A DNA stretch of 64,000 bases, taken from an uncultured Gammaproteobacteria bacterium (GTDB lineage: Bacteria; Patescibacteriota; Patescibacteriia; UBA11705; DATKZF01). The notes beneath the pieces were generated by a model. That model was not told the DNA's origin and ran no database searches. It worked only from the letters and a program-made list of their open reading frames with translations. Below, one piece after another: positions 1-64,000 of this stretch. The stretch covers positions 92,439 to 156,438 of the forward strand of contig CAYPKD010000003.1 in NCBI GenBank assembly GCA_964411255.1, given 5' to 3'. The position numbers were made by a program, and so were the translations under genes. How positions within the stretch are numbered: position 1 is the stretch's first letter; every line of letters starts with the position of its first letter.

Positions 1-779
1 AGCATAGTTAATATATCCACCACCCGATAAGCTGCGCCATATAATCCTACATCTGCTTCTGGCCGAACTAAAGACAAAATAATGGTATCTGTTTTTAAAT
101 ATAAGAGATTGCATGATATTGAAATGGCAATTGGCCAGCTTTTTTTCAAAATTTCTTTCCATACATCCCAATTAAATCTAACACGAAATTTAACATATCT
201 GGTTGCAGCCACAAATGATATAATCATATGCGTAAAACTGCCCAAAGTAATCATTAAAAAAATATTATATATGCCCAACTTAAAATACATGGCAATGGCA
301 ATTCCAGATAAAAGAATTATTCGTCCGGCAACCTCAGCCAAAGTGTAAATGAACATTTTTAATTCTTTTTGAAATACACTGGCTAAAATATTATTGACTG
401 AAATAAAGAAAAATGACCAGGTGACAATTAAAACTCCCCACTTTACTTCAATTGCATAAGGGAAAAACCAAACAACCAAAGGGGCAAGCCCCATAAAAAT
501 AAAAGATGACAAAAGCCGAATTGTCATCATATTGCTCATGTATTTATCAGCATCAATCCCAGGTTTGCCAAGTGTTCTGGTCGCAGTTAATGAAAGGCCA
601 AAATCTACAATAATTCCAAAAAAAGCTAAAAAAGCAGTTACTGTAATATATTGGCCAAAACCGTCTTTGCCCAGATACCGAGTCATTAAAGCAACTACCA
701 AAATTCCTAATATAGTAGTAACCACTTTGCCAATGTACTGGATTAATGTGTTGTAAGCAATTTTTTTCGTCAAGGACAT
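1..779 (-). CDS. Polysaccharide biosynthesis/MOP-family flippase (Wzx-like), partial; C-terminus runs off the window start
   Basis: Reverse translation from ATG (complement of 777-779) gives MSLTKKIAYNTLIQYIGKVVTTILGILVVAL..., a typical Wzx/MOP flippase N-terminus, followed by multiple hydrophobic helices. It is absent from the ORF track only because it is 3'-truncated by the window edge. Confidence 0.6.
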   Translation of the reverse strand, partial: MSLTKKIAYNTLIQYIGKVVTTILGILVVALMTRYLGKDGFGQYITVTAFLAFFGIIVDFGLSLTATRTLGKPGIDADKYMSNMMTIRLLSSFIFMGLAPLVVWFFPYAIEVKWGVLIVTWSFFFISVNNILASVFQKELKMFIYTLAEVAGRIILLSGIAIAMYFKLGIYNIFLMITLGSFTHMIISFVAATRYVKFRVRFNWDVWKEILKKSWPIAISISCNLLYLKTDTIILSLVRPEADVGLYGAAYRVVDILTM

Positions 780-897
780 AAGAATTTTCAACCTAGAATA
801 TTTAAATTTTTAAAAAATGATCAATTTACAATATACAAATGTTTGAAAATTTGATCATTGAAAATTATTTAAAAATTGTTAAATTGAAAATTAAAAA

Positions 898-1158
898 TTA
901 TTTTACTGGGTCATCCCCTCCCTTAGACCATGGGTTACATCTCATAATTCTCCAAATTCCTTTAGCGCAGCCTCGAATAAGTCCGTATTTTGCAATCGCC
1001 TGATAAGTATATTCTGAACAAGTTGGATGATAGCGGCAATAACCGCCAGGGAATAAATCTTTAAAGGGTCCGTGATCAAAAGAAAAAGTCCGTTGATAAA
1101 AACGAATCATTTTTAACCCAATTATCTTAGGATATTGAACAAAAGTATTTTTATCCAT
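898..1158 (-). CDS. yidD: Membrane protein insertion efficiency factor YidD
   Basis: 86-aa protein carrying the [19 protein letters not shown] hallmark. It overlaps the rnpA stop by 8 nt, the classic rpmH-rnpA-yidD order. Confidence 0.85.
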
Positions 1159-1519
1159 TTGTTTTGTAAAATTTTATTTTTTTCAATAAAGAATCTACTT
1201 CTTTTTCAAGATCATTAAAAGACAAATCAACTATTCCCTTTTTTGTAATAATTAAAATGTCATAACCTTGTTTAAATTTATTTAAATTCAACCGAAAAAT
1301 TTCTCTTAACCGTCTTTTTACTAAATTTCGCTTGGTGGCGCGTTTATCTATTTTTGTTGAAATTACAAAAGCAAAACGGCTTATATCTAAATCATTTTTT
1401 AAACTTTTTAAAATCAAATGATTGCTAGAGGCTGAATAACCTTTTGCCTTTTTAAATTCTGATCCAAAAAACTTATCAAAATCTGTCTTTTTTGTAATTC
1501 GATGTAATCTTTTTAACAT
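1151..1519 (-). CDS. rnpA: Ribonuclease P protein component
   Basis: 122-aa basic protein with the [25 protein letters not shown] RnpA motif region, located directly downstream of rpmH. Confidence 0.85.
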
Positions 1520-1599
1520 AATTTAAATTATCGTATAAATCCATGCTTATTATAATTATATGCGATTCAGCGTAATAAAAAAAGATCACAGTAGTGATC

Positions 1600-1737
1600 T
1601 TATGCTGATAGTTTTTTTCTTCCTCTTGCCCGTCTTCTCTTTAATATATTTTTTCCATCCGTAGAGCTCATCCTGTTTCTAAACCCATGCTTTTTCTTTC
1701 TCTTTCTTTTCTTTGGTTGGTATGTTCTTTTTGGCAT
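1600..1737 (-). CDS. rpmH: 50S ribosomal protein L34
   Basis: Not in the ORF track because it is under 60 aa. Hand translation gives [45 protein letters not shown], the canonical L34. An inverted repeat agatcac...gtgatct sits just downstream. Confidence 0.85.
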
Positions 1738-1894
1738 ATAATTTGTAATAATGAATCAATAGAAACATTCTATATTATATAACAGTTTTTGTCAATAATT
1801 GAAGGTAATATCCAGGGTACGATTTTATAAATTTGCATTATTCAAAAATTCCTATACAATGAATTTAAGATATGCACATCTCATTCACAGCTTA

Positions 1895-1935
1895 CTAACG
1901 AAATCCACATTTTAAAAATTTTATCCACAAATGTT
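1895..1935. promoter_or_regulatory. oriC-region DnaA boxes upstream of dnaA
   Basis: A perfect TTATCCACA lies at 1921-1929 with a near-box AAATCCACA at 1901-1909, in the AT-rich intergenic between rpmH and dnaA. Confidence 0.5.
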
Positions 1936-2041
1936 TTGTGATATAATAATCAAAGTATAAATCCCCCAAATTTAACTTACTACAATGAACATTAACTTCA
2001 TTTAAATAAAAACAAAAAAAGAATTAACCCCACTTTTCCCT

Positions 2042-3436
2042 ATGACACAAGATAACGAGCAACTCTGGCAAGCTGTGCTCGGTGAATTAGAGCTCAATTT
2101 AAGCAAAGCCAGCTTTACCACTTGGTTCAAAAATACTTTTATTATTGAAAATGAAGAGGGGCGTATTATTATTGGCGTCCCAAATACCTTTTCTCAGGCC
2201 TGGCTGAAACAAAAATACCACAATGACATTTCTAAAACTCTGCAGAATTTGACAGGACTAAGACTTAAAGAAATTTCCTATAAAGTCCAAAACAAAAAAG
2301 ATTTTAAACCAATTGAAAAAGAACCTGAACATAAAATTGAAATAAGTCAAACTGAAATTAAACAAAAAACAGCTGAGTCAAGCTATACGCAGCCGTCAAG
2401 CGAAGAACCACATCAAAACATAAACCCTAATTATGCTTTTGTCACCTTTATCGTTGGCAAAAACAATGAATTAGCTCAGGCTGCTTCTAAGGCAGTGGCT
2501 GAAAATCCAGGATTTACTTATAATCCTCTTTTTATTTATGGCGGAGTTGGTCTAGGAAAAACTCATCTTTTACAAGCAATTGGTAATGATATTGTTGAAA
2601 AAGACTCAAATAAAAAACTTCTCTATGTTACCTGCGAACAATTTACAAATGACTTTATCAATTCGATATCTGCCGGAAATACAGAAAAATTTCAAAAACA
2701 TTATCGTACCCCTGATGTACTGCTAATAGATGACATTCAATTTCTTACTGGAAAAGAAGGAACGCAGGAAGCTTTCTTTCATACCTTTAATGACCTGCAC
2801 CAAAGGAACAAACAAATTGTTATAACTTCAGACCGGCCTCCAAAAGCAATTGCTACATTAGAAGACAGGTTATTATCAAGATTTGAATGGGGAATGATAG
2901 CTGATATCTCACAGCCTGACCTAGAAACACGAGTAGCAATATTAGAAAAAAAATGTCAGGAGAAAAACTGCGAATTAGACAGGGACATAATCAACTACAT
3001 TACTCAAAACATTCAAAATAATGTCAGAGAATTAGAAGGGGCGCTAAATAAGATAATTGCCTATCATCAATTAAACAAAATTCCACCAACAATTGAGAAC
3101 GTAAAAAAAATAATATTTTCATTAAGCAATGCTGGTGGGCAAAAAGCTTCCATTACCCCTAAACATATGATCGAAACGGTCGGAAAGTTTTATGATATAA
3201 GCACAGATGACATAATTGGAAAATGCAGACAAAAAAGATTAGCTTTTCCAAGACAAATCATTATGTTTTTAATGAGAGAAGAAATGAGATCTTCTTATCC
3301 GTCAATTGGCCAAGAACTAGGAGGCAGAGACCATACAACCGCTATGCATGCCCATACAAAAATTTCAGACTTACTTGAAAATGATGAGAAGCTCAGGCAG
3401 GAAATAAACTTAATCAAGCAACTTTTATACCAATAA
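2042..3436 (+). CDS. dnaA: Chromosomal replication initiator protein DnaA
   Basis: 464 aa. N-terminal DnaA domain (WQAVLGELELNLSKASFTTWF), AAA+ Walker A GGVGLGKTHLLQAIGN, and a C-terminal DNA-binding domain. Confidence 0.95.
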   Translation: MTQDNEQLWQAVLGELELNLSKASFTTWFKNTFIIENEEGRIIIGVPNTFSQAWLKQKYHNDISKTLQNLTGLRLKEISYKVQNKKDFKPIEKEPEHKIEISQTEIKQKTAESSYTQPSSEEPHQNINPNYAFVTFIVGKNNELAQAASKAVAENPGFTYNPLFIYGGVGLGKTHLLQAIGNDIVEKDSNKKLLYVTCEQFTNDFINSISAGNTEKFQKHYRTPDVLLIDDIQFLTGKEGTQEAFFHTFNDLHQRNKQIVITSDRPPKAIATLEDRLLSRFEWGMIADISQPDLETRVAILEKKCQEKNCELDRDIINYITQNIQNNVRELEGALNKIIAYHQLNKIPPTIENVKKIIFSLSNAGGQKASITPKHMIETVGKFYDISTDDIIGKCRQKRLAFPRQIIMFLMREEMRSSYPSIGQELGGRDHTTAMHAHTKISDLLENDEKLRQEINLIKQLLYQ

Positions 3437-3559
3437 ACTGTTTATAGTCTTTGGACAAGTCTGTGTAGAAGATGTTCTTTAGTAAAACGATAAAAGTGGA
3501 AAACTTTTATGGCTAAAACTTATTAACTTTTCCTAAAAAAAAGCCACAGCTTAATACTC

Positions 3560-3650
3560 AATTATCCAACCACTTATTCACAACAATGACTTTAAAAATA
3601 ATCAATATAATTAAGATTAAATTAGTTTTACCACTCTATCCACAATATTA
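3560..3650. promoter_or_regulatory. DnaA-box cluster / probable DNA-unwinding part of oriC between dnaA and dnaN
   Basis: TTATCCAAC at 3562-3570 and CTATCCACA at 3636-3644 sit in a highly AT-rich spacer. Confidence 0.4.
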
Positions 3651-3699
3651 TTAATAAACTTATTATATATTTAAATATATTTTAAATTAATAATTAAAT

Positions 3700-4830
3700 A
3701 TGAAATTCATTTGTACGCAAGAAAATCTAAATAGGGGGTTGTTTATTACTGGTCACTTGTCAAACAAGAATGTTAACTTACCAATTTTAAATAATGTCTT
3801 AATGAAAATAAAAGACGGTATTTTAACATTGGCTTCGACAAATTTAGAAATAGGAATAAGTTGTTCTGTTCGTGGAAAATCCGAAAAAGAAGGTGAATTC
3901 ACAGTTGAATCAAAATTAATAGCTGACTTTGTTAATTTATTATCAAATCAAAAAGTTGAAATAGAATTAGATAAAGATGATTATTTAAATATTAGTACTG
4001 CCAATTCAAAAACCAGAATAAAAGGTTTACCATCAACTGACTTTCCAGTAATTCCTCAAATTGAAAAAAAAGATCCGTATATTATAAATATTAAAGATCT
4101 TCAGAAAGCAATATCTCAAACAATTTTTGCAGTATCGACAAATGAATCAAGACCAGAAATAAACGGTATTTTTATGAGCTTTCACAATGAAACTGGTAAA
4201 TTGACATTGGTTGCCACGGACAGTTACAGACTAGCTGAGAAAAAAATAGAAATTGCCGGGAATAGCAAAAAACAAGAATTTATTGTACCAGTAAAAACGC
4301 TGCAAGAGCTTCTTAGAATATTAACAGTTCTAAAAGATGAACCTGAGGCAGTAGAAAATGTAAATGTTTATACTTCTGAGAATCAAGTTTTATTTTCAAT
4401 TGATAACGGAGTAGAAATAATTTCCAGAACAGCAGAAGGGCAATACCCTGATTATAGGCAGATTATTCCAGGTGAAAATAAGACAAAGTGTACTTTAGAG
4501 ACAGCTCATCTTTTAAAAACAATTAAAACAACAAGTTTGTTTTCTAAGACTGGAATTTTTGATATCAATTTGGAATTTTTACCTGAAAAGAATAGTTTGG
4601 TAGTTTCTTCAACTAATAATCAGCTTGGAGAGAGTGTTGCTGAGATAGAGGTTGATTTTCATGGCGATAAAAACCAGTCAGTTATAAATTACAGATATTT
4701 GCTTGATGGTTTGAATAATTTAGACAGTGAAAAAGTATCGCTGGAATTAATCGACGGTAATGTGCCTTTAGTTATTAAACCAGCAGAAGATACCAGTTAT
4801 TTGTATATTGTAATGCCGATTAAACAATGA
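3700..4830 (+). CDS. dnaN: DNA polymerase III beta sliding clamp
   Basis: 376 aa, directly downstream of dnaA, with the three-domain clamp length and a typical N-terminus (MKFICTQENLNRGL). Confidence 0.9.
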   Translation: MKFICTQENLNRGLFITGHLSNKNVNLPILNNVLMKIKDGILTLASTNLEIGISCSVRGKSEKEGEFTVESKLIADFVNLLSNQKVEIELDKDDYLNISTANSKTRIKGLPSTDFPVIPQIEKKDPYIINIKDLQKAISQTIFAVSTNESRPEINGIFMSFHNETGKLTLVATDSYRLAEKKIEIAGNSKKQEFIVPVKTLQELLRILTVLKDEPEAVENVNVYTSENQVLFSIDNGVEIISRTAEGQYPDYRQIIPGENKTKCTLETAHLLKTIKTTSLFSKTGIFDINLEFLPEKNSLVVSSTNNQLGESVAEIEVDFHGDKNQSVINYRYLLDGLNNLDSEKVSLELIDGNVPLVIKPAEDTSYLYIVMPIKQ

Positions 4831-4921
4831 TAATGGAGTACATATCATGGATCAAATCTTAAATTACCAATTACTAATTACAAATTACAATAAATAAAAG
4901 ACACTGGAGTGATCCAGTGTT

Positions 4922-5335
4922 TTATAATGTCGCAGGCCAGGGTCTTGGTTTCTCAAAAGAAATAACACCTCTTACCCAGCAGAATGGCTCTTTCTGTCTA
5001 TCGATTCGCTGCTGAATTTCTTCTTTAGTAAGTATGTGTAATGATTCTTGATCTGGATGTTCAACACTCATATCAAAACCAATCCCTAGTTCCGGATTAA
5101 CCAAAAAACGATTTATCTCAACCACCTTATAATCCCTGTGAGGAAGTGTGTTTCTGACTTTTAATAAAAGATCTTTATCAAGGCAAACAGCAATTTCATC
5201 AGTTCCAGATATAAGAGCAGGATGAGTTCCCATACAACTATGATCAATTTTTAGAAAAAAGCCTGTGACTAGGCTGAATCCAGCTAAATCTTTATCTGTG
5301 AAATCCTTAAGTTTTTTTCTGTCCAGTTTTCCCAT
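4922..5335 (-). CDS. Hypothetical protein
   Basis: 137-aa ORF with no recognisable motif, located between dnaN and the tRNA cluster. Confidence 0.45.
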   Translation of the reverse strand: MGKLDRKKLKDFTDKDLAGFSLVTGFFLKIDHSCMGTHPALISGTDEIAVCLDKDLLLKVRNTLPHRDYKVVEINRFLVNPELGIGFDMSVEHPDQESLHILTKEEIQQRIDRQKEPFCWVRGVISFEKPRPWPATL

Positions 5336-5480
5336 TTTTTTATCTCCATTTTGAGGATTTGGTGATTATGAATAAATAAAGCCAAACCATTGTTTGACCT
5401 CCTATAATTAAATTATCTGAAATAGTATTAAAAATCAAGGTTTTTAAAAAATAAAAAAATACTTTTCTAAATAAGTATTT

Positions 5481-5509
5481 TATGGCCTGCCAGCCGAAGC
5501 TCCGAAGGC
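5481..5509 (-). repeat. Conserved GC-rich tRNA 3'-trailer hairpin element (copy 1)
   Basis: ggcctgccagccgaagctccgaagg lies immediately 3' of the tRNA-Leu CCA end. Near-identical copies occur at 5776-5810, 14879-14929 and 50035-50088 (plus strand). Confidence 0.6.
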
Positions 5510-5596
5510 TGGTGCCGGCGGACGGAGTCGAACCGTCACGGATTTTCATCCACAGGATTTTAAGTCCTGCGTGTCTACCAATTCCACCACGCCGGC
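5510..5596 (-). tRNA. tRNA-Leu(UAA), type II with long variable arm, CCA encoded
   Basis: Hand fold: acceptor GCCGGCG/CGCCGGC, anticodon stem CAGGA/TCCTG with loop CTTAAAA, T-arm GACGG-TTCGACT-CCGTC, discriminator A, CCA. Confidence 0.85.
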
Positions 5597-5609
5597 CTAC
5601 GCTTTCGCC

Positions 5610-5725
5610 TTACTCAAGCTTCGGCCGACAGGCCGGCCAAAGCGTAAACTTTACTCAAGCTTCGGCCGACAGGCCGGCCAAAGCGTAAACTTTACTCAAG
5701 CTTCGGCCGACAGGCCGGCTAAAGC
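5610..5725. repeat. Tandem 41-bp repeat, about 2.8 copies, between tRNA-Leu and tRNA-Gly
   Basis: The unit ttactcaagcttcggccgacaggccggccaaagcgtaaact is repeated head-to-tail and contains a cggcc-gaca-ggccg hairpin. A related motif lies in the tRNA-Gly 5' leader (5886-5945). Confidence 0.8.
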
Positions 5726-5775
5726 TGATTTTCTAAACTCCAACCCTCGATTCTCCGACGTACTGACAGGTGATT

Positions 5776-5810
5776 TGGCCTGCCAGCCGAAGCTCCGAAG
5801 GAGCGAAGGC
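5776..5810 (-). repeat. Conserved GC-rich tRNA 3'-trailer hairpin element (copy 2)
   Basis: tggcctgccagccgaagctccgaaggagcgaagg lies directly 3' of tRNA-Gly. Confidence 0.6.
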
Positions 5811-5885
5811 TGGAGCGGGTAACGGGAATCGAACCCGTATCTCTGCCATGGCAAGGCAATATAATAGCCATTATACTATACCCGC
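5811..5885 (-). tRNA. tRNA-Gly(GCC)
   Basis: Hand fold: acceptor GCGGGTA/TACCCGC, anticodon loop TTGCCAT, T-arm ACGGG-TTCGATT-CCCGT, discriminator T, CCA. Confidence 0.85.
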
Positions 5886-6088
5886 CTACGCTTTTCTTTG
5901 AAAAGCTTCGGCGGGCAGGCCCGCAACCGAAAAGCTTTTCAATATGAAAAGAGTAAGAATTATGTATTATTTATTTTATACTGATCTACCAATCTAATAA
6001 TAACATCAAATATTATAGCAAATCCACATAAAATGTCAATGATTAGTTGATTTATTAAATAAAAAACAGCCCTTTTTAAGTGCTGTTG

Positions 6089-6601
6089 TTAAGTGGATTT
6101 TGCATCTTTTAAACTAACATTATAATCAACAACTACAATTTTATTATCTATCAGTCTGATATAAAAGGCCATATGCGGAACTTTGGGAAATTCCAGCTTT
6201 AATATCTGTTTAACTTCCTCCACTGAAGGATCATCTTCAAACTCGAGCCATGAACCGTTTTCACTCGTATTTACAATATAGTCAGTATTGTGAAATGCTT
6301 TTTCCTCTTTTCTAATAACTGATCCTAATTGTTTAATTAGGAAATTTTTTTTACCAATTTGATTAATTTGGTTTTTTAAAAAAAATGCAAACACAACACA
6401 ACCGAGAGTACATAAGAAAAGCAAAGTAAAGAGCGGCCATACAACTTTAATAAATTTATCAGGAATTTCTTTAAAAGGATAAAGCAGAGTTATCATGAAG
6501 GTAAGGCAAATAATCAGAGTAAAGAAAAGACAATGTATGATATAATTTCTGAATAATTTGTCAATTTTATTTTTTTCAGAGCTGCTCATTTTTTCCTCCA
6601 T
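6089..6601 (-). CDS. Hypothetical membrane protein (2 TM helices)
   Basis: 170-aa ORF with an N-terminal hydrophobic region. Confidence 0.45.
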   Translation of the reverse strand: MEEKMSSSEKNKIDKLFRNYIIHCLFFTLIICLTFMITLLYPFKEIPDKFIKVVWPLFTLLFLCTLGCVVFAFFLKNQINQIGKKNFLIKQLGSVIRKEEKAFHNTDYIVNTSENGSWLEFEDDPSVEEVKQILKLEFPKVPHMAFYIRLIDNKIVVVDYNVSLKDAKST

Positions 6602-6654
6602 TGGTTAAACATTAAATAATAGTGTATTTATAATATTTTGTCAATTAAAGCAAA

Positions 6655-6686
6655 AAACCTTTTGAAAATATTCAAAAGGTTTTTTT
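6655..6686. terminator. Bidirectional intrinsic terminator
   Basis: Perfect hairpin aaaaccttttgaa-aatatt-caaaaggtttt flanked by A/T tracts, directly 3' of the second tRNA-Leu. Confidence 0.6.
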
Positions 6687-6772
6687 TGGTGCTGGGAGAG
6701 GGACTCGAACCCTCACGGCATTGAGCCAGGGGATTTTAAGTCCCCTGTGTCTACCAATTCCACCATCCCAGC
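6687..6772 (-). tRNA. tRNA-Leu(UAA), second divergent copy, type II, CCA encoded
   Basis: Hand fold: acceptor GCTGGGA/TCCCAGC, anticodon stem GGGGA/TCCCC with loop CTTAAAA, T-arm GAGGG-TTCGAGT-CCCTC. Confidence 0.85.
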
Positions 6773-6995
6773 ATTTTTATTTGATTTAGTATTATATCAT
6801 TTATATAAAAAATTGTCAATGTTTAATAATGTAATAAAAATTGCAATTTCCTATGAAAATAGCTTAAATTAGCAAAACCTTTGACAAAATTAATAAAAGA
6901 TGCTAGAATAATATGATACAAATCAGTCCGGAAATACTGGATTTGATCGTTTTTTTACAATAAAAACTATATATCGATAATGAAAGGAGTTAAAA

Positions 6996-8396
6996 ATGAG
7001 TGAGATGGACGTTAGGAAGAATCCTTCGGAGTTTGAAATTAAGATTTTGGGAAATAAGAAAAAAGTCGGTGCTGCTTGTTATGCTTACATTAAGTATCTG
7101 ACAGATGGTACACGCCAAATTATATTAATTGATTTTGGATCTGATCCATCGCGTTTTCTTGATATGGAAAATGGCAATGGTAATATTGACACCAGTGTTT
7201 TGCCTGATCTTGATTGGGTAAAAGAAAACCAAAAAGATATTATTGCTATTTTTTTCACCCATGGTCACATGGATCATATTGGTGGAGTGAGATTTTTGCC
7301 TCAAGAATTGCTTGAAAGAGTTGCTATGTTTGCGACGCCATATACAGCTACATTGTTGCAAGATGGAGATAGGGGTTTTCGTGGAGAAAGAAAGCAGCTG
7401 GTAAATATTACAACTTTTGACGCGCAGCTTCTTGAACCGATTGAAATCGGGGTTTTCAATGTAACTCCATTTCCTGTTCCTCACAGCGTTCCAGATGCTT
7501 GCGGCTATATGATTGAAACCAGAGATCCGATGAAAAAAGTGGTTCATATCACTGATTTCAAATTCAATGGTTTGGATCATACTGATAAGATGCGCCTGAC
7601 CAGAACTTTGGGCGCAATTGGCCGTCATATTATTGATACACTTGTTATTGAAGCTTTGAATGCTCGCTTTGAAGGATATACTCCTCAGGAGAATTTGACT
7701 TTTGAAGCAATTTTCAACCTGGTTGAAACCATTCCTGATGATAAGCGAGTGATTATTACCCATTTTGCTTCAAATGTGTATCGAATGCGGGCAATACTTG
7801 ATATTGCCAGATATACAGGTAAAAAATTTGCTCTGGACGGAACTGCGATGAAAAAACACTTCAAACGTGCTAAAGAGCATGAGTTCATTGATCGCGGCTG
7901 GCAGCAAACATTTCCAAATAATGCAAGAATGATCTTAGTTACAGGTTCTCAGGGAGAACCACAGGCGGTTTTGGCAAAAGCTGTAGATAACTTGATTGAT
8001 TTGGAAATTGATGAGAATGATGTGGTTATTTTCTCATCAAATGTTATTCCTGGGAATGAAGATGATTTTGTGGATTTGGTTCTGGATCTAGAAGATCTGG
8101 GTGCTACAATCTATGTGGATGCAAATTCTGATTTTGAAAATTTTGATGATTTGGATATTCACTTAGTTGAAAATCTTCATGTTTCCGGACATGGCAACTG
8201 GGCAGACAAACAGCGGGCAATTGAATTGATTCGTCCTCAGAAAAATATCCTAATGGTTCATGGTGAAGAATCAGATGAAGATGATTTTCGTAGCCGAATT
8301 GATGAATTGAAAAAAATTGAGGCTGAAAGTAAAACTGGTTCAATTTGGAGTCATCTAAAGGTGATCTCCAGTGAGATCGGATTAGTTTTGGTCTAA
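6996..8396 (+). CDS. RNase J-like metallo-beta-lactamase fold RNA hydrolase
   Basis: 466 aa with the HGHMDHIGG (HxHxDH) MBL motif. The N-terminal region resembles RNase J, but it is shorter than canonical RNase J. SD gaaaggag precedes the ATG. Confidence 0.6.
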   Translation: MSEMDVRKNPSEFEIKILGNKKKVGAACYAYIKYLTDGTRQIILIDFGSDPSRFLDMENGNGNIDTSVLPDLDWVKENQKDIIAIFFTHGHMDHIGGVRFLPQELLERVAMFATPYTATLLQDGDRGFRGERKQLVNITTFDAQLLEPIEIGVFNVTPFPVPHSVPDACGYMIETRDPMKKVVHITDFKFNGLDHTDKMRLTRTLGAIGRHIIDTLVIEALNARFEGYTPQENLTFEAIFNLVETIPDDKRVIITHFASNVYRMRAILDIARYTGKKFALDGTAMKKHFKRAKEHEFIDRGWQQTFPNNARMILVTGSQGEPQAVLAKAVDNLIDLEIDENDVVIFSSNVIPGNEDDFVDLVLDLEDLGATIYVDANSDFENFDDLDIHLVENLHVSGHGNWADKQRAIELIRPQKNILMVHGEESDEDDFRSRIDELKKIEAESKTGSIWSHLKVISSEIGLVLV

Positions 8397-8477
8397 TATA
8401 CTATAAAGACATTGTTAACAAGCAGTGTCTTTTTTAATTTTGGCATTTTTAAAGATTTAAGCTAAAATACATGTACT

Positions 8478-9494
8478 ATGTCAGATAATGAATCAAGAAT
8501 TTCAAATCCAAAAAGTCAGGCCAAGGAAAAAGAGCTTGAGTTATGTTTGCGACCCCAAATAATGGGTGAATACATTGGCCAGGATAAAGTTAAGGAAAAC
8601 ATCATGATTTCAATTGAGGCAGCAAAAAAGAGACAGGATCCGCTTGAACATGTATTGCTTTTTGGCCCTCCAGGACTTGGTAAAACCACTTTAGCTCATA
8701 TTATTGCCAATGAAATGGGCACAAATTTACGAGTAACCTCTGGTCCGGCAATAGAAAAGAGTGGAGATCTGGCAGCGATTTTAACAAACTTACAACCTGG
8801 GGATATACTGTTTATAGATGAGATTCATAGGCTTAACCGCAATATTGAAGAAGTTTTGTATCCTGCTATGGAAGATTTTTGTTTGGATATTGTCATTGGC
8901 AAAGGACCGTCAGCCAGAACTGTTCGATTAGATTTACCAAAATTTACATTAATTGGAGCTACAACAAAGATCAGCAAGCTTTCCTCCCCTCTCAGGGATC
9001 GTTTTGGTAATGTATATCGATTGGATTTTTATTCTGACAATGATATTGAAAAGATAATAATGAGAACTTCAAAAGTTCTTAATTGTAATTTTATAGATAA
9101 TTCTTCAATAGAAATTGCACAAAGAGCAAGAAAGACTCCCAGAGTGGCAAACCGGTTGTTAAAAAGAGTAAGAGATTTTGCTGAAGTGAAAAACGACGGT
9201 TTGATAAATACAAACATAACTAAACAGGCTTTAAAAATGCTTGAAATAGACGATTTAGGTTTGGATGAAATAGACAGAAAGATACTTTTGACCATTATTG
9301 AAAAATTTTCAGGCGGACCTGTAGGTTTAAATACTATATCAGCAGCTACCTCTGAAGAAATGGATGCAATTGAAGATGTATTTGAACCATTTCTCTTGCA
9401 GCTTGGCTTTATAAATCGCACACCGCGTGGTAGAATAGTAACAAGCAAGGCGTATGAACATTTGAATCTGCCGTTTAATAAGCCTGCATCCTGA
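8478..9494 (+). CDS. ruvB: Holliday junction branch migration ATPase RuvB
   Basis: 338 aa with [22 protein letters not shown] Walker A and the RuvB arrangement. Confidence 0.9.
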
Positions 9495-9553
9495 AATCCA
9501 AAATCTGAACTCTGAGGCCTTATCGTTTAACTTTTTTATATTTAACTTTCATT

Positions 9554-9811
9554 ATGTCAGTCGAAATTCCATTATATAGTTTTTTAATAATATATCTGGT
9601 GTATATTGGAATTTTTTTGATTTTTAGTTTGTTTAATATTTATCACCTGGTCAAGCACGGTTTTTCCAGTGTTTTTGTTTATGTCGTAATAATTTTGTAC
9701 ATAGTTATCGCTGCAGTCGTAGTTTTTATAACATATTATTATCTGCAAGATGTAGAGTGGAGCCAGGTTTTATCATTGTTATCTGAAAAATATAAAAGTT
9801 TGGGATTTTAA
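9554..9811 (+). CDS. Small hydrophobic membrane protein
   Basis: 85 aa with two predicted TM helices. Confidence 0.4.
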   Translation: MSVEIPLYSFLIIYLVYIGIFLIFSLFNIYHLVKHGFSSVFVYVVIILYIVIAAVVVFITYYYLQDVEWSQVLSLLSEKYKSLGF

Positions 9812-9814
9812 CAT

Positions 9815-10438
9815 ATGTATACCATGACCCGTTTTCCTAATCAGCAGGAAGATGAAAATATATTAATTTTTTTACGCAGACATTGGATTGTTGTTTTCAA
9901 GTTTTTTATTTTATTTGTATTATTAGTTGTTTTTGTTTTAGTCCTGGATGTGGCAACTTATTATTTTACAAATATTTGGGAAGGCCAAATTAGTTATTCT
10001 CTTATTATTTTAGGAAACAGCGCGTATTTTCTGTTTGTTATGCTGTTTACTTTTGCCAACTTTGTAGATTATTATTTAGATGTCTGGATCGTGACGAATA
10101 AAAGAATTCTAAATATTGAGCAAAAAGGACTTTTTTCCAGGGTGGTCTCTGAAAAAGAAATAGTTCGAATGCAGGACGTCACTTCAGAGGTGCATGGATT
10201 TTTAGCCACATTTTTTAATTATGGAAATATATATATTCAAACTGCAGGAACAAAAGGAAGATTTATTTTTAAACAAGTGCCAGATGCTGCCAGTGTTGCT
10301 CAGGAAATTAGTAATTTGGTTACAAAGACACGAGAATCGCAACCCCAGCAAAAACCTGTATACACAGAGGAAAAAGAATCAGTGGTTTTAGAAAAAGAAA
10401 AAAAGCCCAGCGTTGAACAAATTGGGAAAGAAGAATAA
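9815..10438 (+). CDS. Membrane protein with bacterial PH-like (bPH_2/DUF304-like) domain
   Basis: 207 aa. ENILIFLRRHWIVVFKF plus two TM helices followed by a soluble domain, which is YdbS/YdbT-like architecture. Confidence 0.4.
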   Translation: MYTMTRFPNQQEDENILIFLRRHWIVVFKFFILFVLLVVFVLVLDVATYYFTNIWEGQISYSLIILGNSAYFLFVMLFTFANFVDYYLDVWIVTNKRILNIEQKGLFSRVVSEKEIVRMQDVTSEVHGFLATFFNYGNIYIQTAGTKGRFIFKQVPDAASVAQEISNLVTKTRESQPQQKPVYTEEKESVVLEKEKKPSVEQIGKEE

Positions 10439-10464
10439 ATTTATTTTTTATATTCAATGATAAT

Positions 10465-10489
10465 AAAAAACCGCTACGCGCGGTTTTTT
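10465..10489. terminator. Bidirectional intrinsic terminator between convergent genes
   Basis: aaaaaaccgc-tacgc-gcggtttttt. Confidence 0.6.
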
Positions 10490-10586
10490 GGATTTATTAA
10501 ATTTAATTGTAATTGTTATTTTGATGAAAAATTCTGGTGAAATCAAGGTAAATATGACTTGGAATTTTTAACTCCTTGTTTTGATA

Positions 10587-12260
10587 TTACCAGACTTTTT
10601 CTAAATTAATACCAGTATAATAATACTTTAGTATTTGATCATAAGATGCCCCGCCTTCGTCCTCATTCGCCCTATGATAGGCGTCAGTGGCATCAATACC
10701 CACTCCATGACCCCAGAGCTCTTTTCCTTCGTTGTATGGGCAGGGAACAGAAACTAAATATGGGACGTGATTATACCAAACTTCTTCAAAGCTTCTGGTG
10801 CGGCCATCGCTTCGAGAAAAATATGCGGCTACAATCGGCTTGCCATCATAAGTAGCGATAATACCGTTTGTTTGGTCCACTGCACCCTGCAGATCTCTCA
10901 TTATTTCTTGAGAGGCATAGCCTTTATATACCTGATCATAAGTAGCGTCAACATGAAAATATTCATGAGCATGTTTTGTGCCTTTGGAATAATGATAGTA
11001 AGCATATGTTCTGGCAGCAACTGTCATTGTTTTCAAATATTCAATTGGCGAACCATTGCTGGTTTCAGCAATGCCGCGCAAATAATTTTCCATGTAAATT
11101 TCTTCAATTAACCATGTTCTTTCCCTTGATTCATTATAGCGAACCTCTAAGTTACCTGAAAAATTATTCCAATTAATTGCAGGATTCCAAGTTGGACGAC
11201 GGTCATAATTTACTATTTCCCAGATTCCATTATTTGTATTTTTTAATTTTAAATAATAGGTATGATTTGTCGGCGTTCCTGCTCTTTTATATTGATAAGT
11301 AGATAATTCCTCAATATAGTCAACGGTAATCACTTCATTTGCTGGAACACTGATAAGTAAAGAATTGTTTGCATCTAAAAGTTGCCAGGATTTTGTATTT
11401 TTTATTTGAAAATTATCTTCAGAATGATATAAACCTACGCGAAGAAGTGGCCCGTTTGAATTTCTTTGCGGAATGCAATTAGTAGAACCTGAGACTGAAG
11501 AAGTATTATCAATATATGGACAAGAAGTGACAGTAGGGGGTGGAGTTGGTACAGGAGCTGGATTAGGCCTTGGTGTTGGTGTCGGCGCTGGTGTTGGTGC
11601 TGGTGCCGGAGTTGGTGTAGGTGCAGGCGCTGAAGACTTTTCAGGATCATCAGTTACTTCCATTGAAATTGAAACCTCACCGTTTTGAATCATTATATTG
11701 TCATCAGCTAAAACAAAATTTCCAGAATAAGTACCATAATTTGGCGGAGATTCTACAGCAAATTTAAATGTTGCTTCCTGGCCTGGCCAGACAACGTCTT
11801 GTTCCAGACTTCCAGGATGATATGGATCTGGCCAATAATCATGATGGAATTTTAGGCCAGTGCTTAATGATTTTAAGTATACTTTACCTTTATTCCATGC
11901 TTTTGTACCAGTATTTTTAAATTTAACAATAAAAGTAAAGCCTTTATTTGGAATAATATTGACATGTTTATGAGATTGAACTAAAAAAGCTGCCTGATTA
12001 TTATTTTCAGCAGCTAAAGCAACTGTAGTATGAAAAGGGTTTAATTGATTTTTTGTTTTTATTTGATTAAGAGAATTAATAACATTATCTTCAATAAATC
12101 TCATGCCAAAACTGCAAAGAGCCACAATAACAAAAGAAAGAAGCAGACTCATGGTAAAATGTGTTCCTTTTTTTGTTTTTGGAAGCTTATTTTCACAATT
12201 TTTTTTAGAATTTAAGGCATTATGAAAATAAGACAAATGATTTTTGTTTTGGTCTTGCAT
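10587..12260 (-). CDS. SpoIID/LytB-domain cell-wall protein with N-terminal membrane anchor and Pro/Thr/Ala-rich linker
   Basis: The C-terminal YLRGIAETSNGSPIEYLKTMTVAARTYAYYH matches the SpoIID/LytB amidase-enhancer domain. A PAPTPTPAPAPTPAPTPTP low-complexity linker is encoded around 11530-11640. The start codon is uncertain and may be an internal Met at the MSLLLSF anchor. Confidence 0.7.
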   Translation of the reverse strand: MQDQNKNHLSYFHNALNSKKNCENKLPKTKKGTHFTMSLLLSFVIVALCSFGMRFIEDNVINSLNQIKTKNQLNPFHTTVALAAENNNQAAFLVQSHKHVNIIPNKGFTFIVKFKNTGTKAWNKGKVYLKSLSTGLKFHHDYWPDPYHPGSLEQDVVWPGQEATFKFAVESPPNYGTYSGNFVLADDNIMIQNGEVSISMEVTDDPEKSSAPAPTPTPAPAPTPAPTPTPRPNPAPVPTPPPTVTSCPYIDNTSSVSGSTNCIPQRNSNGPLLRVGLYHSEDNFQIKNTKSWQLLDANNSLLISVPANEVITVDYIEELSTYQYKRAGTPTNHTYYLKLKNTNNGIWEIVNYDRRPTWNPAINWNNFSGNLEVRYNESRERTWLIEEIYMENYLRGIAETSNGSPIEYLKTMTVAARTYAYYHYSKGTKHAHEYFHVDATYDQVYKGYASQEIMRDLQGAVDQTNGIIATYDGKPIVAAYFSRSDGRTRSFEEVWYNHVPYLVSVPCPYNEGKELWGHGVGIDATDAYHRANEDEGGASYDQILKYYYTGINLEKVW

Positions 12261-12398
12261 ATTTGTTTTACTATTACTATTGTATCATTTATTTTTAATT
12301 TTGTCAATAGTTTTTATGCTAAATTTAGCTAAAAAAACAATTTATTCAATTGACTTTTCCGAATAATATTGTAAAATTAATTTTTTTAAAATGAAAAT

Positions 12399-12415
12399 TC
12401 CCGCTCGTGGGCGGA
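12399..12415 (-). terminator. Intrinsic terminator (family A) after the 12421 gene
   Basis: tcccgctcgtgggcgga hairpin preceded by an A tract on the plus strand, which is a T tract for the minus-strand transcript. Confidence 0.5.
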
Positions 12416-12420
12416 AATGT

Positions 12421-12750
12421 TTAACTTGCTATTCGAACCAATGCCACTGCCAGGAAGTAGAATATTATAATTGCTATAATAATGCCTATAATCTGAATTA
12501 TCCTATATATTTTTCTTTTTTCTAAAAGTCTATTTTTAACATCTGTTCTTATTTCATAATATGGATGGTAAAAATCACGAAAAGCCACTGTTCTATGATT
12601 ACATACTGGACAAATAAAAGTAATATCTATATTGGAAGTTCCTTTTTGTTTAGTTGTCTTTAAATTATTTTCATAAATTCTAATTACAGATAAGCAAAAA
12701 TGGCATTGTGAATACATACTCCAAGGTCCTGGGGTGCTTATGACCTCCAT
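12421..12750 (-). CDS. Small zinc-ribbon protein with C-terminal TM helix
   Basis: 109 aa. CHFC...CPVC cysteine pairs and a hydrophobic IIGIIIAIIIFYFLAVALV tail. Confidence 0.45.
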   Translation of the reverse strand: MEVISTPGPWSMYSQCHFCLSVIRIYENNLKTTKQKGTSNIDITFICPVCNHRTVAFRDFYHPYYEIRTDVKNRLLEKRKIYRIIQIIGIIIAIIIFYFLAVALVRIAS

Positions 12751-12828
12751 CAGTACCTCCGTTTGAATAATATAAAGAACAACCTATTTTTAGGTTAACA
12801 AAAAGAGGATTTTTGTCAAATAAAAAAA

Positions 12829-12846
12829 TTCCACGCGTGGGTGGAA
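12829..12846 (-). terminator. Intrinsic terminator (family A)
   Basis: ttccacgcgtgggtggaa hairpin plus A tract (T tract on minus strand), right after the stop of the 12853 gene. Confidence 0.5.
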
Positions 12847-12852
12847 TAACAA

Positions 12853-13176
12853 TTAAATCGATGCTTTAACAGATGCCTCGACTATATCGCTTATGTCCTT
12901 GCCGGTCAATCTATTAAAAAAAGCTTTGATATTTTGATTGTGTTCGGTCAATCTTGAATTATGAATTTCACAGACAGTCTGTACCAGCCCCCCAGTATGC
13001 ATGCATGCAGTACAATTTTTAAGATGTTCCAGAGCATCAGTCATAAGTTGTTCGTTAAAATTTGCTATACCCAAAGCTGCCGCTGCAAGAATCATTGCTT
13101 TTTCAAGGTCAGTGCAGCCTAATTGCTCAACAATTTTTGAATAAACAACCAAATATTGTTTTGATTTTTCATCCAT
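12853..13176 (-). CDS. Hypothetical protein
   Basis: 107 aa with a Cys-containing CTACMHTGG motif and no confident family. Confidence 0.45.
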   Translation of the reverse strand: MDEKSKQYLVVYSKIVEQLGCTDLEKAMILAAAALGIANFNEQLMTDALEHLKNCTACMHTGGLVQTVCEIHNSRLTEHNQNIKAFFNRLTGKDISDIVEASVKASI

Positions 13177-13249
13177 TGTTACCTCCCTTCCTAGTTGATT
13201 TAGGCGATATTTAATATTAACTGACTATAAATCTTTTGTCAAAAAAAAT

Positions 13250-13264
13250 TCCGCAGGATGCGGA
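13250..13264 (-). terminator. Intrinsic terminator (family A)
   Basis: tccgcaggatgcgga hairpin plus a run of 8 A (8 T on the minus strand), directly after the GIY-YIG gene stop. Confidence 0.55.
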
Positions 13265-13284
13265 TTTTATTAATTGAGAAATGG

Positions 13285-13533
13285 TTAATGACTAGATTTA
13301 ACCAGATTTTCTTTTTCAATTTTCGTTAAACGTTTTATTTGCGCTTCTCTTTTCTGTGCTTCTGATCGGCTGTTAAATTTTTCAAAATAAACAATTTTTA
13401 CAGGTCTTCTATATTTTGTATATTTAGCTCCTTCGCCTTTATTATGCTTTTCTTCTCTAGCTTTAATATTTATACAAGATCCTGTGTATAACGAATTGTC
13501 ATTACATCGGGCAATGTATGTGAAGTATTTCAT
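13285..13533 (-). CDS. GIY-YIG nuclease superfamily protein (UPF0213/YhbQ-like)
   Basis: 82 aa. YIARCNDNSLYTGSCINIKAREEKHNKGEGAKYTKYRRPVKIVYFEKFNSRSEAQKRE matches the small GIY-YIG domain pattern. Confidence 0.75.
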   Translation of the reverse strand: MKYFTYIARCNDNSLYTGSCINIKAREEKHNKGEGAKYTKYRRPVKIVYFEKFNSRSEAQKREAQIKRLTKIEKENLVKSSH

Positions 13534-13614
13534 TTTAATATATAAAAGATTTAATTAATTTGTATCACTATTTATGGCTGTGCTATTCGAAGTTCGCCAA
13601 AGGCGAACGAAGAA

Positions 13615-13690
13615 TGGTGGACCTGACTGGACTTGAACCAGCGACCTCCTCCATGCCATGGAGGCGCTCTACCAACTAAGCTACAGGCCC
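13615..13690 (-). tRNA. tRNA-Ala(GGC) with G3:U70 identity pair
   Basis: Hand fold: GGGCCTG acceptor with G3-T70, anticodon loop ATGGCAT, T-arm GTCGC-TGGTTCAAGTCC region, discriminator A, CCA. Confidence 0.8.
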
Positions 13691-13757
13691 GGAAAAAAAT
13701 CAAAAATGAAAAAGTAAAAATTAAAAATTATGGAAACTCATTTCGTGGGCCTTTGAT

Positions 13758-14684
13758 TTATTTATATATATCATTTTCAATATTTTTGCGTGTTTTTTTC
13801 AAACTTTTTATAGCTTTCTTTGACAATATATTATCTGGCATTTCGATTTGCGCACTACAGCTCAAAAGAAATAGATTTTTCATTTCCTCATATTGTTCCT
13901 CACCTTCTGGCAGCTTATTTTTATATTGAAATGCCTTGGCTAAAGTTTGATATGAGCCAACGATATCCTCATCAGCGATTCTTCTTTCAAAAATATCAGG
14001 AATTGATTGGATTTCAGAGGTTTTCATTATTGTAGAAAATCTTTCCTGGTCTTTTTTAGAAATTTCCTTGGATTTCATAATAAGTTCAGGACCAGTAACA
14101 AAATCAAAAGAATCTGATTCTACGTTTGATTTTAATACTTGCAATTCTACCCGGTATTCTAAAGCTATATTCTCTTTTTTCATTAATGTATCAATATAAC
14201 CGATAAATTTAGTTTTCATTGCCTCGTATTCTGGAAGATTTTCAGTATGAGCTCTTTCTAAATGCCCGCTGGCAGCGGCAATCATACCGTGTTTTATTGA
14301 ATTTTCAAATAAATCGTGAGTAACTTCAGTAAGCACTTTTTTAAAATAATCTTCAGTAGTTATTTCTGTTTTTATTGGTTCTTTTTCAGCTGTAGTTTTT
14401 TTCTTTTCTGCAATTTTTTCAGGACGGGCAGCAACAGTTTTTTCTACACCGGTTATTTTTCCAGAAGCTTGGGTTTGGGCTGTACCTAATTTTTCAGTTT
14501 CCATTTCATCATACGCTTCTTTTGCAGCCTCAACCTGTGCAGGAGTGACCTGAGTTTCAAGGCCAGATACTTTCCAGCCTTTTTCTTTTTTGGGTTTTGC
14601 CTGTCTCTTTTTGAGTTTTTCTGGAGAGTCAGGAACGGATATTTGCGTTTTTTCAGGTTTTTGTTGCTCCGGTCTAAATACCAT
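13758..14684 (-). CDS. Hypothetical Lys/Glu-rich protein; the track ORF 13758..14933 is trimmed to the first ATG not overlapping tRNA-Lys
   Basis: The longest ORF runs through tRNA-Lys. The internal ATG at 14684 (MVFRPEQQKPEK...) gives a 308-aa product clear of the tRNA. No motif recognised. Confidence 0.45.
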   Translation of the reverse strand: MVFRPEQQKPEKTQISVPDSPEKLKKRQAKPKKEKGWKVSGLETQVTPAQVEAAKEAYDEMETEKLGTAQTQASGKITGVEKTVAARPEKIAEKKKTTAEKEPIKTEITTEDYFKKVLTEVTHDLFENSIKHGMIAAASGHLERAHTENLPEYEAMKTKFIGYIDTLMKKENIALEYRVELQVLKSNVESDSFDFVTGPELIMKSKEISKKDQERFSTIMKTSEIQSIPDIFERRIADEDIVGSYQTLAKAFQYKNKLPEGEEQYEEMKNLFLLSCSAQIEMPDNILSKKAIKSLKKTRKNIENDIYK

Positions 14685-14761
14685 ATTTTTTAAAATTAAA
14701 TGTAATAAAGGTCTGCCATCCGAAGCCCGACCTTGAATTTGTCGAGAGGGAGAGCGAAGGA

Positions 14762-14836
14762 TGGTGGGTCGTGAAGGACTCGAACCTTCAACCAATGGCT
14801 TAAGAGGCCACTGCTCTACCATTGAGCTAACGACCC
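14762..14836 (-). tRNA. tRNA-Lys(CUU)
   Basis: Hand fold: GGGTCGT acceptor, anticodon stem GTGGC/GCCAT with loop CTCTTAA, T-arm GAAGG-TTCGAGT-CCTTC, discriminator A, CCA. Confidence 0.85.
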
Positions 14837-14878
14837 TTGGTATGAAATAATAAATAACAAAATCCAAAAGAATATTTA

Positions 14879-14929
14879 TGGCCTGCCATTTGAAGCTCCG
14901 AATATTGTGAGGAGCGAAGAATGGCGCAG
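14879..14929 (-). repeat. Conserved tRNA 3'-trailer element (copy 3)
   Basis: tggcctgccatttgaagctccgaatattgtgaggagcgaagaatggcgcag shares gagcgaag and ccgaagctccgaa modules with the other copies. Confidence 0.55.
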
Positions 14930-14958
14930 TCATGAACCATTCACTTTATTTGGATTCA

Positions 14959-15035
14959 TGGCGCAGCCGGAGGGACTCGAACCCCCAACCCTCTGGTCCG
15001 AAGCCAGATGCTCTATCCAATTGAGCTACGGCTGC
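14959..15035 (-). tRNA. tRNA-Arg(UCG)
   Basis: Hand fold: GCAGCCG acceptor, anticodon stem TCTGG/CCAGA with loop CTTCGGA, T-arm GGGGG-TTCGAGT-CCCTC, discriminator G, CCA. Confidence 0.85.
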
Positions 15036-15068
15036 ATGTTGCATATTAAACGAATTGTAAATTTTTTT

Positions 15069-15230
15069 CCCAACCCTCTGGTTCGAAGCCAGATGTCCCG
15101 ATTTTTAGAGCCGCTAATCAGCTTAATAATCGAGGATTCTCGAAATTGTAACAAAATCATAAATTTTGACAATTTCGGGACTCTATCCAATTGAGCCCTA
15201 CCCTGAGCGAAGTCGAAGGGTGCGGCTGCA
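15069..15230 (-). pseudogene. Fragmented tRNA-Arg(UCG)-like copy with two hairpin insertions and truncated T-arm/acceptor
   Basis: The reverse strand reads GCAGCCG, then a 26-nt insert, then GCTCAATTGGATAGAG, then an insert of roughly 85 nt bounded by TCCCGA...TCGGGA, then CATCTGGCTTCGAACCAGAGGGTTGGG, then an A tract. It matches the 5' two-thirds of the adjacent intact tRNA-Arg but lacks its 3' part. Confidence 0.5.
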
Positions 15231-15340
15231 TAAGAAAGTTATTGGTGTCACTTTAGGATAATCTTGTATAGATAATTGTTGCAAAAAAATCCTGTAAATA
15301 AAACTTAAGCAAAGCTGCCTAAGTTTTATTTATTTTTATA

Positions 15341-16033
15341 TTAGCTCCACTTTTTCTTTTTTATAGCCTTCTCAGCGGCTATTTCCTGAGCTTCCTGCTT
15401 ACTTAATCCTGATCCTTTAGTTACCAATTCTTTTCCCAAATAAACACCTACTTCAAATATTTTAGCATGGTCTGGACCGCTTTCTTTTGATACTTTGTAT
15501 GTTGGTGTAATACCCACTTTTTCCTGGGCAGCTTCCTGGAATTTACTTTTTGGATCCAGATATAGTTGATGTTTCAGAATATATGGCAATTCTGGCAAAA
15601 GTTTTTTTTCTAAAAATTCTTTTGAGGCCTGCCATCCCTGATCCAAATATATTGAGCCAATTAATGATTCAAAGGCATTAGCCAAAATGTACTGGCGCGC
15701 TTTTCCAATATCCTTTGATTCACCTTTGCTTAAATATAAATAAGTTTCAAGGCCAATTCGCTGCGCCAGTTTAGCTAACATTTTACTATTGACTAAACTT
15801 GCCCGCCAATTAGTTAATTCGCCTTCTGGGTTTTCATAATTAAGATAAAGATGTTCAGTCACAACTAATTCAAGGACTGCATCTCCCAAAAATTCCAGCC
15901 TTTCATTATGTCCCAGATGGAAATCAGGATGTTCATTTAAGTAAGAACGATGGACTAGTGCTTGTTCCAGTAAGTCCATGTTTTCAAATTTAACCCCTAT
16001 TTTCTTTTCTAATTTTGAAAAATCTTTTTTCAT
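15341..16033 (-). CDS. rnc: Ribonuclease III
   Basis: 230 aa with the ERLEFLGDAVLELVVTEHLY RNase III signature and a C-terminal dsRBD. Confidence 0.9.
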   Translation of the reverse strand: MKKDFSKLEKKIGVKFENMDLLEQALVHRSYLNEHPDFHLGHNERLEFLGDAVLELVVTEHLYLNYENPEGELTNWRASLVNSKMLAKLAQRIGLETYLYLSKGESKDIGKARQYILANAFESLIGSIYLDQGWQASKEFLEKKLLPELPYILKHQLYLDPKSKFQEAAQEKVGITPTYKVSKESGPDHAKIFEVGVYLGKELVTKGSGLSKQEAQEIAAEKAIKKKKWS

Positions 16034-16040
16034 ACTGACA

Positions 16041-16080
16041 AAAACAGATCAACAGATCTGCAACAGATGAAACAGATAAT
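16041..16080 (-). promoter_or_regulatory. Conserved 40-nt ATCTGTT-heptamer element in the rnc 5' region (copy A)
   Basis: aaaaacagatcaacagatctgcaacagatgaaacagataat ends 7 nt upstream of the rnc ATG. A roughly 90% identical copy lies upstream of tig (60054-60096). Confidence 0.55.
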
Positions 16081-16121
16081 GCATTATCTGGAATATCTGT
16101 AGTAGGTCAATAGATCCGTAG

Positions 16122-16616
16122 TTACTTTTTCTTAGAGTCTTCGTTTTTTTTAGTTTCTTCCGCTTTTACTTTAATTTGTTCTTTATCTTCTGTTTTTATT
16201 ACTTCACCCATGTCTTTATAAATTGAACCTAAAACACCGTTAATAAATTTTCCAGATGATTCGCCACCAAAAGTTTTACCAATTTCTATGGCTTCATTAA
16301 TTGCTACTTTAGCAGGAACATCCTTGTCAAAAACTAATTCATATATGCCGATTCTAAGAATGTTTCGATCAATAGTCGTTATTTGTTCGATTGGCCATTC
16401 TGGGGCATATTTTACAATATGCTCATCAATTTTTTTTATTTTTTTGATTACGCCGTCAATAATTTTTTCAGTAAAGGATTTATCTTTAACCGTTGGAGCA
16501 AATTCTTTAAAATTGTAATCAATAAATTTAGGCAAATCTTTTGTGTTTTTGCCAAGAAAATCCCACTGAAATAATGTTTGCATTGCAATGGTCCTGGCAA
16601 GGTGTCTATTAGCCAT
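16122..16616 (-). CDS. nusB: Transcription antitermination factor NusB
   Basis: 164 aa with the [20 protein letters not shown] NusB N-terminus. Confidence 0.85.
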
Positions 16617-16746
16617 AAATTGTTCATTTTTAGGTTCAAATATAAAATGGACTTATCAATATTTTACTATATTTTATTGGTTTTGGCAAGCCCTGAGTTT
16701 AAAAATAAAAAATCCCTTTATTTTTAGGGATTTTTTATAAACGTGA

Positions 16747-17409
16747 TTATTGAGTCATTAAACTTAAGGTAAATCTAATTTGATCATCCTGACTAAAGAT
16801 AATAATGGTAGCATTTTTATTGTCTTTAGAATAGCTTAATGAAGTGGTTTCATCTGTTTCATATTCTGAAATCTTTTTCCAGCCAGAGTCTTCCATTTCA
16901 TTAAGATAAAAGCCTTTAACATCATCTTTTGACTTGTTCGTAGTAAAAGTACCGCCAATGCCAAGTTCTGCCATTTCATTTAAAGTAACCATTTTTGCTG
17001 AATCCATAATAGGTATTGCGTTTTTTAATTCTTTTGGTACATCAATACCTGATTCATCTGTTTTGACTTTAAATTCTCCTTCCTGCCCTTCTTCATCTGT
17101 AAATTTCATTTTGAATGTTCCTTCTTCATCACCATCAATATCAAATTCTATTTCACCTTCCCCATCTTCGCCTTTTATCTTTATGGTGTCTCCGCTTTTA
17201 TCAATATCAATATTTGTTCCGGTTTGAGATTCAATCATTCTTTCTAAAGCAGTTTCTGTTACATTATTGACTACAGCCCGATAAATAAAATAGCCGATCA
17301 AGGCAACAATAATAATAGCCACAATTACAACCACAATAATAATGGTTGAATTTGATTTTTTAGGAGAGCTTGGGCTTGGGGGTGGTGTTGGTTGTGTTTG
17401 ATTTTCCAT
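16747..17409 (-). CDS. Hypothetical membrane-anchored acidic protein
   Basis: 220 aa with a Pro-rich N-terminus, one TM helix and a D/E-rich ectodomain. Confidence 0.45.
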   Translation of the reverse strand: MENQTQPTPPPSPSSPKKSNSTIIIVVVIVAIIIVALIGYFIYRAVVNNVTETALERMIESQTGTNIDIDKSGDTIKIKGEDGEGEIEFDIDGDEEGTFKMKFTDEEGQEGEFKVKTDESGIDVPKELKNAIPIMDSAKMVTLNEMAELGIGGTFTTNKSKDDVKGFYLNEMEDSGWKKISEYETDETTSLSYSKDNKNATIIIFSQDDQIRFTLSLMTQ

Positions 17410-17474
17410 AAATAAATTCTTTATGAGTAAGTTGTGTTTAGTATAGTCAATTTTAATAGTTTGTAAATATTATA

Positions 17475-18185
17475 CTATTTTGCCATTGCTTTTTTCTTCA
17501 ATGATACGGGCATTTTTTCAATTGCATAACGTAAAGCTGTTCTGGGCATTTTGTGTTTTCGTAGCATTACAAAATTAAAAATATCTTTTTGGTAATGGTT
17601 GGCAGCTTCCTTTAACATCCAGCCATACCCTTTTTGAACTAAGTCATCCTTGTCAAGCAAAAGAATGTCAGCAATTTGAAAAACATCTTTTAAATATTTT
17701 TTGTTTTGTTTTATCAGCGGAATCATTATCACTGCTGATGCCCGACGAACCCAGCGATTTTTTGACTTGGTCCATTGCTTTATGATTTTTAAATATTCCG
17801 GATATTTTATGATTAAATGCCCAAAGGCATTGGTACAAAAAATATCACACATTGCCCAATTGGTAACATATTTTTTCAGCCATTGCTCAAAAATTTTATA
17901 ATCTTTTTTTTGATATTGCTTTGTAAGTCTTTTTGCCCAATCAAAAGCAATCATTGCTTCTTCATTATAATTTGATTGTAAAAGCTTTTCGCACAGGGTA
18001 AAGACTCGATGTTTTGGAAGTAATTTGATGGCCGCAAAATTGCCTGCGGCAATTTTGCGGACGATCGGAGCCCTCACTCCGTAAAGTTTTATTGGTTCAT
18101 TAAAAAAATTTTGTGAGCCTTTTTTATATTTAGGGTCAATGTTGGTTTTAAGCTCTTTTCTGATTTTAATAATTGTATTGTTCAT
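17475..18185 (-). CDS. DNA alkylation repair enzyme (AlkD-like HEAT-repeat glycosylase family)
   Basis: 236 aa. The overall pattern (WVRRASAVIMIPLIK, GYGWMLKEAANHY) matches the DNA_alkylation family. Confidence 0.65.
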   Translation of the reverse strand: MNNTIIKIRKELKTNIDPKYKKGSQNFFNEPIKLYGVRAPIVRKIAAGNFAAIKLLPKHRVFTLCEKLLQSNYNEEAMIAFDWAKRLTKQYQKKDYKIFEQWLKKYVTNWAMCDIFCTNAFGHLIIKYPEYLKIIKQWTKSKNRWVRRASAVIMIPLIKQNKKYLKDVFQIADILLLDKDDLVQKGYGWMLKEAANHYQKDIFNFVMLRKHKMPRTALRYAIEKMPVSLKKKAMAK

Positions 18186-18739
18186 AGCTTTTGATTTTCT
18201 AAAATCATATTTGGATAACCGCTTGATTTATATTCTGATTGATTAAGCTGTATCCCCAGTTCTTTTGCGAAGTCAAAGCAGGCTTGTCTGGTTTTTTTTG
18301 CGTTTCCAAAGTCTTTTTTTGCCTCTATTTCAATAAAGTTTCCGAGTTCTTTAATATTATCTAATACAATTTCAAAGTTTTCTACTTGGAAATATTTTCT
18401 GGTCTTGGTTACAGTTACTTTTAATTCATGCCCGAGCTGTTTTAGGAATTCCTCTGCGGTTTTGGGATCCTCAATATTAAATTCATATTCATCGGATGTT
18501 AACAGAACAGTTTTATTATCGTATTTTGCATCAGTGTAATTTAAGTGATGTTTATCATCTTCATACCTGATTCGTAAATATTTTGATACAGGTTTTATTT
18601 CAAACCAGTCTTGATTTTGTGGAACAAAATATTTATCAGTTTGTTTTCGTTCTTTAATAAATCGACCTTTTTCAAGAATTTTTTTCTCAATCTCATCTGG
18701 ATTGGAAATTTTAATTTTAATCTCTATTTCTTGATTCAT
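18182..18739 (-). CDS. CYTH-domain protein (CyaB/thiamine-triphosphatase-like)
   Basis: 185 aa with an N-terminal EIEIKIKI (ExExK) motif and a C-terminal IEIEAK motif. Confidence 0.7.
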   Translation of the reverse strand: MNQEIEIKIKISNPDEIEKKILEKGRFIKERKQTDKYFVPQNQDWFEIKPVSKYLRIRYEDDKHHLNYTDAKYDNKTVLLTSDEYEFNIEDPKTAEEFLKQLGHELKVTVTKTRKYFQVENFEIVLDNIKELGNFIEIEAKKDFGNAKKTRQACFDFAKELGIQLNQSEYKSSGYPNMILENQKL

Positions 18740-18782
18740 ATGTTTATATTGTAAAAGAGAGTTAAGATTTACTCAAGTCTTT

Positions 18783-20231
18783 TTGTTTTTAATGTTATTT
18801 ATGACTTTGACAAACATTGGATATTATGATAAATTTGAAATCACAATCAAAGGAAAAAACCATATAGCAACATTAACCATAAAAAAATACTTAGTTAAGC
18901 TGTTTTTAGGGATTTGCGATAAATTAGCTGTTTTTGGTAAATATATGAAAAAAGGCTTGATATATATTTCAAGACCTTTTGTGCGCGCAGGCAAATTCAT
19001 ATTCAAGTTTGTAATATTATCATTTTACAAGCTTTATTTATTTTTAAAGAAAAGGCTTCAGGTTTTTTATTTACCAGCTAAAAGCCGGGTGTTTTCATTT
19101 TTTTCAAAAAAATATTTAATCCATTTTGCAATAATAATCATTTCTTTTTTGGTTGTGGTGAACAGTATTAGTGCCAAAGAAATACGGGATGAGGATTTTG
19201 GCGAGCAGACCATAATTTATGCCATGTATAATGAAAAAACTCTGGGCGCTATCGAGGAAGTGGTTGTTAAAGACAGCCAGACAAAGATCTTAAGCTATCT
19301 GGACAAATCAGCGGTTTCCAGCAAGCCAACAATAGTTCCTGACAATAAAACTGAAGATGTGACAGAAGATCAAATCGCTGATAGCCTGGCAGCTGTTACT
19401 CAAGGGGGCGCTACTTTGGTAAAGCCAAATATTACTGAAACCAAAATTGCCAAAAGACCAAGAGAAGAAATTATTTCTTACGCAGTTAAAGAAGGCGATA
19501 CTTTAAGCATGATTGCTGAACAATTTGGCGTTTCGACCACTACTATTTTGTGGGAGAATAATTTATCAGAGAACAGCACTATTAAACCTGGTGATACTTT
19601 AAGCATTTTGCCAATAACCGGTCTGACTCATACTGTAAAATCAGGCGATGCTCTTAGCAAGATTGCTACTCGTTATGATGTTGAGACAGATAAAATTATT
19701 GAATTTAATAAATTAGCTAATGCAGAAGATATTCAGGAAGATCAGATTTTAGTCGTTCCTGGAGGTACAATGCCGATTGCCATTGCAAAAAAGACGACTT
19801 ATACCCGAAGTAATGTTAGTATTGCTCCAATTAAAAATTTAGTTGCTCCGCCAGGTGCGCCAACCATCCCAAGCGGTAAAATGGTTTGGCCAACTAATGG
19901 TCACAGAATAACGCAATATTATAGTTGGCGGCATAAAGGTTTAGACATCGACGGTGATTATAGCTCTCCGCTTTATGCAGCAGAAGCTGGAACTGTGGTT
20001 AAGGCTGGCTGGGGTACTGGTTATGGTAATGTAATTTATATTAATCATGGAAACGGCGTACAGACGCGTTATGCTCACATGAGTAAGTTTTTTGTATCAA
20101 ACGGGCAGCGAGTCTCTAAGGGACAGACTTTGGGCATGATGGGATCAACTGGCTGGTCAACTGGTACTCATATTCACTTTGAGGTCAGAATTAATGGTAC
20201 GCCAATGAATCCGTTGAGTTATATTAGATAA
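18783..20231 (+). CDS. LysM-domain M23 family peptidoglycan endopeptidase
   Basis: Two LysM repeats (GDTLSMIAEQFGVS.., GDALSKIATRYDVE..) and C-terminal M23 motifs HKGLDIDG and GTHIHFEV. The start is uncertain and may be the internal MKKGLIYI near 18946 ahead of a signal/TM segment. Confidence 0.8.
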   Translation: MFLMLFMTLTNIGYYDKFEITIKGKNHIATLTIKKYLVKLFLGICDKLAVFGKYMKKGLIYISRPFVRAGKFIFKFVILSFYKLYLFLKKRLQVFYLPAKSRVFSFFSKKYLIHFAIIIISFLVVVNSISAKEIRDEDFGEQTIIYAMYNEKTLGAIEEVVVKDSQTKILSYLDKSAVSSKPTIVPDNKTEDVTEDQIADSLAAVTQGGATLVKPNITETKIAKRPREEIISYAVKEGDTLSMIAEQFGVSTTTILWENNLSENSTIKPGDTLSILPITGLTHTVKSGDALSKIATRYDVETDKIIEFNKLANAEDIQEDQILVVPGGTMPIAIAKKTTYTRSNVSIAPIKNLVAPPGAPTIPSGKMVWPTNGHRITQYYSWRHKGLDIDGDYSSPLYAAEAGTVVKAGWGTGYGNVIYINHGNGVQTRYAHMSKFFVSNGQRVSKGQTLGMMGSTGWSTGTHIHFEVRINGTPMNPLSYIR

Positions 20232-20302
20232 AAAAAGTAAAAATTAAAAAGCTGGCAAAGTGCTGGTTTTTTTGATTCAATGAATTAAGGTTTATTGCTT
20301 AT

Positions 20303-20330
20303 TGACTTTTTGGATATTATATGATATAAT
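20303..20330 (+). promoter_or_regulatory. Sigma-70-like promoter for the GC-rich island ORF
   Basis: -35 TTGACT (20303-20308), 16-nt spacer, -10 TATAAT (20325-20330). Confidence 0.5.
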
Positions 20331-20334
20331 AAAA

Positions 20335-20426
20335 TACTAGTGAAAGTCGCTAGTATTTAATTAATTGCGTTGCGTCTAGACAGCTTAGTCCTGTCGCATG
20401 GACGCACAGACACAAGGAGGTTCGTC
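20335..20426 (+). promoter_or_regulatory. Structured GC-rich 5' UTR with two hairpins, ending in SD AAGGAGG
   Basis: Hairpin 1 is atactag-tgaaagtcg-ctagtat. The second structure is nested: tgcgtc..gacag-cttagtc-ctgtc..gacgca. SD AAGGAGG sits 6 nt before the ATG at 20427. Confidence 0.5.
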
Positions 20427-21146
20427 ATGACACGCCAAAAAGGAATGTGTCGCCCTGACGAATGGGAGCTCAAGCTCCGAAGGCAGTGTGACGAGTTGAT
20501 TCGTCGTTCAATGCGAGGCAGTGCAACATTTGGCTGGGAGGAAACTTCCGAGCGATTGCAGCGGTTGATTGCCCCACCTAGGAGGCCAACAGCTGAGGAA
20601 TTGTCCAAACTGGCTTCTCTGCGGCTTGCTCAGATGGATCGGTTCTTCAGTGAAATTCTGAAACTGGATATTGAAATTCCTGATCCGTCTGCTTCTGGTC
20701 GTCAGATCCGGCGGTACCAGCGTGAAGGCTGGGAACTTTTTTGCCGGCCAATTGACCATCTCAGTTTCATGAAGGCTCTTTGGGCTCGCTTCGAGAGCAT
20801 TAAACCCGGTTATGAGATGGAAGAACCGTTTTGTCATCGGATCAAGTGGGCTGATTTTACCAAACCATATTGGTTTTGGTATCGGACATTTGATCCGCAT
20901 GGGGATGCTGGACCAAAGCAGCTTCGCGAGATAGGCGGAAAGGAACGTGACCCACACTTGGAAGAGTACAAGATCGCCTATCATTACCAAGCCCTGAAAG
21001 GCAAGGAGATGCATTTGGCAAGCACAAACCTTTTGACATTTATTGCCATTGAGGGCGGATTCAATCGCATGGAAGCAACTGGCCACAGGATTTGTCAGCA
21101 TCCGCAGTCGATTGATTCTGAAAGAATTACCCAGCTGACTTCTTAG
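20427..21146 (+). CDS. Hypothetical protein encoded in a GC-rich, codon-atypical island (239 aa)
   Basis: About 52-55% GC versus about 30% in the flanks. Uses CTG/CGG/CAG codons where the host prefers TTA/AGA/CAA. Strong SD and ATG. No family recognised (Trp/Arg-rich). Confidence 0.55.
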   Translation: MTRQKGMCRPDEWELKLRRQCDELIRRSMRGSATFGWEETSERLQRLIAPPRRPTAEELSKLASLRLAQMDRFFSEILKLDIEIPDPSASGRQIRRYQREGWELFCRPIDHLSFMKALWARFESIKPGYEMEEPFCHRIKWADFTKPYWFWYRTFDPHGDAGPKQLREIGGKERDPHLEEYKIAYHYQALKGKEMHLASTNLLTFIAIEGGFNRMEATGHRICQHPQSIDSERITQLTS

Positions 21147-21157
21147 ACTAATCTTTG

Positions 21158-21190
21158 CCCCGCATTGCATTACAATGCGGGTATTTTATT
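21158..21190 (+). terminator. Strong intrinsic terminator after the island ORF
   Basis: ccccgcattg-cat-tacaatgcgggg followed by tattttattttt. Confidence 0.7.
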
Positions 21191-21309
21191 TTTAAAATTT
21201 AAAAACCACGGCCCTTATTTTACTAGATTCCCGATCGAGGTCAGGAATGACGTAATGGGCAGCGGTCTTATAATAGTCGTTATAATCAATAGATTACATG
21301 ATCTATGAT

Positions 21310-22824
21310 TCAGGATTTAGGACGATACTGTAAAGCCTCAGCCACATGTTGAACATCAAGGTTGTATTTATGATCTAGGTCAGCAATGGTTCTGGCCAGT
21401 TTTAGAATTCTATGGTAGGAGCGGGGAGAAAGATGCATTTGTTTCACTGCTGATTTCATTATATCTAAACATTTATCATCCAGTTTACAAAATTCTTTAA
21501 TTTCCTGAGTACGCATTTCAGCATTAAAATTAATTGGCAAGTCTGAAAATCTTTTTCGTTGAATGTTTGCCGACTCAATTACCCGAGTTCTAATATTATT
21601 TGACAATTCTCCCCCATCTTCAGATTGAAGCTTTTCAAATTTAACTCTGGGAACTTCTAAATGAATATCAATGCGGTCAAGGATTGGGCCGGAAATCTTT
21701 TTTTGATATTGAATAATCTGTGCTGCTGAACAGGTGCATGGTTTTTCCGGATCATTATGATAGCCGCAGGGGCAGGGATTTTGGCTGGCAATCATCATAA
21801 ATCTTGCTGGATAGGCAATTGTGCCTTGCGCTCTGGAAATAGAGATTACCCCGTCTTCTAGGGGCTGCCGTAGGTTTTCCAAAACGCTTCTGGGAAACTC
21901 TGGCAGTTCATCTAAAAATAAGACACCGCGGTGGGCTAAAGAAATCTCTCCTGGCTTTGGAAACTTGCCACCGCCGACCAGGGCCACGCCTGAAGAAGTA
22001 TGATGGGGAGAGCGAAAAGGCCTTTTTGAAATTAATGGATTTTTTTCAGGTAAGATACCGGCAATTGAATACATTTTAGTTACTTCTAAAATTTCTTCAT
22101 TGGTCATTTGAGGCAAAATTGATGGCAATGTCTTTGCTAATAATGTTTTGCCAGAACCTGGTGGGCCGCTCATCAAGACATTATGCGCGCCTGAGGCAGC
22201 GATTTCCAATGCGCGTTTAGCATGTTCCTGACCTTTAACATAAGCCATATCAACATCAAAAGTTTCCTTTTCATCTAAATCATCCAATAAATTTTTGTCT
22301 AAAGGGTTGATTTGTTCAAGGCCAGTTAAATGCCTGAACAGTTGATCTAGATTTTGTACTGGATAAATTTCAATTTCAGTGATTAAGCTGGCTTCCTGGG
22401 CATTAATGGCTGGGATAAAAAGTTTTTTAAAATTATTTTCTTTGGCAAAAATAGCCACTGGCAAAATGCCGTTTGTATGGCGAAGTTGGCCGTCCAGAGC
22501 TAATTCTCCAACAAATAGACTGTCAGAGATGTCATCTGTGATTTGTTCTGATGCTTTTAAAATACTGACAGCCATTGGCATGTCATAGGACGGACCTTCT
22601 TTTTTAATATCAGCTGGCGCCAGATTAACAGTTACTTTATGTTTTGGGAATTCTATATCACTGTTTCGAAATGCTAAAAAAACTCTTTCGCGAGCTTCTT
22701 GGACAGCCATGTCTGGTAGGCCGACAATTTTAAATTTTCTCACCTGACTGGAAATGGCAGTTTCCACTTCTACCAGCTGGCAATCAAGGCCGAGCACAGC
22801 ACAGGAGTTTATTTTACTGTACAT
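21310..22824 (-). CDS. comM: YifB/ComM family Mg-chelatase-like AAA+ ATPase
   Basis: Walker A GPPGSGKT, sensor and Mg-chelatase C-terminal regions. The start was moved to the internal MYSKINSCAVLGL typical of the family. Confidence 0.85.
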   Translation of the reverse strand: MYSKINSCAVLGLDCQLVEVETAISSQVRKFKIVGLPDMAVQEARERVFLAFRNSDIEFPKHKVTVNLAPADIKKEGPSYDMPMAVSILKASEQITDDISDSLFVGELALDGQLRHTNGILPVAIFAKENNFKKLFIPAINAQEASLITEIEIYPVQNLDQLFRHLTGLEQINPLDKNLLDDLDEKETFDVDMAYVKGQEHAKRALEIAASGAHNVLMSGPPGSGKTLLAKTLPSILPQMTNEEILEVTKMYSIAGILPEKNPLISKRPFRSPHHTSSGVALVGGGKFPKPGEISLAHRGVLFLDELPEFPRSVLENLRQPLEDGVISISRAQGTIAYPARFMMIASQNPCPCGYHNDPEKPCTCSAAQIIQYQKKISGPILDRIDIHLEVPRVKFEKLQSEDGGELSNNIRTRVIESANIQRKRFSDLPINFNAEMRTQEIKEFCKLDDKCLDIMKSAVKQMHLSPRSYHRILKLARTIADLDHKYNLDVQHVAEALQYRPKS

Positions 22825-22962
22825 ATTTTGATAGTGCGACGAGCAAGACAAGTTTTCGGATGCTTGTGGCACTTGTCGCATCAGTCTTGCTGGTCGTACT
22901 GGTTATATCAATTTATCATTTACCAGTGAAATTAGCAAATAAAAAAAATCCTGATTATTGAA

Positions 22963-23508
22963 TCAGGAAGTCTCAGATTGTTCTATTTGTGCAAGCTCTG
23001 CTTGGACTGATAAATCGAGCTTAGTGAGGCAAATTGACTCCAGGCCTTGAGAAAGATTTTTGTAACCTGGCAGCTGAAGCTGTCCGTGTACAACTTCGCT
23101 GGCAAACAGATTTGCCAAAATTAAGGCTGATTGTCCGTAAATACAGCTGATGGGTTTTAAGGAGAATAAAAATGATTTTTCAATGTCAATTTCTTCTGAA
23201 AGAGCTTGTTTATTTTCATGCCAAACCCCAATAATCTTTTCATCAACTGTGCGGATGCAAATGCGAGCTGTTTTTCTTCTGTCAGGTTCTATTTTATAAT
23301 ACAGTTCACCTAAAATATCAAGAAACCCTGCTAGGGCTTTGAGAATTCCTACAATAAATAAACCCACATCCAATTCTTCATTTTCATCTACTCCTTCAAG
23401 AGGAATATCTTTATTATCGAGAATTTCCATCCATTTTCCAAACAGAATAGCGCCTTTTTTTCTGTATCGCTTTAAAAATCGCCAATAAAGGATAGTTTTG
23501 TTTGTCAT
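22963..23508 (-). CDS. Hypothetical protein
   Basis: 181-aa ORF with no motif. Confidence 0.4.
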   Translation of the reverse strand: MTNKTILYWRFLKRYRKKGAILFGKWMEILDNKDIPLEGVDENEELDVGLFIVGILKALAGFLDILGELYYKIEPDRRKTARICIRTVDEKIIGVWHENKQALSEEIDIEKSFLFSLKPISCIYGQSALILANLFASEVVHGQLQLPGYKNLSQGLESICLTKLDLSVQAELAQIEQSETS

Positions 23509-23611
23509 GTTAGCCTCCTTTGGGGTTCAAGACATTTTACCTTAGCAAAAAAAATGCGTTTTGTCAATATTAAAAAATCTCCGAAATGATCGGAGAATAT
23601 TATGAATTTAT

Positions 23612-23842
23612 TCATACAAATGAATCAGGATCTTGCCCGTTATCAATTAATTCCTGGCGGCTAACAAATATTGGATATAGACCAGTAGATGAAATATCTT
23701 TTCCATGTGAATCATATGCAATTTCTCCTTTTCTTTTTGTCTTCCACTTACTTTGGTTGAACCCAGATGGAGTAATATTGCACAAAAAGATTTCGCCTTC
23801 ACGTGTTTCAGGATGTTTTTTACGCTTGTCTGGCGATGACAT
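23612..23842 (-). CDS. Small hypothetical protein (76 aa) with strong SD
   Basis: ATG at 23842 is preceded by AAGGAGGT with a 6-nt spacer. The track ORF began at an upstream TTG. Confidence 0.4.
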   Translation of the reverse strand: MSSPDKRKKHPETREGEIFLCNITPSGFNQSKWKTKRKGEIAYDSHGKDISSTGLYPIFVSRQELIDNGQDPDSFV

Positions 23843-23903
23843 AGCCAACCTCCTTTGGTATGGGGATTGATTATTATATCATCAATAAATTTATTTGTCA
23901 ACA

Positions 23904-24587
23904 TTAAATGACTCCAGCTAAAATTAATATACCAAATACAAGCATTAGTAAACCAATTATTAAGCGCAGCCATGAACGGCTTTGTTTTCTCATCTCTTCT
24001 ATCTTTTTTGAAGAATAGCCATAGTAAACAACCAATAAAATTACAATTAAAGGCAGTACAAAGATTAAATTATATAAAAGAAGATATAAAATTCCAGTGG
24101 TATATGAAGTTTTAACTGCTAAAAGGCTTAAGATTGCAATATATACTCCACCAGTGCATGGCAGTTCAAAAGCTGAAACCAATAATCCTAGTATTATTGC
24201 AGCTGGAATGCTTGCCTTTTTTACATATTTTTCAATTGTTGGTTTTTTACTTTCAGGAATGCTTAAGCTCAGGCCCTGGCCATACCAGAAAAAGTCTTTT
24301 ATATTTAATAATCCTAAAATTATTAACAAAACGGCTGACAGTTTAAAAATTGTAAGCGTAATTGTTGAAGAAGCAACGCCTAAAGCAGCTAATATTCCAA
24401 GACCGGCTAAAAAGTAAGTTATATATACAATAGCAATATAGATCAGACCAATGATGAGCATTTTTTTAGGGCTTTTTAAGACACTTAAAAAGGTAATTAG
24501 AAAAACTAAAACAGCAATTGCGCATGGATTAATTGAATCAATTGCAGCAGCACTGATTACAGTTGTGATTGTTACTGAATCAAACAT
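23904..24587 (-). CDS. ccdA: Cytochrome c-type biogenesis / thiol-disulfide transporter CcdA (DsbD transmembrane domain)
   Basis: 227 aa, about 6 TM helices, conserved Cys in INPCAIAVLVFL and FELPCTGGVY. Confidence 0.7.
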   Translation of the reverse strand: MFDSVTITTVISAAAIDSINPCAIAVLVFLITFLSVLKSPKKMLIIGLIYIAIVYITYFLAGLGILAALGVASSTITLTIFKLSAVLLIILGLLNIKDFFWYGQGLSLSIPESKKPTIEKYVKKASIPAAIILGLLVSAFELPCTGGVYIAILSLLAVKTSYTTGILYLLLYNLIFVLPLIVILLVVYYGYSSKKIEEMRKQSRSWLRLIIGLLMLVFGILILAGVI

Positions 24588-24589
24588 TT

Positions 24590-25132
24590 TTATTTCTTTT
24601 TAATAAATTGAGTATAAATAAAGATAAGTATTGCAGCCACTATTATTCCTAAAATGATCAGCACTTTGGTATTTTTTTCTTTTTGTTCCTGTTTATCAAT
24701 AATCACCTGCTCTGCTGATGCGGCTTCAGCCTGCCGGTCAGCATAATTTTGAATTATTTCACTTGGCTTTGGACAAAAATTATCTCTGCAATTTAGAATT
24801 GCATTTTCAATTTGTTCCAGATCTGCACCAACAATATGTTCTTCACCGATAAAAGTTAAGGGCACGCCTTCTGCCTGAAAATTATAAGCACCCAGAGCGT
24901 TTATTAATAATTCAACATTTTTATCTTCAACAATATCAAATTTATGCACTTCTATTTCAGGATATTTTTCAGCCTTCCATTCCTCAAGTTGCTTTTCTAC
25001 CTTTGAGCAATGAGGACAGCCCTGCTGAACAAAGAAATAAATTTCAACTGAATCATTTTCTTCTGCTAAGACAGAAGTTGTTGGCATTATAAAAATAGCC
25101 AATAAGAGTAAAATAATAAATTTATATTTCAT
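24590..25132 (-). CDS. Secreted/membrane-anchored thioredoxin-like thiol-disulfide oxidoreductase
   Basis: Signal peptide, CPHC active site, C-terminal TM anchor. Adjacent to ccdA. Confidence 0.7.
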   Translation of the reverse strand: MKYKFIILLLLAIFIMPTTSVLAEENDSVEIYFFVQQGCPHCSKVEKQLEEWKAEKYPEIEVHKFDIVEDKNVELLINALGAYNFQAEGVPLTFIGEEHIVGADLEQIENAILNCRDNFCPKPSEIIQNYADRQAEAASAEQVIIDKQEQKEKNTKVLIILGIIVAAILIFIYTQFIKKK

Positions 25133-25133
25133 A

Positions 25134-26267
25134 TTATTTAAATTTTAATTGTTTAGATTTTTTAGACCTGGTTTCAAACCAGGCAGCAAACATAGCAGTC
25201 AGCGGTATCGCTCCGATTAAGCCGATGCTACCGGCAATTGACCGAATAATTTCTTCAGCCATAAATTCAAAATTGAATATTTTCAGATAGCTTTCTCCAA
25301 AACTGGAAAATAATAACAGCAAGCCAAGTGAAGCGCCAACATAGGCATATATAAGCGTATTGCTCATTGTGCCAATAATATCTTTTCCAATTCGCACGCC
25401 AGATTTAAATAATTCCTTTGAATTTAGTTTTGGATTAGCCTTTTTTATTTCATTGATCGAAGATGAAATGGACATAGCAACATCCATTACTGCGCCGATT
25501 GCGCCAATCATAATTGCTGAATAAAATAAGCCGTTAAAATTGAGATTTGGAAATTTTGCAAAGAGCGTTCTGGTTTCTTCATGGCCAAATCCGGTTAAAA
25601 TGGTCATTTTTCCGAAAATTAATGCCAAAATAACTGAGACAATAAGGCCGAAAATCGTTCCTAATATTGAGGATGCAGCCTTTTTATTCCAGCCACTGAT
25701 TAACAGAAATGTTATTACAGTAATAACACTGCAAAATATAATTGTCAAAAAAATCGGACTTGTTCCTTTTAATATTCCAGGAAGTAGGAATTTTAATATA
25801 AATAATATTCCTAAAAGTAAACTGATAACAGTTTTTAAACCCTGAAAGCCTCCAAAAATTATTAACAAGGCAAAAAATATTAAAATTATTACAATGATTT
25901 TTCCCAGTCGATAATAATCATGCACATAATGATTGATCGTTCCATCTGACATTTGTTCAACGTAAAGTACGATCTTGTCTCCTTGTTCTAAATCCATCGC
26001 ATATGGATTGTTTTCAATTGTGTTTGTTAAAGAAACGGTTTGATTTTTAAATTCACCGCTTAATATTTTTACTTTTAATTCCTGTAATACACTTTCATCT
26101 TCAAGTTGAACTTGATGAATAGCTAAAATTTCAGCTTTTTCATAATGAGATTCAGAAATTGTTTTTGGCTCAATATTTTCAGCTTCAGCAGTGATTTCCA
26201 TATCCTGTGCAAAAGCTGGCTGTGATGCAAGCAAAAATAAAAAAAATATAAATAAAAGTTTTTTCAT
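25134..26267 (-). CDS. YibE/F-like polytopic membrane protein
   Basis: 377 aa with a signal peptide, an extracytoplasmic N-domain and multiple TM helices. Family assignment is from overall architecture only. Confidence 0.45.
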   Translation of the reverse strand: MKKLLFIFFLFLLASQPAFAQDMEITAEAENIEPKTISESHYEKAEILAIHQVQLEDESVLQELKVKILSGEFKNQTVSLTNTIENNPYAMDLEQGDKIVLYVEQMSDGTINHYVHDYYRLGKIIVIILIFFALLIIFGGFQGLKTVISLLLGILFILKFLLPGILKGTSPIFLTIIFCSVITVITFLLISGWNKKAASSILGTIFGLIVSVILALIFGKMTILTGFGHEETRTLFAKFPNLNFNGLFYSAIMIGAIGAVMDVAMSISSSINEIKKANPKLNSKELFKSGVRIGKDIIGTMSNTLIYAYVGASLGLLLLFSSFGESYLKIFNFEFMAEEIIRSIAGSIGLIGAIPLTAMFAAWFETRSKKSKQLKFK

Positions 26268-26734
26268 ATTTTACCTTTGAAAGGTTCTTTTAAAAGTAAA
26301 ATAGCCACTCCGATTACAATCCAGACATCAGCTAGATTAAAAACTGCAAGTTGATAATCAAATATGTTAAGTGAAATAAAATCAATAACACCGTCATGAA
26401 TAATCCTGTCAAAAAGATTTGAAATGGCACCAACAATAATTATAAAATACGCTATAATCTGGATGCTATTATCTTTCTTTATTGCCCTATATAAAAGATA
26501 TATTAATATTATAATGATCAAAGCAACAATGGCAAAAATAATATATTGCGGCATAGATATGCTAAACGCCAGGTTTTGGTTTTTTATTAATTGCAAGGAA
26601 AAAACAAAATTATTTTGTTCAATTAAAAAAACACCTTCTTGCGGAATTTTTGTTAGTACTAGAAATTTTATTGTTTGATCAATGGCAAGTAATAAAATTG
26701 GAATTATATATGCCAAGATTTTTTTGCCAGGCAT
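26264..26734 (-). CDS. lspA: Lipoprotein signal peptidase II
   Basis: AISNLFDRIIHDGVIDFISL and AVFNLADVWIVIG motifs. The start was moved to the internal MPGKK, 4 nt after the upstream gene's stop. Confidence 0.8.
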   Translation of the reverse strand: MPGKKILAYIIPILLLAIDQTIKFLVLTKIPQEGVFLIEQNNFVFSLQLIKNQNLAFSISMPQYIIFAIVALIIIILIYLLYRAIKKDNSIQIIAYFIIIVGAISNLFDRIIHDGVIDFISLNIFDYQLAVFNLADVWIVIGVAILLLKEPFKGKI

Positions 26735-26738
26735 TTTA

Positions 26739-27107
26739 TTAAAGAGATTTAAGTTTTGTTTTACAGGTGATGCAGGCACTTGATGTTGGGCGAGCTAACA
26801 ATCTGTCCCCATTTATTGGCTGCTTGCAATATTTACACGTGCCATAAATTCCTTTTTTTATTCTATCTAGAGCCTTATTAACATCACGTAATTCCTTTTC
26901 TAAAGTAGCTTCTAAAGTCAAATTCACATCAAAAGTAGCCACCTCATTCGTATTTTCCGTTTCATCATCACCATAATTTGGAAAATCAGACTTGTAATCA
27001 GATGGATCTTTTTTGCTTGGATGTGCAAATTTAGCTAATTCTTTTTCTAAATTAGCTTTTTCCTCGAGTAATTTTTCCTTTATTTGATTTTGTATGTCTT
27101 TTTTCAT
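26739..27107 (-). CDS. DksA/TraR-family C4 zinc-finger protein
   Basis: 122 aa with a coiled-coil N-terminus and C-terminal CKYCKQPI...CITCK. Confidence 0.7.
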   Translation of the reverse strand: MKKDIQNQIKEKLLEEKANLEKELAKFAHPSKKDPSDYKSDFPNYGDDETENTNEVATFDVNLTLEATLEKELRDVNKALDRIKKGIYGTCKYCKQPINGDRLLARPTSSACITCKTKLKSL

Positions 27108-27171
27108 AAAGCCTTATTATATATAGTTTACCTATTAATGGTGTTTTTTGCAATATAGCACATTTTTTTTA

Positions 27172-27475
27172 AAAATACAAAGGGGCACTACTACGACCCA
27201 ATTGTTTAAAAGTGGCCTGTGTGCCCCTAGAAGTAAAGGAGATTACGCTACTTCCATTTCGATTTGGAGAATCGAGCTGGAAGACAAAGCGATTTCCTGA
27301 TTTTGCGCTCGACTCGCGATCCAGTCCCCGTTTCCTAGGTGTTGCCTTAGGCGCAAGGTCACCGTTCATTTTGTTTTTGTTTTTGTTTCATTACAGGAGT
27401 CCTGTCGAGGCGGGGCTCGCTGTATAAGAAAACAGGATGACTGGAGTTTTCCTAGGTTAGAAAAACTCAGTGAGG
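27172..27475 (-). ncRNA. Candidate structured non-coding RNA or long leader of the dksA-like/lspA operon (class unknown), ending in an intrinsic terminator
   Basis: About 48% GC over roughly 300 nt in an AT-rich genome. No convincing ORF: frames lack SD and read through the terminator hairpin ggggcac..gtgcccc (27183-27227), which is followed by tttgtattttt on the minus strand. Class-specific motifs for tmRNA, RNase P, SRP RNA and T-box were not found by eye. Confidence 0.3.
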
Positions 27476-27689
27476 AAATATAGTTGTTTACTATAAAGAA
27501 CTGTAAAGAACAACAAATTTATTCAATGGTTTTCCTTTTGATAGATAGAATGTGATCTACCTACTTATATTATATCAAGACCATTTTTTTGCGTCAATGT
27601 CCAATTTTTATTTATTAAAAAAAATGGCTCATTTTAGCCAAATATATGCGCGATAATTACAAATTTAAATATAAAAATAATGAATTTTC

Positions 27690-27726
27690 TGTGGATAACC
27701 TATATAAAAGTGGGTACTTATCCACA
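27690..27726. promoter_or_regulatory. Inverted pair of perfect DnaA boxes (TGTGGATAA ... TTATCCACA) flanking a TATATAAAA element
   Basis: 27690-27698 is the reverse complement of TTATCCACA. 27718-27726 is TTATCCACA. A 19-bp spacer contains tatataaaa. An 18-bp near-palindrome gtacacactagtgtatac follows at 27733-27750. Confidence 0.5.
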
Positions 27727-27739
27727 GCGAAAGTACACA

Positions 27740-28948
27740 CTAGTGTATACAAATCGCTATTCTGTCTGTTGATCTATTGATTAGAATATTTTCGAAAATG
27801 AATCGTGATGGGTCATTAATGTAAATGATATTATTTTGGCCATTTTTGTTTAGTGTTGTCAAGCCACATTTTTCATATTTGATTTGATCTGAAAAAGATA
27901 GTGTATGATCAATATTTGATAATTGGATAAAATTTTGATCATAAAGCCTTAAATAATATTTTTCATTTTGGTGGGAAATTGAAAGGCTACCATTTTCATT
28001 TTCTTGCCAATTATATACTGTCCTGTCAGCAATTATTTGAGTTGAGATTGAACCATCTACCAGCCGTTTTGTCTGCTTTTTGGGGTATTTGTAAGCTAAA
28101 TGATCAATTATGCTATTTTTTATTGTATTTTCTGCTGTTTTTGGCGCTAAAACCAGCCAATTATCTTCATCATTTATCAATAAATCAATACAGGTATTAG
28201 TATTTGCTAGAAAGGGAATTTTTGTGAGATTATTGTTGCTTGTTGATAAATTGTTAATATAATACTGATAATTTGAAAAATCAGGAATTTGTATATTATT
28301 TTTACAATTATTTGGGTTTTTTAGCTGTTTTGCGCTTAATTTCGTAAAATCATTTTCAATTTGTATTTTCCAAAAGGTCTCTTCATCAAGAATCAGCATA
28401 TTTTCATTAAAATATGGCAGATCAGAATAATCTTTAATATAAATGTTTGCCTTTGAAAAATCAAAGCGTTTTTTTGTTCTATATGTATGATTGTTTGATA
28501 ATGGCTGATTTTCATCAATTACTGTCTTTACTATACTCACATTTTCTGTTGATTCAATTGCATAGCTATTATATTTCAATGATTTTGAGAAAATATTAAA
28601 ATCTGTTGGTTTGAAAATAAAAATCCATTGCTTTTCCGCCTGAATAATTGCGAATTCTGAAGAATTCATCAATTTTTCCTTAAAATTATCAGGAAAATTT
28701 TTATTTTCTGATGCAGATTCAATTATTTTGTCTAGGTTAGCACTTTCTTGTTGAAAAATTTTCTTTATTTTCCAATGGCTATATACATTTACATCTTCAT
28801 TAACAAAATCATCAATTGAATCAAAATGATAATTGAATAAAAAGAGGATAAAAAGAAAAATTCCTCCTAAAATCATAAGTAAAAATATAAGCAGAGGAAT
28901 TTTTCTTCTTTGGTGAGTTGCGTTATCTTTTATATTTAGCTCGATCAT
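27740..28948 (-). CDS. Hypothetical membrane-anchored protein (Asn-rich)
   Basis: 402 aa with an N-terminal TM helix. Its start overlaps the pnp stop by 26 nt. Confidence 0.45.
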   Translation of the reverse strand: MIELNIKDNATHQRRKIPLLIFLLMILGGIFLFILFLFNYHFDSIDDFVNEDVNVYSHWKIKKIFQQESANLDKIIESASENKNFPDNFKEKLMNSSEFAIIQAEKQWIFIFKPTDFNIFSKSLKYNSYAIESTENVSIVKTVIDENQPLSNNHTYRTKKRFDFSKANIYIKDYSDLPYFNENMLILDEETFWKIQIENDFTKLSAKQLKNPNNCKNNIQIPDFSNYQYYINNLSTSNNNLTKIPFLANTNTCIDLLINDEDNWLVLAPKTAENTIKNSIIDHLAYKYPKKQTKRLVDGSISTQIIADRTVYNWQENENGSLSISHQNEKYYLRLYDQNFIQLSNIDHTLSFSDQIKYEKCGLTTLNKNGQNNIIYINDPSRFIFENILINRSTDRIAICIH

Positions 28949-31130
28949 CCTTTTTGGAATCTTTATTAATTGCTTTAATAGATAAATTCACTCTTCCCTG
29001 GTCATCAATACTGATTACTTTCACCTTTACTGGCTTACCAACGCTAAGCACGTCAGATACTTTATTTACCCGGTATGGAGCAATTTCAGATATGTGAACT
29101 AGGCCTTCTTGGTTAGGTAGAATTTCAACCATTGCTCCAAAATCAAATAGTCTAGATACTTTACCTTCAAAGATTTCACCAACTTTTGCTTCTCTGGTTA
29201 AACTTTCAACCCATTCTGTCGCTTCTTTTGCCCCAGCCTGATCGGTTGAGGTTATTAGTACTAATCCATCAGGCTCGATATCAATACTGACACCGGTTTT
29301 ATCAATAATTTCATTAATCATTTTTCCTCCAGGACCGATAACATCCCTTATTTTATCTGGATTAATATTCATTGAAATAATTCTTGGCGCATGTGGTGAA
29401 AGTTCTGACCGCGGTTCTTTTATAATATTAGTTATTGAATCAAGAATTTCCAGGCGGGCGGTTTTTGCTTGATTTAAAGTATCTTTTACAATATCCAAAC
29501 TTAACCCACTGGTTTTTGTGTCCATTTGAATACAGGTGATCCCCTCTTTCGTGCCTGTAATTTTGAAATCCATTCCACCATCACTGTCTTCTAAGTCCTG
29601 CAGATCTGTTAAAATTTTGTAATTGCCTGAATTATCTGATGCAAGGCCCATGGCAATTCCAGCTACTGGTTTTGAAATAGGAATACCCGCGTCCATCATT
29701 GCTAAAGTTGAACCGCAGGTAGCTGCCATTGAGCTTGATCCGTTTGATCCTAAAACTTCAGATACCACTCTTATTGTATATGGAAATTTTTCTTTATCTG
29801 GTAAAAGAGACTTGATTGCTTTTTCAGCAATTGAGCCATGCCCAATATCTCTTCGGCCAGGGCCTCTTAATGGACCGGTTTCACCCACTGAATATGGAGG
29901 AAAATTGTAATGATGCATGAATCTTTTTTTGCCACTCTCTTCCATTCCCTCAAGTGTTTGCTCATCACCAGGAGAACCAAGGGTGACAACGGACAATACC
30001 TGCGTTTCTCCGCGTTGAAATAGCCCGCTGCCGTGCGTTCTAGGCAATAAACCAACTTCTACATCAAGTTTCCTGATTTCATCGATTTTTCGGCCATCAA
30101 CTCTAATACCAGTCTCTATGATCGTTTTGGTTATTTCATCTTCAATAAACTTTATAAAGAATTGTTTAATTAATTTATTTCTTTTTTCTTTGCCAATTTG
30201 TTTTTCAACTAAAAATTCTTCCAGTACATCTTGCAGTTTGCTAATCATTTCTTTCCTTGCCTTTTTGCTGTCTTTTGGTACGTTAAAAACATATTCATCC
30301 AGTTTTGGACGAAGAAATTCTTTACTTTCCTCAATTAATTTCTCAAACTCTTCCTGAGTGATTTTTTCTTCTTTTGTTAATTCATCCTCTTCGCTCATTA
30401 TTCGCGTTGATTGTTTTTCTTTACCTACTTTTTCTCTGATTTGATCAAGGAATTCCAGCTGCTTTTTCGTTTGCTTAATTGCAAATTCAAATGCTTTATA
30501 TACAGTTTCTTCATCTGCTTCTTTTGCTTCAGCGTCAATCATAATCACTTTATCTTTAGTAGTTCCTACAACCAGGTCAAGTATTGATTTTTCCCGAGCT
30601 TCATGTGATCCGTTAATTACCCACTCGCCATTGATTTGGCCGATTCTTATTCCGGCAACTGGACCAGCCCAAGGAATATCTGAAATATGAAGAGCGCATG
30701 AAGCTGCTATTAATGCGATTACATCAGGATCATTCTCTCCGTCAGCTGACAGAACTGTTAAAATGACCTGTACATCATTTCTTGTTGAATGATCAAAAAG
30801 CGGCCGCAAGGCGCGATCAATCATTCGAGAATTCAAAATTGCTTCATCAGAGGGGCGGCCTTCTCTTTTTATAAATCTAGAGCCTTTAATTTTTCCTGCC
30901 GCATACAATTTTTCTTCATAGTCTACCATAAGTGGGAAAAAATCTATGCCTTCACGGGGTTCTTTTCCCATAGTGGCTGTAGCTAAAATAACAATCCCTC
31001 CATAATGCACTACACAGCTGGCATTTGCTTGATGTGCTAATTTTCCAGTCTCTACAATCAATTGTTCTCCATTTAGCTGCATTTCAAATCTTTGAACTTT
31101 GTCTTTTTGTTCTTTTTTCTTAAAAAACAT
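28923..31130 (-). CDS. pnp: Polynucleotide phosphorylase
   Basis: 735 aa with two RNase PH domains plus KH and S1 (ETGKLAHQANASCVV..., GEIFEGKVSRLFDFGAMVEI). An alternative start at MQLNG (31082) is possible. Confidence 0.9.
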   Translation of the reverse strand: MFFKKKEQKDKVQRFEMQLNGEQLIVETGKLAHQANASCVVHYGGIVILATATMGKEPREGIDFFPLMVDYEEKLYAAGKIKGSRFIKREGRPSDEAILNSRMIDRALRPLFDHSTRNDVQVILTVLSADGENDPDVIALIAASCALHISDIPWAGPVAGIRIGQINGEWVINGSHEAREKSILDLVVGTTKDKVIMIDAEAKEADEETVYKAFEFAIKQTKKQLEFLDQIREKVGKEKQSTRIMSEEDELTKEEKITQEEFEKLIEESKEFLRPKLDEYVFNVPKDSKKARKEMISKLQDVLEEFLVEKQIGKEKRNKLIKQFFIKFIEDEITKTIIETGIRVDGRKIDEIRKLDVEVGLLPRTHGSGLFQRGETQVLSVVTLGSPGDEQTLEGMEESGKKRFMHHYNFPPYSVGETGPLRGPGRRDIGHGSIAEKAIKSLLPDKEKFPYTIRVVSEVLGSNGSSSMAATCGSTLAMMDAGIPISKPVAGIAMGLASDNSGNYKILTDLQDLEDSDGGMDFKITGTKEGITCIQMDTKTSGLSLDIVKDTLNQAKTARLEILDSITNIIKEPRSELSPHAPRIISMNINPDKIRDVIGPGGKMINEIIDKTGVSIDIEPDGLVLITSTDQAGAKEATEWVESLTREAKVGEIFEGKVSRLFDFGAMVEILPNQEGLVHISEIAPYRVNKVSDVLSVGKPVKVKVISIDDQGRVNLSIKAINKDSKKDDRAKYKR

Positions 31131-31144
31131 ACATGTTTTTTTGA

Positions 31145-31204
31145 CCGTCAGACTTTAGATTTCAAGAATGTTATAATTCTTCATAAAATCTACTTGTCTG
31201 ACGG
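31145..31204 (-). promoter_or_regulatory. Long imperfect hairpin in the pnp 5' leader (candidate RNase III autoregulatory stem)
   Basis: ccgtcagac (31145-31153) pairs with gtctgacgg (31196-31204), enclosing the inner stems agattt/aaatct and caagaat/attcttc. Confidence 0.4.
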
Positions 31205-31230
31205 ACAAAGTTTATTTATAAATTTAATAA

Positions 31231-31734
31231 TTATTTTTTTAATAAATATTTTGCTTTGCTTTTACTCAAATCAATAAAATCATCAGCAATTTCTAATAAT
31301 TTTCCAGAAGCAGTTTCACCAAAAGCCATTACTTCAACTAAACAGCCTTTATTTTCTTGCAGATAAGTAACTAAAGGCTGAAAGTCACCATCACCTGTTA
31401 CTAAAACGATAACATCAAGCTTATCAGCTGATTTAACAGTATCCATTGCTATGCCTACATCCCAGTCTCCTTTTTTCATACCTCCTGGAAAAATTTGCAG
31501 ATCTTTCATTTTAACCTCAAATCCCTGTTTGGTCAAAGCATCAAAAAAGGATTGCTCTTCTTTTGTCTGAGCTTTAATTACATAAGCAATTGATCTGATT
31601 AATTTTCGTTCTGCTATGGCATTTTTTAATATTTCCTGGAAATTCACTTTTTTGCCATATAAATTCTTTGCTGAATAATACATGTTTTGTACATCAACAA
31701 AGACACCGATTCTTTGGTTTTTGTGTTTTATCAT
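31231..31734 (-). CDS. NYN-domain (LabA-like PIN-fold) putative RNase
   Basis: GVFVDVQNMYY...VLVTGDGDF motifs. Start placed at the internal ATG (MIKHK) because the track start is a TTG. Confidence 0.65.
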   Translation of the reverse strand: MIKHKNQRIGVFVDVQNMYYSAKNLYGKKVNFQEILKNAIAERKLIRSIAYVIKAQTKEEQSFFDALTKQGFEVKMKDLQIFPGGMKKGDWDVGIAMDTVKSADKLDVIVLVTGDGDFQPLVTYLQENKGCLVEVMAFGETASGKLLEIADDFIDLSKSKAKYLLKK

Positions 31735-31770
31735 ATATTTAAAAAAGGCAGCCAAAAGGATGCCTGATAG

Positions 31771-32124
31771 TTAAGAATCTTTTTTCTTTTCTTCTGCTTT
31801 TCTTTCAGTTTCCATTTCTTTTAATAATTCTTCAGGTTCTTCAGTTTTAATTTTTCTTGAAATTTTTATGTTTAATTCATTCACTACTTTTTCAAAACCT
31901 TTTGGATTATCACTTTCTAAGTAGCGTAATAATCGTCTTCTTTCTCCAAGTTTTTTTAATAAACCTCTTCTTGACGAATGATCGTGTTTATGTGTTCGTA
32001 AATGTTTGGTTAGTTCTTTGATTTCTTCAGTTAAAATAGCAATTTGTACCTCTGCTGAACCTGTATCCTTTTCATGAGTTTTAAATTTGTTAATGATTCT
32101 TTGCTTTTTTTGTTGTGATAACAT
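31771..32124 (-). CDS. rpsO: 30S ribosomal protein S15 with charged C-terminal extension
   Basis: The N-terminal 90 aa match S15 (LTEEIKELTKHLRTHKHDHSSRRGLLKKLGERRRLLRYL). An extra 27-aa KE-rich tail follows. Confidence 0.85.
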   Translation of the reverse strand: MLSQQKKQRIINKFKTHEKDTGSAEVQIAILTEEIKELTKHLRTHKHDHSSRRGLLKKLGERRRLLRYLESDNPKGFEKVVNELNIKISRKIKTEEPEELLKEMETERKAEEKKKDS

Positions 32125-32419
32125 ACTTTTTGCAAATACCAGAGTGTAGACGCTTCCTTTTTAAGACTGTCTAAAACCCAAGTACCGCACTAATAATTAA
32201 ATCTCTTAACAAAAAGTCTAGCACGATATGAAAAATAAGTCAAAGATTTGTGTTATCTTACCTTAATTGTACAGGGCCAGGTAAAATACTCTTTTCAAAA
32301 TTTATTTTGTGTCGTAAAATATAGATAGTTAAGAGTTGAAGAAGTTAGAAAAGTTAAAATAGTTAAGGATTAAAGTTTACAGCATATTACTGCTCTTACA
32401 TTATTTCCCTTATAACTTT

Positions 32420-33379
32420 ATGCCAACAAAAACAGAAATAGAAAAATTAATTCAGGATTTTTTAGAAGATCTTGAAATAGCTTATAATCGCTCTCTTCGG
32501 ACAGTGACTAATTATAATTTTTATTTATCTCGTTTTGCTGATTGGTTAAAGGAAAATAAAATTACAAAACCGCAAAATATAACCCAAAATCATATCAGGC
32601 AGTATCGGTTATGGCTTAATCGATTAAAAAGCAATAAAAAAGAAGGATTAAAGACTAATACGCAGAATTATCATTTGATTGCTGTTCGTGCCTGGCTAAA
32701 ATATTTGGCAAAAAGAGATATGAATACTTTAGCGCCGGAAAAAATTGATCTGGCAAAAGTGCCGATTCGCACTGTGGATTTTTTAGATGGCTCAGATTTA
32801 GAAAGATTGCTTGAAGCCCCTCTAAAAACAAATAATATTGGCATTATTAAAAAACGAGATAAAGCAATATTAGAAACTCTTTTTTGCACCGGTCTACGTG
32901 TTTCTGAACTGGCAAATTTAAAAGTCGATTCAATAAATTTAAAAAAGGATGAATTTACTGTCAGAGGCAAAGGTGATAAGCCAAGAATTGTGTTTTTATC
33001 AAATCAGTCAAAGTTTTGGATTGCAGAATATCTTAATATGCGAAAAGATTCAAACCCTTTTCTTTTTATTTCACATGACCGGGCATCAAAAGGAAGAAAA
33101 ACAATTGAGCAAACCGGCCTCACCCCTAGAAGCATTCAAAGATTGGTAGAAAAATATGCAAAGGCCGCAGGGATTACAAAAAAAGTAACACCTCATACGA
33201 TGAGACACAGTTATGCCACTGATCTTTTAATGAATGGAGCAGATATTAGAAGCGTACAATCAATGCTTGGTCATGCCTCAATTACTACCACGCAAATTTA
33301 TACCCATATTACAAATCAGCAGCTTCGGGATATACATAAGGCTTTTCATGGACGAAATAGAAGAAAAAAGAAATCCTAA
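32420..33379 (+). CDS. xerD: Tyrosine site-specific recombinase (XerC/XerD family)
   Basis: 319 aa with the C-terminal catalytic HTMRHSYATDLLMNGADIRSVQSMLGHASITTTQIYTHI (R..H..R..Y). Confidence 0.8.
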   Translation: MPTKTEIEKLIQDFLEDLEIAYNRSLRTVTNYNFYLSRFADWLKENKITKPQNITQNHIRQYRLWLNRLKSNKKEGLKTNTQNYHLIAVRAWLKYLAKRDMNTLAPEKIDLAKVPIRTVDFLDGSDLERLLEAPLKTNNIGIIKKRDKAILETLFCTGLRVSELANLKVDSINLKKDEFTVRGKGDKPRIVFLSNQSKFWIAEYLNMRKDSNPFLFISHDRASKGRKTIEQTGLTPRSIQRLVEKYAKAAGITKKVTPHTMRHSYATDLLMNGADIRSVQSMLGHASITTTQIYTHITNQQLRDIHKAFHGRNRRKKKS

Positions 33380-33382
33380 TTT

Positions 33383-34510
33383 ATGAAAATACTATATTTA
33401 GTCACGCAATCTAGCTGGGGTGGGGCGCAAAAATATGTTTTTGAATTAGCTCAGGCATTACAAAATGAACATGAAGTTTGCGTTGCCTGTGGAGGAACTG
33501 GAGAGTTATATCAAAAATTACGGGATTATAATATTAGAGTAATTCCACTTTCATATCTCAAGAGAGATATTTCTTTTTTTTATGAAATTAAAGGATATTT
33601 TGAACTTAAGAATTTATTGAAAAATGAAAATCCAGATATATTTCATGTTAATAGCAGCAAGGCTGGTGTATTGGGAAGTTTCGCTGCTAGAAAAATGTCT
33701 GTTAAGGTTATATACACAGTTCACGGAGCGGTTTTTACAGCAGCTTTTAGTAAAGCAAAAAAAATATTTTTTAAATGGATAGAAAAAATGACAGTCAAAT
33801 ATAAAGACATAGTTATTGCAGTTTCTGAAAAAGATCGACAGTTATGGCTGAAAAATAAAATTTGTAGTTCAGGAAAAATCATAACGGTCAGAAATGGCAT
33901 TAATCCTTCAGCTGAATCGATGTTTTTTTCCAAGGATGAAGCTAGGCAGAAACTCAACCTGGGCTTAAATGAAAAAAAAATAATTGGAATAGTGGCAAAT
34001 TTTTATCCAGAGAAAAATTATTTTTTTTTAATTAAAGCATATGCGGAATTATTAAAAGATAAACCTGGTACAAGACTTGTAATTATTGGCGATGGTACAG
34101 AAAGAAATAAAATTGAAAATGAAATTGCAGCATTACAGCTAAGAGAAAAATTTTTTTTACTTGGTTTTGTAAAAGATGCTTCTAGATACATTAAGGCGTT
34201 TGATATATTTGTTTTACCGTCAATAAAAGAAGGATTGCCATGCACGTTGCTTGAAGCGCAGCTGGCTAAAGTTCCGATTGTGGCCAGTAAAGTAGGAGGT
34301 ATACCTGAAATTATATCTGATGAAAAATCAGGCTTGTTATTTGATTCAAATGATCAGAATCAGTTTTTAGAAAAAATAAAAAGATTACTTGAAGACGATG
34401 CATTAAGTAATCTTTTAATAGAAAACGGGTATAAATCAGTTAAGGAAAAATTTAATTTCAATAAACAAATTTTAAAAACAACAAAAATTTATTCGGATTT
34501 AACGTCTTGA
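33383..34510 (+). CDS. Glycosyltransferase family 4 (GT-B, group 1)
   Basis: 375 aa with the EGLPCTLLEAQLAKVPIVASKVGGIPEII E-x7-E motif region. Confidence 0.8.
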   Translation: MKILYLVTQSSWGGAQKYVFELAQALQNEHEVCVACGGTGELYQKLRDYNIRVIPLSYLKRDISFFYEIKGYFELKNLLKNENPDIFHVNSSKAGVLGSFAARKMSVKVIYTVHGAVFTAAFSKAKKIFFKWIEKMTVKYKDIVIAVSEKDRQLWLKNKICSSGKIITVRNGINPSAESMFFSKDEARQKLNLGLNEKKIIGIVANFYPEKNYFFLIKAYAELLKDKPGTRLVIIGDGTERNKIENEIAALQLREKFFLLGFVKDASRYIKAFDIFVLPSIKEGLPCTLLEAQLAKVPIVASKVGGIPEIISDEKSGLLFDSNDQNQFLEKIKRLLEDDALSNLLIENGYKSVKEKFNFNKQILKTTKIYSDLTS

Positions 34511-36525
34511 GAGGAAAGTACTGCATCATCAGTGCTTGAAATTTGTTTTTTTGGAGCTTTTTGTGTTTTTATAAATCTTGGTAAAAGATCTTTGTCTTTT
34601 GCGATTTGCAGATATTCATCTGCTTTTTGTTTTTCTCCAATTCTTAAATAATATTCTGAAAGTTTATAATAAGGCAACGCAACCTCAGAATCGATTTTTA
34701 TTGCTTTTAAGAAAATACCAATTGTTTTTTCTATTTCCCGGCGAACGTGCATATTTTCTGCCCAGGTCCAGTAGACATCATGCCTGGTTGGAGTCAGATT
34801 TACAGCTTTTATAAAATATTTATCTGAGGTTTCAAAATCCCCGTAAACATTATAAATACTGGCAAGATTCATTTGGCTGATGTAATTATCTGGGAATAGT
34901 TCTGTATCTATTAAAAAAAGATTTTTTGCTTTTTTAAAATACTCTTCTGCTTTTTGATCCTCTTTTTGGCCTGCAGAAAATGCCTGGGAAAGATAATGAG
35001 AACTGAGTCTGGCCCGCAGATGAGGTGATGGCCATTTTTTATAAGCAGTGTTTAGAAAGTATTCAGCATTTTGAGGTTGTTTCATTGATTGAGTAAATGA
35101 ATAATTAGCTGAGATTCTAGGAAGAGTTCCCCAAATCAATATTAATAAGAAAATAATAGCTGCAGGTGAAGCGCAAATATATTGAATAATAGATGACATT
35201 TTTTTTGGCTCTTTTTTAGCCAAGTCTTCTTTAGAAATAAAATTCATTGAAACAACCTGACTAAAGACGAAAAATATTATGATATAAGAGGAAATAACCG
35301 GATACATGAAAAAATATTGCAGACCATAGCCGATCACAAAGAAAATTCCCAAAGCTCCAATCCAGTTTTTTTCCTTATCTTCTTTATCAAAAAATAATTT
35401 AAATGAAAGATAAAGTATATAAGCGAAAAAAGCCATAAAGGCAAAAAATGCAAAAATACCTTCTTCTACCAGCACATCTAAAAAGATATTATGTGCTCTA
35501 TCAATTCTCGTTTCTGGCAGGTCAGTCAGTTTTGGCGGATAATTTCTGTCAAAACCAATATTTAAATTTTCTTCACCCCAGCCAAACCATGGTTTGGCTG
35601 CAAATGCTCTCCAGGATCCCTGCCAAAAATATATTCTTTGCTTGTTTGACAAATCTTCTTTGTCAAAAATACTAAAGGCTCTTTGAATATATTTATTTTG
35701 TATTAAATCTGGCTTTGCATTGCCAATATAAATAAAACTGGTGATAAAGATTATGGATATGATTGAAAAGATAATAAGCCATTTTTTGTTTTTTGAATTT
35801 TTTAGAAAATATAAAAATAAAACAATAAGTACGCCAATAGTAAAGGCTGCCCAAGAACTTCTTGATTTTGTAAACATCAGATTTAATATTTGGCAGAAAA
35901 AGACAAAGGCGGCAAAGCCTTTGGCTGCATAACTTTTAAAATTAAAAAAACCGTAAATTGACAAAGGGATAGTAAATATCATCAATGCACCCAAATGAAT
36001 TGGATTTCCTAAAGTGCCAATCGGCCTGATATCAACATTTCCGCTCCATTTTTCACCAATATATCCATAGTGCTGTAAAAATCCAAATAAAGTGATGATA
36101 AAACTTGTAATTAATATGAGAACAAGATAAATATTTCTCTTTTTTTTATTAATAAAATTAAAAGCCAGGATTAAAAAGAAAATTATATAAAACGACCAGG
36201 TAAGAATGCCTTCAAGTTTTGAATATCCTCCCCAAAAACTTTTATGATGATTAACGCTAAAAATGAAAGATGTAATTTTAAAAATAAAAAAACCTCCCAA
36301 AATTATTAGCAGCGTTTTATACTTTTTCCAAAAGGAAATATTTTTTTTAATGTAAACCAAGATGGCAAAAATCAAAGCCAAAGAAACTAAAGAGATAAAT
36401 ATGGTGGTTTTTAGCAGTCTAAAACTGTTATAAAAATTTGCAGTAAAAATTAAAGGAACCATTACTAAAATACTGATTAAAATAATATCTAAAATAGTTT
36501 GATTTATTTTTTCAGGTTTTATCAT
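34489..36525 (-). CDS. O-antigen ligase/Wzy_C-like polytopic membrane protein with C-terminal TPR repeats (paralog 1)
   Basis: About 10 TM helices, DRAHNIFLDVLVEEG (Wzy_C hallmark), and C-terminal TPR-like repeats (YYKLSEYYLRIGEKQKADEYLQIA). Confidence 0.6.
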   Translation of the reverse strand: MIKPEKINQTILDIILISILVMVPLIFTANFYNSFRLLKTTIFISLVSLALIFAILVYIKKNISFWKKYKTLLIILGGFFIFKITSFIFSVNHHKSFWGGYSKLEGILTWSFYIIFFLILAFNFINKKKRNIYLVLILITSFIITLFGFLQHYGYIGEKWSGNVDIRPIGTLGNPIHLGALMIFTIPLSIYGFFNFKSYAAKGFAAFVFFCQILNLMFTKSRSSWAAFTIGVLIVLFLYFLKNSKNKKWLIIFSIISIIFITSFIYIGNAKPDLIQNKYIQRAFSIFDKEDLSNKQRIYFWQGSWRAFAAKPWFGWGEENLNIGFDRNYPPKLTDLPETRIDRAHNIFLDVLVEEGIFAFFAFMAFFAYILYLSFKLFFDKEDKEKNWIGALGIFFVIGYGLQYFFMYPVISSYIIIFFVFSQVVSMNFISKEDLAKKEPKKMSSIIQYICASPAAIIFLLILIWGTLPRISANYSFTQSMKQPQNAEYFLNTAYKKWPSPHLRARLSSHYLSQAFSAGQKEDQKAEEYFKKAKNLFLIDTELFPDNYISQMNLASIYNVYGDFETSDKYFIKAVNLTPTRHDVYWTWAENMHVRREIEKTIGIFLKAIKIDSEVALPYYKLSEYYLRIGEKQKADEYLQIAKDKDLLPRFIKTQKAPKKQISSTDDAVLSSQDVKSE

Positions 36526-36528
36526 AAA

Positions 36529-38571
36529 TTAATTTTCTTTCACCTCATCATTGGTCGCCTTTGTTTCCTCACTGGCTAAATTTTTTAAGTATTTTTTGTC
36601 ATTTAATGATAAATTTCTATATAATAATCCTTTATCCAAAGCCAAATCCCGGTATTTATCTGCATTTTCCACATCTTCAAGCGCTCTGTAATAAATTGAT
36701 AATTTGTAGTATGGCAAAGCAACCTCTGGATCGATTTCAATTGCTTTGTTAAATATTTCAATTGCTTTTTCTGTTTCATCACGTAGGCCTAAAAATCCAG
36801 CCCATTTCCAATATATATCATGCCTGGTTGGGAAATTATCAACTGCTTTTTGAAAAGTCTCATCAGTTAATTCATATTTTTCATACAAATCATATGATTC
36901 AGCTAAAAAGATATAATTAGAATAAATAGAAGGATATTGTTCAACTAATTCCTTAAAAATTATTGAAGCCTTTCCCCCGTGACTTACCTTCAGAGCGGTA
37001 TTATCTGATACTCGGGCTTCATTCGCATATTTTAAATGTAATGAAGCATGCTGTTGTTTGTAAAAATGAGAAGGAAAGGTGTTTTTTGATTTTTCCATGC
37101 GTTCCTGCACTTCTTCCTGTAAAAGAACTGCTTTTGTAAATTCTTTATTGGCCAGAACTGGTTTCATTAAAATAGCGGCTACAAATACTGCCATGCCAAT
37201 ACCAATAACTAAATATAAATTTGAATTTTTTTTCAATTTTTCTAAAAGGTTTGATCGAATTATGCTTGTAGTATTTTCATTTTCAGTGTAGCTTTGAGAA
37301 TAAATAACAGCCAGAGCAAAAATTATTATCAAATGCGGAGAGATCAGAGCAAACATAAAGAAAAACTGTAATAGACAGGCTGCCATTAAATAAATAAAAA
37401 TTAATCCTACAGACGCCTTTTCTTTATCTTTTCTTTTTAATAGTTTTATTGATTTCCAGGTTGCAAAAAGCAATATTGCCATGGTCAATACCCAGACAAG
37501 CCCGCCTTCCATTACCAAAACATCCAAATGCCAATTATGAGCACGGTCAATATTGGTTTCAGGCAGATCTGATAATTTGGGTGGAAAATTCTTATCAAAA
37601 GCATAGCCTAAAAAGTCCTGTCCCCATCCAAAGACAGGCCTGTCTTTAAATGCATCAAAAGAGCCCTGCCAGAATAAAAGCCTTTGCTTATTTGAATTAT
37701 CCTCAGTGTTGAAAATACTAAAAAGTCTTTTTAGCGCAGGATTTGAAAATTCCTCATATTTATTAATTCCAATATATGTAAAGGATGAAGCTAAAATAAC
37801 ACCTAATATTAGTAATGCTAAAAATGCCTTTTTATTGCGCTTAAAAAAGTAAAAAGTAAATATTACAAAGTTTGCAAATAAAAATGCAATCCAAGAACTT
37901 CTAGAACCAGAAAAGTATAAAGCGACGACAGTTATAATATATCCAGCACCGGTTATGATTTTAATAAAAATATTTTTATAAAAAAATATGCAGTAATAAA
38001 AAAATGGAATGGTTAAAATTATAAAAGCACTAAAATTTAATGGATTACCCATGGTGGAGATAATACGACTGGCTACATTTCCTGACCAAATATTCTGAAT
38101 AAGGCCGAATTTTTGTAAATATCCATAAAGTGACATTAAGGTGGCAGACATTACAATAGCAAAAGCATAGTATCTGATTTTTTGCTTTGTCCAGTCATTA
38201 AGCAGCAATAAAACAAAAAACAAAATAAAAAATATCCAGAGCAAAAAGCCTTCTGTACGGGTATAATCCCCCCAGAAACTAATATCGCGGTTCTCACTAA
38301 AGAACCAAGATAAAAATTTTAATATTAATAGCACTGCTGTTACGCCTAAAATAAATTTGTATCGTTTTAGGTTAATGGATTTTTTTTCCAAAAAATACAT
38401 TATGGAAAAAAATAAAGCCAGCAAGGTAAAAATTATAAATAATGTAGTTTTTGGCAGACGGAAACTGTTATAAAGCCTAGTAGAAAAAGTTAAAGGGATT
38501 AAAAACAGAATAATTAAAAAAAAGGCATTTCTGGAAATGTTGGCTAAAATGATTTTGCTTTGGGTCTTCAT
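36529..38571 (-). CDS. O-antigen ligase/Wzy_C-like membrane protein with C-terminal TPR repeats (paralog 2)
   Basis: DRAHNWHLDVLVMEG. Same architecture, tandem to paralog 1. Confidence 0.6.
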   Translation of the reverse strand: MKTQSKIILANISRNAFFLIILFLIPLTFSTRLYNSFRLPKTTLFIIFTLLALFFSIMYFLEKKSINLKRYKFILGVTAVLLILKFLSWFFSENRDISFWGDYTRTEGFLLWIFFILFFVLLLLNDWTKQKIRYYAFAIVMSATLMSLYGYLQKFGLIQNIWSGNVASRIISTMGNPLNFSAFIILTIPFFYYCIFFYKNIFIKIITGAGYIITVVALYFSGSRSSWIAFLFANFVIFTFYFFKRNKKAFLALLILGVILASSFTYIGINKYEEFSNPALKRLFSIFNTEDNSNKQRLLFWQGSFDAFKDRPVFGWGQDFLGYAFDKNFPPKLSDLPETNIDRAHNWHLDVLVMEGGLVWVLTMAILLFATWKSIKLLKRKDKEKASVGLIFIYLMAACLLQFFFMFALISPHLIIIFALAVIYSQSYTENENTTSIIRSNLLEKLKKNSNLYLVIGIGMAVFVAAILMKPVLANKEFTKAVLLQEEVQERMEKSKNTFPSHFYKQQHASLHLKYANEARVSDNTALKVSHGGKASIIFKELVEQYPSIYSNYIFLAESYDLYEKYELTDETFQKAVDNFPTRHDIYWKWAGFLGLRDETEKAIEIFNKAIEIDPEVALPYYKLSIYYRALEDVENADKYRDLALDKGLLYRNLSLNDKKYLKNLASEETKATNDEVKEN

Positions 38572-38573
38572 AT

Positions 38574-39926
38574 TTAACTAAATAATTTACTAATGGTTTT
38601 AAGTACAATTTTTAAATCTAATATAAATGATTTGTGTTTTAGATAATAAAGGTCATAGCGTAATTTGTTTTTATGCTCTTCTAAGCTGGTGCAGTATGGA
38701 TAATTAATTTGTGCCCAGCCAGTTACGCCAGGCCGGATTAAATGTCGTTGATTATAGAAAGTAATTTGCGAATTTAGCTGTTCAACAATTTTTGGTTGTT
38801 CTGGCCGCGGGCCTACCACACTCAGATCGCCTTTTAATACATTTATTATTTGAGGCATTTCATCAAGATGGGATTTCCTCAGCAGTTTCCCCATTTTAGT
38901 CACTCTCTTGTCATTTGGTGTTGCGCAGATCTGAACATCATCAGCTGAGTGAGTCATTGTTCGGAATTTGTAAATGTAAAACACTCTTTTATTTTGCCCT
39001 ATTCGTTTCTGTTTGTAAATGACTGGTCCGTTCGAATCAAGTTTTATCAATATTCCAATAATTGGATAAAAGCAGATTAAAAAACCTGTACCAATAGTAG
39101 AAAGAAGAATATCAATTGCTTTTTTACCAATCAAATAAATGTTTTGGCCAGGCCGAAGATTATAAATAAACCAGCGCTTATCCAAATTTTCTAAAGTAAT
39201 TTTTGAATGAAGTTTTTCATAAAAATCTTGCAATTCATAAAATTCGCTTTTCATTTTTGGAATTTCAGAAAAGAAAAGATTAATTATTTCAGTGGCATAA
39301 GTAAAATTTTTATCAAGTATAATTTTATCAAAGCGATTGTTTTCCATTGTTTTTAATAGGTTTTTGATTGGGGGCTTGATAACTTGAGTGGCCTGATTAT
39401 CAAAATTTATTAAAAAAGCATCAGAATAGATTATAATTTTTTTCTTTTGCGGGCCATATGATGATAGATCTTCAAATAACTGATGCGCTCGCTGGCTATT
39501 TCCAATGATTAAGTAGCTTTCCTGTTTTTTTGAAAGAATATAAAAAATTAAAAGCCGGGAACTTATCCAAAGAATTAAAAAAATGGCTGAAAAGATAATT
39601 AGAAGAGTCTTTGGAGTAATATTTGTGTCTTTTGGATACCAGTAAAAAAATAAAGTGCTGAGAACTGTTAAAACAACAATTGCGACTAATTGTTTTTTAA
39701 AATAATCAATTCTGCCATGAAATTTATTTAAATGATAAAGATTTAAAATATAAAAAACAAAAAGCCAAATAATCAGCAATATACTAAATTTAATCAGATT
39801 TTGATTAAAATATTGGTAGGAAAAAATTTCTCTATGCCTGATAAAAAGGCTAATGAAAAAAGAGAGGAAAAATATTACAATATCTCCTCCTAGTAAAAAG
39901 TATTTTGATTTTAGTATTTGAGCCAT
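38574..39926 (-). CDS. Polyprenyl-phosphate sugar phosphotransferase (WbaP/exopolysaccharide priming transferase family)
   Basis: C-terminal DEMPQIINVLKGDLSVVGPRPEQP bacterial sugar transferase motif with N-terminal TM helices. Confidence 0.8.
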   Translation of the reverse strand: MAQILKSKYFLLGGDIVIFFLSFFISLFIRHREIFSYQYFNQNLIKFSILLIIWLFVFYILNLYHLNKFHGRIDYFKKQLVAIVVLTVLSTLFFYWYPKDTNITPKTLLIIFSAIFLILWISSRLLIFYILSKKQESYLIIGNSQRAHQLFEDLSSYGPQKKKIIIYSDAFLINFDNQATQVIKPPIKNLLKTMENNRFDKIILDKNFTYATEIINLFFSEIPKMKSEFYELQDFYEKLHSKITLENLDKRWFIYNLRPGQNIYLIGKKAIDILLSTIGTGFLICFYPIIGILIKLDSNGPVIYKQKRIGQNKRVFYIYKFRTMTHSADDVQICATPNDKRVTKMGKLLRKSHLDEMPQIINVLKGDLSVVGPRPEQPKIVEQLNSQITFYNQRHLIRPGVTGWAQINYPYCTSLEEHKNKLRYDLYYLKHKSFILDLKIVLKTISKLFS

Positions 39927-40006
39927 AACTTGGTTAAATTATAGCAAAATAAGTCAAAAAACAAAAACCAACTTTTTCAGTTGATTTTTGTGATATTCAC
40001 GTTTGT

Positions 40007-40579
40007 TTATTTCAATTTAAATGAGGCAAGCATGGCTTCAGCCGCATCAATATGATTATTATAGTTGGCCAAGGTAGTTGAATATGACCAGTGGTATAGG
40101 AATTTACCATTTGGACCTGGGATTACTACTTGTTTTTGATGAATTCCAAGGTCTTTCATACTGACCACAATTTGTCTACCCATTAATTTTGTACCATCCG
40201 CAGTAGTATATTCATAATCTTTTTCAGCAAAATACTCATTATTTGAACCTATGTCTGCAGAAGTGGTTTTAAAACCATCGATTACTTCAGCTGCTGTAGA
40301 AAAAGTTCCGCCATTTGATTTGGTTGGATAAGTTTGGATGTTAATAATGGCCACATTTGCAGGATTAGGCGGAGCGTTTTGAATAACTAAAGCATTGTTC
40401 TCTGCAACTTTATATGACCAGTCAGCTGGATAGCCAATTGTATAATTTAAACTGGCTTCGTTAACTGTATTATTAAGTGAAATTTGCTTGGTTTGTTTTG
40501 TGGTTTTTTGTCCACTGCCGCAGGCAGCTAAGGTGAAAATTAATGCAATAGACATTAAAATAATTGGAAGTTTTTTCAT
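40007..40579 (-). CDS. Lipoprotein of unknown function
   Basis: Signal peptide with lipobox LAACGSG. Confidence 0.5.
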   Translation of the reverse strand: MKKLPIILMSIALIFTLAACGSGQKTTKQTKQISLNNTVNEASLNYTIGYPADWSYKVAENNALVIQNAPPNPANVAIINIQTYPTKSNGGTFSTAAEVIDGFKTTSADIGSNNEYFAEKDYEYTTADGTKLMGRQIVVSMKDLGIHQKQVVIPGPNGKFLYHWSYSTTLANYNNHIDAAEAMLASFKLK

Positions 40580-40668
40580 AAAGTTAATGCTTATTTATTA
40601 GAAGTATTTAAGCATATAAAGTATATCATTATTGAGAAAATAAAAAAACTTCAAATATTATTGAAGTT

Positions 40669-41196
40669 TTATCTCCTTAAACTGTTTGCTTCTTTAGCTC
40701 CAGCCATAACTTCCTGGAGTTGATGGACCAATGAGCTTGGTTTAATCTTTGTTAAAAGAATTGACATTGCCTGTTCTTGGGTGAACCCAGCTTCTGTAAG
40801 ATTTTTGAAATCTCGGAAATGAGATTGCGCTGCCAATTTTGAATGTTTAGCCAGCTCTGGCTCAAGTTTTTCCTTAAGTTCTGCAAAGGCAGTGATAAGA
40901 AATGTAATAACTTCTGATACAGTTTCTTTGGTTCCGTCTTTTTTCCAAGAAGATCGCAAGGTATAGAAATAATCTAATATATTATTCCTTAGAAACTCTT
41001 GTATCTCTTCTCTAGCTCTGAGTAAATGTAATTCTTTACCCAATTGATCAATAGAAGCTGTAAGTCTTTGCCTCTTAATTATATTTTCTTCAGTTTCTGC
41101 ACCATCCCAGCGCGGAAGCGAGTCTCGCTCGTCTCTTTTTTGGTCTAATTCTTCTCCTAGTGTTCTAATATGTCTTTGCAATCTGGTTTCAGGCAT
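40669..41196 (-). CDS. Hypothetical protein
   Basis: 175 aa. SD GGGGGGA precedes the ATG. Probably co-transcribed with the upstream gene. Confidence 0.45.
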   Translation of the reverse strand: MPETRLQRHIRTLGEELDQKRDERDSLPRWDGAETEENIIKRQRLTASIDQLGKELHLLRAREEIQEFLRNNILDYFYTLRSSWKKDGTKETVSEVITFLITAFAELKEKLEPELAKHSKLAAQSHFRDFKNLTEAGFTQEQAMSILLTKIKPSSLVHQLQEVMAGAKEANSLRR

Positions 41197-41208
41197 ATTG
41201 TCCCCCCG

Positions 41209-42102
41209 TTACCTGCGCAGAAACATTCTTTCAATTAAATGATCAGCCATTTTATCAAATGCAGCTTTCATCAGCCTTTCACCAAGTCGTGGATCAGTGG
41301 TCAAACGCTCAGTAAGCATTTCTTGAATTTTTTCAGCAAAATCTCGATCTCTGAACAGAACATCTACTGCCCGATCAACCAGATTAGCAAATTCTTGATT
41401 TTCTGCCATTCGTTCAGTAGGATCAAATCGATTTTGAATGTATTTTTGCATTTCATCTTTGGCTACTTCTTTAATCATATCTTCAACCTGCTGCTTAAAA
41501 GTAAAGTCAGAAAGCAATTGAGAAATTTGTTTATCCAGATTTCTCCAAAAATCATCTGGCATATTTTCATCCCAATCACATTCTTGATTATAATAATTTC
41601 TGACTACGGTTTTGATTTTTTCAAATATAGTTTTTTCAATTTCCGGCTCTTGAATAATTTTTTTCACCAGATTTTCTATATCGATTTGCTCAATAAGATT
41701 TTCATCATCAGGCAAATCATTTCCATCAATTGCAGCAATTGCATCAAACAATGTATTTTTAACTTTTTGAGTTACTTTATCTCTTATTTCTCTGTCCCTT
41801 TCAAATAATTGGGTAAGAATAGTTTCAATGTTGAAATTGTCTGGCATATAATCAATAATATCTCGTGATTCTATATCAGATTCAATTTCATTGGATCCAT
41901 CTTCACGTATTTTTTTGAGAAGAAGTGATTTTACTTTTTTTCGTAAAGCATCTTGAACTTCATCATCGCTTTCAAATAGATCAATAGCGATTTGTGAAAT
42001 ATCAGCATATTCTCTAATAGCCTCGTCGATGTCATCACTATTAGAATCAACTGATGCCAGTATTTGATCAATGATTTTTTGTACTACTTCTTGAGCTGAC
42101 AT
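41209..42102 (-). CDS. Hypothetical acidic protein (298 aa)
   Basis: Start moved from the track's TTG to the ATG at 42102, which has SD AGGGAGGG. D/E-rich, no family. Confidence 0.45.
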   Translation of the reverse strand: MSAQEVVQKIIDQILASVDSNSDDIDEAIREYADISQIAIDLFESDDEVQDALRKKVKSLLLKKIREDGSNEIESDIESRDIIDYMPDNFNIETILTQLFERDREIRDKVTQKVKNTLFDAIAAIDGNDLPDDENLIEQIDIENLVKKIIQEPEIEKTIFEKIKTVVRNYYNQECDWDENMPDDFWRNLDKQISQLLSDFTFKQQVEDMIKEVAKDEMQKYIQNRFDPTERMAENQEFANLVDRAVDVLFRDRDFAEKIQEMLTERLTTDPRLGERLMKAAFDKMADHLIERMFLRR

Positions 42103-42297
42103 TTGTCCCTCCCTTTTTTCAAAGGACAAAACCTGTTTTTAGGCACTTTGCCTAAATCAGCTTATTTTAACAAAAATTATAATTTTGTCAAATAAAAAAT
42201 AATGCGGTTTTTTAGCGTTATTTGCTTAATTGGTATTTTACAGTATAATAAAATCTGGTACATTTAAAATAACTCATAATAAATGAAAGGGGGCTTA

Positions 42298-43971
42298 ATG
42301 TTAAAAGTTGAGAAAATATGCAAATCATATAAGGGAGATCTTATTTTACAAGATATTTCTTTTGGAATTGGGAAAAATCAGAAAATCGCATTTATTGGGC
42401 CAAATGGTGCTGGAAAAACAACATTATTGAAAATTCTAGCTGATAAGGAAAAAGCTGATAGTGGAACAGTAAAAATTGATGATAATGTAGTAATAGGATA
42501 TTTGCCTCAGGAAATTGATACTGTTGGAGATGAGACAATTGATCAATATTTAAAAAGAGTTACTGGAATTGATATGTTAGAAGAAAAGATGCACAGATTA
42601 GAACAAGATTTAGAAGATGCAGAAAAATTAGAGCAATATTCAGAAATTCAACAGCAATTTTTACGTTTGGATGGATATAATTTTATTCAGAAAAGAGATA
42701 TAATATTAGCCGGATTTGGATTAGTTGAAATTTCTTCAGATAGATTAATAGCTTCATTGAGCGGTGGTCAAAAAGCCAAAGTGGCTTTGGCCGGGCTTTT
42801 ACTTCAAAGTCCAGATTTATTACTACTTGATGAGCCAACAAATAATTTGGATCTGGCTTCAATTATTTGGTTAGAAACTTTTTTGCAAAATATTAAGGTT
42901 TCTTGCATGATAATATCTCATGATCGTCATTTTTTAGATAAAATTGTATCAAAAGTATTTGAATTAGATTGGTTTGAAAGAAATATAAATGAATTTAATG
43001 GAACATATAGTGAATATAGAGATTATAAGGAGAAAAAAAGAAATAGAGAATTGGAAGAGGAGAAACAAATAAAAAGGGAGAAGAAGAGATTAAAAGAGAG
43101 TGTTACAAGGAAAAAAAGCTGGGCCAGTAAAGCATCAAAGCAGACAACCTCAGATAAAGATAAATATTTACGAGGATATAGACGAGACCAATCATCCAAA
43201 ATTACCAAAAGCGCAAAAGCAATCGAAAGTTATGTTGATAAAATAAAGGAAGTTCAAGTAACTCCAGAGCGGGGAAAACTGGAAATTCCAATAGTCGCCA
43301 AAGCGAGCAGAGCAAAGCATTCGATTTCATTACGAGATGTTCGGTATCAGTATGGAAATGTTTTTAGCTTAGGTCCGATTAGCCTACATATTGAATATGG
43401 ATCAAGAATTGCAATTCTTGGGCCAAATGGGTCGGGCAAATCTACTCTACTTCAAATAATCTCTCGGAAAATCATTATAGAAGATGGTGAAATAATGATT
43501 GGAAAATCATTAAAGTTCGGTAATTTAATGCAGGAGAATGAAAACATCGCCAAGGAAAAAACAATTTTTGAATTTTTTACTGAAAAAGAGATTGATAAGC
43601 AGAAAATATATTTTATATTGGATAAGTTTCAGTTTTTAGCCAAAGATGCAGATAAAAAAATAAATGATTTGAGTCCAGGCGAGAAAATGAGGATTTTATT
43701 AGCGTTATTTACCGTTCAAAATGTGAATGTTTTGATTTTAGATGAACCAACCAATCATTTGGATATCGAAGCGCTTGAAGCTTTAGAAAAATCATTGATA
43801 GATTATAGTGGGACAATAATTCTTGTATCTCACGATAGACTTTTTTTAGAAAATATATCTCCTTCTCATTTATTTATGATGAGTAATGGCAGTATTAAAG
43901 CCATTTCAAATCAAGATGATTATCAGAAATCATTAGAACGAGAAGCGAAGAAGCTAATAAAACAGCTTTAA
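42298..43971 (+). CDS. ABC-F family ATPase (two tandem ABC domains, no TMD) with long charged interdomain linker
   Basis: Two Walker A motifs (GPNGAGKTT, GPNGSGKST) and two signatures (LSGGQKAKV, LSPGEKMRI). K/R/E-rich linker of about 90 aa. SD aagggggc precedes the ATG at 42298. Confidence 0.85.
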   Translation: MLKVEKICKSYKGDLILQDISFGIGKNQKIAFIGPNGAGKTTLLKILADKEKADSGTVKIDDNVVIGYLPQEIDTVGDETIDQYLKRVTGIDMLEEKMHRLEQDLEDAEKLEQYSEIQQQFLRLDGYNFIQKRDIILAGFGLVEISSDRLIASLSGGQKAKVALAGLLLQSPDLLLLDEPTNNLDLASIIWLETFLQNIKVSCMIISHDRHFLDKIVSKVFELDWFERNINEFNGTYSEYRDYKEKKRNRELEEEKQIKREKKRLKESVTRKKSWASKASKQTTSDKDKYLRGYRRDQSSKITKSAKAIESYVDKIKEVQVTPERGKLEIPIVAKASRAKHSISLRDVRYQYGNVFSLGPISLHIEYGSRIAILGPNGSGKSTLLQIISRKIIIEDGEIMIGKSLKFGNLMQENENIAKEKTIFEFFTEKEIDKQKIYFILDKFQFLAKDADKKINDLSPGEKMRILLALFTVQNVNVLILDEPTNHLDIEALEALEKSLIDYSGTIILVSHDRLFLENISPSHLFMMSNGSIKAISNQDDYQKSLEREAKKLIKQL

Positions 43972-44011
43972 AAAAATTGAAAAAGGACACATATTACACA
44001 TGGTCCTTTTA

Positions 44012-45241
44012 TTATTGTAATTTTTTTTTCTCCAAATATTTAGTAAAAGATGTTATTCCGTATGGATCTTTGGCTTGAACATCTTTATGAAAGATATAAG
44101 CCCTTGCTTGGCATTCTCGAAGTCCATTATTTCTGAATTGGTTAAAAATTTTATGGTTTTGCCATTTTTGTAAAAAATGATCATCAAAGGCTGGTAATTC
44201 CCTGTCTTGATAATAGCCTGCAGCAACCAAAGATGGACAAGTTATCATTTTTCCATTCACATCTATCACCAGCCCTGATCTAGTGGCTCGGCATTCATTT
44301 CTTGGCGGAAGCCCAAGAAGTTTTGAAACGATTGCAGCATTGGAAATTCCAATTTTTTCACCTTTATTTTTTCTTAAATTAAATAAGGTGATAATTAAAT
44401 CAAAAAAGCTTTGCGGTTCTGGTATCAGATTTCTATGTTCAGGCTGAAAGGGTTTGAATAAATTGAAATTGCATGGGATTCCAAGTTGTCTGCAATAATC
44501 AATTATTTGTTGATAAAACAAGATATTAATTGAATTGATAGTAAAAGTAGTTTCCACAGCTAAGCCCTTGCTTGTCAATATCCGTAGAGTTTTGTCTACT
44601 TTTCTAAATACTCCTTTACCTCTGATTTTATCATGAATTTTTTTTGTTCCATCAAGGCTAACTAAAAAAGTTAATCTTTTGATTTTGGCTAATTGTTCGA
44701 GCATCTCATTATCAATTAAAGTTAGATTGGTAACAAGATTAATCGCCATTTGATTTTGCTGGCAAGCTTTAATTATTTTCAACAAGCCTTTATGCCTTAG
44801 GGGCTCCCCGCCTATTAGGCTGACTTCAAATATGCCATTTTTAGCCAAAAGATTTACGGTATCAATTGCTTTTTGTGTGGGAACAAATATTTCTTGGTGT
44901 TCAGCCTGAAAACAATGTTTACATCGGAGATTGCACGAAGTTGTAATTTCAAATTCTACGCCCAAAGGCATGTCAAGTTGCCTTTGTTCTAGGACATTAA
45001 AGCCAGACGGCTTTATTTCTTCCTGAATTTGTTGTAAAAATTCAATTACGTCATTGAGAGCCTGAAAAAGTGAAATGTGAAATTTTTTAGATATAGACTG
45101 AGCAATAGAGTCAATATCTTTTTCATGGTTAAAAAATAAATCTAAAATATTTTTTCCAATTTTATTAATTTCAATCACTCGTCTGGTATCTAAAAAGTAG
45201 GCTATATATTGTTCTTTTTCTTGCCTAAATCGCACTAACAT
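44012..45241 (-). CDS. Radical SAM / SPASM(twitch)-domain enzyme with N-terminal PqqD-like RRE region; putative RiPP maturase
   Basis: CNLRCKHC (CxxxCxxC) at about residue 100. The C-terminal Cys cluster (NECRAT.., ITCPSL, RECQAR) is consistent with SPASM/twitch. The N-terminal 90 aa (IEINKIGKNILDLFFNHEKDIDSIAQSISKKFHISLFQALNDVIEFL) resembles PqqD/RRE. SD AAAGGAG precedes the ATG. Confidence 0.8.
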   Translation of the reverse strand: MLVRFRQEKEQYIAYFLDTRRVIEINKIGKNILDLFFNHEKDIDSIAQSISKKFHISLFQALNDVIEFLQQIQEEIKPSGFNVLEQRQLDMPLGVEFEITTSCNLRCKHCFQAEHQEIFVPTQKAIDTVNLLAKNGIFEVSLIGGEPLRHKGLLKIIKACQQNQMAINLVTNLTLIDNEMLEQLAKIKRLTFLVSLDGTKKIHDKIRGKGVFRKVDKTLRILTSKGLAVETTFTINSINILFYQQIIDYCRQLGIPCNFNLFKPFQPEHRNLIPEPQSFFDLIITLFNLRKNKGEKIGISNAAIVSKLLGLPPRNECRATRSGLVIDVNGKMITCPSLVAAGYYQDRELPAFDDHFLQKWQNHKIFNQFRNNGLRECQARAYIFHKDVQAKDPYGITSFTKYLEKKKLQ

Positions 45242-45266
45242 TGGCCGCTCCTTTTTGGGTTATAAA

Positions 45267-45290
45267 AGAGGTAATGATGAAATTACCTCT
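45267..45290 (-). terminator. Intergenic hairpin between precursor-like gene and radical SAM gene (attenuator/partial terminator)
   Basis: agaggtaat-gatgaa-attacctct followed by ttttat on the transcribed strand. Confidence 0.45.
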
Positions 45291-45302
45291 GCCAGTCTGT
45301 TG

Positions 45303-45515
45303 TCATGGCAATTTGATAACACATGACGCCCCCTTTTTTTTGAGATTGAGGGTTGTTTCGAGTCTGATCAGGGCAGACGCGAATGCTTTCCCAGCGTGTT
45401 CTCCTGATTGTAATCCCCCAGGAGAACCACCGCAGCTTGTTAGGCAGCAACCTGATTCTACGGGTTCTGGAAAGTAGCCGCGTCTAAGTACCTTTGGTTT
45501 TTGGTACTTCCTCAT
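45303..45515 (-). CDS. Candidate RiPP precursor peptide (70 aa; Cys/Gly/Pro/Ser-rich core)
   Basis: Strong SD AAGGAGGA lies 7 nt before the ATG. Sequence: MRKYQKPKVLRRGYFPEPVESGCCLTSCGGSPGGLQSGEHAGKAFASALIRLETTLNLKKKGASCVIKLP. GC-rich codons. Stop is 60 nt upstream of the maturase start. Confidence 0.5.
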   Translation of the reverse strand: MRKYQKPKVLRRGYFPEPVESGCCLTSCGGSPGGLQSGEHAGKAFASALIRLETTLNLKKKGASCVIKLP

Positions 45516-45643
45516 TGTGAGGTCCTCCTTTTTGTGAAGGTTCTAGAAATGGGGTAAAATTTTTACCAAGGACTGCTTTAAGCTTATGAAATATATTTAT
45601 TTTTGTCAAATAAAAAAATGCGGTTTTTTCGCATTATTTTTTA

Positions 45644-46462
45644 TTATTTAATATTATTAATAAGTTGTTTAACTTTATTTTCATCAATTCTCTGGTTATA
45701 AGGCTTTATATTTATTTCTTTTTTATCTTTTACGCCTTTTTTAAGTGAAGTACTTACAATTGCTCCGTTTGCGTATTGAAAAAATTCTTGAACATTATTC
45801 TTGTTTAATCCACTGCCAATTAAAATTGGAAAATCATTAACAGAATGTTTAATCATTTGAAGTTCTTGCATATCCGGAGCATTGCCAGTCCAGCTGCCAG
45901 TGATTATTAAAGCATCAGATCCATTTTCTATTGCCAATTGAGCTGACGTTTTTAAATCATGGATTGATAAAAGTTCAGCATGTTTAACTTGAATATCTGT
46001 AAATAAAGCTATATCTTCAGCATTGATTGATTTTTGATAATTAATAATTTGTCTAGCATTTCCATGTATAATTCCATAATCAGTTTTGACTGAATCAATG
46101 AAAACAGGAATTCTAATAAATTTCAGATTTAATATTTTCGCAATTGATAAAGCAGTTTTATAATCATTCCATAAAACACTAATACCAATTGGCAGCTTGG
46201 TTGCTTTTTTAATTTGTTCACCCAAATATGTCATTGAAGCTATTTGTGCTGGATCAATAAATTCTTTATGTGGAAAATCATAATTATTTTCAAAAATAAT
46301 AGCCTTTGCTCCTCCATTTTCAAAGGCTATTTGATCTTTTAAAGCATTTTGTATGGCAATTTCAAATCCTGGAAAATTTTCATAACCTAAAAGAGGTGGA
46401 AAATGAATAGCACCGATTATTACATTTTTATTTTTTTCAAATATTTTTTGAAATTTATACAT
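45644..46462 (-). CDS. BtpA/SgcQ-family TIM-barrel protein
   Basis: 272 aa. GAIHFPPLLGY and overall similarity to BtpA family proteins. Confidence 0.6.
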   Translation of the reverse strand: MYKFQKIFEKNKNVIIGAIHFPPLLGYENFPGFEIAIQNALKDQIAFENGGAKAIIFENNYDFPHKEFIDPAQIASMTYLGEQIKKATKLPIGISVLWNDYKTALSIAKILNLKFIRIPVFIDSVKTDYGIIHGNARQIINYQKSINAEDIALFTDIQVKHAELLSIHDLKTSAQLAIENGSDALIITGSWTGNAPDMQELQMIKHSVNDFPILIGSGLNKNNVQEFFQYANGAIVSTSLKKGVKDKKEINIKPYNQRIDENKVKQLINNIK

Positions 46463-46661
46463 AATAAAAAAATAACGCTGCTTAGCGCTATTTTCTTAAT
46501 CTTCGAGTATGTTTAGCTAATTGCTTGCCTTTTTTAGTTTTTTTCTTTGCATGCTTAGTTCTGGCTCTTGCTGCGCTATTGTGTCCCATATGATTGAAAT
46601 TGTTATTTGTAATACACTTTATTCTATCGTATTTTTTAAATCTGTGCAAGTGCAAATTGTT

Positions 46662-46931
46662 TTATTGGGACAAAGCATTTAAATCGTCAACCTCAATATT
46701 TTGAATATCAGTTTTTAATTTTTGTAGATCTTTTTCTGTTATATCCATTTCAGTATCAGATGTGGCTATTTTTGAATTAGTTGGCTGCGTCTGTTCAATG
46801 TTTGGCTGGCCTAAATCAATTTTAATACCATCCAGTTGTTGTGTTGAAGAAGATTGTTCAGTTTTTTTGCCACAAGCAGATAAAGATAATGCAAAAATTA
46901 AAATTAAGACTATAGAAAGTATTTTTTTCAT
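46662..46931 (-). CDS. Small lipoprotein
   Basis: Signal peptide with LSACG lipobox. Confidence 0.45.
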   Translation of the reverse strand: MKKILSIVLILIFALSLSACGKKTEQSSSTQQLDGIKIDLGQPNIEQTQPTNSKIATSDTEMDITEKDLQKLKTDIQNIEVDDLNALSQ

Positions 46932-46932
46932 A

Positions 46933-47703
46933 TTATTTTGTTATTAAATTAAATGCATGTTCTAATTGCTGCTGTGCGTTTAGCAGGTTTGTTTTTGCCT
47001 GACGCAGATAATTGTTTCCTTCACTGAATTTAATTAAGGGCGTACCAGGTAATTTTACTTGTTTATATGAACTTTCTGCAAAATCAACCTTATCCTGCGC
47101 TGTTTGCAATTCTGTTTTGGCTACATTTAATTTATTTATTATTTCATCACTGTCTGGAAGTTTTTCAGCAGCCGCCCGAATCTTTTGTTCATACGTTTTT
47201 GCTGTTTCAATTAAATCATTTCCAATACTCACCCACATTGATCCAGAATTTCTGGCAACATCAGTTAATAGCTCCAAATAAGACTTTATCATTTTTAGAA
47301 AAGTTGTTCCTAAATTCAGTTGCGAATCAATATTTTTAACATCTGTTCGTAAAGTATCTATTTTTGCTAGATTTGTTTTTACATCAGTTTCAATATTGGT
47401 TTGAATGGTATCTGGCACATTTGGATTTTCCTGAGCTTCAAGTTTTTTCCAGCCAAGCCAGGCCTCAGCTTCATCCAGCGCAGCTTCTAATACTTCTTTT
47501 CCTGTGTCAATCACTGCTTGCTCATTTTCATCAGATTTGTCAGTTGCATAATCAAGCTTTGCTTCCTTATGATCAGCCTCAGCTGCCATTCGAATTTTTA
47601 TAGCATTAAGCCAATCTTGTTTAAGCTGATTTGAAGTTGCAGCTTGTGAAATTCCAGGTAATAACAACATCGTAATTAATAATACTAAAAGTATTTTTTT
47701 CAT
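46933..47703 (-). CDS. Secreted coiled-coil protein of unknown function
   Basis: Signal peptide followed by helical repeats. Confidence 0.45.
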   Translation of the reverse strand: MKKILLVLLITMLLLPGISQAATSNQLKQDWLNAIKIRMAAEADHKEAKLDYATDKSDENEQAVIDTGKEVLEAALDEAEAWLGWKKLEAQENPNVPDTIQTNIETDVKTNLAKIDTLRTDVKNIDSQLNLGTTFLKMIKSYLELLTDVARNSGSMWVSIGNDLIETAKTYEQKIRAAAEKLPDSDEIINKLNVAKTELQTAQDKVDFAESSYKQVKLPGTPLIKFSEGNNYLRQAKTNLLNAQQQLEHAFNLITK

Positions 47704-47831
47704 ATAAAGACGTTATGAATAGTTGAATTAATATTAACAGAGTATTGTTATTTTTTCAATAAAATTGACAAAGAATGTAAATTTTAGTAAGAATAATAGA
47801 ACCCTGGTTTTTTACAATCAAGGAGGTGAAA

Positions 47832-48917
47832 ATGCCATATTATACAGATGAATATTTAGCTTTTGATCATGATCGAGCGAAGGGACCTGGCCTTATATTG
47901 TTTATTTTGTTTTTGTTTGCTTTTGGTATTATGCCAGTGGCTGCATATAATTGGGCAGTCAGGCTTTATTTGTTTACCGGGTTGATTACTTTTATTTTGC
48001 GGCTGAGAAGAAATAGAGCTGAGTTTTTTAAGGAATTAGGCTGTGCGTTTAAATCACATACTACAAATTTTTGGTCTACATTAATATTATGGCCAATTGA
48101 TGTGATTGCCCTTGCCTTAGGCTGTAAATGTTCATTTATAAGTCGATATAGCATACATGAGTTTGATAGGATTTTTAGGAATAATAGAGGCATCCATCGT
48201 GATACGGTCAGAGAACTCGTTGAGCAACAAATTGATATTGGAGAAAAAGAAATAGAACAATTATTTGAAGATATGGTCTACAAGGCCAGAAAAACAACTG
48301 CTGTAGTTGGTTCTGGCGCAATGATTACCTTGGCAAATTATGCTTTTGCAAAGGGAACACCACCAAGAGCAAATGAAGAAGTTGAACTTCAGATGATTAT
48401 TTGGGGAGACTTTATGCATGATCGTCAGTTATGGCTTAAATTAAAGATATGGTATTTTGAGTTTTGGCAGCAAAATCGCTGGCCAGCTGGAAAAGCAGCT
48501 CCAGCTTCATATATTGGAGGTGGATTTAAAGTTCCATTATTCTCAAAATCTGCCATTGTAGTTAATTGTGGCCCACAGGGTTCAGATGAAGGCGTAGATA
48601 GTTTTGCCTTTTTTGTAAATTTGATCCTTGGAGACAAAGATTGGCAAATCGTTCTGGCTAATAGGGCACAAAAAAACTTTTTCAATAAAAAAGTACCATG
48701 GGTAATTATGCATATTCAGTCAATAAAAACTCCATTACTTGAATGGTTGAGACTAAAGGTTGATCAGGCATATTTACTGAATAAGTTAACTAGACTGAGA
48801 GTTGGGCCTGAATTTTCATTTCCAACTGACAGCCTAAAATATTTCAGACTTTGGCCAAGCTATGATTTTATTCAAGAAATCCCGGATGTTAGATTGCAAT
48901 TTCAATATTCATTTTAA
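47832..48917 (+). CDS. Hypothetical membrane protein
   Basis: SD AGGAGGTG precedes the ATG at 47832. Two N-terminal TM helices. Confidence 0.5.
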   Translation: MPYYTDEYLAFDHDRAKGPGLILFILFLFAFGIMPVAAYNWAVRLYLFTGLITFILRLRRNRAEFFKELGCAFKSHTTNFWSTLILWPIDVIALALGCKCSFISRYSIHEFDRIFRNNRGIHRDTVRELVEQQIDIGEKEIEQLFEDMVYKARKTTAVVGSGAMITLANYAFAKGTPPRANEEVELQMIIWGDFMHDRQLWLKLKIWYFEFWQQNRWPAGKAAPASYIGGGFKVPLFSKSAIVVNCGPQGSDEGVDSFAFFVNLILGDKDWQIVLANRAQKNFFNKKVPWVIMHIQSIKTPLLEWLRLKVDQAYLLNKLTRLRVGPEFSFPTDSLKYFRLWPSYDFIQEIPDVRLQFQYSF

Positions 48918-48992
48918 GCAGCAGATAATACTCGCTGCTTTTTTGTAAAAAAAACACCCGCGTAAAAGCGGGATGTTTTTATAAGTTGACTT

Positions 48993-49193
48993 TTAGGCTT
49001 TTTGTACATTGATAGCACGTGGGCCTTTTTCAGACTCTTCAACATCAAAGGTGACAGCATCTCCTTCATTTAAATCATTGTATTCAACACCCTGAAGCGC
49101 TGAAGAATGAAAGAAAATGTCTTTGTCAGGAGATTCATCTGAAGCGATAAATCCAAAACCTTTGTCTGTAAGTCTTTTGATTGATCCGTTCAT
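48993..49193 (-). CDS. cspA: Cold-shock protein (CspA family)
   Basis: MNGSIKRLTDKGFGFIASDE...DIFFHSS RNP1/RNP2 motifs. Start at the internal Met typical for Csp (66 aa). Confidence 0.85.
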   Translation of the reverse strand: MNGSIKRLTDKGFGFIASDESPDKDIFFHSSALQGVEYNDLNEGDAVTFDVEESEKGPRAINVQKA

Positions 49194-49358
49194 AAAAAAA
49201 TAAGATGAATTAATCTGCAAAATTTAGCCTCTTGCAGAAATTCGACTTATTTCTACTAACGGGGCAAACTTTTTGCAGTTTTATAATAGCATAAAATAAA
49301 AATAATGCAAATAGCAAAGCAATAAACAAAAACACCTCCATATTTGGAGATGTATTTG

Positions 49359-49434
49359 TGGGGCGAGTAGAGGGAATCGAACCCTCATCACCGGTACCAC
49401 AAACCGATGCTCTAACCGTTGAGCTATACCCGCC
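49359..49434 (-). tRNA. tRNA-His(GUG) with genomically encoded G-1
   Basis: Hand fold: G-1 + GCGGGTA acceptor, anticodon loop TTGTGGT, T-arm GAGGG-TTCGATT-CCCTC, discriminator C pairing with G-1, CCA. Confidence 0.8.
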
Positions 49435-49580
49435 ATGGTGTAGGATTATGGTGCAAATTGAAAATGTCAAAAACAGAGTAAGTCTAATAAATCGAGGAAA
49501 TATCTATACATTATTCGTATTCTAAAGAACCCTCTTTTATTATTGGCTGAAGGCCATGAGCCTGTTAAGCAGGGATTGGA

Positions 49581-49657
49581 TGGCGTCCGCGGATGGACTC
49601 GAACCATCAACCTACAGCTTAGAAGGCTGTTGCTCTATCCGGTTGAGCTACGCGGAC
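49581..49657 (-). tRNA. tRNA-Arg(UCU)
   Basis: Hand fold: GTCCGCG acceptor, anticodon stem ACAGC/GCTGT with loop CTTCTAA, T-arm GATGG-TTCGAGT-CCATC, discriminator G, CCA. Confidence 0.8.
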
Positions 49658-49895
49658 CGAAAACTAAAATCACCTCACTATTATATCAAATTTCCAGAAT
49701 TGAGTCAATAAAGCAAGGTATATGGATATAATGTGTAAATTCCAAGTAAAATGTTTGATATTTGAATTAAAATATGTTATATTTGAGTATATTTTAGGTA
49801 AAATAGATAAAAATTGGATGAAAATTGCCTTTTGCGACACATATCCATGTATAAAATTAGGCAAATATTTGAAAAAATAGTATATAATGACGGAG

Positions 49896-49915
49896 AATGT
49901 TTCACGTGAAACATT
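49896..49915. promoter_or_regulatory. Perfect 20-bp palindrome AATGTTTCACGTGAAACATT (CACGTG core), copy 1, just downstream of a TATAAT box
   Basis: TATAAT at 49883-49888, with the palindrome starting 8 nt later. About 40 nt upstream of tRNA-Arg(CCU). Confidence 0.5.
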
Positions 49916-49957
49916 TTGGATGCGAATTTCAAATTTCAATTTTTTAATTCCCAAAAT

Positions 49958-50034
49958 GCACCCGTAGCTCAGTTGGATAGAGCGAGACACTCCTAACGTC
50001 TAGGTCGCAGGTTCGATCCCTGCCGGGTGCGCCA
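49958..50034 (+). tRNA. tRNA-Arg(CCU)
   Basis: Hand fold: GCACCCG acceptor, anticodon stem AGACA/CGTCT (A31-C39 mismatch) with loop CTCCTAA, T-arm GCAGG-TTCGATC-CCTGC, discriminator G, CCA. Confidence 0.75.
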
Positions 50035-50088
50035 TCCTTCGCTCTCGCCTCGCGAAGCTCGACTTGAGCTTCGGATGGCGCAGTCACT
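50035..50088 (+). repeat. Conserved tRNA 3'-trailer element (copy 4, plus strand)
   Basis: tccttcgctctcgcctcgcgaagctcgacttgagcttcggatggcgcag shares TTCGCTC and GAGCTTCGGATGGC modules with the minus-strand copies. Confidence 0.55.
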
Positions 50089-50343
50089 GAAAGTCTACAT
50101 TAATTGATCCACAAAGGCATTTACCTGAGATGATTTGTAATTAAGGTCAGTAAGTAACTGACAATTGTATACACTGGTCTATACTTTTAGATGTCAAATC
50201 CCCTATTTGGGGACTTTTTGTTGACAAATAATAAATAGATATTTTGGAAAAATAAGGATTTAATTAACAATGCTATAGGAATATGTTTTATAGTATTTGC
50301 ATAATTGAATACATTGTAAAAATAGAATTCATGGACAAAAAAA

Positions 50344-50361
50344 ATGTTTCACGTGAAACAT
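50344..50361. promoter_or_regulatory. Perfect 18-bp palindrome ATGTTTCACGTGAAACAT, copy 2
   Basis: About 150 nt upstream of the 50509 gene. The adjacent ccttttgcgacaca motif is also repeated at 49833-49846. Confidence 0.5.
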
Positions 50362-50508
50362 AATATTACCTTTTGCGACACAACACTATGTTATTTATGT
50401 AAATTTAGCTAAAATATTAAAAATCTGTTAAATATTTCGAATTTTTGACAATTTTTTGGAAATGTAATAAAAAAGAGACAGTAGATCTTTCACAAAAAGG
50501 GGGAAAAA

Positions 50509-50937
50509 GTGGAACGAAAAATAGCTGAATACGAGTTTGTTGACTGTAAATGCTGTAAAGGCAGTGGAAAATGCAGCTGCTGCAAGGGAAACAGAAGGGT
50601 AAAAACAGAACTCAGAGTTGTTCATTTAATTCCAGAGGATAAAGTAATTGTTGAAAAAAGCTCTAGAAAATATGATAAAATGAAAGAAAAATACGACAAA
50701 ATTGGATTTGATTTTCTTATTGTATCAATGATAACAGTGGTGGCCTTAATGATTCTAGGAATCGTAACGAAAAGTTTTATTGTTTTAATAGGGATTGTCA
50801 TTCCTGTATTTTTCCTATATTTAACACTTATCATTTATGGAAAATCAGATGAGTGGTGGAAAAAATATTTAGAGGTTCGGTACGAAATCGCAAATAAATA
50901 TGGTATAGAGAAAGAAGAGATCTTTGTCATAAAATAA
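50509..50937 (+). CDS. Small membrane protein with N-terminal DnaJ-type double CxxCxGxG zinc-finger motif
   Basis: GTG start with SD AAGGGGG. CKCCKGSGKCSCCKGN followed by two TM helices. Confidence 0.5.
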   Translation: MERKIAEYEFVDCKCCKGSGKCSCCKGNRRVKTELRVVHLIPEDKVIVEKSSRKYDKMKEKYDKIGFDFLIVSMITVVALMILGIVTKSFIVLIGIVIPVFFLYLTLIIYGKSDEWWKKYLEVRYEIANKYGIEKEEIFVIK

Positions 50938-50984
50938 AACCGTCGATCATATTCGACGGTCTTTTTAATTTCAAATTATACAAA

Positions 50985-51206
50985 TTATAATTTTATTTCA
51001 ATTAATTTTAACGGAGAGCTTTTACCAACTTTTATTGAGATATTAGACTTTGGAATATTAAAATGTTTTGAAATTAATTCAATCAATTGTTTATTTGCTG
51101 CGCCATCAACTGGCGCTGCAGTTAGCTTCACCTTAAATTCAGTGTCAGATAGGGGAATGAGCTCTGTTTTTTTTGATTTAGTTAATACCTTTACAGTAAT
51201 GATCAT
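50985..51206 (-). CDS. DUF167/YggU-family (UPF0235) protein
   Basis: 73 aa. VKLTAAPVDGAANKQLIELISKHFNIPKSNISI pattern. Overlaps the tsaC stop by 4 nt. Confidence 0.65.
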   Translation of the reverse strand: MIITVKVLTKSKKTELIPLSDTEFKVKLTAAPVDGAANKQLIELISKHFNIPKSNISIKVGKSSPLKLIEIKL

Positions 51207-51811
51207 ACAATTTTTGAAACATCACCTTTTCCTTGTCTTAAAACAATTGGCTGTTCTTGAGTTAAATCTAAAACTGTTGATGGCTCAGCTTTCAAAATTC
51301 CAGCATCTAAAATAAGGCCTATATTTCCATCTAGATTTTTTTCAATTTCAATTGGATCTGTAAAATGTGGTTGGCCTTTAATATTTGCACTTGTAGATAC
51401 TATTGGATTTCCTAGCATTTTTGTCAATTCTAAACATATTGGACTATCAGGAATTCTAATTCCTACAGTCAATCTTTTTGGCAGAATCTGTTTTGGAATA
51501 AGTTTTGTTGCTTTAAGTACAAAAGTATATGGCCCAGGACTTAGCATTTTTATTATTCTAAAAGCCGCATCACTTAATATTGCATATTTACTAATATCTT
51601 TTAAATCTGGCACAATGAAACTCAGTCCTTCAGAAGTCGGTTTTTGTTTAATTTTATAAATTTTTTGAATTGCATCAGGATTTAATGCATCACATCCAAG
51701 TCCATAAATTGTATCTGTTGGATAGGCAATAACGCCTCCTTGCTTCATTATTTCAACAGCTTTTTTTAGTTTTGGATACTCTGGAGTCTCCTTGTTGATT
51801 TCAATAAGCAT
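51203..51811 (-). CDS. tsaC: L-threonylcarbamoyladenylate synthase (YrdC/TsaC)
   Basis: AYPTDTIYGLGCDALN and VSTSANIKGQP motifs of the YrdC/Sua5 domain. Confidence 0.8.
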   Translation of the reverse strand: MLIEINKETPEYPKLKKAVEIMKQGGVIAYPTDTIYGLGCDALNPDAIQKIYKIKQKPTSEGLSFIVPDLKDISKYAILSDAAFRIIKMLSPGPYTFVLKATKLIPKQILPKRLTVGIRIPDSPICLELTKMLGNPIVSTSANIKGQPHFTDPIEIEKNLDGNIGLILDAGILKAEPSTVLDLTQEQPIVLRQGKGDVSKIV

Positions 51812-51872
51812 AAAATTTTTGTTATTTATCTAATTTCATTTTATAATGCTTGTAGGTATTAGGCAACAAGAT

Positions 51873-52295
51873 ATGAAAAAAATTGTTTTATTATTTCTTT
51901 GTATCATAATTTTATCTGCGTGTGCTAAATCTGAAATTTCAAAGGTTTGTACTGATGAAATTTGTTTTGATGTTGAAATTGCTGATAGTTTATCAGAAAG
52001 AAAGCAAGGCTTAATGTATCGAGAGCATTTAGAAGAAAATAAAGGAATGCTTTTTATTTTTGATGAACAAAAAATTCATCCTTTTTGGATGAAAAATACT
52101 TTAATACCATTAGATATAATTTGGATTGATGAACAAATGGAAATTGTTTCTATTTTCCCAAATGCACAACCTTGCAAAACTGAACAATGCGATTCAATCC
52201 GGCCATTAAAAAAAGCAAAATATGTTCTGGAGATAAATGGGGGAATGGCTGCTGAAAAGGGGATTGATGTTCATGATTTTATTGAATTTAAATAA
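51873..52295 (+). CDS. DUF192-domain secreted protein
   Basis: Signal peptide, RKQGLMYREHLEENKGMLFIFD...FWMKNTLIPLDIIWID DUF192 pattern. Start at the internal MKKIVL. Confidence 0.7.
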   Translation: MKKIVLLFLCIIILSACAKSEISKVCTDEICFDVEIADSLSERKQGLMYREHLEENKGMLFIFDEQKIHPFWMKNTLIPLDIIWIDEQMEIVSIFPNAQPCKTEQCDSIRPLKKAKYVLEINGGMAAEKGIDVHDFIEFK

Positions 52296-52365
52296 TGGAA
52301 ATTGGTTATTTTAAAATTTGAAATTGGTATTCGAAATTAGAAAATGGAAATTGAAATAAAAAAAT

Positions 52366-52384
52366 CCGCTCAAGTGTTGAGCGG
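52366..52384 (-). terminator. Intrinsic terminator (family B, ccgctcaNgtgttgagcgg)
   Basis: aaaaatccgctcaagtgttgagcggtt directly after the stop of the 52385 gene. Two more copies lie at 53291-53309 and 53588-53602. Confidence 0.55.
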
Positions 52385-53218
52385 TTATTTGGTTTTGCCA
52401 TGTTTACGTAGAATTTTATTTATTCTGGCAATATGCTTTTCGTCCTTTATATATTTTAGTTTTTCTTCAAGGTCAATCAAAATTTTTCCATATTCACTTT
52501 CAAAAATATAATTACATAATGTAAGAAATGGATATTTCCCTGGCAATTCTAATGAACCAAGATGTCTTCTGGGAAATAGCTTATATACATGCACATCCAT
52601 AGGAGGGTGATGGATACCACTTCCCAGCGGGGGGAAAACTTTGAGTCTTTTCATGTGCTTTTTCAGGGCCCTTAGCCTTGGAAAAAGAGAAGCTTTTATA
52701 TGGAATATTAGATTAGAAACAACCCAGGCAGCTGATTGAATTTCAAGTTTGTGTTCAGTTGTCCAGACAGGCATGGGGAATCCATAGGATTTATGCGGAA
52801 TCTCACTTGCTTGTGTTAAAGAATGAATTGCTTGCGCAGGTATTGACAAGTTATTCATACGTTCCTCAAAGTCTTTACACTGGATTATTTCAGCAGGATT
52901 AAAACATACGGCATCGAAGTATATTTCCAATAAAGATAATTCCTCGAATTGACATACTACAATTCCATTATCAAATCCCGGTGTAAGCGAGGGATGATAA
53001 AAATGAGCGTCAGCAAGTTTATAAGTCCCAAAAGGCTGTAAGTTTTTTACCGTTTCCCATGCTTTCATACTTCGCTCTTGGCAATAGCTGGCAGCAACAG
53101 CCTTTATCCCCTTGACTGCTTTTTGTGCTTGTCTTTTGGTTATTTGTATGTCAGGCCACGATGAAAGCAAGGCAACTGCTTTTCGTCTTATTCTTTCTCT
53201 TTTTTCTCTATCGAGCAT
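52385..53218 (-). CDS. Hypothetical protein (277 aa), moderately GC-elevated
   Basis: Start moved from TTG to the ATG at 53218, which has SD AAGGGGGA. His/Pro/Trp-rich, no family. Confidence 0.45.
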   Translation of the reverse strand: MLDREKRERIRRKAVALLSSWPDIQITKRQAQKAVKGIKAVAASYCQERSMKAWETVKNLQPFGTYKLADAHFYHPSLTPGFDNGIVVCQFEELSLLEIYFDAVCFNPAEIIQCKDFEERMNNLSIPAQAIHSLTQASEIPHKSYGFPMPVWTTEHKLEIQSAAWVVSNLIFHIKASLFPRLRALKKHMKRLKVFPPLGSGIHHPPMDVHVYKLFPRRHLGSLELPGKYPFLTLCNYIFESEYGKILIDLEEKLKYIKDEKHIARINKILRKHGKTK

Positions 53219-53309
53219 ATTTCCCCCTTGGTTTGAAAAGAACTGTTTCAAATTAGTTTAATTCAGAATTATTGATCTGTCAATAAAAATCCGCTCAGGT
53301 GTTGAGCGG

Positions 53310-53513
53310 TTAGATGCTGGGGTTTATGTAATCATCATCATAGGTGACAGAATATCCAGACTTGAAAAAGTTTCTGGCGCAATTGTAGGCTTTTGTGAAA
53401 GAAAAAGTAAAGAGCAATGTGAAAATGAAAATGATCGTTGCAAATACAAATTGAATTGATAAGACAATGACGAAAAGGAACAAACCTATCGTTAGAAAAG
53501 CTGCAAGATCCAT
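53310..53513 (-). CDS. Small two-TM membrane protein
   Basis: 67 aa. SD AGGGAGGT lies 5 nt before the ATG. Preferred over the overlapping 53338..53595 frame. Confidence 0.45.
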   Translation of the reverse strand: MDLAAFLTIGLFLFVIVLSIQFVFATIIFIFTLLFTFSFTKAYNCARNFFKSGYSVTYDDDYINPSI

Positions 53514-53603
53514 CCTTTACCTCCCTTTGCGATTTGTTTGGGTTCGTTATACTTAATTTATCAATTTGACTTATTTTGTCAATAAAACCGCTCAATGAGC
53601 GGC

Positions 53604-54374
53604 TTATTTATTTTGAATTGTTTTTATTAATGCTTGGTGGACTTTTTTGTTTGAAGCGAGCATGTCTTTGCTCGTTAATGTCCATTCATTATCCTTAAAG
53701 TCTGTCACTTTGCCCCCAGCTTCTCTGACTAATAATATCCCAGCTGCCACATCCCAGGAATGTGCATTTGGAATTATCATAGAGTCAGTTCTGCCAGCTG
53801 CAACATAACCCAGTTCAAGTGAGGCAGAACCAAGCTGGCGCATAAAAGCGGCTCTTAGCTTGTAATAACTATAAAGCTTTATTGCTCTTTTCCATGAAGA
53901 AATGCCAGTGCCATGGCAATATGTTAAAAGTGCTTTGTCCAGTTGATTTCGATTTGATACTTTTAGTTTTTTATTATTAAGCTTTGCGCCCTTGCCAAGC
54001 TCTGCTACATAAAGTTCATCTAATGCTGGTGCATAGATAATACCAAGCTGGATTTCTCCTTTATAAACTAAAGCAGCTGAAACTGCAAAAAGGGGATTGT
54101 GCATGAAAAAATTGGTAGTACCATCTAATGGATCTATTACCCAGAGATAATCAGACTTATTTTTTGAGCGGCCGCTTTCTTCTGATAAAATGGTATGGTC
54201 TGGGAAGTTTTTTTTAATTGATTTTGTAATAATTTTATCTGCGACCATGTCTGCAGAAGTGACTAATTGATGTTTTGATTTATATTGAGCAGTGAATTTA
54301 CCTGAATTATAAATTTTAAGCAATTCTGACCCTGCTTTTTTTACTGCTTGTAAGGCAATTGTTTTTGGATTCAT
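53604..54374 (-). CDS. suhB: Inositol monophosphatase family protein (SuhB-like)
   Basis: WVIDPLDGTTNF metal-binding motif and overall IMPase fold length. Confidence 0.8.
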   Translation of the reverse strand: MNPKTIALQAVKKAGSELLKIYNSGKFTAQYKSKHQLVTSADMVADKIITKSIKKNFPDHTILSEESGRSKNKSDYLWVIDPLDGTTNFFMHNPLFAVSAALVYKGEIQLGIIYAPALDELYVAELGKGAKLNNKKLKVSNRNQLDKALLTYCHGTGISSWKRAIKLYSYYKLRAAFMRQLGSASLELGYVAAGRTDSMIIPNAHSWDVAAGILLVREAGGKVTDFKDNEWTLTSKDMLASNKKVHQALIKTIQNK

Positions 54375-54378
54375 ATTT

Positions 54379-54840
54379 TTATAGATCTTCTAATAATTGT
54401 AGCTCTAATTTTTTTGTCTTTGTATCTAATGTTGCAAACACAGCCTTATAACCCATTCCAGCTAAGGATCCTGGATTAGCTAAATACGTATTATTAAATT
54501 TTTCAATCCATGGCTTATGCGAGTGGCCGTAAAATGCAAAATCTAAATTGTTTTCTTTAGTCATTAGACTGGCTACTATTTCTTTGTGGTGCGCTAATGC
54601 TATTTTTAAAGAATCAATTTCAATTATTTTCTTTTTATCCAAAGTGAACATGTCAGCATTGCCCCTCACGGCGTGAATATCTCCGTTAAAGCTGTCTTGG
54701 ATATAGTTAAATGTTTCTAAAGACGTGACATCACCACAGTGAAGTAGCGTTTTTATTTTATTTTTTTTGCAATAATTTGAAAATTTTTCCAAATTAGGAA
54801 TATTGTCATGGGAATCTGAGATAATCGCAATTTTTGACAT
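54379..54840 (-). CDS. Metallophosphoesterase (YfcE/MJ0936 family)
   Basis: IAIISDSHDN, LLHCGDV and GHSHKP motifs. Confidence 0.75.
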   Translation of the reverse strand: MSKIAIISDSHDNIPNLEKFSNYCKKNKIKTLLHCGDVTSLETFNYIQDSFNGDIHAVRGNADMFTLDKKKIIEIDSLKIALAHHKEIVASLMTKENNLDFAFYGHSHKPWIEKFNNTYLANPGSLAGMGYKAVFATLDTKTKKLELQLLEDL

Positions 54841-54917
54841 ATTTATGACAAAAGAACATAAGAACTCAAGAACTAAAGAACAAAATCATGTTCATAAGTT
54901 CATGCGTTTATTAGTTC

Positions 54918-55757
54918 TTAAGTTTTTCTTAACTTATTTAATATTTCAAGATTTTTTTTATCTGATTTATCATTTTCTTTTGGTGTTTCAATGATAAAAT
55001 TAATTTCCTGCAGTTTTGGATGTGTGATCAAGGTTTTGAATCCGTTTATTCCAATAAATCCTTTTCCAATATGTTCATGTCGATCTTTGTGAGAGCCCAG
55101 TTCAACTCTGCTATCATTAATATGCAGTAGTTTTAGCTTATCAAGGCCAATTGTTTTATTAAATTCTATTAAAGTTTTATTAACTGAGGTTTTTGTTCGC
55201 AAATCATAGCCAGACGCAAAAGCATGAGCAGTATCAAAGCATATGCCAACATCTTTATTTTGTATTTTATTTAGGATAAACGCAATTTCCTCAAATGTAT
55301 CACCCATAATTTTGCCAGCACCTGCTGACATTTCAATTAAAAATTTGGTTGTGCCAGTATATCCATCAAAAATTCGGTCAATACTGCGAACTGTTTCCTT
55401 GAGCGCATCTTTTTCAGTTCTTTCACCAGCACTTCCTAAATGAGTCATGATATATTTTACACCAAGCTGTGTACCTCTTTCTAATTCTTCCCGGCAGGCA
55501 TTGATTGACCCATGCTTTATGCGATTATTTGTTGAAGCTAGGTTAATATAATACGGAGTATGAATGTAATAATCAGTTAACTTATGCTTTTTGCAATTAG
55601 CTTTAAATTCTGTAATCTCTTTTTCAGTTAAAGCTTTTAGTCCTCCGCCCCGTGGTGATCTTGAAAAGAATTGAAAACATTCACAGCCTTGTTTTGCTGC
55701 GTTAAGCGGGGCGTTTTGGATGCCGCCAGCGATTGAGACATGGGCGCCTAGTTTCAT
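54918..55757 (-). CDS. nfo: Endonuclease IV (AP endonuclease family 2)
   Basis: MKLGAHVSIAGG N-terminus and conserved metal-binding His/Asp/Glu positions along a TIM barrel of about 280 aa. Confidence 0.9.
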   Translation of the reverse strand: MKLGAHVSIAGGIQNAPLNAAKQGCECFQFFSRSPRGGGLKALTEKEITEFKANCKKHKLTDYYIHTPYYINLASTNNRIKHGSINACREELERGTQLGVKYIMTHLGSAGERTEKDALKETVRSIDRIFDGYTGTTKFLIEMSAGAGKIMGDTFEEIAFILNKIQNKDVGICFDTAHAFASGYDLRTKTSVNKTLIEFNKTIGLDKLKLLHINDSRVELGSHKDRHEHIGKGFIGINGFKTLITHPKLQEINFIIETPKENDKSDKKNLEILNKLRKT

Positions 55758-55811
55758 AAATTACAAATATTGAATCATTAAATTCGTTAAATGCATTAAA
55801 GTCGTTAAATA

Positions 55812-56240
55812 TTACAAATGATTACAGATATTCTGTACATCGCCTTGCAAAACAATTGGCTTCATTAAATTTATTTCAATAGCATATCTGATATCTTCTT
55901 CAGTCGGTGGGTCAAATAGCAAAAAGATTTTTTTATTAAAATGATGAGCAATGCCCATTTCCATTAAAGTTGAGCCGCCAACATAACCAGCTATTTCATT
56001 TTTTGGATAATTCAGTACCAGTATTGCATCTCTGGGTACTATTAAATCAAAATGAGCTTTTATAATATCATCATAGGTTTTAAAATGTTCAGGATCACTG
56101 GCAAAATCACGTTCTGGATTTTCAGCACACATTTTTGTATCATAAGGTACAACAACTTCATGTCCTAGGTCTTGAAGAATTTTTTGAGCCCCCAGCATTT
56201 GTTGGGCAAATTTCATTGAGCCGATTATGACGATTTTCAT
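55812..56240 (-). CDS. Rossmann-like small protein, possibly nucleoside 2-deoxyribosyltransferase-like
   Basis: 142 aa. MKIVIIGSMKF...GYVGGSTLMEMGIAHHFNKKIFLL. Weak family assignment. Confidence 0.35.
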   Translation of the reverse strand: MKIVIIGSMKFAQQMLGAQKILQDLGHEVVVPYDTKMCAENPERDFASDPEHFKTYDDIIKAHFDLIVPRDAILVLNYPKNEIAGYVGGSTLMEMGIAHHFNKKIFLLFDPPTEEDIRYAIEINLMKPIVLQGDVQNICNHL

Positions 56241-56383
56241 ATGGTTACGAATGTTAAATCATTAAATACATTAAATTCGTTAAAGACATTAAAATTATTA
56301 CAAATGATTGCGAATTAGATTATCTTTGGATTCAGGATAATTACATTATAACAAAAGCAGCTCAACAGAGCCTGTTTAATAAT

Positions 56384-57106
56384 TTATTTTTTTTGTATTC
56401 CAATTTGCTCCAGGAATTTAATTCTGGCAGGTTCAATTTTAATAGCTCCTTTTATATCACCAGGAATTGAATATATTAAAGAATCTTTTGAAATATATAG
56501 CTCAAGTTCAGAAGGATATTTTCGATCGTTATTTATTACAATATCCATATTCACTAATAAAGGCTCTGCTTCAAATTTTTGTACTGTGCTTATAAACTCT
56601 GGTGTAAGTTTAGTATCTGTTAATTTACGTAAAAATTCTTTTTTATCACGAAGAAGACGAGCCGCAAATCTTTTATCAATAGGTACTGTGATATATGTTC
56701 GTATATCTGATTTTTGACCGACAACCTTCTCCTCAATTGTTTGAACACCTTCAACTAAAATGACCTTTGCAGGGGTAAGATTATCAACAGATTTACCTTG
56801 CTGCAATTTGTTAATGGTCATATGCAATTTTTTTAAATCTAGTTCATTGCTGTTAGGAAAATAAAAATTATCAGTACTCACAACTGTTATATCTATTTTA
56901 TCTTCTGCTATTTTCTTACGTAGTTCGTTTGCCAGTGTTGTTTTCCCTGATCCTGTTTTGCCAGACAAGGTGACAAGAATACTTTTCTTTTCATTAAGGC
57001 AGGTCTTTATCTTGTCCTTAAGTAAAGCAATCCCTTCATCAAAATTCTCAGCGCGTTTGTAGGATTGCACATTAGCGTCCTCTTGTTTTGGTCGTTCTAA
57101 ATCCAT
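56384..57106 (-). CDS. P-loop kinase of the uridine kinase/phosphoribulokinase family
   Basis: LSGKTGSGKTTLANEL Walker A followed by VVSTDNFYFP. Confidence 0.55.
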   Translation of the reverse strand: MDLERPKQEDANVQSYKRAENFDEGIALLKDKIKTCLNEKKSILVTLSGKTGSGKTTLANELRKKIAEDKIDITVVSTDNFYFPNSNELDLKKLHMTINKLQQGKSVDNLTPAKVILVEGVQTIEEKVVGQKSDIRTYITVPIDKRFAARLLRDKKEFLRKLTDTKLTPEFISTVQKFEAEPLLVNMDIVINNDRKYPSELELYISKDSLIYSIPGDIKGAIKIEPARIKFLEQIGIQKK

Positions 57107-57244
57107 ATTTATACAATGAAAAATAAATTATCCTGATTCTATTATAACAAAAGCAGCTTTTGAGAGCTAATTTTTAAATTTGACTTTTTATATATCTGCC
57201 ATTAAGCTTATTTAACACAAGGAACCTGGAAAAGGAGGTGTTCG

Positions 57245-57556
57245 ATGTCAGAACAAGAACTTTTACACAAAAAAAGACAAGCCTTTGCGGCAGCTTATAT
57301 GCATATTTTAGAAATTTTAAAAAAAGAGATGGAAAAGGACTCTGATTTATGTCATCCAGGCATATTTGATTTAGATTTTATGGTATTTAGTGGATCTGTT
57401 GAATATGAAAGAATGAGATTGGGTATGAATACTCATATTGGATTGACTATTGTGTGTCAATTAATCAGGCATTGTGATGATATTCATTTTCATAAATGCC
57501 CTACTGATTTAGAATGTTGCTGTAAAAAAGAACAGCGTGACCAAACAAAGATATAA
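57245..57556 (+). CDS. Small Cys/His-rich hypothetical protein (103 aa)
   Basis: SD AAAGGAGGTG. C-terminal HCDDIHFHKCPTDLECCCKK. Confidence 0.45.
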   Translation: MSEQELLHKKRQAFAAAYMHILEILKKEMEKDSDLCHPGIFDLDFMVFSGSVEYERMRLGMNTHIGLTIVCQLIRHCDDIHFHKCPTDLECCCKKEQRDQTKI

Positions 57557-57589
57557 ATTGGTTTTAACTTAGGCAAGGAGGGAATAGTC

Positions 57590-57928
57590 ATGTGTTTGCC
57601 AATGACCTGCTGCGAAAGAGAAACAATGATAATTTTTGGTGAATGGTTATATTTTGCAAAATGGAATATTCGAGGCACTGGTAGAATTTTGTGTCAGGAA
57701 GTGATTGATAGAATTCCAACAGAAAAAAGGAGTAATCAATCACAAAGAGATAGTGGAGGAATTGATGTTCATTTAGCAATAGGTGAGAGGGGCAATTTTA
57801 GAGGATGTTATGATCATCCGATTGATGTTGATGAATTTCTTTTTTCAATTTCAGAGCAAACAGCAATGAAATATTTGCCAAAACTTTTTCAGGACATGAT
57901 TGAAAGCAGGGAAAAGCATGCAGCTTAA
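57590..57928 (+). CDS. Small Cys-containing hypothetical protein (112 aa)
   Basis: SD AAGGAGGG. N-terminal MCLPMTCCE. Terminator hairpin aaacgact-taaaat-agtcgtttttt after the stop. Confidence 0.45.
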   Translation: MCLPMTCCERETMIIFGEWLYFAKWNIRGTGRILCQEVIDRIPTEKRSNQSQRDSGGIDVHLAIGERGNFRGCYDHPIDVDEFLFSISEQTAMKYLPKLFQDMIESREKHAA

Positions 57929-58045
57929 ATAAACGACTTAAAATAGTCGTTTTTTGAATTATAAAACAGCTAGGATTGACAATTTTATAAACATTTGATA
58001 TAATTAAATGTTCGTTTGTGATTGTTTTATTCAATAGGAGGAATC

Positions 58046-58393
58046 ATGTCTGAGAAAAAAAAGAAGAGCCATTGGCCTCTGCTAATTGCCATTATTGCAA
58101 CACTATTTACTTTTGTTGGGATAGCGCTGTTTTTCATATCAAAATCAAATCAACCTGATTATTCTGCAAATCCGATTGAATGCATAAGTACAGTGTCTGT
58201 TCAGACAGGCATAAAAAATATGGACGAACTTTATATCAATAATAATAGCATAGGAGACATTCATTATATTAAAGGTTCAAATGGTTGCTTTGCCTTGTTG
58301 GTTTACAGCTATAATAGAAATAGAATTGATTTCACTTCAATCCCATGCGACCAAGTGCAGACATTTGCCAATACATGTGAGAAAGCCCAGTGA
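58046..58393 (+). CDS. Membrane-anchored hypothetical protein
   Basis: SD AGGAGGAATC precedes ATG 58046. N-terminal TM helix. Terminator cccag..ctggg plus T tract after the stop. Confidence 0.45.
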   Translation: MSEKKKKSHWPLLIAIIATLFTFVGIALFFISKSNQPDYSANPIECISTVSVQTGIKNMDELYINNNSIGDIHYIKGSNGCFALLVYSYNRNRIDFTSIPCDQVQTFANTCEKAQ

Positions 58394-58732
58394 GTAATAA
58401 CTTGCTGGGTTTTTAATTTTAAAAAGCTCAGATGAGCTTCTTTTGTGAAAATTTTACTGCCCTTTGCGTCATTCCCGCGCAGGCGGGAATCTATGAATTG
58501 TATTGTATGAAGCAAAGCAGTAAAATTTTATGCCACTGCAATAAATTGATGAGATCCCCGATCAGGTCGGGGATGACGACCGGGCTGCGGTATCTATTAA
58601 TTATTCGTTTATTTATCAGATTCAATTTTTTTATTATCAGTCTTTTCTGGCTGATGCGGTCTGGAACCCAAAACAGAAGCCATCACCATTGCCCAGGCAA
58701 TAATAATGCTTTTGAAGAATTTAAGTATTTTT

Positions 58733-60040
58733 TTAAGAAATCGTGACATTATTTTTTAGAAACTCAATTACTTTTTTATTAGCAATTAAATTTTCAAAAT
58801 ATCTGCGCGCGTTTTCAGTCTTAATATTTTTTTCAAGCTGATCAAGTTGATTTTGATATTGAGGCTGAAGTTTATATGATGCTAAGGTTTTTTCCTGTTC
58901 TTCATCAATTTCTTTTTTTGTTGCCTTTAGTTCTTCTTTTTTAGCGATCGCCCTGATAGAAAGAGCTGTTTTTACGCGCTTTAGGGCATCAGCTGAAAAT
59001 TCCAAACGCATTTCTGCTTCTGATTTTTTTAGGTGATTTAAGTATTGCTGAAAATCCAATCCTTGTCTGGTTACATTATCTTCTAATTCATGAAGCATTT
59101 TGTGAGTTTCCTCATCAACCAGAATATCAGGAATTTCTTCAAACGTAGCTTTTTCAATAAGTTGTTCAATGATTTCAAATTCTTGCTTTTGAACTGCCTT
59201 TGCCTTTTTTTCATCCTCTAAATTTTTCTTAATTTGATTTTTTAAAGCTTCAACGGTCGGTACGCCCATGCCTTTGGCAAATTCTTCTGTTATTTCTGGC
59301 AAATCAATTTGATAAACAGCTAAAAGTTTGACTTTAAATTTTGCTAATTTGCCAGCAATTGTTTTTTGATGATAGTCTTTTGGGAATTCCAGATCAAATT
59401 CTTTTTCTTCATCTTTTTTCATGCCAATAATTTGTTCCTCAAAACCTGGAATCATTTTTTTATCCCCAATTACTAATGGATATTTTTTTGCCTCTCCGCC
59501 TTCAATCGGTACTTTATCTACACAAGTATTAAAATCAACCTCAACCCGATCGCGCTCTTTTACTTCTCGATCTACTAAGGTTTCTTTGGCTCGCATTTTT
59601 TTCAAGTCAGCTAAAACTTTTTCAATTTCAGAGTCTTCAATTTTAATTTCCTCAAGTTTTTTTGCCTTGATTTTTTTATACTCTGGCAATTCTACGCTAG
59701 GTAAAAGTGATACAGTTGCTTTGAATATAAAAGGATTTTTTGGAGCCATTTTTACAATATCAATTTTAGGCTGTTCAACTGTTTCAAAATTTTCCTGTTC
59801 AATTGCTTTATAATAATTTTCTGCAATCATGTCTTGTGACGCATTTTGATAAAGAGCCATTTCTCCAAATTGCCTCACTACAGTATCAAAAGGAGCTTTG
59901 CCTGGGCGAAAGCCTTTGATTGGTTTATCTTCAGATAGTCTTTCTGCAGCTTTTTCCAAATATGGCTTTACTTCCTTCTCAGACAGCTCAATAATTAATT
60001 CAATTTGTTTTTTAGGTAGTTCTTTTTTTGTAATATTCAT
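58733..60040 (-). CDS. tig: Trigger factor
   Basis: Ribosome-binding N-domain with GFRPGKAPFD (the FRxGxxP motif), a PPIase-like middle and a C-terminal domain. Start placed at the internal MNITKK. Confidence 0.85.
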   Translation of the reverse strand: MNITKKELPKKQIELIIELSEKEVKPYLEKAAERLSEDKPIKGFRPGKAPFDTVVRQFGEMALYQNASQDMIAENYYKAIEQENFETVEQPKIDIVKMAPKNPFIFKATVSLLPSVELPEYKKIKAKKLEEIKIEDSEIEKVLADLKKMRAKETLVDREVKERDRVEVDFNTCVDKVPIEGGEAKKYPLVIGDKKMIPGFEEQIIGMKKDEEKEFDLEFPKDYHQKTIAGKLAKFKVKLLAVYQIDLPEITEEFAKGMGVPTVEALKNQIKKNLEDEKKAKAVQKQEFEIIEQLIEKATFEEIPDILVDEETHKMLHELEDNVTRQGLDFQQYLNHLKKSEAEMRLEFSADALKRVKTALSIRAIAKKEELKATKKEIDEEQEKTLASYKLQPQYQNQLDQLEKNIKTENARRYFENLIANKKVIEFLKNNVTIS

Positions 60041-60053
60041 ATTAATGTTTGGG

Positions 60054-60096
60054 AAAAACAGATCAACGGATGGCAATAGATGAAACAGATATTAGA
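60054..60096 (-). promoter_or_regulatory. Conserved 40-nt ATCTGTT-heptamer element in the tig 5' region (copy B)
   Basis: aaaaacagatcaacggatggcaatagatgaaacagatattag. A partial inverted copy lies at 60117-60140. Confidence 0.55.
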
Positions 60097-60246
60097 TATT
60101 CTGATTTTCCATTGTATCCGTTTCAGATCTGTTGATCCGTGTATTAAAAAAATAATCATTTATCCAGATTATCATATATTAAGAAAGTAGTCAAGTAGAC
60201 TGGTAGAATAGTAGAACAATAAATCTTTATTTGAAATTAGCCATGA

Positions 60247-61236
60247 TCAAGCCTGCGCTGTTAGTACCAATGTTACAATGTAGGCAATGTAAAGCCCGAT
60301 AAAAATTCCCCCCTGCCATTTTTCTAATACATGCCTCTTGCCTATAAACATGAATAGGAATAAGAGAAAGGTGGCGATGATGCAAACAATAACGTCTCTG
60401 TTTAATACTGGTGAAAATTCTAAAGGCCGGATAGTTGCAGTTATTCCTAAAATCCAGAATAAGTTGAAAATATTTGATCCAACCACATTACCAACTGCAA
60501 TATCAGCCCTGCCTTTAAAAGCTGCGATTGCTGATGTTGCCAATTCAGGCAAAGAAGTGCCAATCGCCACAATGGTTAAACCAATGATCGCTTCGCTCAC
60601 ACCAAATGATTGGGCAATGACGATTGCGCCATCAACAATCCATTTTCCTCCAAAGGTCAAGCCGGCAAGCCCAACTAAAATCATTATTATCGACAGCCAA
60701 GTAGCGCGTTTTTTTATTGACGAGTCTTTTTCTTCACCTTGTACTTTAGCAATGCCAAAAGTGTAATAAATAAAAATTATAAAAAATGCCAGGAGTATTA
60801 ATCCGTCAATTCTGGTTAAAGCTGAAAATCCAAGTCTATCAATTAATCCGTCGTTTACCAATATAAATACAACTAAGATGGCTAAGAGACTAAGAGGTAC
60901 TTCCTTCCAGACAGTTCCTTTATGTACGCACAGGGCGCAGATTATTGCTGATACTCCTAATATTAATAAAATATTGGAAATATTACTTCCAATAATGTTA
61001 CCAATTGCCAGGTCTCCCTGACCCTTTATTGCAGAAATTATATTAACAACCAATTCAGGAGCAGAAGTACCAAAAGAAACAACTGTTAACCCAATTACTA
61101 AATTTGAAATTTTTAACTTTTTAGCAATTGAAGAAGCTCCATCAACTAAAAAGTCAGCGCCTTTAATCAATAAAACAAAACCAAGCACAAACAGAATATA
61201 GGTAAGCATATGAATTTTTATTTTAATTCTTTTCAA
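60247..61236 (-). CDS. Na+/Ca2+ exchanger (CaCA/YrbG family)
   Basis: Two alpha-repeat motifs GTSAPELVVN and GTSLPELATS, 10 TM helices. Confidence 0.8.
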   Translation of the reverse strand: MKRIKIKIHMLTYILFVLGFVLLIKGADFLVDGASSIAKKLKISNLVIGLTVVSFGTSAPELVVNIISAIKGQGDLAIGNIIGSNISNILLILGVSAIICALCVHKGTVWKEVPLSLLAILVVFILVNDGLIDRLGFSALTRIDGLILLAFFIIFIYYTFGIAKVQGEEKDSSIKKRATWLSIIMILVGLAGLTFGGKWIVDGAIVIAQSFGVSEAIIGLTIVAIGTSLPELATSAIAAFKGRADIAVGNVVGSNIFNLFWILGITATIRPLEFSPVLNRDVIVCIIATFLLFLFMFIGKRHVLEKWQGGIFIGLYIAYIVTLVLTAQA

Positions 61237-61393
61237 TTATACCATAAATATCACAGTGTGTTTATTATTTTGTGGATTATAATTTTTGAGTTTTGTAATT
61301 TTTTTGCTAAACTAACAGATATAGGAATTGGCTGGTGGCTGGTAGCTTGTAGCTTTTGTAAATCTACAAGCTAGCTTCTGCAAGTTACAAATT

Positions 61394-62188
61394 ATGTTTA
61401 AATGTATATTTATCGGCGACATTATGGGTAAAATCGGCCGTCAGGCAGTGACAAAGATTTTACCTAAATGGAAAAAACAATATAAACCGGATTTAATAAT
61501 TGCCAATGCAGAAAATTTGGCTCACGGAAAAGGAATAACTGAAAAGACAGTACAGGAAATGCTAAATTCTGGTATTGATTTTTTTACTTCAGGCAATCAT
61601 GTTTGGGATAAGAAAGAAGCGTATAAGATATTTGAAGATCCCAAAGCGCCTATTATCAGACCGGCCAACTATCCTCCTGGAGTACCTGGTGATGGTTATC
61701 GGATAATTGAGAGTGGAAAAAATAAAATTTTAATTGCCAATTTAATGGGCAGAGTTTTTTTTCGGGAAGATTTTGAATGTCCGTTTAGGACAATTGACCG
61801 GATTCTTGATTCAAAACCAAAAGATGTAAAGATTGTAATCCTAGATTTTCATGCTGAGGCCAGCTCAGAGAATAAGAGCATAGGATTTTATTTAAAAAAG
61901 AGAGCAAGTGCAGTTTTGGGAACTCATACTCATGTTGGCACCTGCGATTATGAAATTTTGGATAAACATACGGCATATGTTACGCAGGTTGGCATGGCTG
62001 GGGCAAAAAACTCCAGCTTAGGTATAAAATTTGAGCCGGTAATTGAAAATTATCTCACTCAGCTGCCAACAGGACATGAATTGGTAGAAAAAGGACTGAC
62101 TGAGATAAATGCGATTTATTTAGAAATTACGGACGATGGCAAAGCAAAAAAAATAAAAAAGCTTTACGAAGAAGTGCAAATTCGGTAA
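61394..62188 (+). CDS. ymdB: YmdB-family 2',3'-cyclic-nucleotide phosphodiesterase (metallophosphoesterase)
   Basis: FIGDIMGKIGR...IIANAENLAHGKGIT...GNHVWDKKE pattern. Confidence 0.8.
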   Translation: MFKCIFIGDIMGKIGRQAVTKILPKWKKQYKPDLIIANAENLAHGKGITEKTVQEMLNSGIDFFTSGNHVWDKKEAYKIFEDPKAPIIRPANYPPGVPGDGYRIIESGKNKILIANLMGRVFFREDFECPFRTIDRILDSKPKDVKIVILDFHAEASSENKSIGFYLKKRASAVLGTHTHVGTCDYEILDKHTAYVTQVGMAGAKNSSLGIKFEPVIENYLTQLPTGHELVEKGLTEINAIYLEITDDGKAKKIKKLYEEVQIR

Positions 62189-62194
62189 AATGAA

Positions 62195-62294
62195 GTTACG
62201 AGATTTACAAGATCCACATACAAGATATTACGAGATTACAGGATAATTAAATATCTTGTACTATCTCGTATGCAAATCTCGTACATCTTGTAAC
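62195..62294. repeat. Roughly 100-bp imperfect palindrome built from tacRagat octamers upstream of hup
   Basis: Left arm gttacgagatttacaagatccacatacaagatattacgagat. Right arm is its imperfect reverse complement. Centre near 62245. Confidence 0.6.
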
Positions 62295-62312
62295 AATTAA
62301 ATATAAAAAAAT

Positions 62313-62603
62313 ATGAACAAAGCTGAATTAGCCGGTGTCATCGCAGAAAAATGCGGTGTTACAAAAAAACAAGCAGAAGACATGATTGAATGTTTTGTAA
62401 GTACAACAATTTCAACATTAACAGCAGGCGGCGAGGTTGTGTTGACTGGGTTTGGTACTTTTTCTGCCAGAGTTCGAAAGGGCAGAATCGGAGTTAATCC
62501 TCAAAATCCGTCAGAAAAGATTGACATTCCGCCGACCACAGTTGCCAAGTTTAAGGCTGGCAAGGCACTAAAAGATTCACTTAAAGCTTCCACTTCCCAA
62601 TAA
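62313..62603 (+). CDS. hup: Nucleoid protein HU (HU/IHF family)
   Basis: MNKAELAGVIAEK...GFGTFSARVRKGRIGVNPQNPSEKIDIP. Terminator hairpin at 62615-62642. Confidence 0.9.
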   Translation: MNKAELAGVIAEKCGVTKKQAEDMIECFVSTTISTLTAGGEVVLTGFGTFSARVRKGRIGVNPQNPSEKIDIPPTTVAKFKAGKALKDSLKASTSQ

Positions 62604-62755
62604 ATTAGTGAAACAAAGGCCTCTGACAAGAGGCTTTTTTGATAGATAACAGTTTACAATTGAAAGTTGAAAGATGATTATTATCTGCGATTTGTATTAA
62701 ACTTAGCTAATATTCCTTGCTACTATTAGTGATTTATTTTATAATATAGTTAAAT

Positions 62756-63253
62756 ATGGAAAAAGAAAAAAAGCAATTTGATTTTTTAGAAGATTTTTTG
62801 CATGACAATCAAGATGTCTTTTTAAAGAATTTTAAAAAAAATTCTGAGGATGAAAGATGGGCTGAAAATGTTTACAAACCATTAATCGATAAAAATTCTG
62901 AGGTTTTTCAGGATGAGGATGAAGGCCAACTCGCTATTGATGTTTATCAGGATAAAAATAATATAATTGTTTTATCTGCCATAGCTGGAATAGATCCAGA
63001 TAAGCTTGACATTTCCCTGCACAATGATATATTGACTATTCGCGGAGAAAGAGCGATGGATAATGAGATTGACAATGAAAATTACTTTTACAAGGAATGC
63101 TATTGGGGTAAGTTTTCAAGATCAGTAATTTTACCAGTTGAGGTACGAGGTGATAAAATAAACGCCACCATAAAAGGTGGTATTCTAAAGGTTGTTTTAC
63201 CAAAGGTCAATCCAACCAAAAAGATTAAAGTTAAAGTGCTTGATGAAGATTAA
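62756..63253 (+). CDS. Hsp20/alpha-crystallin small heat-shock protein
   Basis: Alpha-crystallin domain ILTIRGER...GKFSRSVILP...GILKVVLPK. Confidence 0.85.
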   Translation: MEKEKKQFDFLEDFLHDNQDVFLKNFKKNSEDERWAENVYKPLIDKNSEVFQDEDEGQLAIDVYQDKNNIIVLSAIAGIDPDKLDISLHNDILTIRGERAMDNEIDNENYFYKECYWGKFSRSVILPVEVRGDKINATIKGGILKVVLPKVNPTKKIKVKVLDED

Positions 63254-63262
63254 GATAAAAAT

Positions 63263-63484
63263 ATGAAAATTGAAGTTGTTTTAGATCGATTTGAGGAGGA
63301 CAAGGCTGTCTTGATTACAAAAGAAGGCAAGGAAATTATTATGCCAAGGCAATTAATAGAGGTAGATATAAAGCCAAAGGAGAGTTTGTGGCTCCAGCTG
63401 TCAGTAGATGCTGAAACTACTGAAAGAAACGCTGATCTGGCAAAAAAAATGTTAAATGAAATTATCTCAAAGGATGAGGAATAA
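63263..63484 (+). CDS. DUF3006-like small protein
   Basis: 73 aa. MKIEVVLDRFEEDKAVLITKEGKEIIMP pattern. Confidence 0.5.
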   Translation: MKIEVVLDRFEEDKAVLITKEGKEIIMPRQLIEVDIKPKESLWLQLSVDAETTERNADLAKKMLNEIISKDEE

Positions 63485-63487
63485 AAA

Positions 63488-64000
63488 AATGACAGCAGAA
63501 GATAAAAAAAGTGTAAAAAAATTTAAAGGCGTACTGTTTACAGTGGCGATTGTTTTTTTATTATTGGCTTTTGTTATTGGAGCTGTTTCAATTTATCAGA
63601 ATGTTCATCAGGAAAAAATTTATACTACAGTTTCAGTTGGAGATGTGAAGTTGGCAAAGATGTCTATTGAAGAGGCGAGTGAAGTTTTACAAACATCATT
63701 TAGGCAGACTTATAAAGACGGTTTTACTTTTTATTATGGAGATCAGGAAGTTACTATTTTAAATAATTACGAAGTAATTCAAGGAGTGGAAAGATCCATT
63801 TTAGAAGTGGATTTTGAAAAAACAGCTCAAAATGCATTTTGGGTGGGACGCTCTGGTAAAATATTTGTTGATTTAAAAGATCAATTGCTAACATTTTTAG
63901 GAGCAAAGAAAATTAAACCGGAAATTAAATTTGATAAGGAATATTTAAAGCAGCAATTAATAGAAAATTTTCAGCAATTCGAGGATCGGGCAGAATCAGC
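63488..64000 (+). CDS. Membrane-anchored protein, partial (runs off window end); possibly VanW/YoaR-like
   Basis: N-terminal TM helix then a soluble domain. 3' truncated. Weak family guess. Confidence 0.35.

Follow-up and report, generated by a model that had tools for sequence, protein, structure and literature searches.

Hairpin units at the tRNA genes of the window

Nine tRNA genes were identified with ARAGORN in the window, the whole 64-kb stretch of DNA analysed here. At six of them a GC-rich hairpin unit (H1) begins within the encoded CCA, as located by sequence reading and exact-string search; tRNA-His, tRNA-Arg-UCU and the second tRNA-Leu-UAA are without a unit. Each unit is an imperfect palindrome consisting of a 6-bp foot (CCA-NYC / GRN-TGG), a 3x3 TTC/TWC internal loop, an upper stem and a tail. 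The TTC/TWC mismatch (GAA/GWA on the opposite strand) is invariant and the tail, C(A/G)(A/G)GCC(A), is conserved; the upper stem is variable and GC-clamped. The foot shares the final 3-7 bp of the tRNA gene, the overlap being CCA at the 3' end and positions -1..+4/5 at the 5' end, where the unit is inverted. Terminator-like hairpins, separate from the units, come after them.

The pattern GCTTCGGMTGGCAGGCC, with up to three mismatches, had 8 matches in the window against 0.03 expected, every one flanking a tRNA, and CCANYCTTCG had 6 against 0.37 expected, every one at a CCA end. The covariance model R1, trained on 45 sequences exclusively from other organisms, returned eight matches in the window at E <= 0.13, all at tRNA ends; the next-best match had E = 1.3. 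Thus, the shared element after tRNA CCA ends noted in a preliminary description is real, and its characterization as GC-rich islands in AT-rich DNA also holds (GC of 0.51-0.72 in the units versus ~0.33 in the window).

At tRNA-Leu-UAA (5510-5596) the unit occupies 5483-5512 on the minus strand (R1 match 5484-5512, 39.5 bits, E 3.2e-7; predicted fold). Read from the encoded CCA it is CCAGCC-TTC-GGAGC-TTC-GGCTGG-CAGGCCA, with a collapsed upper stem. The unit of tRNA-Gly(GCC) (5811-5885) lies at 5776-5813, minus strand (R1 61.5 bits, E 4e-12; ssDNA fold z = -2.2), has the sequence CCAGCC-TTC-GCTCC-TTC-GGAGC-TTC-GGCTGG-CAGGCCA, and makes with the leader copy at 5699-5716 an 18-nt inverted repeat, 60 nt apart. 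Behind tRNA-Ala(GGC) (13615-13690) the unit at 13575-13617, minus strand, reads CCATTC-TTC-GTTCGCC-TTT-GGCGAAC-TTC-GAATAG-CACAGCCA and was recovered by R1 (14.3 bits, E 0.13) and by pattern match (ssDNA fold z = -3.4). That of tRNA-Lys(CUU) (14762-14836), at 14710-14764 on the minus strand (R1 25.9 bits, E 3.5e-4; pattern matches), has a long upper stem and the tail CAGACC. The elements after tRNA-Lys and tRNA-Ala, previously taken for shorter variants, are in fact full units with differing upper stems. At tRNA-Arg-UCG the unit (14879-14931, minus strand; R1 match 14880-14924, 38.5 bits, E 5e-7) is joined to a duplicated 10-nt acceptor (3'-end) fragment of this tRNA, GACTGCGCCA, and lies 27 nt downstream of the intact gene (14959-15035). 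At tRNA-Arg(CCU) (49958-50034) the unit occupies 50028-50086 on the plus strand (R1 match 50032-50079, 29.5 bits, E 5.6e-5; ssDNA fold z = -3.8; inverted repeat). Its foot is lengthened to 10 bp (TGCGCCATCC / GGATGGCGCA) and so pairs with the acceptor 3' strand of the tRNA.

Inverted units are present in tRNA 5' leaders. One, in the leader of tRNA-Leu(UAA), lies at 5592-5638 on the plus strand (R1 match 5592-5634, 24.5 bits, E 7e-4; hairpin scan). Along the tRNA strand its sequence is GGCCTGTC-GGCC-GAAGC...GCGTA-GGCCG, with the 3' arm of the foot formed by tRNA-Leu(UAA) -1..+4. The other, in the leader of tRNA-Gly (5881-5939, plus strand; R1 match 5881-5921, 31.9 bits, E 1.6e-5), shares its foot with tRNA-Gly -1..+5 and makes with a partial partner copy a long palindrome centred on GGGCCTGCCC. 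Leader elements had been described before as a separate, related element; their existence is borne out, but their R1 matches fall on the strand that does not encode the tRNA, so they are inverted copies of the 3'-end unit. RNA made there would therefore bear GAA/GWA and not UUC/UWC. Partial leader units also make up 2.8 tandem copies of a 41-nt repeat (5610-5725, no strand; TRF), whose copy number is 2 versus 3 between otherwise identical strains, as seen by blastn against same-species contigs and from the gene offset.

Pairing, distribution and the GIY-YIG gene

Of 90 distinct copies, 73 have a Watson-Crick N pair in the foot. Among 20 different foot sequences the pairs comprise 299 Watson-Crick, 0 G-T and 1 A-C, and G-U pairs are not enriched on the transcribed strand of the units. 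The covariation check envisaged earlier for the hairpins gave a score of 0.311 versus 0.070 in shuffles (reached by 0/500 shuffles), and covariation collapses in slid controls. As judged from these sequences, the hairpin of the unit is under selection.

A genome scan for the unit detected at least 119 loci in at least seven phyla, the taxa including Alphaproteobacteria, Acidobacteriota, Nitrospirota, Verrucomicrobiota, Patescibacteria, Bacillota, Gammaproteobacteria and others. Among the 119 matches listed, 80 abut exactly on a tRNA CCA, and when intact tmRNA genes are counted along with intact tRNA genes the number placed precisely at the CCA is 85; several further listed matches sit on tRNA 3' fragments of 10-16 nt. 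A GIY-YIG open reading frame follows immediately 3' of the unit at no fewer than 20 loci among the matches listed, and many hairpin loci are without a nearby nuclease gene. When the search was started from the protein, 45 of 66 GIY-YIG homologues had a tRNA or tmRNA no more than 450 nt upstream, and almost all of these 45 had an H1/H2/H3 module. Full-length copies elsewhere have the order tRNA-CCA, H1, H2, H3 and, 10-25 nt further on, the nuclease gene. H2 is an inverse copy whose 3' arm exactly complements the 5' arm of H1, and H3 often contains GGAGG. The nuclease in these fuller copies is a stand-alone GIY-YIG protein of ~80 aa, and nucleases 65-85% identical are found behind different tRNAs (Val, Tyr, Leu, Met, Ser). 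Tandem duplications of the hairpin module were seen, and in a permuted tmRNA gene the module adds ~125 nt that the Rfam alpha_tmRNA consensus does not have. The earlier suggestion of a small repeat family targeting tRNA ends is supported, with a broader range that takes in many phyla, tmRNA genes and the GIY-YIG link. No empty-versus-filled orthologous site was found for the element, and the SGSG-type protein had zero tblastn matches in 72,556 plasmids and 50,697 phages, which is odd if the element is actively spreading. No description of tRNA-end hairpin repeats associated with a GIY-YIG gene was found in the literature.

In the window, one GIY-YIG nuclease gene lies behind tRNA-Ala, and the units at five other tRNAs are solo. 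The gene (13285-13533, minus strand; 82 aa + stop; Pfam PF01541, E 3.5e-17) is stand-alone and begins 41 nt past the tRNA-Ala unit. In a promoter/terminator scan a consensus promoter was absent from the interval between tRNA-Ala and the gene, and the gene had its own terminator (13250-13264). Catalytic-type residues are kept in a protein alignment. It belongs to a YhbQ-like subfamily, of which 5 of 6 homologues in other Patescibacteria lie behind tRNA or tmRNA genes. There the subfamily is accompanied by a hairpin of different sequence, and the window nuclease may therefore not be the cognate enzyme of the units.

Origin of the units

The units are probably DNA-level hairpin repeats on tRNA/tmRNA gene ends, tied to a small GIY-YIG (Slx1/Ssn-like) nuclease. 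This interpretation is favoured because the significant motif and model matches in the window are all at tRNA ends, because the spread is wide and the nuclease link appears from the motif side and from the protein side, and because the units are inverted at 5' leaders and their hairpin seems to be under selection. A precedent exists in the Ssn GIY-YIG nucleases, which cleave ssDNA beside hairpin repeats flanking their genes (Chenal et al. 2025, Nat Commun, PMC11893778). The extra segment of the tmRNA, the tandem duplications and the copy-number polymorphism between strains suggest an insertion character, and the occurrence of closely similar nucleases behind different tRNAs points to relocation. 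Several points count against the DNA repeat: no empty orthologous site turned up, the SGSG-type protein had no plasmid or phage match, the SRM consensus is not enriched, the hairpins stand on one side of the gene, and the window nuclease may not be the cognate one. In addition, the orientation of the units is strictly tied to that of the tRNA, which an RNA-level function would give likewise.

How the units move we infer by analogy. As in Ssn NTS/SRM and REP/RAYT, the nuclease would bind the unit in single-stranded DNA and nick beside it, after which repair or strand transfer could copy the module onto further tRNA genes at their ends. In the foot, the outermost pairs, TGG with CCA, may be the counterpart of the guide/target pairing of IS200/IS605. 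Location behind a strong tRNA promoter would supply expression, and the H1:H2 helix together with H3 may preserve tRNA maturation and restrain translation. A secondary RNA role of the units is conceivable; they might, for instance, admit RNase III or mask the ribosome-binding site.

An unlikely alternative is that the hairpins are host RNA structures, processing or insulating signals in the pre-tRNA transcript, with the GIY-YIG gene as a frequent passenger of tRNA operons. They could be RNase III entry sites parting tRNAs from each other or from downstream mRNA, or could protect the CCA end. Units always follow the orientation of the tRNA and start within CCA; the H1 5' arm and the H2 3' arm can make a perfect long-range helix of 10-13 bp from the CCA; H3 often sequesters GGAGG 6-10 nt before ATG; units occur in RNA segments needing removal (the intervening segment of permuted tmRNA, the 16S-23S spacer); and an RNase III gene (15341-16033) adjoins the Arg/Lys tRNA cluster. 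However, the change of RNA motif in the inverted leader units leaves no single RNA-binding factor for both, G-U pairs are nearly absent among hundreds of pairs, and one third of the window tRNAs have no unit. It is the unpaired nucleotides that stay the same from phylum to phylum, foot and stem being variable; duplications occur in tandem, units are found on orphan tRNA 3' fragments, and no Rfam family matches. Processing or termination structures, as first proposed for the elements, are hence not the best primary explanation in view of the leader inversion, the Watson-Crick pairing and the separate terminators, with the three unit-free tRNAs and the permuted tmRNA insertion as further contrary evidence. 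It is improbable that the GIY-YIG protein acts on RNA as the nuclease of a dedicated 3'-end system, recognising the hairpin and cutting at CCA to mature tRNA/tmRNA precursors. The foot exactly marks the mature end, the window has one small nuclease gene for many hairpin-tagged tRNAs, and an older survey, noting a GIY-YIG/TrmH-like tRNA methyltransferase fusion, proposed an RNA-metabolic role (PMC1564403); yet Ssn proteins, the sole characterised relatives, are inactive on RNA, the inverted copies and strict pairing indicate DNA, many hairpin loci have no nuclease gene nearby, and the window already encodes an RNase P protein subunit (1151-1519; PF00825 on a same-species contig), RNase J, PNPase and RNase III.

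The two remaining explanations invoke classical mobile elements. Miniature MITE/REP-type derivatives of a transposon, mobilised in trans by a Y1 (RAYT, IS200/IS605) or other transposase, would account for short GC-rich palindromes with conserved unpaired tags and for head-to-head dimers and tandem clusters like those of REP/BIME and CGTC repeats (PMC3733652). This is very improbable: neither a transposase nor an integrase domain was found in the open reading frames adjoining the window tRNA clusters, the gene that recurs beside the units in different phyla is that of the GIY-YIG protein, and REPs are dispersed in intergenic space whereas the units occur only at tRNA ends. The faintest prospect is given to remnants of sites at which prophages or islands driven by an integrase had attached. 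The 3' ends of tRNA and tmRNA genes are classical integration sites and several copies sit attR-like on the orphan 10-16-nt fragments, but the units have their common sequence beyond the tRNA and, unlike att cores, keep it across phyla and isoacceptors. They are hairpins of 30-55 nt with covarying stems, and an integrase is absent nearby in the window.

Comparison with known systems

Subterminal imperfect hairpins are recognised as ssDNA in the 'peel and paste' transposition of IS200/IS605, and insertion occurs beside a short target pairing with a guide sequence at the hairpin foot. Pairing of the unit foot TGG with CCA is a possible likeness, the analogy being purely inferential; tRNA-end units have no TnpA, TnpB or defined left and right ends. 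T4 SegB (PMC2330249) is likewise encoded by a free-standing GIY-YIG gene among tRNA genes and can promote inheritance of its neighbourhood. Seg proteins, however, are larger, have DNA-binding domains, cut dsDNA and lack hairpin repeats, and the tRNA-end nuclease family is without a match in the 50,697 phages (tblastn, SGSG-type protein).

REP/BIME elements with RAYT (Y1), and CGTC-tagged REPs (PMC2817692; PMC3733652), resemble the units in being short palindromes with conserved unpaired tags, in forming inverted dimers and clusters, and in having a single gene for a dedicated enzyme, with the repeats of that enzyme around it; many H3 copies start with TGTC, a reported variant of the CGTC tag (PMC3733652). 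The tRNA-end enzyme differs in being a GIY-YIG nuclease and not an HUH/Y1 transposase, and the tRNA-end repeats are restricted to tRNA ends and conserve an internal 3x3 mismatch.

Ssn with NTS/SRM (PMC11893778) shares a GIY-YIG protein that has a single domain and about 80-100 aa, a gene physically tied to short GC-rich hairpin repeats with conserved unpaired flanks, repeats that outnumber genes, and a broad distribution among lineages, Rickettsiales and Sphingomonadales of the Alphaproteobacteria being examples. The two systems differ in repeat sequence, the stem of the tRNA-end unit having the invariant TTC/TWC mismatch, and the published SRM consensus was not enriched around tRNA-linked nuclease genes (3 matches versus 2.55 expected). 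The tRNA-end units lie at the ends of tRNA/tmRNA genes, into which their foot extends, and tRNA is nowhere mentioned in the Ssn paper (PMC11893778). Their hairpins stand upstream of the nuclease gene as a three-hairpin module, whereas Ssn loci are arranged as NTS-ssnA-NTS with repeats on both sides, and their copy number is limited by that of tRNA genes, whereas Ssn repeats reach hundreds.

The hairpin unit at tRNA gene ends

The window is part of a bacterial chromosome, close to the replication origin. Its genes include dnaA and those for PNPase, trigger factor and an RNase J-like protein, and dnaN, rnpA and yidD are found at the same region on a contig of the same species. Its GC content is about 33%, several metagenome assemblies contain its sequence, and one of its proteins has its closest relatives in Patescibacteria. 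Nine tRNA genes were predicted by ARAGORN. One element was confirmed directly 3′ of the encoded CCA of tRNA-Leu(UAA) at 5510 and of tRNA-Gly, Ala, Lys and Arg(CCU), as proposed in the preliminary description. The element assigned there to tRNA-Arg(UCG) is also present, but it lies 27 nt downstream of the gene, on a duplicated GACTGCGCCA fragment. The long motif occurs 8 times in the window with up to 3 mismatches (0.03 expected) and CCANYCTTCG 6 times (0.37 expected), in every case at a tRNA flank.

The trailer elements share the layout CCA-NYC / TTC / G-variable stem and loop-C / T(T/A)C / GRN-TGG / C(A/G)(A/G)GCC(A). The first six bases, which include the tRNA's own CCA, pair with GRN-TGG; a 3x3 internal loop is made of two opposed pyrimidine triplets, and the upper stem is different in each copy, yet still paired. 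This architecture was reproduced by folding of single-stranded DNA, individual z-scores ranging from -0.05 to -3.8. The related element described in the tRNA-Gly and tRNA-Leu leaders was found as well, but not as a separate one: it is the trailer unit inverted, reading GGCCTG-foot-GAAGC...GCG(T/A)A-foot′ on the tRNA strand, with tRNA positions -1 to +4/5 forming the 3′ arm of the foot. Thus, tRNA-Gly and tRNA-Leu each stand between inverted copies pointing into the gene. A covariance model of the unit (R1), built from 45 foreign sequences, detected 8 sites in the window, namely the six trailers, on the same strand as the tRNA, and the two leaders, on the other strand. All 8 are at tRNA ends, and no other match in the window fell below E = 1.

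The spacer between tRNA-Gly and tRNA-Leu consists of one unit (H1), 60 nt of spacer and then inverse copies that include a 41-nt tandem array. The copy number of this array (2 vs 3) is the sole difference between otherwise identical strains, and no empty site was found in that strain comparison. At the tRNA-Arg(UCU) trailer (49530-49583, minus strand) the sequence CCATCC-AAT-CCCTGCTTAACAGG-CTC-ATGG-CCTTCAGCCAAT matches the unit in topology, and its tail is similar, but the TTC loops are missing; it was undetected by R1 and may be a decayed copy.

Consensus sigma-70 promoters (12/12, with TG extension) are located upstream of the tRNA-Gly/Leu operon (6012-6039, minus strand) and of a second tRNA-Leu (6791-6819, minus strand); this second tRNA-Leu lacks a hairpin unit and has a textbook terminator (6652-6685). 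A probably spurious Rfam match to HPnc0260, a Helicobacter antisense RNA, lies at 13524-13653 on the plus strand, where it overlaps tRNA-Ala and its unit from the other strand; with 60.5 bits it is just above the gathering score of 59. The RNase III gene rnc (15341-16033) and nusB, together at 15341-16616 on the minus strand, are directly upstream of the Arg/Lys tRNA cluster.

A broken copy of tRNA-Arg(UCG) is seen directly upstream of the intact gene (15069-15229, minus strand, with 14922-14958). It keeps the acceptor 5′ strand, the D arm and the anticodon arm, lacks the T arm, and is interrupted by a 20-nt hairpin (CCCTTCGACTTCGCTCAGGG) and by an 86-nt insert with a 10/12 sigma-70-like promoter (15172-15145). 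Its 3′ end, GACTGCGCCA, recurs 27 nt past the intact tRNA. The arrangement resembles an old gene that has been broken up by a segment carrying a new copy. A split tRNA or an archaeal intron was set aside, since dnaA, sigma-70 promoters and trigger factor mark the genome as bacterial.

Pairing and distribution of the unit

The covariation analysis called for in the preliminary description gave a score of 0.311 against 0.070 for shuffled alignments; none of 500 shuffles reached 0.311, and slid controls collapsed. Across the alignment of 45 sequences, 95.8% of cells are paired in the named structure, and double-sided changes number 67 compared with 17.5 in shuffles. Of 90 distinct copies, 73 have a Watson-Crick pair at the variable foot position. 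A second pairing set was drawn from loci picked by protein and not by motif. Its 51 distinct H1 copies, with 20 different feet, hold 299 Watson-Crick, no G-T, one A-C and 6 other pairs, and upper stems in the protein-chosen loci have 192 Watson-Crick pairs against 2 non-Watson-Crick ones. The hairpin is under selection. The mismatches are too few for the asymmetry between G-T and A-C to pick the folding strand; it is the near absence of wobble pairs that is informative.

Species-representative genomes were scanned with a 21-base two-part pattern, and at least 119 loci were obtained where about 8 are expected by chance on a rough uniform-composition estimate. They come from Mesorhizobium and other Alphaproteobacteria, Acidobacteriota, Nitrospirota, Verrucomicrobiota, Patescibacteria, Bacillota, Gammaproteobacteria and more. 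Among the 119 matches listed, 85 are at intact tRNA or tmRNA genes; 80 exactly abut an ARAGORN tRNA 3′ end, with 19 tRNA identities represented. Five of those listed are at tmRNA genes called by ARAGORN, and a sixth (L006) is tmRNA by Rfam only. Two of the five are within the permuted tmRNA gene of Alphaproteobacteria, where Rfam places them directly after the CCA of the acceptor piece. In locus L050 the module is an insertion of about 125 nt relative to the Rfam alpha_tmRNA consensus. One match follows tRNA-Ala in a 16S-23S spacer. Several 'non-tRNA' matches sit on orphan 10-16-nt tRNA 3′ fragments, and about a dozen of the matches listed are apparently unrelated sites or due to chance.

No Rfam family covers the elements, either at gathering thresholds in the window and 35 loci or at E <= 1 in window 5400-6000; the families reaching threshold were tRNA, tmRNA, rRNA and unrelated ones only. 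In tRNA clusters of three Acidobacteriota loci (L034, L083 and L097) the 3′ arm of an H3-type hairpin is the 5′ end of the next tRNA, a tRNA-Thr (CGGCC-GAAGC...GCGAA-GGCCG), and matches the tRNA-Leu and tRNA-Gly leaders of the window.

The full module and its GIY-YIG nuclease gene

The order of the full module is tRNA-CCA / H1 / CAGG / H2 / H3 / 10-25 nt / ATG, H2 and H3 being further hairpins. H2 is H1 in inverse form: its 3′ arm (GCGAAG-GNN-TG) exactly complements the 5′ arm of H1, and a variable 10-100 nt separates the two arms. H3 has the form CCCNCC-GAAGCC..GGCGAAG-GNGGG, often with GGAGG. An ORF of about 80 aa starts at the ATG of the module. Clustering of the downstream ORFs by blastp gave one dominant family, a GIY-YIG domain found at 20 loci across phyla; it is the only large cross-phylum cluster and, of the clusters, the one examined for domains. 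Its nearest solved relatives are the SLX1 nucleases (E 3.7e-5). The family comprises at least 7,936 clusters (90% identity) at E <= 1e-5 among the 8,000 candidates scored.

A metagenome scan with a GIY-YIG alignment yielded 80 loci, of which the 66 with at least 200 nt upstream were counted. A same-strand tRNA or tmRNA ends within 450 nt before the start, mostly at 90-260 nt, in 45 of the 66, and nearly all of these 45 carry the module. Nucleases that are 65-85% identical are found behind tRNA-Val, Tyr, Leu, Met or Ser, and two that have the tRNA and the upstream synteny in common are only 70% identical. Tandem duplications of the module are seen in several loci, and beside modules there are recurrent copies of the 3′ ends of tRNA or tmRNA genes. 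The SGSG-type nuclease gave no tblastn match in plasmids or phages.

The sole GIY-YIG nuclease gene of the window (13285-13533, minus strand) encodes 82 aa (PF01541, E 3.5e-17). It begins 41 nt past the tRNA-Ala unit, with no consensus promoter between the two, and has its own terminator. Its ORF keeps Y, Y-x-G, R, H and E in the protein alignment (A1), so the catalytic motifs are intact; NCBIfam has no specific family for the protein. The gene falls in the YhbQ-like subfamily, and five of six homologues in other Patescibacteria closely follow a tRNA or tmRNA or a 3′ fragment of a tRNA. The hairpin of these homologues is analogous and different in sequence (CCA/TTCGACTCG...CTCGCTCATGG...GAGGCGAATG), and the nuclease subfamily of the window is mismatched to the hairpin family beside it.

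This second hairpin family, followed by GTCCTGA..., stands upstream of GIY-YIG genes in loci L205-L208, and a collapsed copy at window 15201-15220 seems to be the first insert in the broken tRNA-Arg. The GIY-YIG gene call of two Patescibacteria relatives runs 10 nt into the following tRNA gene (L205, 1767-1776; L207, 1749-1758), so that the whole tRNA-tRNA spacer is taken up by the nuclease gene; judging from the gene calls, it would end at the tRNA's conserved U8-A9-G10 (TAG). In L204 (about 1312-1500) a tmRNA 3′ end (CCCGCCATCTCCACCA) and about 30 nt of near-identical downstream sequence are duplicated, the second copy being about 150 nt downstream of the first and immediately before the GIY-YIG start codon.

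Interpretation and comparison with known systems

The preliminary description had offered two readings, processing or termination structures of tRNA transcripts and a repeat family that targets tRNA ends, and the latter is the better one. Intrinsic termination by a hairpin with a direct T run was rejected because the units end in CAGGCCA(T)AAA and separate AT-rich or classical terminator hairpins come after them. An integrase att site was rejected because the conserved sequence is outside the tRNA. The hairpins could still have a role in RNA, possibly by later co-option: an H1:H2 helix would start at CCA, H3 masks the ribosome-binding site, and an RNase III gene is present at 15341-16033. The sequences favour a DNA-level repeat family tied to a putative hairpin-specific nuclease, since the same unit stands in both orientations at a gene's two ends, pairing is strictly Watson-Crick, the unpaired bases are kept across phyla while the stems vary, and the link to the nuclease holds from the motif side and from the protein side. 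Among the ways in which such a repeat might be copied are the nicking of extruded single-stranded hairpins, pairing of its foot with CCA in the manner of a guide, and copying in the course of repair. It is a tentative and rather doubtful extension that the module and its minimal GIY-YIG nuclease form an autonomous, unrecognised selfish element homing to tRNA and tmRNA ends. Such an element would find its target by pairing of a single-stranded hairpin foot with CCA (the guide logic of IS200/IS605 with a GIY-YIG enzyme) and leave solo hairpins at many tRNAs, perhaps since co-opted for processing of tRNA operon transcripts.

If the favoured reading is true, a dedicated system of repeat and nuclease sits at the tRNA and tmRNA gene ends of many bacterial phyla, invisible to standard annotation; the hairpins carry no annotation, and the gene has just the label 'GIY-YIG nuclease family protein'. 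The reading would place a very large orphan protein family in a biological context, extend the recently discovered ssDNA-specific Ssn nucleases to a new target class, and offer a possible explanation for orphan tRNA 3′ fragments, tandem spacers and insertions in permuted tmRNA genes. Patescibacteria have few RNases, and any co-opted processing role would therefore bear on their tRNA maturation. In practice, the unit flags sequence able to mislead the prediction of tRNA ends and att sites, and the proteins are candidate nucleases with new ssDNA specificities of biotechnological interest.

Neither the motif strings nor an association of GIY-YIG genes with tRNA trailers or tRNA-flanking palindromes was found described in the literature; the relevant works found were the Ssn paper (PMC11893778) and papers on REP and CGTC sequences. 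Chenal et al. showed that stand-alone GIY-YIG proteins of about 94 aa (Ssn, cd10448) cut ssDNA beside NTS/SRM hairpins flanking their genes, and noted their resemblance to REP/RAYT and IS200/IS605; tRNA is nowhere mentioned (PMC11893778). Like Ssn, the predicted window protein is a single GIY-YIG domain with intact catalytic motifs, its 82 aa being within the Ssn-type range of roughly 80-100 aa. The SRM consensus HGTCWYN(0-2)YYVSBRHN(0-5)WNVSBRGN(0-2)RNCYNB was not enriched in 252 kb of GIY-YIG loci (3 matches vs 2.55 shuffled), and its one match in the window is away from the elements. Unlike the NTS-ssnA-NTS arrangement, with repeats on both sides, the hairpins are upstream and the window gene has only a plain terminator downstream; in one relative (L079) an H3-like hairpin follows the GIY-YIG gene.

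As regards REP/RAYT, no Y1 (IS200/IS605-type) transposase domain was detected in the 24 window ORFs scanned, and CGTC-tagged REPs without a transposase have been described by Di Nocera et al. (PMC3733652). The finding is a nuclease with its hairpin repeats, the target of which is unexpected and very consistent. Unlike REP sequences, which are of high copy number and dispersed generally among intergenic regions, all 8 of the 8 model matches in 64 kb are at tRNA ends.

Follow-up and report, generated by a model that had tools for sequence, protein, structure and literature searches.

A hairpin-interrupted partial copy of tRNA-Arg(UCG) beside the intact gene in a Patescibacteria genome, and the conservation of its larger insert

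A partial copy of tRNA-Arg(UCG) was located on the minus strand (15229-15069) of the analysed DNA, a stretch of 64,000 nucleotides that is referred to below as the window. It consists of three blocks copied from tRNA-Arg(UCG) (positions 1-7, 8-24 and 25-51), which are spaced by an insert of 22-26 nt and then by one of 85 nt and are followed at the 3' end by an A tract. The intact gene (14959-15035) starts 33 nt downstream. The neighbouring genes are rnc, nusB, CYTH, DNA_alkylation and GIY-YIG, together with unknowns; the small GIY-YIG ORF is situated at 13285-13533. The host of the window belongs to the Patescibacteria (CPR), near Uhrbacteria and Kuenenbacteria. The features of the region are as follows.

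15341-16033, minus strand: rnc, the neighbouring gene
15295-15332, minus strand: terminator hairpin of rnc, the upstream boundary of the region, kept in all of the relatives read
15223-15229, minus strand: copy of the acceptor 5' strand (tRNA positions 1-7, GCAGCCG), by sequence match
15197-15222, minus strand: insert 1, by repeat match, made up of CA and CCCTTCGACTTCGCTCAGGG, TA (15200-15199, tRNA positions 8-9) and two extra G (15198-15197), with a short CCCT/AGGG hairpin
15222-15201, minus strand: core of insert 1, CACCCTTCGACTTCGCTCAGGG, read from the sequence
15181-15196, minus strand: GCTCAATTGGATAGAG, tRNA positions 10-24 (5' strand of the D stem, D loop and all but one of the four 3'-strand bases of that stem), 16/16 identical to its counterpart in the intact gene (15011-15026)
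15096-15180, minus strand: insert 2, TCCCGA...TCGGGA, 85 nt, between G24 and C25, by its fold and by comparison with the related locus L001
15145-15172, minus strand: promoter-like site (TTGTCA, 16 nt, TG-n-TACAAT) within hairpin A of insert 2, with a predicted start near 15138, by a simple promoter scan
15069-15095, minus strand: CATCTGGCTTCGAACCAGAGGGTTGGG, tRNA positions 25-51 (anticodon arm with UCG, variable loop and first three bases of the T stem), 26/27 identical to 14984-15010 of the intact gene
15036-15068, minus strand: A tract (AAAAAAA) and 26 more bases, forming the 33-nt spacer to the intact gene, not alignable with the spacer of L001
14959-15035, minus strand: intact tRNA-Arg(UCG) with encoded CCA, by ARAGORN and Rfam (tRNA, 69.7 bits)
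14879-14958, minus strand: region 3' of the intact gene, read from the sequence, with an extra hairpin of 27 nt, a second GACTGCGCCA (14931-14922, 9/10 identity to the tRNA 3' end) and the usual CCA-anchored trailer hairpin
14762-14836, minus strand: tRNA-Lys(CUU), downstream of tRNA-Arg(UCG), by ARAGORN and Rfam

The block matches confirmed the initial annotation of the fragment as the acceptor 5' strand, D-arm, anticodon arm and first half of the T-arm of tRNA-Arg(UCG), with two inserts and an A tract. The sole difference between CATCTGGCTTCGAACCAGAGGGTTGGG and the intact gene is A37 for G37, and the window-specific D loop, AATTGG, is present in the GCTCAATTGGATAGAG block. When the 27-mer CATCTGGCTTCGAACCAGAGGGTTGGG was searched with at most 3 mismatches, just two places were found in the window, versus 0.00 expected from shuffles. 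A motif of insert 1 had also been described as common to the tRNA trailers; this was retained for the 8-mer CTTCGCTC alone, which has 9 matches in the window (0.66 expected), 4 of them directly after tRNA 3' ends, and was dropped for the 13-mer TTCGACTTCGCTC, which is unique in the window.

The fragment is unable to yield a tRNA. A functional tRNA gene has a complete cloverleaf with both acceptor strands and the T arm; the fragment ends at T-stem position 51, the 3' half of the T-arm and the acceptor 3' strand being absent from it and no second copy of them being present within the 64-kb window. No tRNA was called on it by ARAGORN in the default, intron-aware and relaxed modes, and Rfam, searched at its gathering threshold and with E values up to 10, gave no tRNA or intron match on it. 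A tRNA that is split or has several introns, from which the inserts would be spliced out and to which the 3' third would be supplied from elsewhere, agrees with the correct order of the exon-like blocks and with the intact anticodon loop. Against it, a bulge-helix-bulge motif is absent, the ends of insert 2 pairing mutually (GTCCCGA/TCGGGAC) and the unpaired bases at its junctions being on the same side of a 4-bp helix and not staggered. No group I core was detected, and the inserts, at 22-26 and 85 nt, fall far below the length of group I introns and are sited in the D arm, outside the anticodon loop (PMC13011429). Moreover, the version of the fragment in L001 has neither the 5' strand of the D stem nor the T-arm piece. 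Such a tRNA had been regarded as less likely from the outset, and it is very unlikely because the fragment has no 3' half within the 64-kb window, no bulge-helix-bulge motif and no ARAGORN call, the relaxed and intron-aware modes that had been suggested as a check both being negative; a split or intron-bearing tRNA is practically excluded.

Insert 1 exactly matches a short, palindromic, GC-rich repeat that many phyla share. Its 20-mer, CCCTTCGACTWCGCTCAGGG, gave 86 exact matches in 79 IMG/VR contigs (GC 34-73%, up to 3 per contig), which were usually intergenic and often had an inverted partner. It is also multicopy in plasmids of Sphingomonas and Sphingobium (226 places in 26 plasmid records), and a 25-mer version was found in the D-loop of a tRNA-Lys fragment at another locus, L132. 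No Rfam family was found for CCCTTCGACTWCGCTCAGGG, the INPHARED phages searched for the repeat gave no match, and a literature search with its peptide-like translations gave nothing relevant. Being a short palindrome with many copies and inverted pairs, insert 1 resembles repeats of the REP/REPIN/MITE kind, and the behaviour of CCCTTCGACTWCGCTCAGGG is that of a REP/REPIN-type unit. Like such elements, both insert 1 and the trailer hairpins of the tRNA genes are short GC-rich palindromes, here in an AT-rich genome. REP families are normally species- or genus-specific. Unlike these families, CCCTTCGACTWCGCTCAGGG is exact in hosts with GC of 34 to 73%, and insert 2 is single-copy; this 20-nt repeat is common to phyla of very different base composition. 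A general link between CCCTTCGACTWCGCTCAGGG and tRNA genes was rejected, as 0 of the 86 matches were within 300 nt of a tRNA. A link with small GIY-YIG nucleases, prompted by a Sphingomonas match, was also rejected, since it was seen at just 1 of the 79 loci.

Relatives were sampled as 80 rnc loci from species genomes, to which were added the contigs encoding any rnc protein with 77% or higher identity to that of the window or that of L001. A small Patescibacteria clade of nine distinct lineages was obtained by this rnc sampling, and a second rnc search with the L001 protein as the seed added no close relative, so that P0001-P0011 account for all of the clade. Remnants orthologous to the fragment are located between the rnc terminator and tRNA-Arg in 6 of the 9 lineages, and a 5' start of GCAGCCGTAGC, GCAGTCGTAGC or CAGCCGCAGC is common to the remnants of L216, L128, L130, L001 and L221. 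In L001 (JBMORT010000002, rnc 77%), the same place is occupied by CAGCCGCAGC, a 32-nt GC hairpin, GTAGGATAGAG, an 85-nt insert, CATCTGGCTTCGGACCAG, a 60-nt spacer and tRNA-Arg, and no 3' remnant was found. In L216 (rnc 85%), GCAGCCGTAGC (positions 1-11) is followed by a hairpin of the L001 type (33/34), AATTGGATA (positions 14-21) and a short GTCCC..GGGAC hairpin, and L221 has a decayed form of this L216-type remnant adjoining a different tRNA-Arg. L128 and L129 keep positions 1-11 with about 70 nt of GC hairpins, to which positions 15-33 are added in L128, and L130 and L131 keep positions 1-12 (also given as 1-11) with a trailer-type hairpin. No tRNA-Arg fragment was found at the locus in L126, L218 and L219. 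Simple decay, proposed earlier, predicts an intact second tRNA-Arg in relatives; none was seen, the relatives having other stages of the remnant or nothing. Beyond this clade, in L015, L022, L040, L057 and L060, intact genes are likewise accompanied by partial copies of tRNA-Arg or tRNA-Lys that contain GC-rich inserts. For 113 tRNAs, 17 partial copies were counted upstream and 11 downstream on the same strand (5 and 0, respectively, on the opposite strand), some of the same-strand matches being T-loop similarity between neighbouring tRNAs.

Insert 2 was folded into two tandem hairpins of about 42 nt, each closed by TCC(C/T)CGA...TCG(A/G)GGA, with about 20 bp in hairpin A and about 17 bp in hairpin B, in the window as in L001. 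The motifs TCC(C/T)CGA and TCG(A/G)GGA that close the hairpins recur, so that a four-way junction closed by GTCCCGA/TCGGGAC is an alternative fold. The fold of the leader compared with shuffled sequence gave z = -3.1. In the intergenic alignment of the window with L001, GGATAGAG, insert 2 and the anticodon arm are identical at 97 of 112 positions, compared with 31/60 with 18 gaps upstream of the fragment and 13/41 in the spacer; insert 2 by itself is 91% identical to L001 4865-4951. The rnc proteins of the two are 77% identical (23% of the residues differ), the third positions 43%, and four-fold sites agree at 10/57, so the silent sites are saturated between the window and L001. Hairpin A differs between the two by three double compensatory changes (G-C to U-A, U-A to C-G and A-U to G-C), every pair being Watson-Crick in both, and hairpin B is perfect in L001 and has two mismatches in the window. 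Over the 38 nt that comprise the 3' strand of hairpin B and the anticodon arm after it, the window and L001 differ at one position only. The first hairpins of L001 and L216 are 33/34 identical, with rnc four-fold sites at 21/64, and the single substitution produces a G.U pair when read on the strand of the tRNA. Judged from these alignments, insert 2 is conserved with L001 far above the neutral level. Above-neutral conservation and compensatory changes, as in a conserved structured RNA, were thus both found, in two sequences only, and the covariation is limited to one hairpin because just these two sequences carry insert 2.

Neither within the window nor across the 633 kb of related loci is insert 2 a multicopy element of the REP/MITE kind. 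With a covariance model of insert 2 (R1), the original alone was recovered from the window (filters off), and the L001 orthologue alone from the 89 related loci (633 kb). No match to insert 2 was found in Rfam, and no other GTCCC..GGGAC hairpin was found in the window. The 18-mer at the junction of insert 2 and the anticodon arm, TCGGGACATYTGGCTTCG, had 42 matches in 241 million metagenome records, all of them in unrelated GC-rich sequence; the P3 hairpin of insert 2 had 3 matches in a scan of viral contigs, of which the one read was an unrelated chance match. The window and L001 were placed in different parts of the clade by rnc identity, and vertical descent therefore requires several losses of insert 2 (in L216, L218, L221, L126 and L128). 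The patchy distribution equally fits a dispensable element and a horizontally moving one.

The blocks of the fragment carry lineage-specific bases of the adjacent gene, namely T5 in L130, AACTGG and CACTTGG in L128 and AATTGG in the window, and these shared bases suggest that the fragment was either converted by the working gene or repeatedly created anew. The L001 fragment retains G7, and the L001 gene has T7. In L221 and in L132/L217, the gene of the GCAGCC type was replaced by a different tRNA-Arg with perfect 14-bp flanking inverted repeats and the remnant is degenerate, which fits either the loss of the conversion donor or the loss of a cis function. In L040, an intact tRNA-Arg with a perfect 24-bp flanking inverted repeat is nested between fragments of positions 1-21 and 19-77, and in L130 a large serine recombinase is situated beside the tRNA cluster. 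A simple tandem duplication was rejected, as the 33-nt spacer is predicted by it to equal the sequence upstream of the fragment and was observed to be different.

The promoter-like site in insert 2 is the sole strong extended -10 site upstream of tRNA-Arg and tRNA-Lys. Sites with at least 10/12 matches and the extended -10 TG, this one included, occur just 16 times in the window on both strands, and one is placed upstream of 4 of the 5 other candidate tRNA transcription units (Leu-6772, Gly/Leu, Arg-UCU and Arg-CCU); tRNA-Ala has none within 300 nt. The chance placement of such a site within 300 nt on the right strand was estimated at about 0.04. The promoter hexamers of the window are not conserved in L001, no convincing site was obtained from the relatives scanned by the same rules, and no terminator follows the fragment. 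If transcription started at the predicted site, hairpin A would be outside the RNA, and its compensatory changes would need a reason at the DNA level.

Several known systems were compared with the locus. In the tRNA operons of E. coli, the 178-bp repeats of tyrT and the rtT RNA are partial tRNA copies in the tRNA unit, releasable as small RNA; the copies at the present locus are also partial, but those of tyrT are of the 3' end, downstream of the gene and without hairpin insertions, and no homology is present. Intervening sequences (IVS) of rRNA are found in functional rRNA and are excised by RNase III. They are likewise helix-closed extra structures in a conserved RNA helix, and here the host molecule is incomplete. 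The multi-intron and split tRNAs of archaea have non-canonical bulge-helix-bulge introns (e.g. 24/25) that use the same D-arm positions as the inserts, and the fragment differs from them by the lack of such a motif and of the 3' part and by its bacterial host. Group I introns in the tRNA genes of Patescibacteria average about 257 nt, occupy the anticodon loop of complete genes and are self-splicing (PMC13011429). They share the phylum with the fragment and also interrupt tRNA genes that are missed by standard tools (PMC13011429), but the inserts here are of 22-26 and 85 nt, in the D arm of a truncated copy. According to PMC9897764, which cites Williams 2002, tRNA gene fragments occur at the integration sites of mobile elements as attL and attR remnants. 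Such remnants are similar in that a partial copy lies by a complete gene of the same isoacceptor and in that tRNA genes are hot spots of rearrangement; they differ in that an element of kb size with an integrase lies between the two copies and that normally the 3' part is what is left over, whereas here a 5' part is found 33 nt upstream with no element or integrase in between, and the two copies are not at opposite ends of an element. As no known parallel fits fully, the locus was classed as a tRNA gene fragment or pseudogene with an unexpectedly conserved structured insertion.

The explanation considered the best, held with about evenly balanced confidence and drawn from sequence comparison, is that the fragment is an old disrupted duplicate of tRNA-Arg(UCG), whose blocks were homogenised by the working gene and whose relic would serve putatively as a promoter and/or structured leader. 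A REP/MITE-like hairpin would have interrupted the D arm of one of two neighbouring tRNA-Arg copies, or of a partial tandem duplicate, in the ancestor of the clade, and the tRNA-like blocks would since have been matched to the working gene through gene conversion. The hairpins would persist because the relic serves the working gene in cis, as a promoter and/or structured 5' leader; in the window, the extended -10 promoter of insert 2 would most likely drive the transcription of tRNA-Arg and tRNA-Lys, and the leader would then be cut off by RNase P. The initial annotation favoured a decaying duplicate, of which the part that describes a non-functional partial copy of the adjoining tRNA-Arg(UCG) was upheld; mere decay is too simple, since the fragment is orthologous in L001, with a core block of 97/112 and three compensatory changes. 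A purely neutral relic, that is, a decaying partial duplicate with hitch-hiking repeats and no role, whose likeness is due to gene conversion only, is given the standing of an unlikely explanation. It accounts for the loss of everything that a tRNA needs, for every stage of decay among the relatives, some of which have nothing, for the tRNA-like blocks that follow the neighbouring gene and for the two unpaired positions of hairpin B in the window; however, insert 2 is single-copy in the window and 89 related loci and so has no conversion donor, it is 91% identical in L001 versus 10/57 at four-fold sites and with unalignable flanks, three double compensatory changes are present, and the hairpins of L001 and L216 agree at 33/34. 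A neutral relic is weakened by this conservation.

A scar of mobile DNA, with the 5' part of a resident gene displaced by an integrative element or by an inverted-repeat-flanked tRNA cassette, or with insert 2 homing at G24/C25, is likewise improbable. Consistent with it, tRNA fragments are commonly left by integration (PMC9897764), a tRNA is nested in a tRNA with a 24-bp inverted repeat in L040, different tRNA-Arg genes with 14-bp inverted repeats lie beside the decayed old gene in L221 and L132/L217, a second GACTGCGCCA lies 27 nt past the tRNA of the window, a serine recombinase lies by the tRNA cluster of L130, and insert 2 is patchy yet highly identical. The integration scar that had been proposed is, however, not a classical one: the partial and complete copies are merely 33 nt apart with no element or integrase between them, the neighbourhood is without an integrase or recombinase, the fragment is a 5' part whereas distant 3' parts are left by classical integration, no inverted repeat flanks the intact gene of the window, a 3' remnant is missing from L001, and insert 2 has no other copy in the window or the related loci, its junction 18-mer being unmatched among the 241 million metagenome records apart from the unrelated sequence. 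Less probable again is a stand-alone tRNA-derived small RNA, in which the D-loop piece (A20) and the anticodon arm (C35, G36) on a hairpin scaffold would mimic tRNA-Arg as a regulator or decoy, with arginyl-tRNA synthetase, a modification enzyme or an anticodon nuclease as the candidate readers. A20 and C35 are arginine identity elements, and both are retained; the window and L001 both keep GGATAGAG, the hairpin scaffold and CATCTGGCTTCGRACCAG and do not keep the T-arm piece and the spacer, and the leader fold is better than that of shuffled sequence (z = -3.1). This small RNA is opposed by the unlike position 37 in the window and L001, by gene conversion, which can account for the anticodon arm and the D loop, by the lack of the element in most relatives and of a terminator after it, and by the lack of an identified partner protein.

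On a more speculative level, and with a low probability, the relic could be a working tRNA-derived RNA with the arginine identity elements (A20 and C35-G36) that regulates or protects tRNA-Arg, through ArgRS sensing, processing control or a decoy for an anticodon nuclease, and it could also be one visible product of an as yet undescribed turnover of tRNA genes in Patescibacteria. By such turnover, inverted-repeat-flanked tRNA cassettes and short hairpin elements may insert into resident tRNA genes, as in L040, L221 and L132. Fragments of tRNA genes are usually taken as integration scars or noise; the fragment described here persists beside the working gene across lineages with saturated silent sites, with a conserved hairpin module and probably the promoter of the operon. 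If this holds, very small genomes can gain cis elements by recruiting broken copies of tRNA genes, and the tRNA genes of Patescibacteria would be unusually active sites of insertion and replacement. In practice, tRNA fragments can seed false tRNA calls and chimeric assemblies, the latter as in L082, which was considered as a strain variant and rejected because the contig is chimeric, with a high-GC serS fused on at the T arm of the tRNA.

A nested arrangement of tRNA-Arg was found on the reverse strand of L040 (5350-5800), a locus outside the window's clade, in the order of tRNA-Arg positions 1-21, 57 nt, an intact tRNA-Arg, 40 nt, and positions 19-77 with a terminator. The intact tRNA-Arg has a perfect 24-bp inverted repeat on its two sides, and a complete tRNA gene is here placed within the D loop of another tRNA gene.

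Another sequence type of tRNA-Arg(UCG), with the acceptor GCCCCCT, was observed at three loci:
L221, 1040-1215: tRNA-Arg(UCG) of the other type
L132, 1840-2010: tRNA-Arg(UCG) of the other type
L217, 1720-1885: tRNA-Arg(UCG) of the other type
In all three, this gene is flanked by the perfect 14-bp inverted repeats TTCAARCATCAATG / CATTGATGYTTGAA and adjoined by a decayed remnant of the GCAGCC-type gene (named after the acceptor start of the window-type tRNA-Arg), which suggests, as judged from the sequences, that the tRNA-Arg gene was replaced by a cassette.

Additional partial copies of tRNA-Arg and tRNA-Lys were observed at the following loci, of which L015 and L022 are outside the clade:
L015, 5147-5420: partial tRNA copies
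L022, 8170-8450: partial tRNA copies
L128, 3505-3620: partial tRNA copies
L132, 2055-2170: partial tRNA copies
The GC-rich hairpins that they carry are 22-80 nt long and are placed in the D or the T loop or 3' of the anticodon, and each copy has an intact gene for its own isoacceptor as a neighbour.

The tRNA-Arg/tRNA-Lys/tRNA-Ala cluster of the clade member L130 is directly adjoined by a gene for a large serine recombinase (3551-5167), and this placement indicates that mobile DNA does make use of the cluster. The public contig L082 (4067-4372) is identical to the window sequence up to a point within the T arm of tRNA-Arg, where it changes to DNA of high GC content coding for the N-terminus of a seryl-tRNA synthetase; it is a chimeric assembly, with the conserved T arm as the seed.

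Insert 1 of the broken tRNA-Arg(UCG) copy contains a repeat:
Window 15201-15220: 20-mer CCCTTCGACTWCGCTCAGGG, also at L136-L214 and L215
Exact matches were obtained in 79 IMG/VR contigs with GC contents of 34-73%, multiple copies are present in Sphingomonas plasmids, and no Rfam family was found for the 20-mer.

On the 3' side of the intact tRNA-Arg(UCG), the CCA is followed directly by a 27-nt hairpin, then by another GACTGCGCCA, which matches the 3' end of the tRNA at 9/10 positions, and by the usual trailer:
Window 14922-14958: extra hairpin and second copy of the tRNA end
By its sequence, this segment looks like a small insertion duplicating the tRNA end, or else the 3' stump of the old gene.

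One family of trailer hairpins was observed 3' of six tRNA genes of the window:
5485-5510: trailer hairpin
5778-5810: trailer hairpin
13570-13614: trailer hairpin
14711-14761: trailer hairpin
14879-14931: trailer hairpin
50035-50085: trailer hairpin
The hairpins start with the encoded CCA itself, follow the pattern CCA-NNC-TTCG-CTC...GAGC-TTCG-GNN-TGG and end in CAGGCC, CAGACC or CACAGCC; this shared family points to a common signal for 3' processing or termination.

An 82-aa GIY-YIG nuclease ORF (13285-13533, minus strand), for which no NCBIfam match was obtained, lies directly 3' of the tRNA-Ala trailer, and a small GIY-YIG ORF is likewise placed in the clade member L126. Public gene finders predict a 391-aa ORF (13758-14933, minus strand) that spans tRNA-Lys and the tRNA-Arg trailer; the true start of its gene must be downstream of the tRNA-Lys trailer. 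The Rfam match to the HPnc0260 antisense RNA (13524-13653, plus strand; 60.5 bits against a threshold of 59), antisense to tRNA-Ala and its trailer, is probably spurious.

Leader and trailer sequences complementary to each other were observed for tRNA-Gly and tRNA-Leu:
Window 5610-5930, minus strand: leader/trailer region of tRNA-Gly and tRNA-Leu
The GGCCTGCCCGCCGAAGC-type sequences in both leaders are complementary to their own trailers (GCTTCGGCTGGCAGGCC) and would form long leader-trailer stems, which resemble rRNA processing stalks. Three tandem 47-nt repeats of the GGCCTGCCCGCCGAAGC-type unit are present in the tRNA-Leu leader.

Follow-up and report, generated by a model that had tools for sequence, protein, structure and literature searches.

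The window, by which is meant the entire stretch of 64,000 nucleotides that was analysed, carries rnc on the minus strand at 15341-16033. The encoded RNase III of 230 amino acids looks intact, with both the nuclease domain and the dsRBD present (Pfam PF00636, PF14622 and PF00035). Directly upstream and co-directional is nusB (16122-16616, minus strand), which has a promoter-like site ahead of it at 16689-16661 (minus strand), and the two genes probably form an operon, closed by a strong hairpin that follows rnc at about 15290-15330. The spacer between the two genes is filled by a foldback. Its 5' arm (ACGGATC...CAGATAATGC; 16081-16119, minus strand) begins 2 nt past the nusB stop codon, and its 3' arm (element A; 16040-16082, minus strand) comprises four ATCTGTT units and then U5, stopping 6 nt short of the rnc ATG at 16033. 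The preliminary description had placed the start of element A at 16041; the sequence is present, but the run aaaaacagat occupies 16040-16049 and the element begins at 16040. Positioned within the 5' arm, at 16083-16110 on the minus strand, is a species-specific promoter-like TTGACC-16-GATAAT (a 10/12 match), which, if used, would give a transcript devoid of the 5' arm.

The second copy precedes tig, the gene for trigger factor (435 amino acids; 58733-60040, minus strand). Element B, the 3' arm (60054-60092, minus strand), likewise has U5 behind it and is separated by 13 nt from the tig ATG at 60040. The 5' arm is located at 60109-60140 (minus strand), and the whole hairpin extends from 60058 to 60140. 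Note that the tig reading frame, as listed from 60076, has been extended to a TTG codon; the orthologues from four other species display the same M(N/K/E)I residues at their N-termini. Upstream of the hairpin lies a block (60146-60194, minus strand) consisting of a promoter-like TTGACT-15-GATAAT, a small hairpin and a T-run, which is conserved in five species and was missed by the consensus scan because its spacer is 15 nt in length. Judged from its sequence, this block may be the tig promoter, in which case the hairpin would form part of the tig 5' UTR. A third copy occupies the ymdB-hup spacer (62195-62294, plus strand). Its five TACRAGAT units give way to four ATCTYGTA units, it forms about 35 pairs (MFE -35.9, z -7.8), and 18 nt lie between its end and the hup ATG at 62313.

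When the rnc 40-mer was aligned locally to the remainder of the window, the tig element (60054-60091) was recovered with 34 identities in 38 positions and one 1-nt gap, close to the identity of about 90% originally proposed. The alignment score was 29, as compared to 15.3 ± 1.1 (maximum 19) for 100 composition-preserving shuffles, and the next real match in the window scored 17. The heptamer AACAGAT is found 24 times in the window versus 11.7 ± 3.1 expected, and it clusters only at the rnc and tig sites. At rnc there are four copies (16043-16077), and at tig two exact copies plus two with one mismatch (60057-60090).

The preliminary description correctly noted an inverted copy of the element at tig (60117-60140) and suggested that it could form a long hairpin. 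A corresponding inverted copy at rnc had been missed, and thus both loci are foldbacks of approximately 80 nt. Indeed, the feature is the whole hairpin at each locus rather than a 40-nt repeat; the 40-nt element is simply its 3' half. Each locus consists of a 76-83-nt imperfect palindrome of TACRGAT/ATCYGTW units with terminal inverted repeats, in which the arms are 72-78% complementary (72% for 16044-16082 and 16081-16119 at rnc). The hairpins end 10 nt (rnc) and 17 nt (tig) before the ATG codons. The rnc stem, 16044-16119, contains 26-27 pairs and, as in rncO-type leaders, is a stem of about 20 bp or more directly upstream of rnc, with its transcription suggested by the layout of the nusB-rnc operon. 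The RNA folding z-scores for rnc and tig are -3.3 and -5.0 in the mRNA sense and -5.2 and -4.2 for the other strand, with the opposite strand folding slightly better in energy (-29.1 versus -25.6 for rnc and -33.0 versus -30.8 for tig). Long hairpins are common in the spacers of this genome, and in a ranking of 100-nt windows those at rnc and tig come only about 14th and 20th, an observation that counts against reading them as RNase III substrates.

The three copies in these 64 kb belong to a small, clade-specific family within one lineage of the Patescibacteria. In the relatives it is encountered in the nusB-rnc spacer (six species), variably before tig, and before hup and a deoxynucleoside-kinase gene (dNK). 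Few close relatives were obtained from a metagenome scan with tig. The foldbacks measure 76-100 nt, the termini TAC...GTA recur across copies, and the conserved unit, derived from 42 units across loci and species, is ACRGAT with a single degenerate purine position. The units are irregularly spaced at 7, 8, 10 or 11 nt, with gaps of 0-4 nt. In the hup copy of relative L107 the TACAGAT and TACRAGAT forms are mixed. The earlier proposal of a cis element shared by the leaders of both genes, and not randomly scattered, holds for the entire family: within 283 kb of clade DNA every copy ends 4-18 nt upstream of a start codon. This proximity is maintained even in long spacers, namely those of tig (206 nt), L098 dNK (>200 nt), L100 (150 nt) and L107 (306 nt). 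Strong copies number eight in 238 kb of clade DNA, with none elsewhere. A degenerate 25-nt pattern searched against a genome contig collection that excluded the source genome gave six single matches in unrelated phyla, approximately the number expected by chance.

The rnc copy is conserved in the relatives. A hairpin is present in the nusB-rnc spacer at all nine further loci compared, which represent eight relative species (L094, L090/91, L092/93, L095/96, L097, L098/99, L103 and L105), and it ends 5-10 nt before the rnc ATG in each case. The stem is long in seven of these species and short in L105. In the more distant relatives L098 and L103 the sequence of the hairpin is unrelated and lacks the units; evidently a hairpin is retained even as its sequence is replaced. 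In the seven family copies, the 22 outer pairs are 88.8% paired, and changes on both sides are observed in 8 of the 22. This level was reached by 2 of 500 shuffles, and slid controls gave 0-3. The fourfold degenerate sites of rnc are saturated between species (18-44% identity versus 30% for random sequence), and the rnc hairpins nevertheless score 61-85 bits against the family model.

The situation at tig is different. Whereas the rnc site is always filled, the tig site is occupied in three of five species (the window, L100 and L107), in very different forms, and is empty in L004 and L102. In the closest relative, L004, whose tig is 88% identical and whose flanks are conserved, there is no element. 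These differences, together with the membership of hup and dNK, are at odds with a conserved coupling of RNase III and trigger factor expression, as had been put forward on the basis of the two original loci.

We favor an interpretation, to which we assign a probability of about 0.5, in which these hairpins are transcribed as dsRNA leaders and cut by RNase III, whereby rnc would be autoregulated and tig and hup brought under the same control. Most likely this would be a type of control that is already known, though built here in an unusual way from repeats. A dsRNA target for RNase III fits the anatomy of the loci better than the protein- or sRNA-binding site or enhancer that had been suggested. 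Transcription with the gene, cutting by RNase III and the sign of the effect are inferred elements of the following scheme. The transcript would fold into a stem providing at least 22 bp of dsRNA, a substrate for RNase III. At rnc the enzyme would exert feedback on the mRNA that encodes it, much as at the rnc leader of E. coli, and at tig and hup it would process the mRNA. Cleavage might release the U-rich 3' arm, which would then serve as an unstructured leader before a start codon without a Shine-Dalgarno (SD) sequence, or it might trigger decay.

There are precedents for such cleavage. Hairpins in the rnc and pnp 5' UTRs of E. coli are cut by RNase III (PMC5371410), and in S. aureus the cleavage by RNase III of a long hairpin in the cspA 5' UTR leads to greater stability and translation (PMC3386247). 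In the window, too, pnp (28923-31130) is preceded by a long hairpin (31140-31209, z -7.15), such that rnc and pnp, the two genes concerned in E. coli, both carry start-proximal long hairpins here. The likeness to E. coli rncO (RF00552) and the pnp leader lies in the long stem immediately ahead of rnc, with an independent one ahead of pnp, in a stem length sufficient for RNase III and in a position that related species share. It does not extend to sequence or structural homology: cmscan (E<=10, 15200-16800) gave only chance matches and none to rncO, and no Rfam match at E<=10 to the element loci was found other than chance matches resembling plant miRNA precursors. In addition, the hairpin here is located between nusB and rnc rather than at the 5' end of an rnc-era operon, its arms are composed of tandem 7-8-nt units, and members of its sequence family are found before tig and hup as well. 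The early region of phage T7 contains a family of mutually related hairpins (R1-R5) between cistrons, just upstream of gene starts, that are processed by RNase III. Unlike the hairpins described here, these are phage-borne rather than chromosomal, bubble-containing stems that receive single cuts and have no tandem units.

Several features fit less comfortably with cleavage by RNase III. RNase III needs little sequence, and thus the conserved ACRGAT unit is left unexplained. Mismatches over 12 hairpins are 37 of the G·U type and 29 of the A·C type (p=0.39), that is, without significant strand bias, whereas a purely sense-strand RNA element should favor G·U. The good promoter-like site in the rnc 5' arm also speaks against cleavage by RNase III, and the presence or absence of the element at tig and its association with different genes in different species resemble mobility.

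It is conceivable, although unlikely, that the family is a selfish, non-autonomous palindrome of the MITE, Correia or foldback-like kind, which spreads at the DNA level and is tolerated in leaders, with any RNA effect being a side-effect. The whole element is indeed an inverted repeat with TAC...GTA termini, its mismatches favor neither strand, and the tig site is filled or empty depending on the species. In addition, the L107 tig copy contains a nested GC-rich insert, and L098 displays a canonical copy at dNK and an unrelated hairpin at rnc. Weighing against this are the low density of copies and their invariable proximity to start codons. Furthermore, neutral junk would not have survived at rnc, where the orthologous copy is kept despite saturated synonymous sites. 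The flanks of the empty and filled tig sites have diverged too strongly for a target-site duplication to be read clearly, and no transposase was seen in the listed flanks, apart from a serine recombinase beside rnc in L095 only.

Correia elements are in fact both selfish and active as RNA, and accordingly a selfish origin does not exclude cleavage by RNase III. The Correia repeat-enclosed elements (CREE) of Neisseria can create promoters, and transcribed copies are bound by RNase III, which either cleaves or protects them; a neighboring gene is therefore regulated differently depending on whether a copy is present (PMC2649163). The likeness resides in a short palindromic intergenic repeat beside genes, in the variable occupancy at tig and in the promoter-like site of the rnc copy. 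The differences from CREE are a far lower copy number, no conserved core with an IHF site seen, no evident TA duplication, arms made of sub-repeats and an rnc copy that is orthologously conserved under constraint. REPs, by comparison, are 20-40 nt in length, occur in hundreds of copies mostly at the 3' ends of genes, and are tied to RAYT transposases. REPs and REPINs are similarly intergenic, imperfect palindromes that form hairpins, and some units in L090 and L094 contain GTAG. The present family differs from them in its few copies at 5' ends, in the lack of a conserved GTAG (GTTG in the window) and in that no RAYT was seen.

Two further proposals give the conserved unit itself a role. It is decidedly doubtful that the family constitutes a lineage-specific post-transcriptional regulon, in which a sequence-specific factor, beyond generic RNase III, would read UACRGAU/AUCYGUA and, in these largely SD-less Patescibacteria, determine through the start-proximal foldbacks how core genes such as rnc, tig and hup are translated or processed. 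Re-initiation might contribute, with the upstream stop codon and the AUG joined at the base of the stem across a 90-nt spacer, and the element would have been copied to new genes and rewired between species. Even less probable is an operator array on dsDNA, whereby a sequence-specific protein would bind the ACRGAT units in both orientations and co-regulate the transcription of rnc, tig, hup and others. The conservation of the unit amid saturated neutral divergence, the equivalence of the strands and the overlap with a promoter-proximal region would suit an operator. The irregular spacing, however, provides no helical phasing, the rnc hairpins of L098 and L103 persist without the recognition units, and the arms co-vary so as to keep pairing, which is not required of an operator. 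At tig, moreover, the array would lie downstream of the conserved promoter-like block, and no candidate regulator was found.

Both window copies end in GAUCUGUUUUU, and a terminator or attenuator might be imagined in which the hairpin and U5 halt transcription arriving from nusB or from the tig promoter or stabilize the 3' end of the upstream mRNA. The rnc and hup hairpins do fill the spacers behind co-directional genes, and the consensus scan scored a weak terminator-like sub-hairpin at rnc (16061-16044). Such a role is nonetheless very unlikely. The U-run at rnc is confined to the window species, being absent in every relative examined (L090, L092, L094, L095 and L097), and nothing terminator-like was scored at tig, where 107 nt separate the hairpin from the preceding stop codon and the promoter-like block comes before it. 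The clear terminators of this genome look different, with perfect 12-17-bp stems and A/T-run flanks near stop codons. Termination of the upstream gene was rejected as a family-wide explanation.

The original suggestion that the element, acting as an SD-independent enhancer or an sRNA- or protein-binding site, replaces an SD sequence does not stand. An SD-like motif is found at only 14 of 72 gene starts in the window, and with about 80% of the genes lacking one there is no SD to be replaced. The tig gene of L004 has neither element nor SD. That the (T)ATCTGTT repeats function single-stranded in such a capacity has, in our view, the slimmest chance of the readings weighed here. The 3' arm is U- and pyrimidine-rich, lies beside the AUG of genes in a mostly SD-less genome and would be plausible as an unstructured leader if the hairpin were cleaved or never formed, but it is paired with the upstream inverted copy at every locus, and the unit in the relatives, ATCCGTA, is less U-rich.

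A TIGR array, which comprises two alternating 8-12-nt repeats with 9-nt variable spacers in 5-15 units next to a tas (Nop-domain) gene (PMC12045711), was rejected on account of the single unit type, 7-11-nt spacing, one palindrome and housekeeping-gene flanks observed here. The count of GATC is neither depleted nor enriched (195 observed versus 197-199 expected), and a Dam-related reading was discarded. Resemblances to the Fur box, the LexA box and the IHF site presumably fail as well, in that the spacings or orientations do not fit.

To our knowledge, almost nothing is known of post-transcriptional control in the Candidate Phyla Radiation, most lineages of which are uncultured. If the family is selfish DNA instead, it would represent a compact, MITE-like element under constraint in a highly reduced genome. 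If the assignment of the hairpins as RNase III targets is true, feedback through RNase III leader hairpins reaches this radiation, and a simple evolutionary route would be revealed in which a repeat-built foldback was moved or duplicated from rnc to tig, hup and dNK. The family provides a concrete set of candidate RNase III substrates in organisms whose genes are mostly SD-less.

The two stretches preceding rnc (15341-16033, minus strand, with nusB directly upstream at 16122-16616, minus strand) and tig (58733-60040, minus strand, preceded by a Na/Ca-exchanger gene at 60247-61236, minus strand) are present as set out in the preliminary description, with the first of them starting at position 16040. 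They are identical at 34 of 38 positions with one gap, and their alignment score of 29 compares with 15.3 ± 1.1 in 100 shuffles (maximum 19) and with 17 for the next best real match to the rnc element. These two clusters alone account for the excess of the heptamer AACAGAT in the window. An inverted partial copy had been noted at tig only. It is indeed found there (arms 60058-60092 and 60109-60140), but the inverted-repeat search revealed that the rnc locus is likewise an imperfect palindrome (arms 16044-16082 and 16081-16119). Both loci fold as long hairpins, with fold z-scores of -3.3 to -5.2 on either strand, and both finish in a U5 run in the mRNA sense. A promoter-like TTGACC-16-GATAAT lies within the rnc copy. 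The element is genuine, and it is both longer and more widely distributed than originally reported. The G+C content of the window is 33%. The nearest named relatives of its tig and rnc proteins belong to Candidatus Kuenenbacteria, Falkowbacteria and other Patescibacteria, and the exact proteins are present on ENA and JGI metagenome contigs of ∼390 kb.

The nusB-rnc synteny is observed in every relative recovered. In the relatives designated L094, L090/91, L092/93 and L097 (paired handles denoting loci of one species), and more weakly in L095/96, the spacer is a family foldback of TACRGATC units that stops 5-9 nt before the rnc ATG; the rnc genes concerned are 77-84% identical to that of the window. 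Divergence from the window at the 4-fold degenerate sites of rnc has reached saturation in these relatives, with 18-44% identity versus a random expectation of 30%, and yet the rnc-site hairpins score 61-85 bits against the family covariance model. Over the 22 outer pairs, seven copies show 88.8% pairing; eight of these pairs display changes on both sides, a number matched by 2 of 500 shuffles and compared with 0-3 in slid controls. In L098/99 and L103, whose rnc genes are 71% and 75% identical, respectively, the spacer holds a hairpin of 20-28 bp of unrelated sequence, and in L105/106 a short G+C-rich stem only. In L105, a Buchananbacteria-like relative, it is the rpmF-nusB rather than the nusB-rnc spacer that carries a hairpin of AATCAAGMGAT units (9443-9509), which matches the family model weakly (E=0.24). 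A serine recombinase gene located immediately downstream of rnc in L095 (11051-12667) is absent from the otherwise identical L096 and is a strain-level insertion beside the locus.

The leaders of tig were compared in five species (the window, L004, L100, L102 and L107). Every one has a promoter-like TTGA(C/T)-N15-GATAAT, with a small hairpin and a T-run after it, and this conserved block preceding the hairpin suggests that the element sits inside the tig 5' UTR. In L004 and L102 the block runs straight on to the ATG. Of the tig relatives recovered, L004 is the nearest, at 88% identity and with the same gene upstream; its flanks are kept (GATTATTTTTTTA ... AACATTAATATG) with nothing between, thus representing an empty site. 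The block is followed in the window by an 83-nt hairpin, in L100 by a degenerate version built from TGCGGATC units (E=0.003 against the family model), and in L107 by a foldback of TTACAAAT and ATTTGTAA units split by a nested G+C-rich insert of ∼150 nt. That palindromic insert (9780-9940 of L107), in an AT-rich leader foldback, resembles an inserted element of a second type. Conservation in relatives, to which the preliminary description had looked, holds for the nusB-rnc copy, kept in family form in five species, but not for the tig site, empty in L004 and L102; judged from these sequences, the presence of the element at tig is evolutionarily unstable.

A search of 1.06 Mb for clusters of the generalized unit [TA]AC[AG]A?GAT and its complement, with ∼1 cluster expected in shuffles, returned only the rnc sites, the window tig site, hup spacers and a deoxynucleoside-kinase gene of L098, besides chance matches in unrelated phyla. 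One of the latter, in an Anaerolineales genome (L087, 1487-1700), repeats in tandem every 25 nt (AACGGATCAACGGATTGCTTCGCGA) and was rejected as unrelated. Between ymdB and hup in the window (62195-62294) lie five units and then four (z -7.8). L107 has a cluster of mixed TACAGAT and TACRAGAT units at the orthologous position, and that of L098 ends 5 nt before the kinase gene. In 283 kb the family model recovered three untrained copies and nothing else, namely those at the L098 kinase (E=4e-5), L107 hup (E=0.003) and L100 tig. The stem base lies 4-18 nt from an ATG in every copy found, including those in spacers of 150-300 nt; the start-codon proximity originally described, rather than scatter, is therefore a property of the family. 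An Rfam search with the rnc/tig element gave no family match.

Start-proximal hairpins of different units precede ymdB, a metallophosphoesterase gene and pnp. The pnp hairpin (31140-31209, minus strand; ∼25 bp, MFE -28.9, z -7.15) is unrelated in sequence to the rnc/tig family and stops 9 nt short of the pnp start codon (gene at 28923-31130; two RNase PH domains, KH and S1). The leader of the ymdB-like gene (61330-61388, plus strand; ATG at 61394) consists of GGCTGGT/AGCTTGT heptamers followed by inverted CTACAAGCTAGC and folds less strongly, into a hairpin likewise built of repeats (z -2.0). The hairpin at 54841-54917 (minus strand), ending 9 nt before the ATG of the metallophosphoesterase gene (54379-54840), has the architecture of the rnc/tig family with a different unit: ATGAAC-type units and then four GTTCTT units (z -4.5). 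TTTAACG/TTTAATG arrays, 82% alike (family D3 of the repeat search), lie at 55758-55811 and 56241-56300 (minus strand), directly before ATGs at 55757 and 56240. G+C-rich repeats adjoin tRNA genes at 5483-5801 and 14879-14904, in DNA otherwise of 33% G+C: a 41-nt sequence occurs three times in tandem (5588-5725), and a 26-nt one recurs at 5483, 5776 and 14879. A gathering-level Rfam match to HPnc0260 (13524-13653, plus strand; 60.5 bits versus a cut-off of 59) overlaps an opposite-strand tRNA gene (13618-13690) and is probably spurious.

On the basis of these comparisons, the element may be a leader segment of double-stranded RNA that RNase III acts upon, serving autoregulation at rnc and recruited secondarily at tig and hup, a reading to which we assign a probability of about one half. 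In Escherichia coli the 5' UTRs of both rnc and pnp contain hairpins that RNase III cuts (PMC5371410), and in Staphylococcus aureus the enzyme controls its own mRNA and cleaves a long cspA leader hairpin, increasing stability and translation (PMC3386247). As in E. coli, long stems directly precede rnc and pnp here, the latter in the position of the classical cleaved leader. Both this precedent and the fact that the rnc stem keeps its place and its pairing from species to species, including those in which its sequence has been replaced, argue for an RNase III target. The reading predicts no direction of effect. It leaves unexplained the conservation of the unit sequence itself, which RNase III does not require, the lack of sense-strand bias among mismatches (37 G·U-type versus 29 A·C-type, p=0.39), the occupation of different genes in different species, and the promoter-like site inside the window rnc copy.

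These same features keep alive a mobile palindrome of the Correia or MITE type and, less likely, a DNA operator array. In Neisseria the Correia-type palindrome is itself acted on by RNase III and can supply promoters (PMC2649163). A terminator, with the U5 runs of the window copies in mind, is contradicted by the relatives compared, all without a U-run after the hairpin; the obvious terminators of this genome are perfect 12-17-bp stems near stop codons. The earlier proposal that the element replaces a Shine-Dalgarno sequence, as an enhancer, is at odds with the scarcity of such motifs in the window, at 14 of the 72 gene starts as approximately placed, and with the L004 tig gene, which lacks both. 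TATAAT occurs ∼12 nt before the ATG at several window gene starts, suggesting very short leaders, and a strong AAGGAGGTG stands in the hairpin's stead at hup in distant relatives without it. A TIGR array does not fit.

Both an RNase III leader hairpin and a palindromic intergenic repeat are already-known kinds of element. As an RNase III target, the stem in the rnc leader would allow rnc to be autoregulated, and the same double-stranded element would have been co-opted in the leaders of tig and hup.
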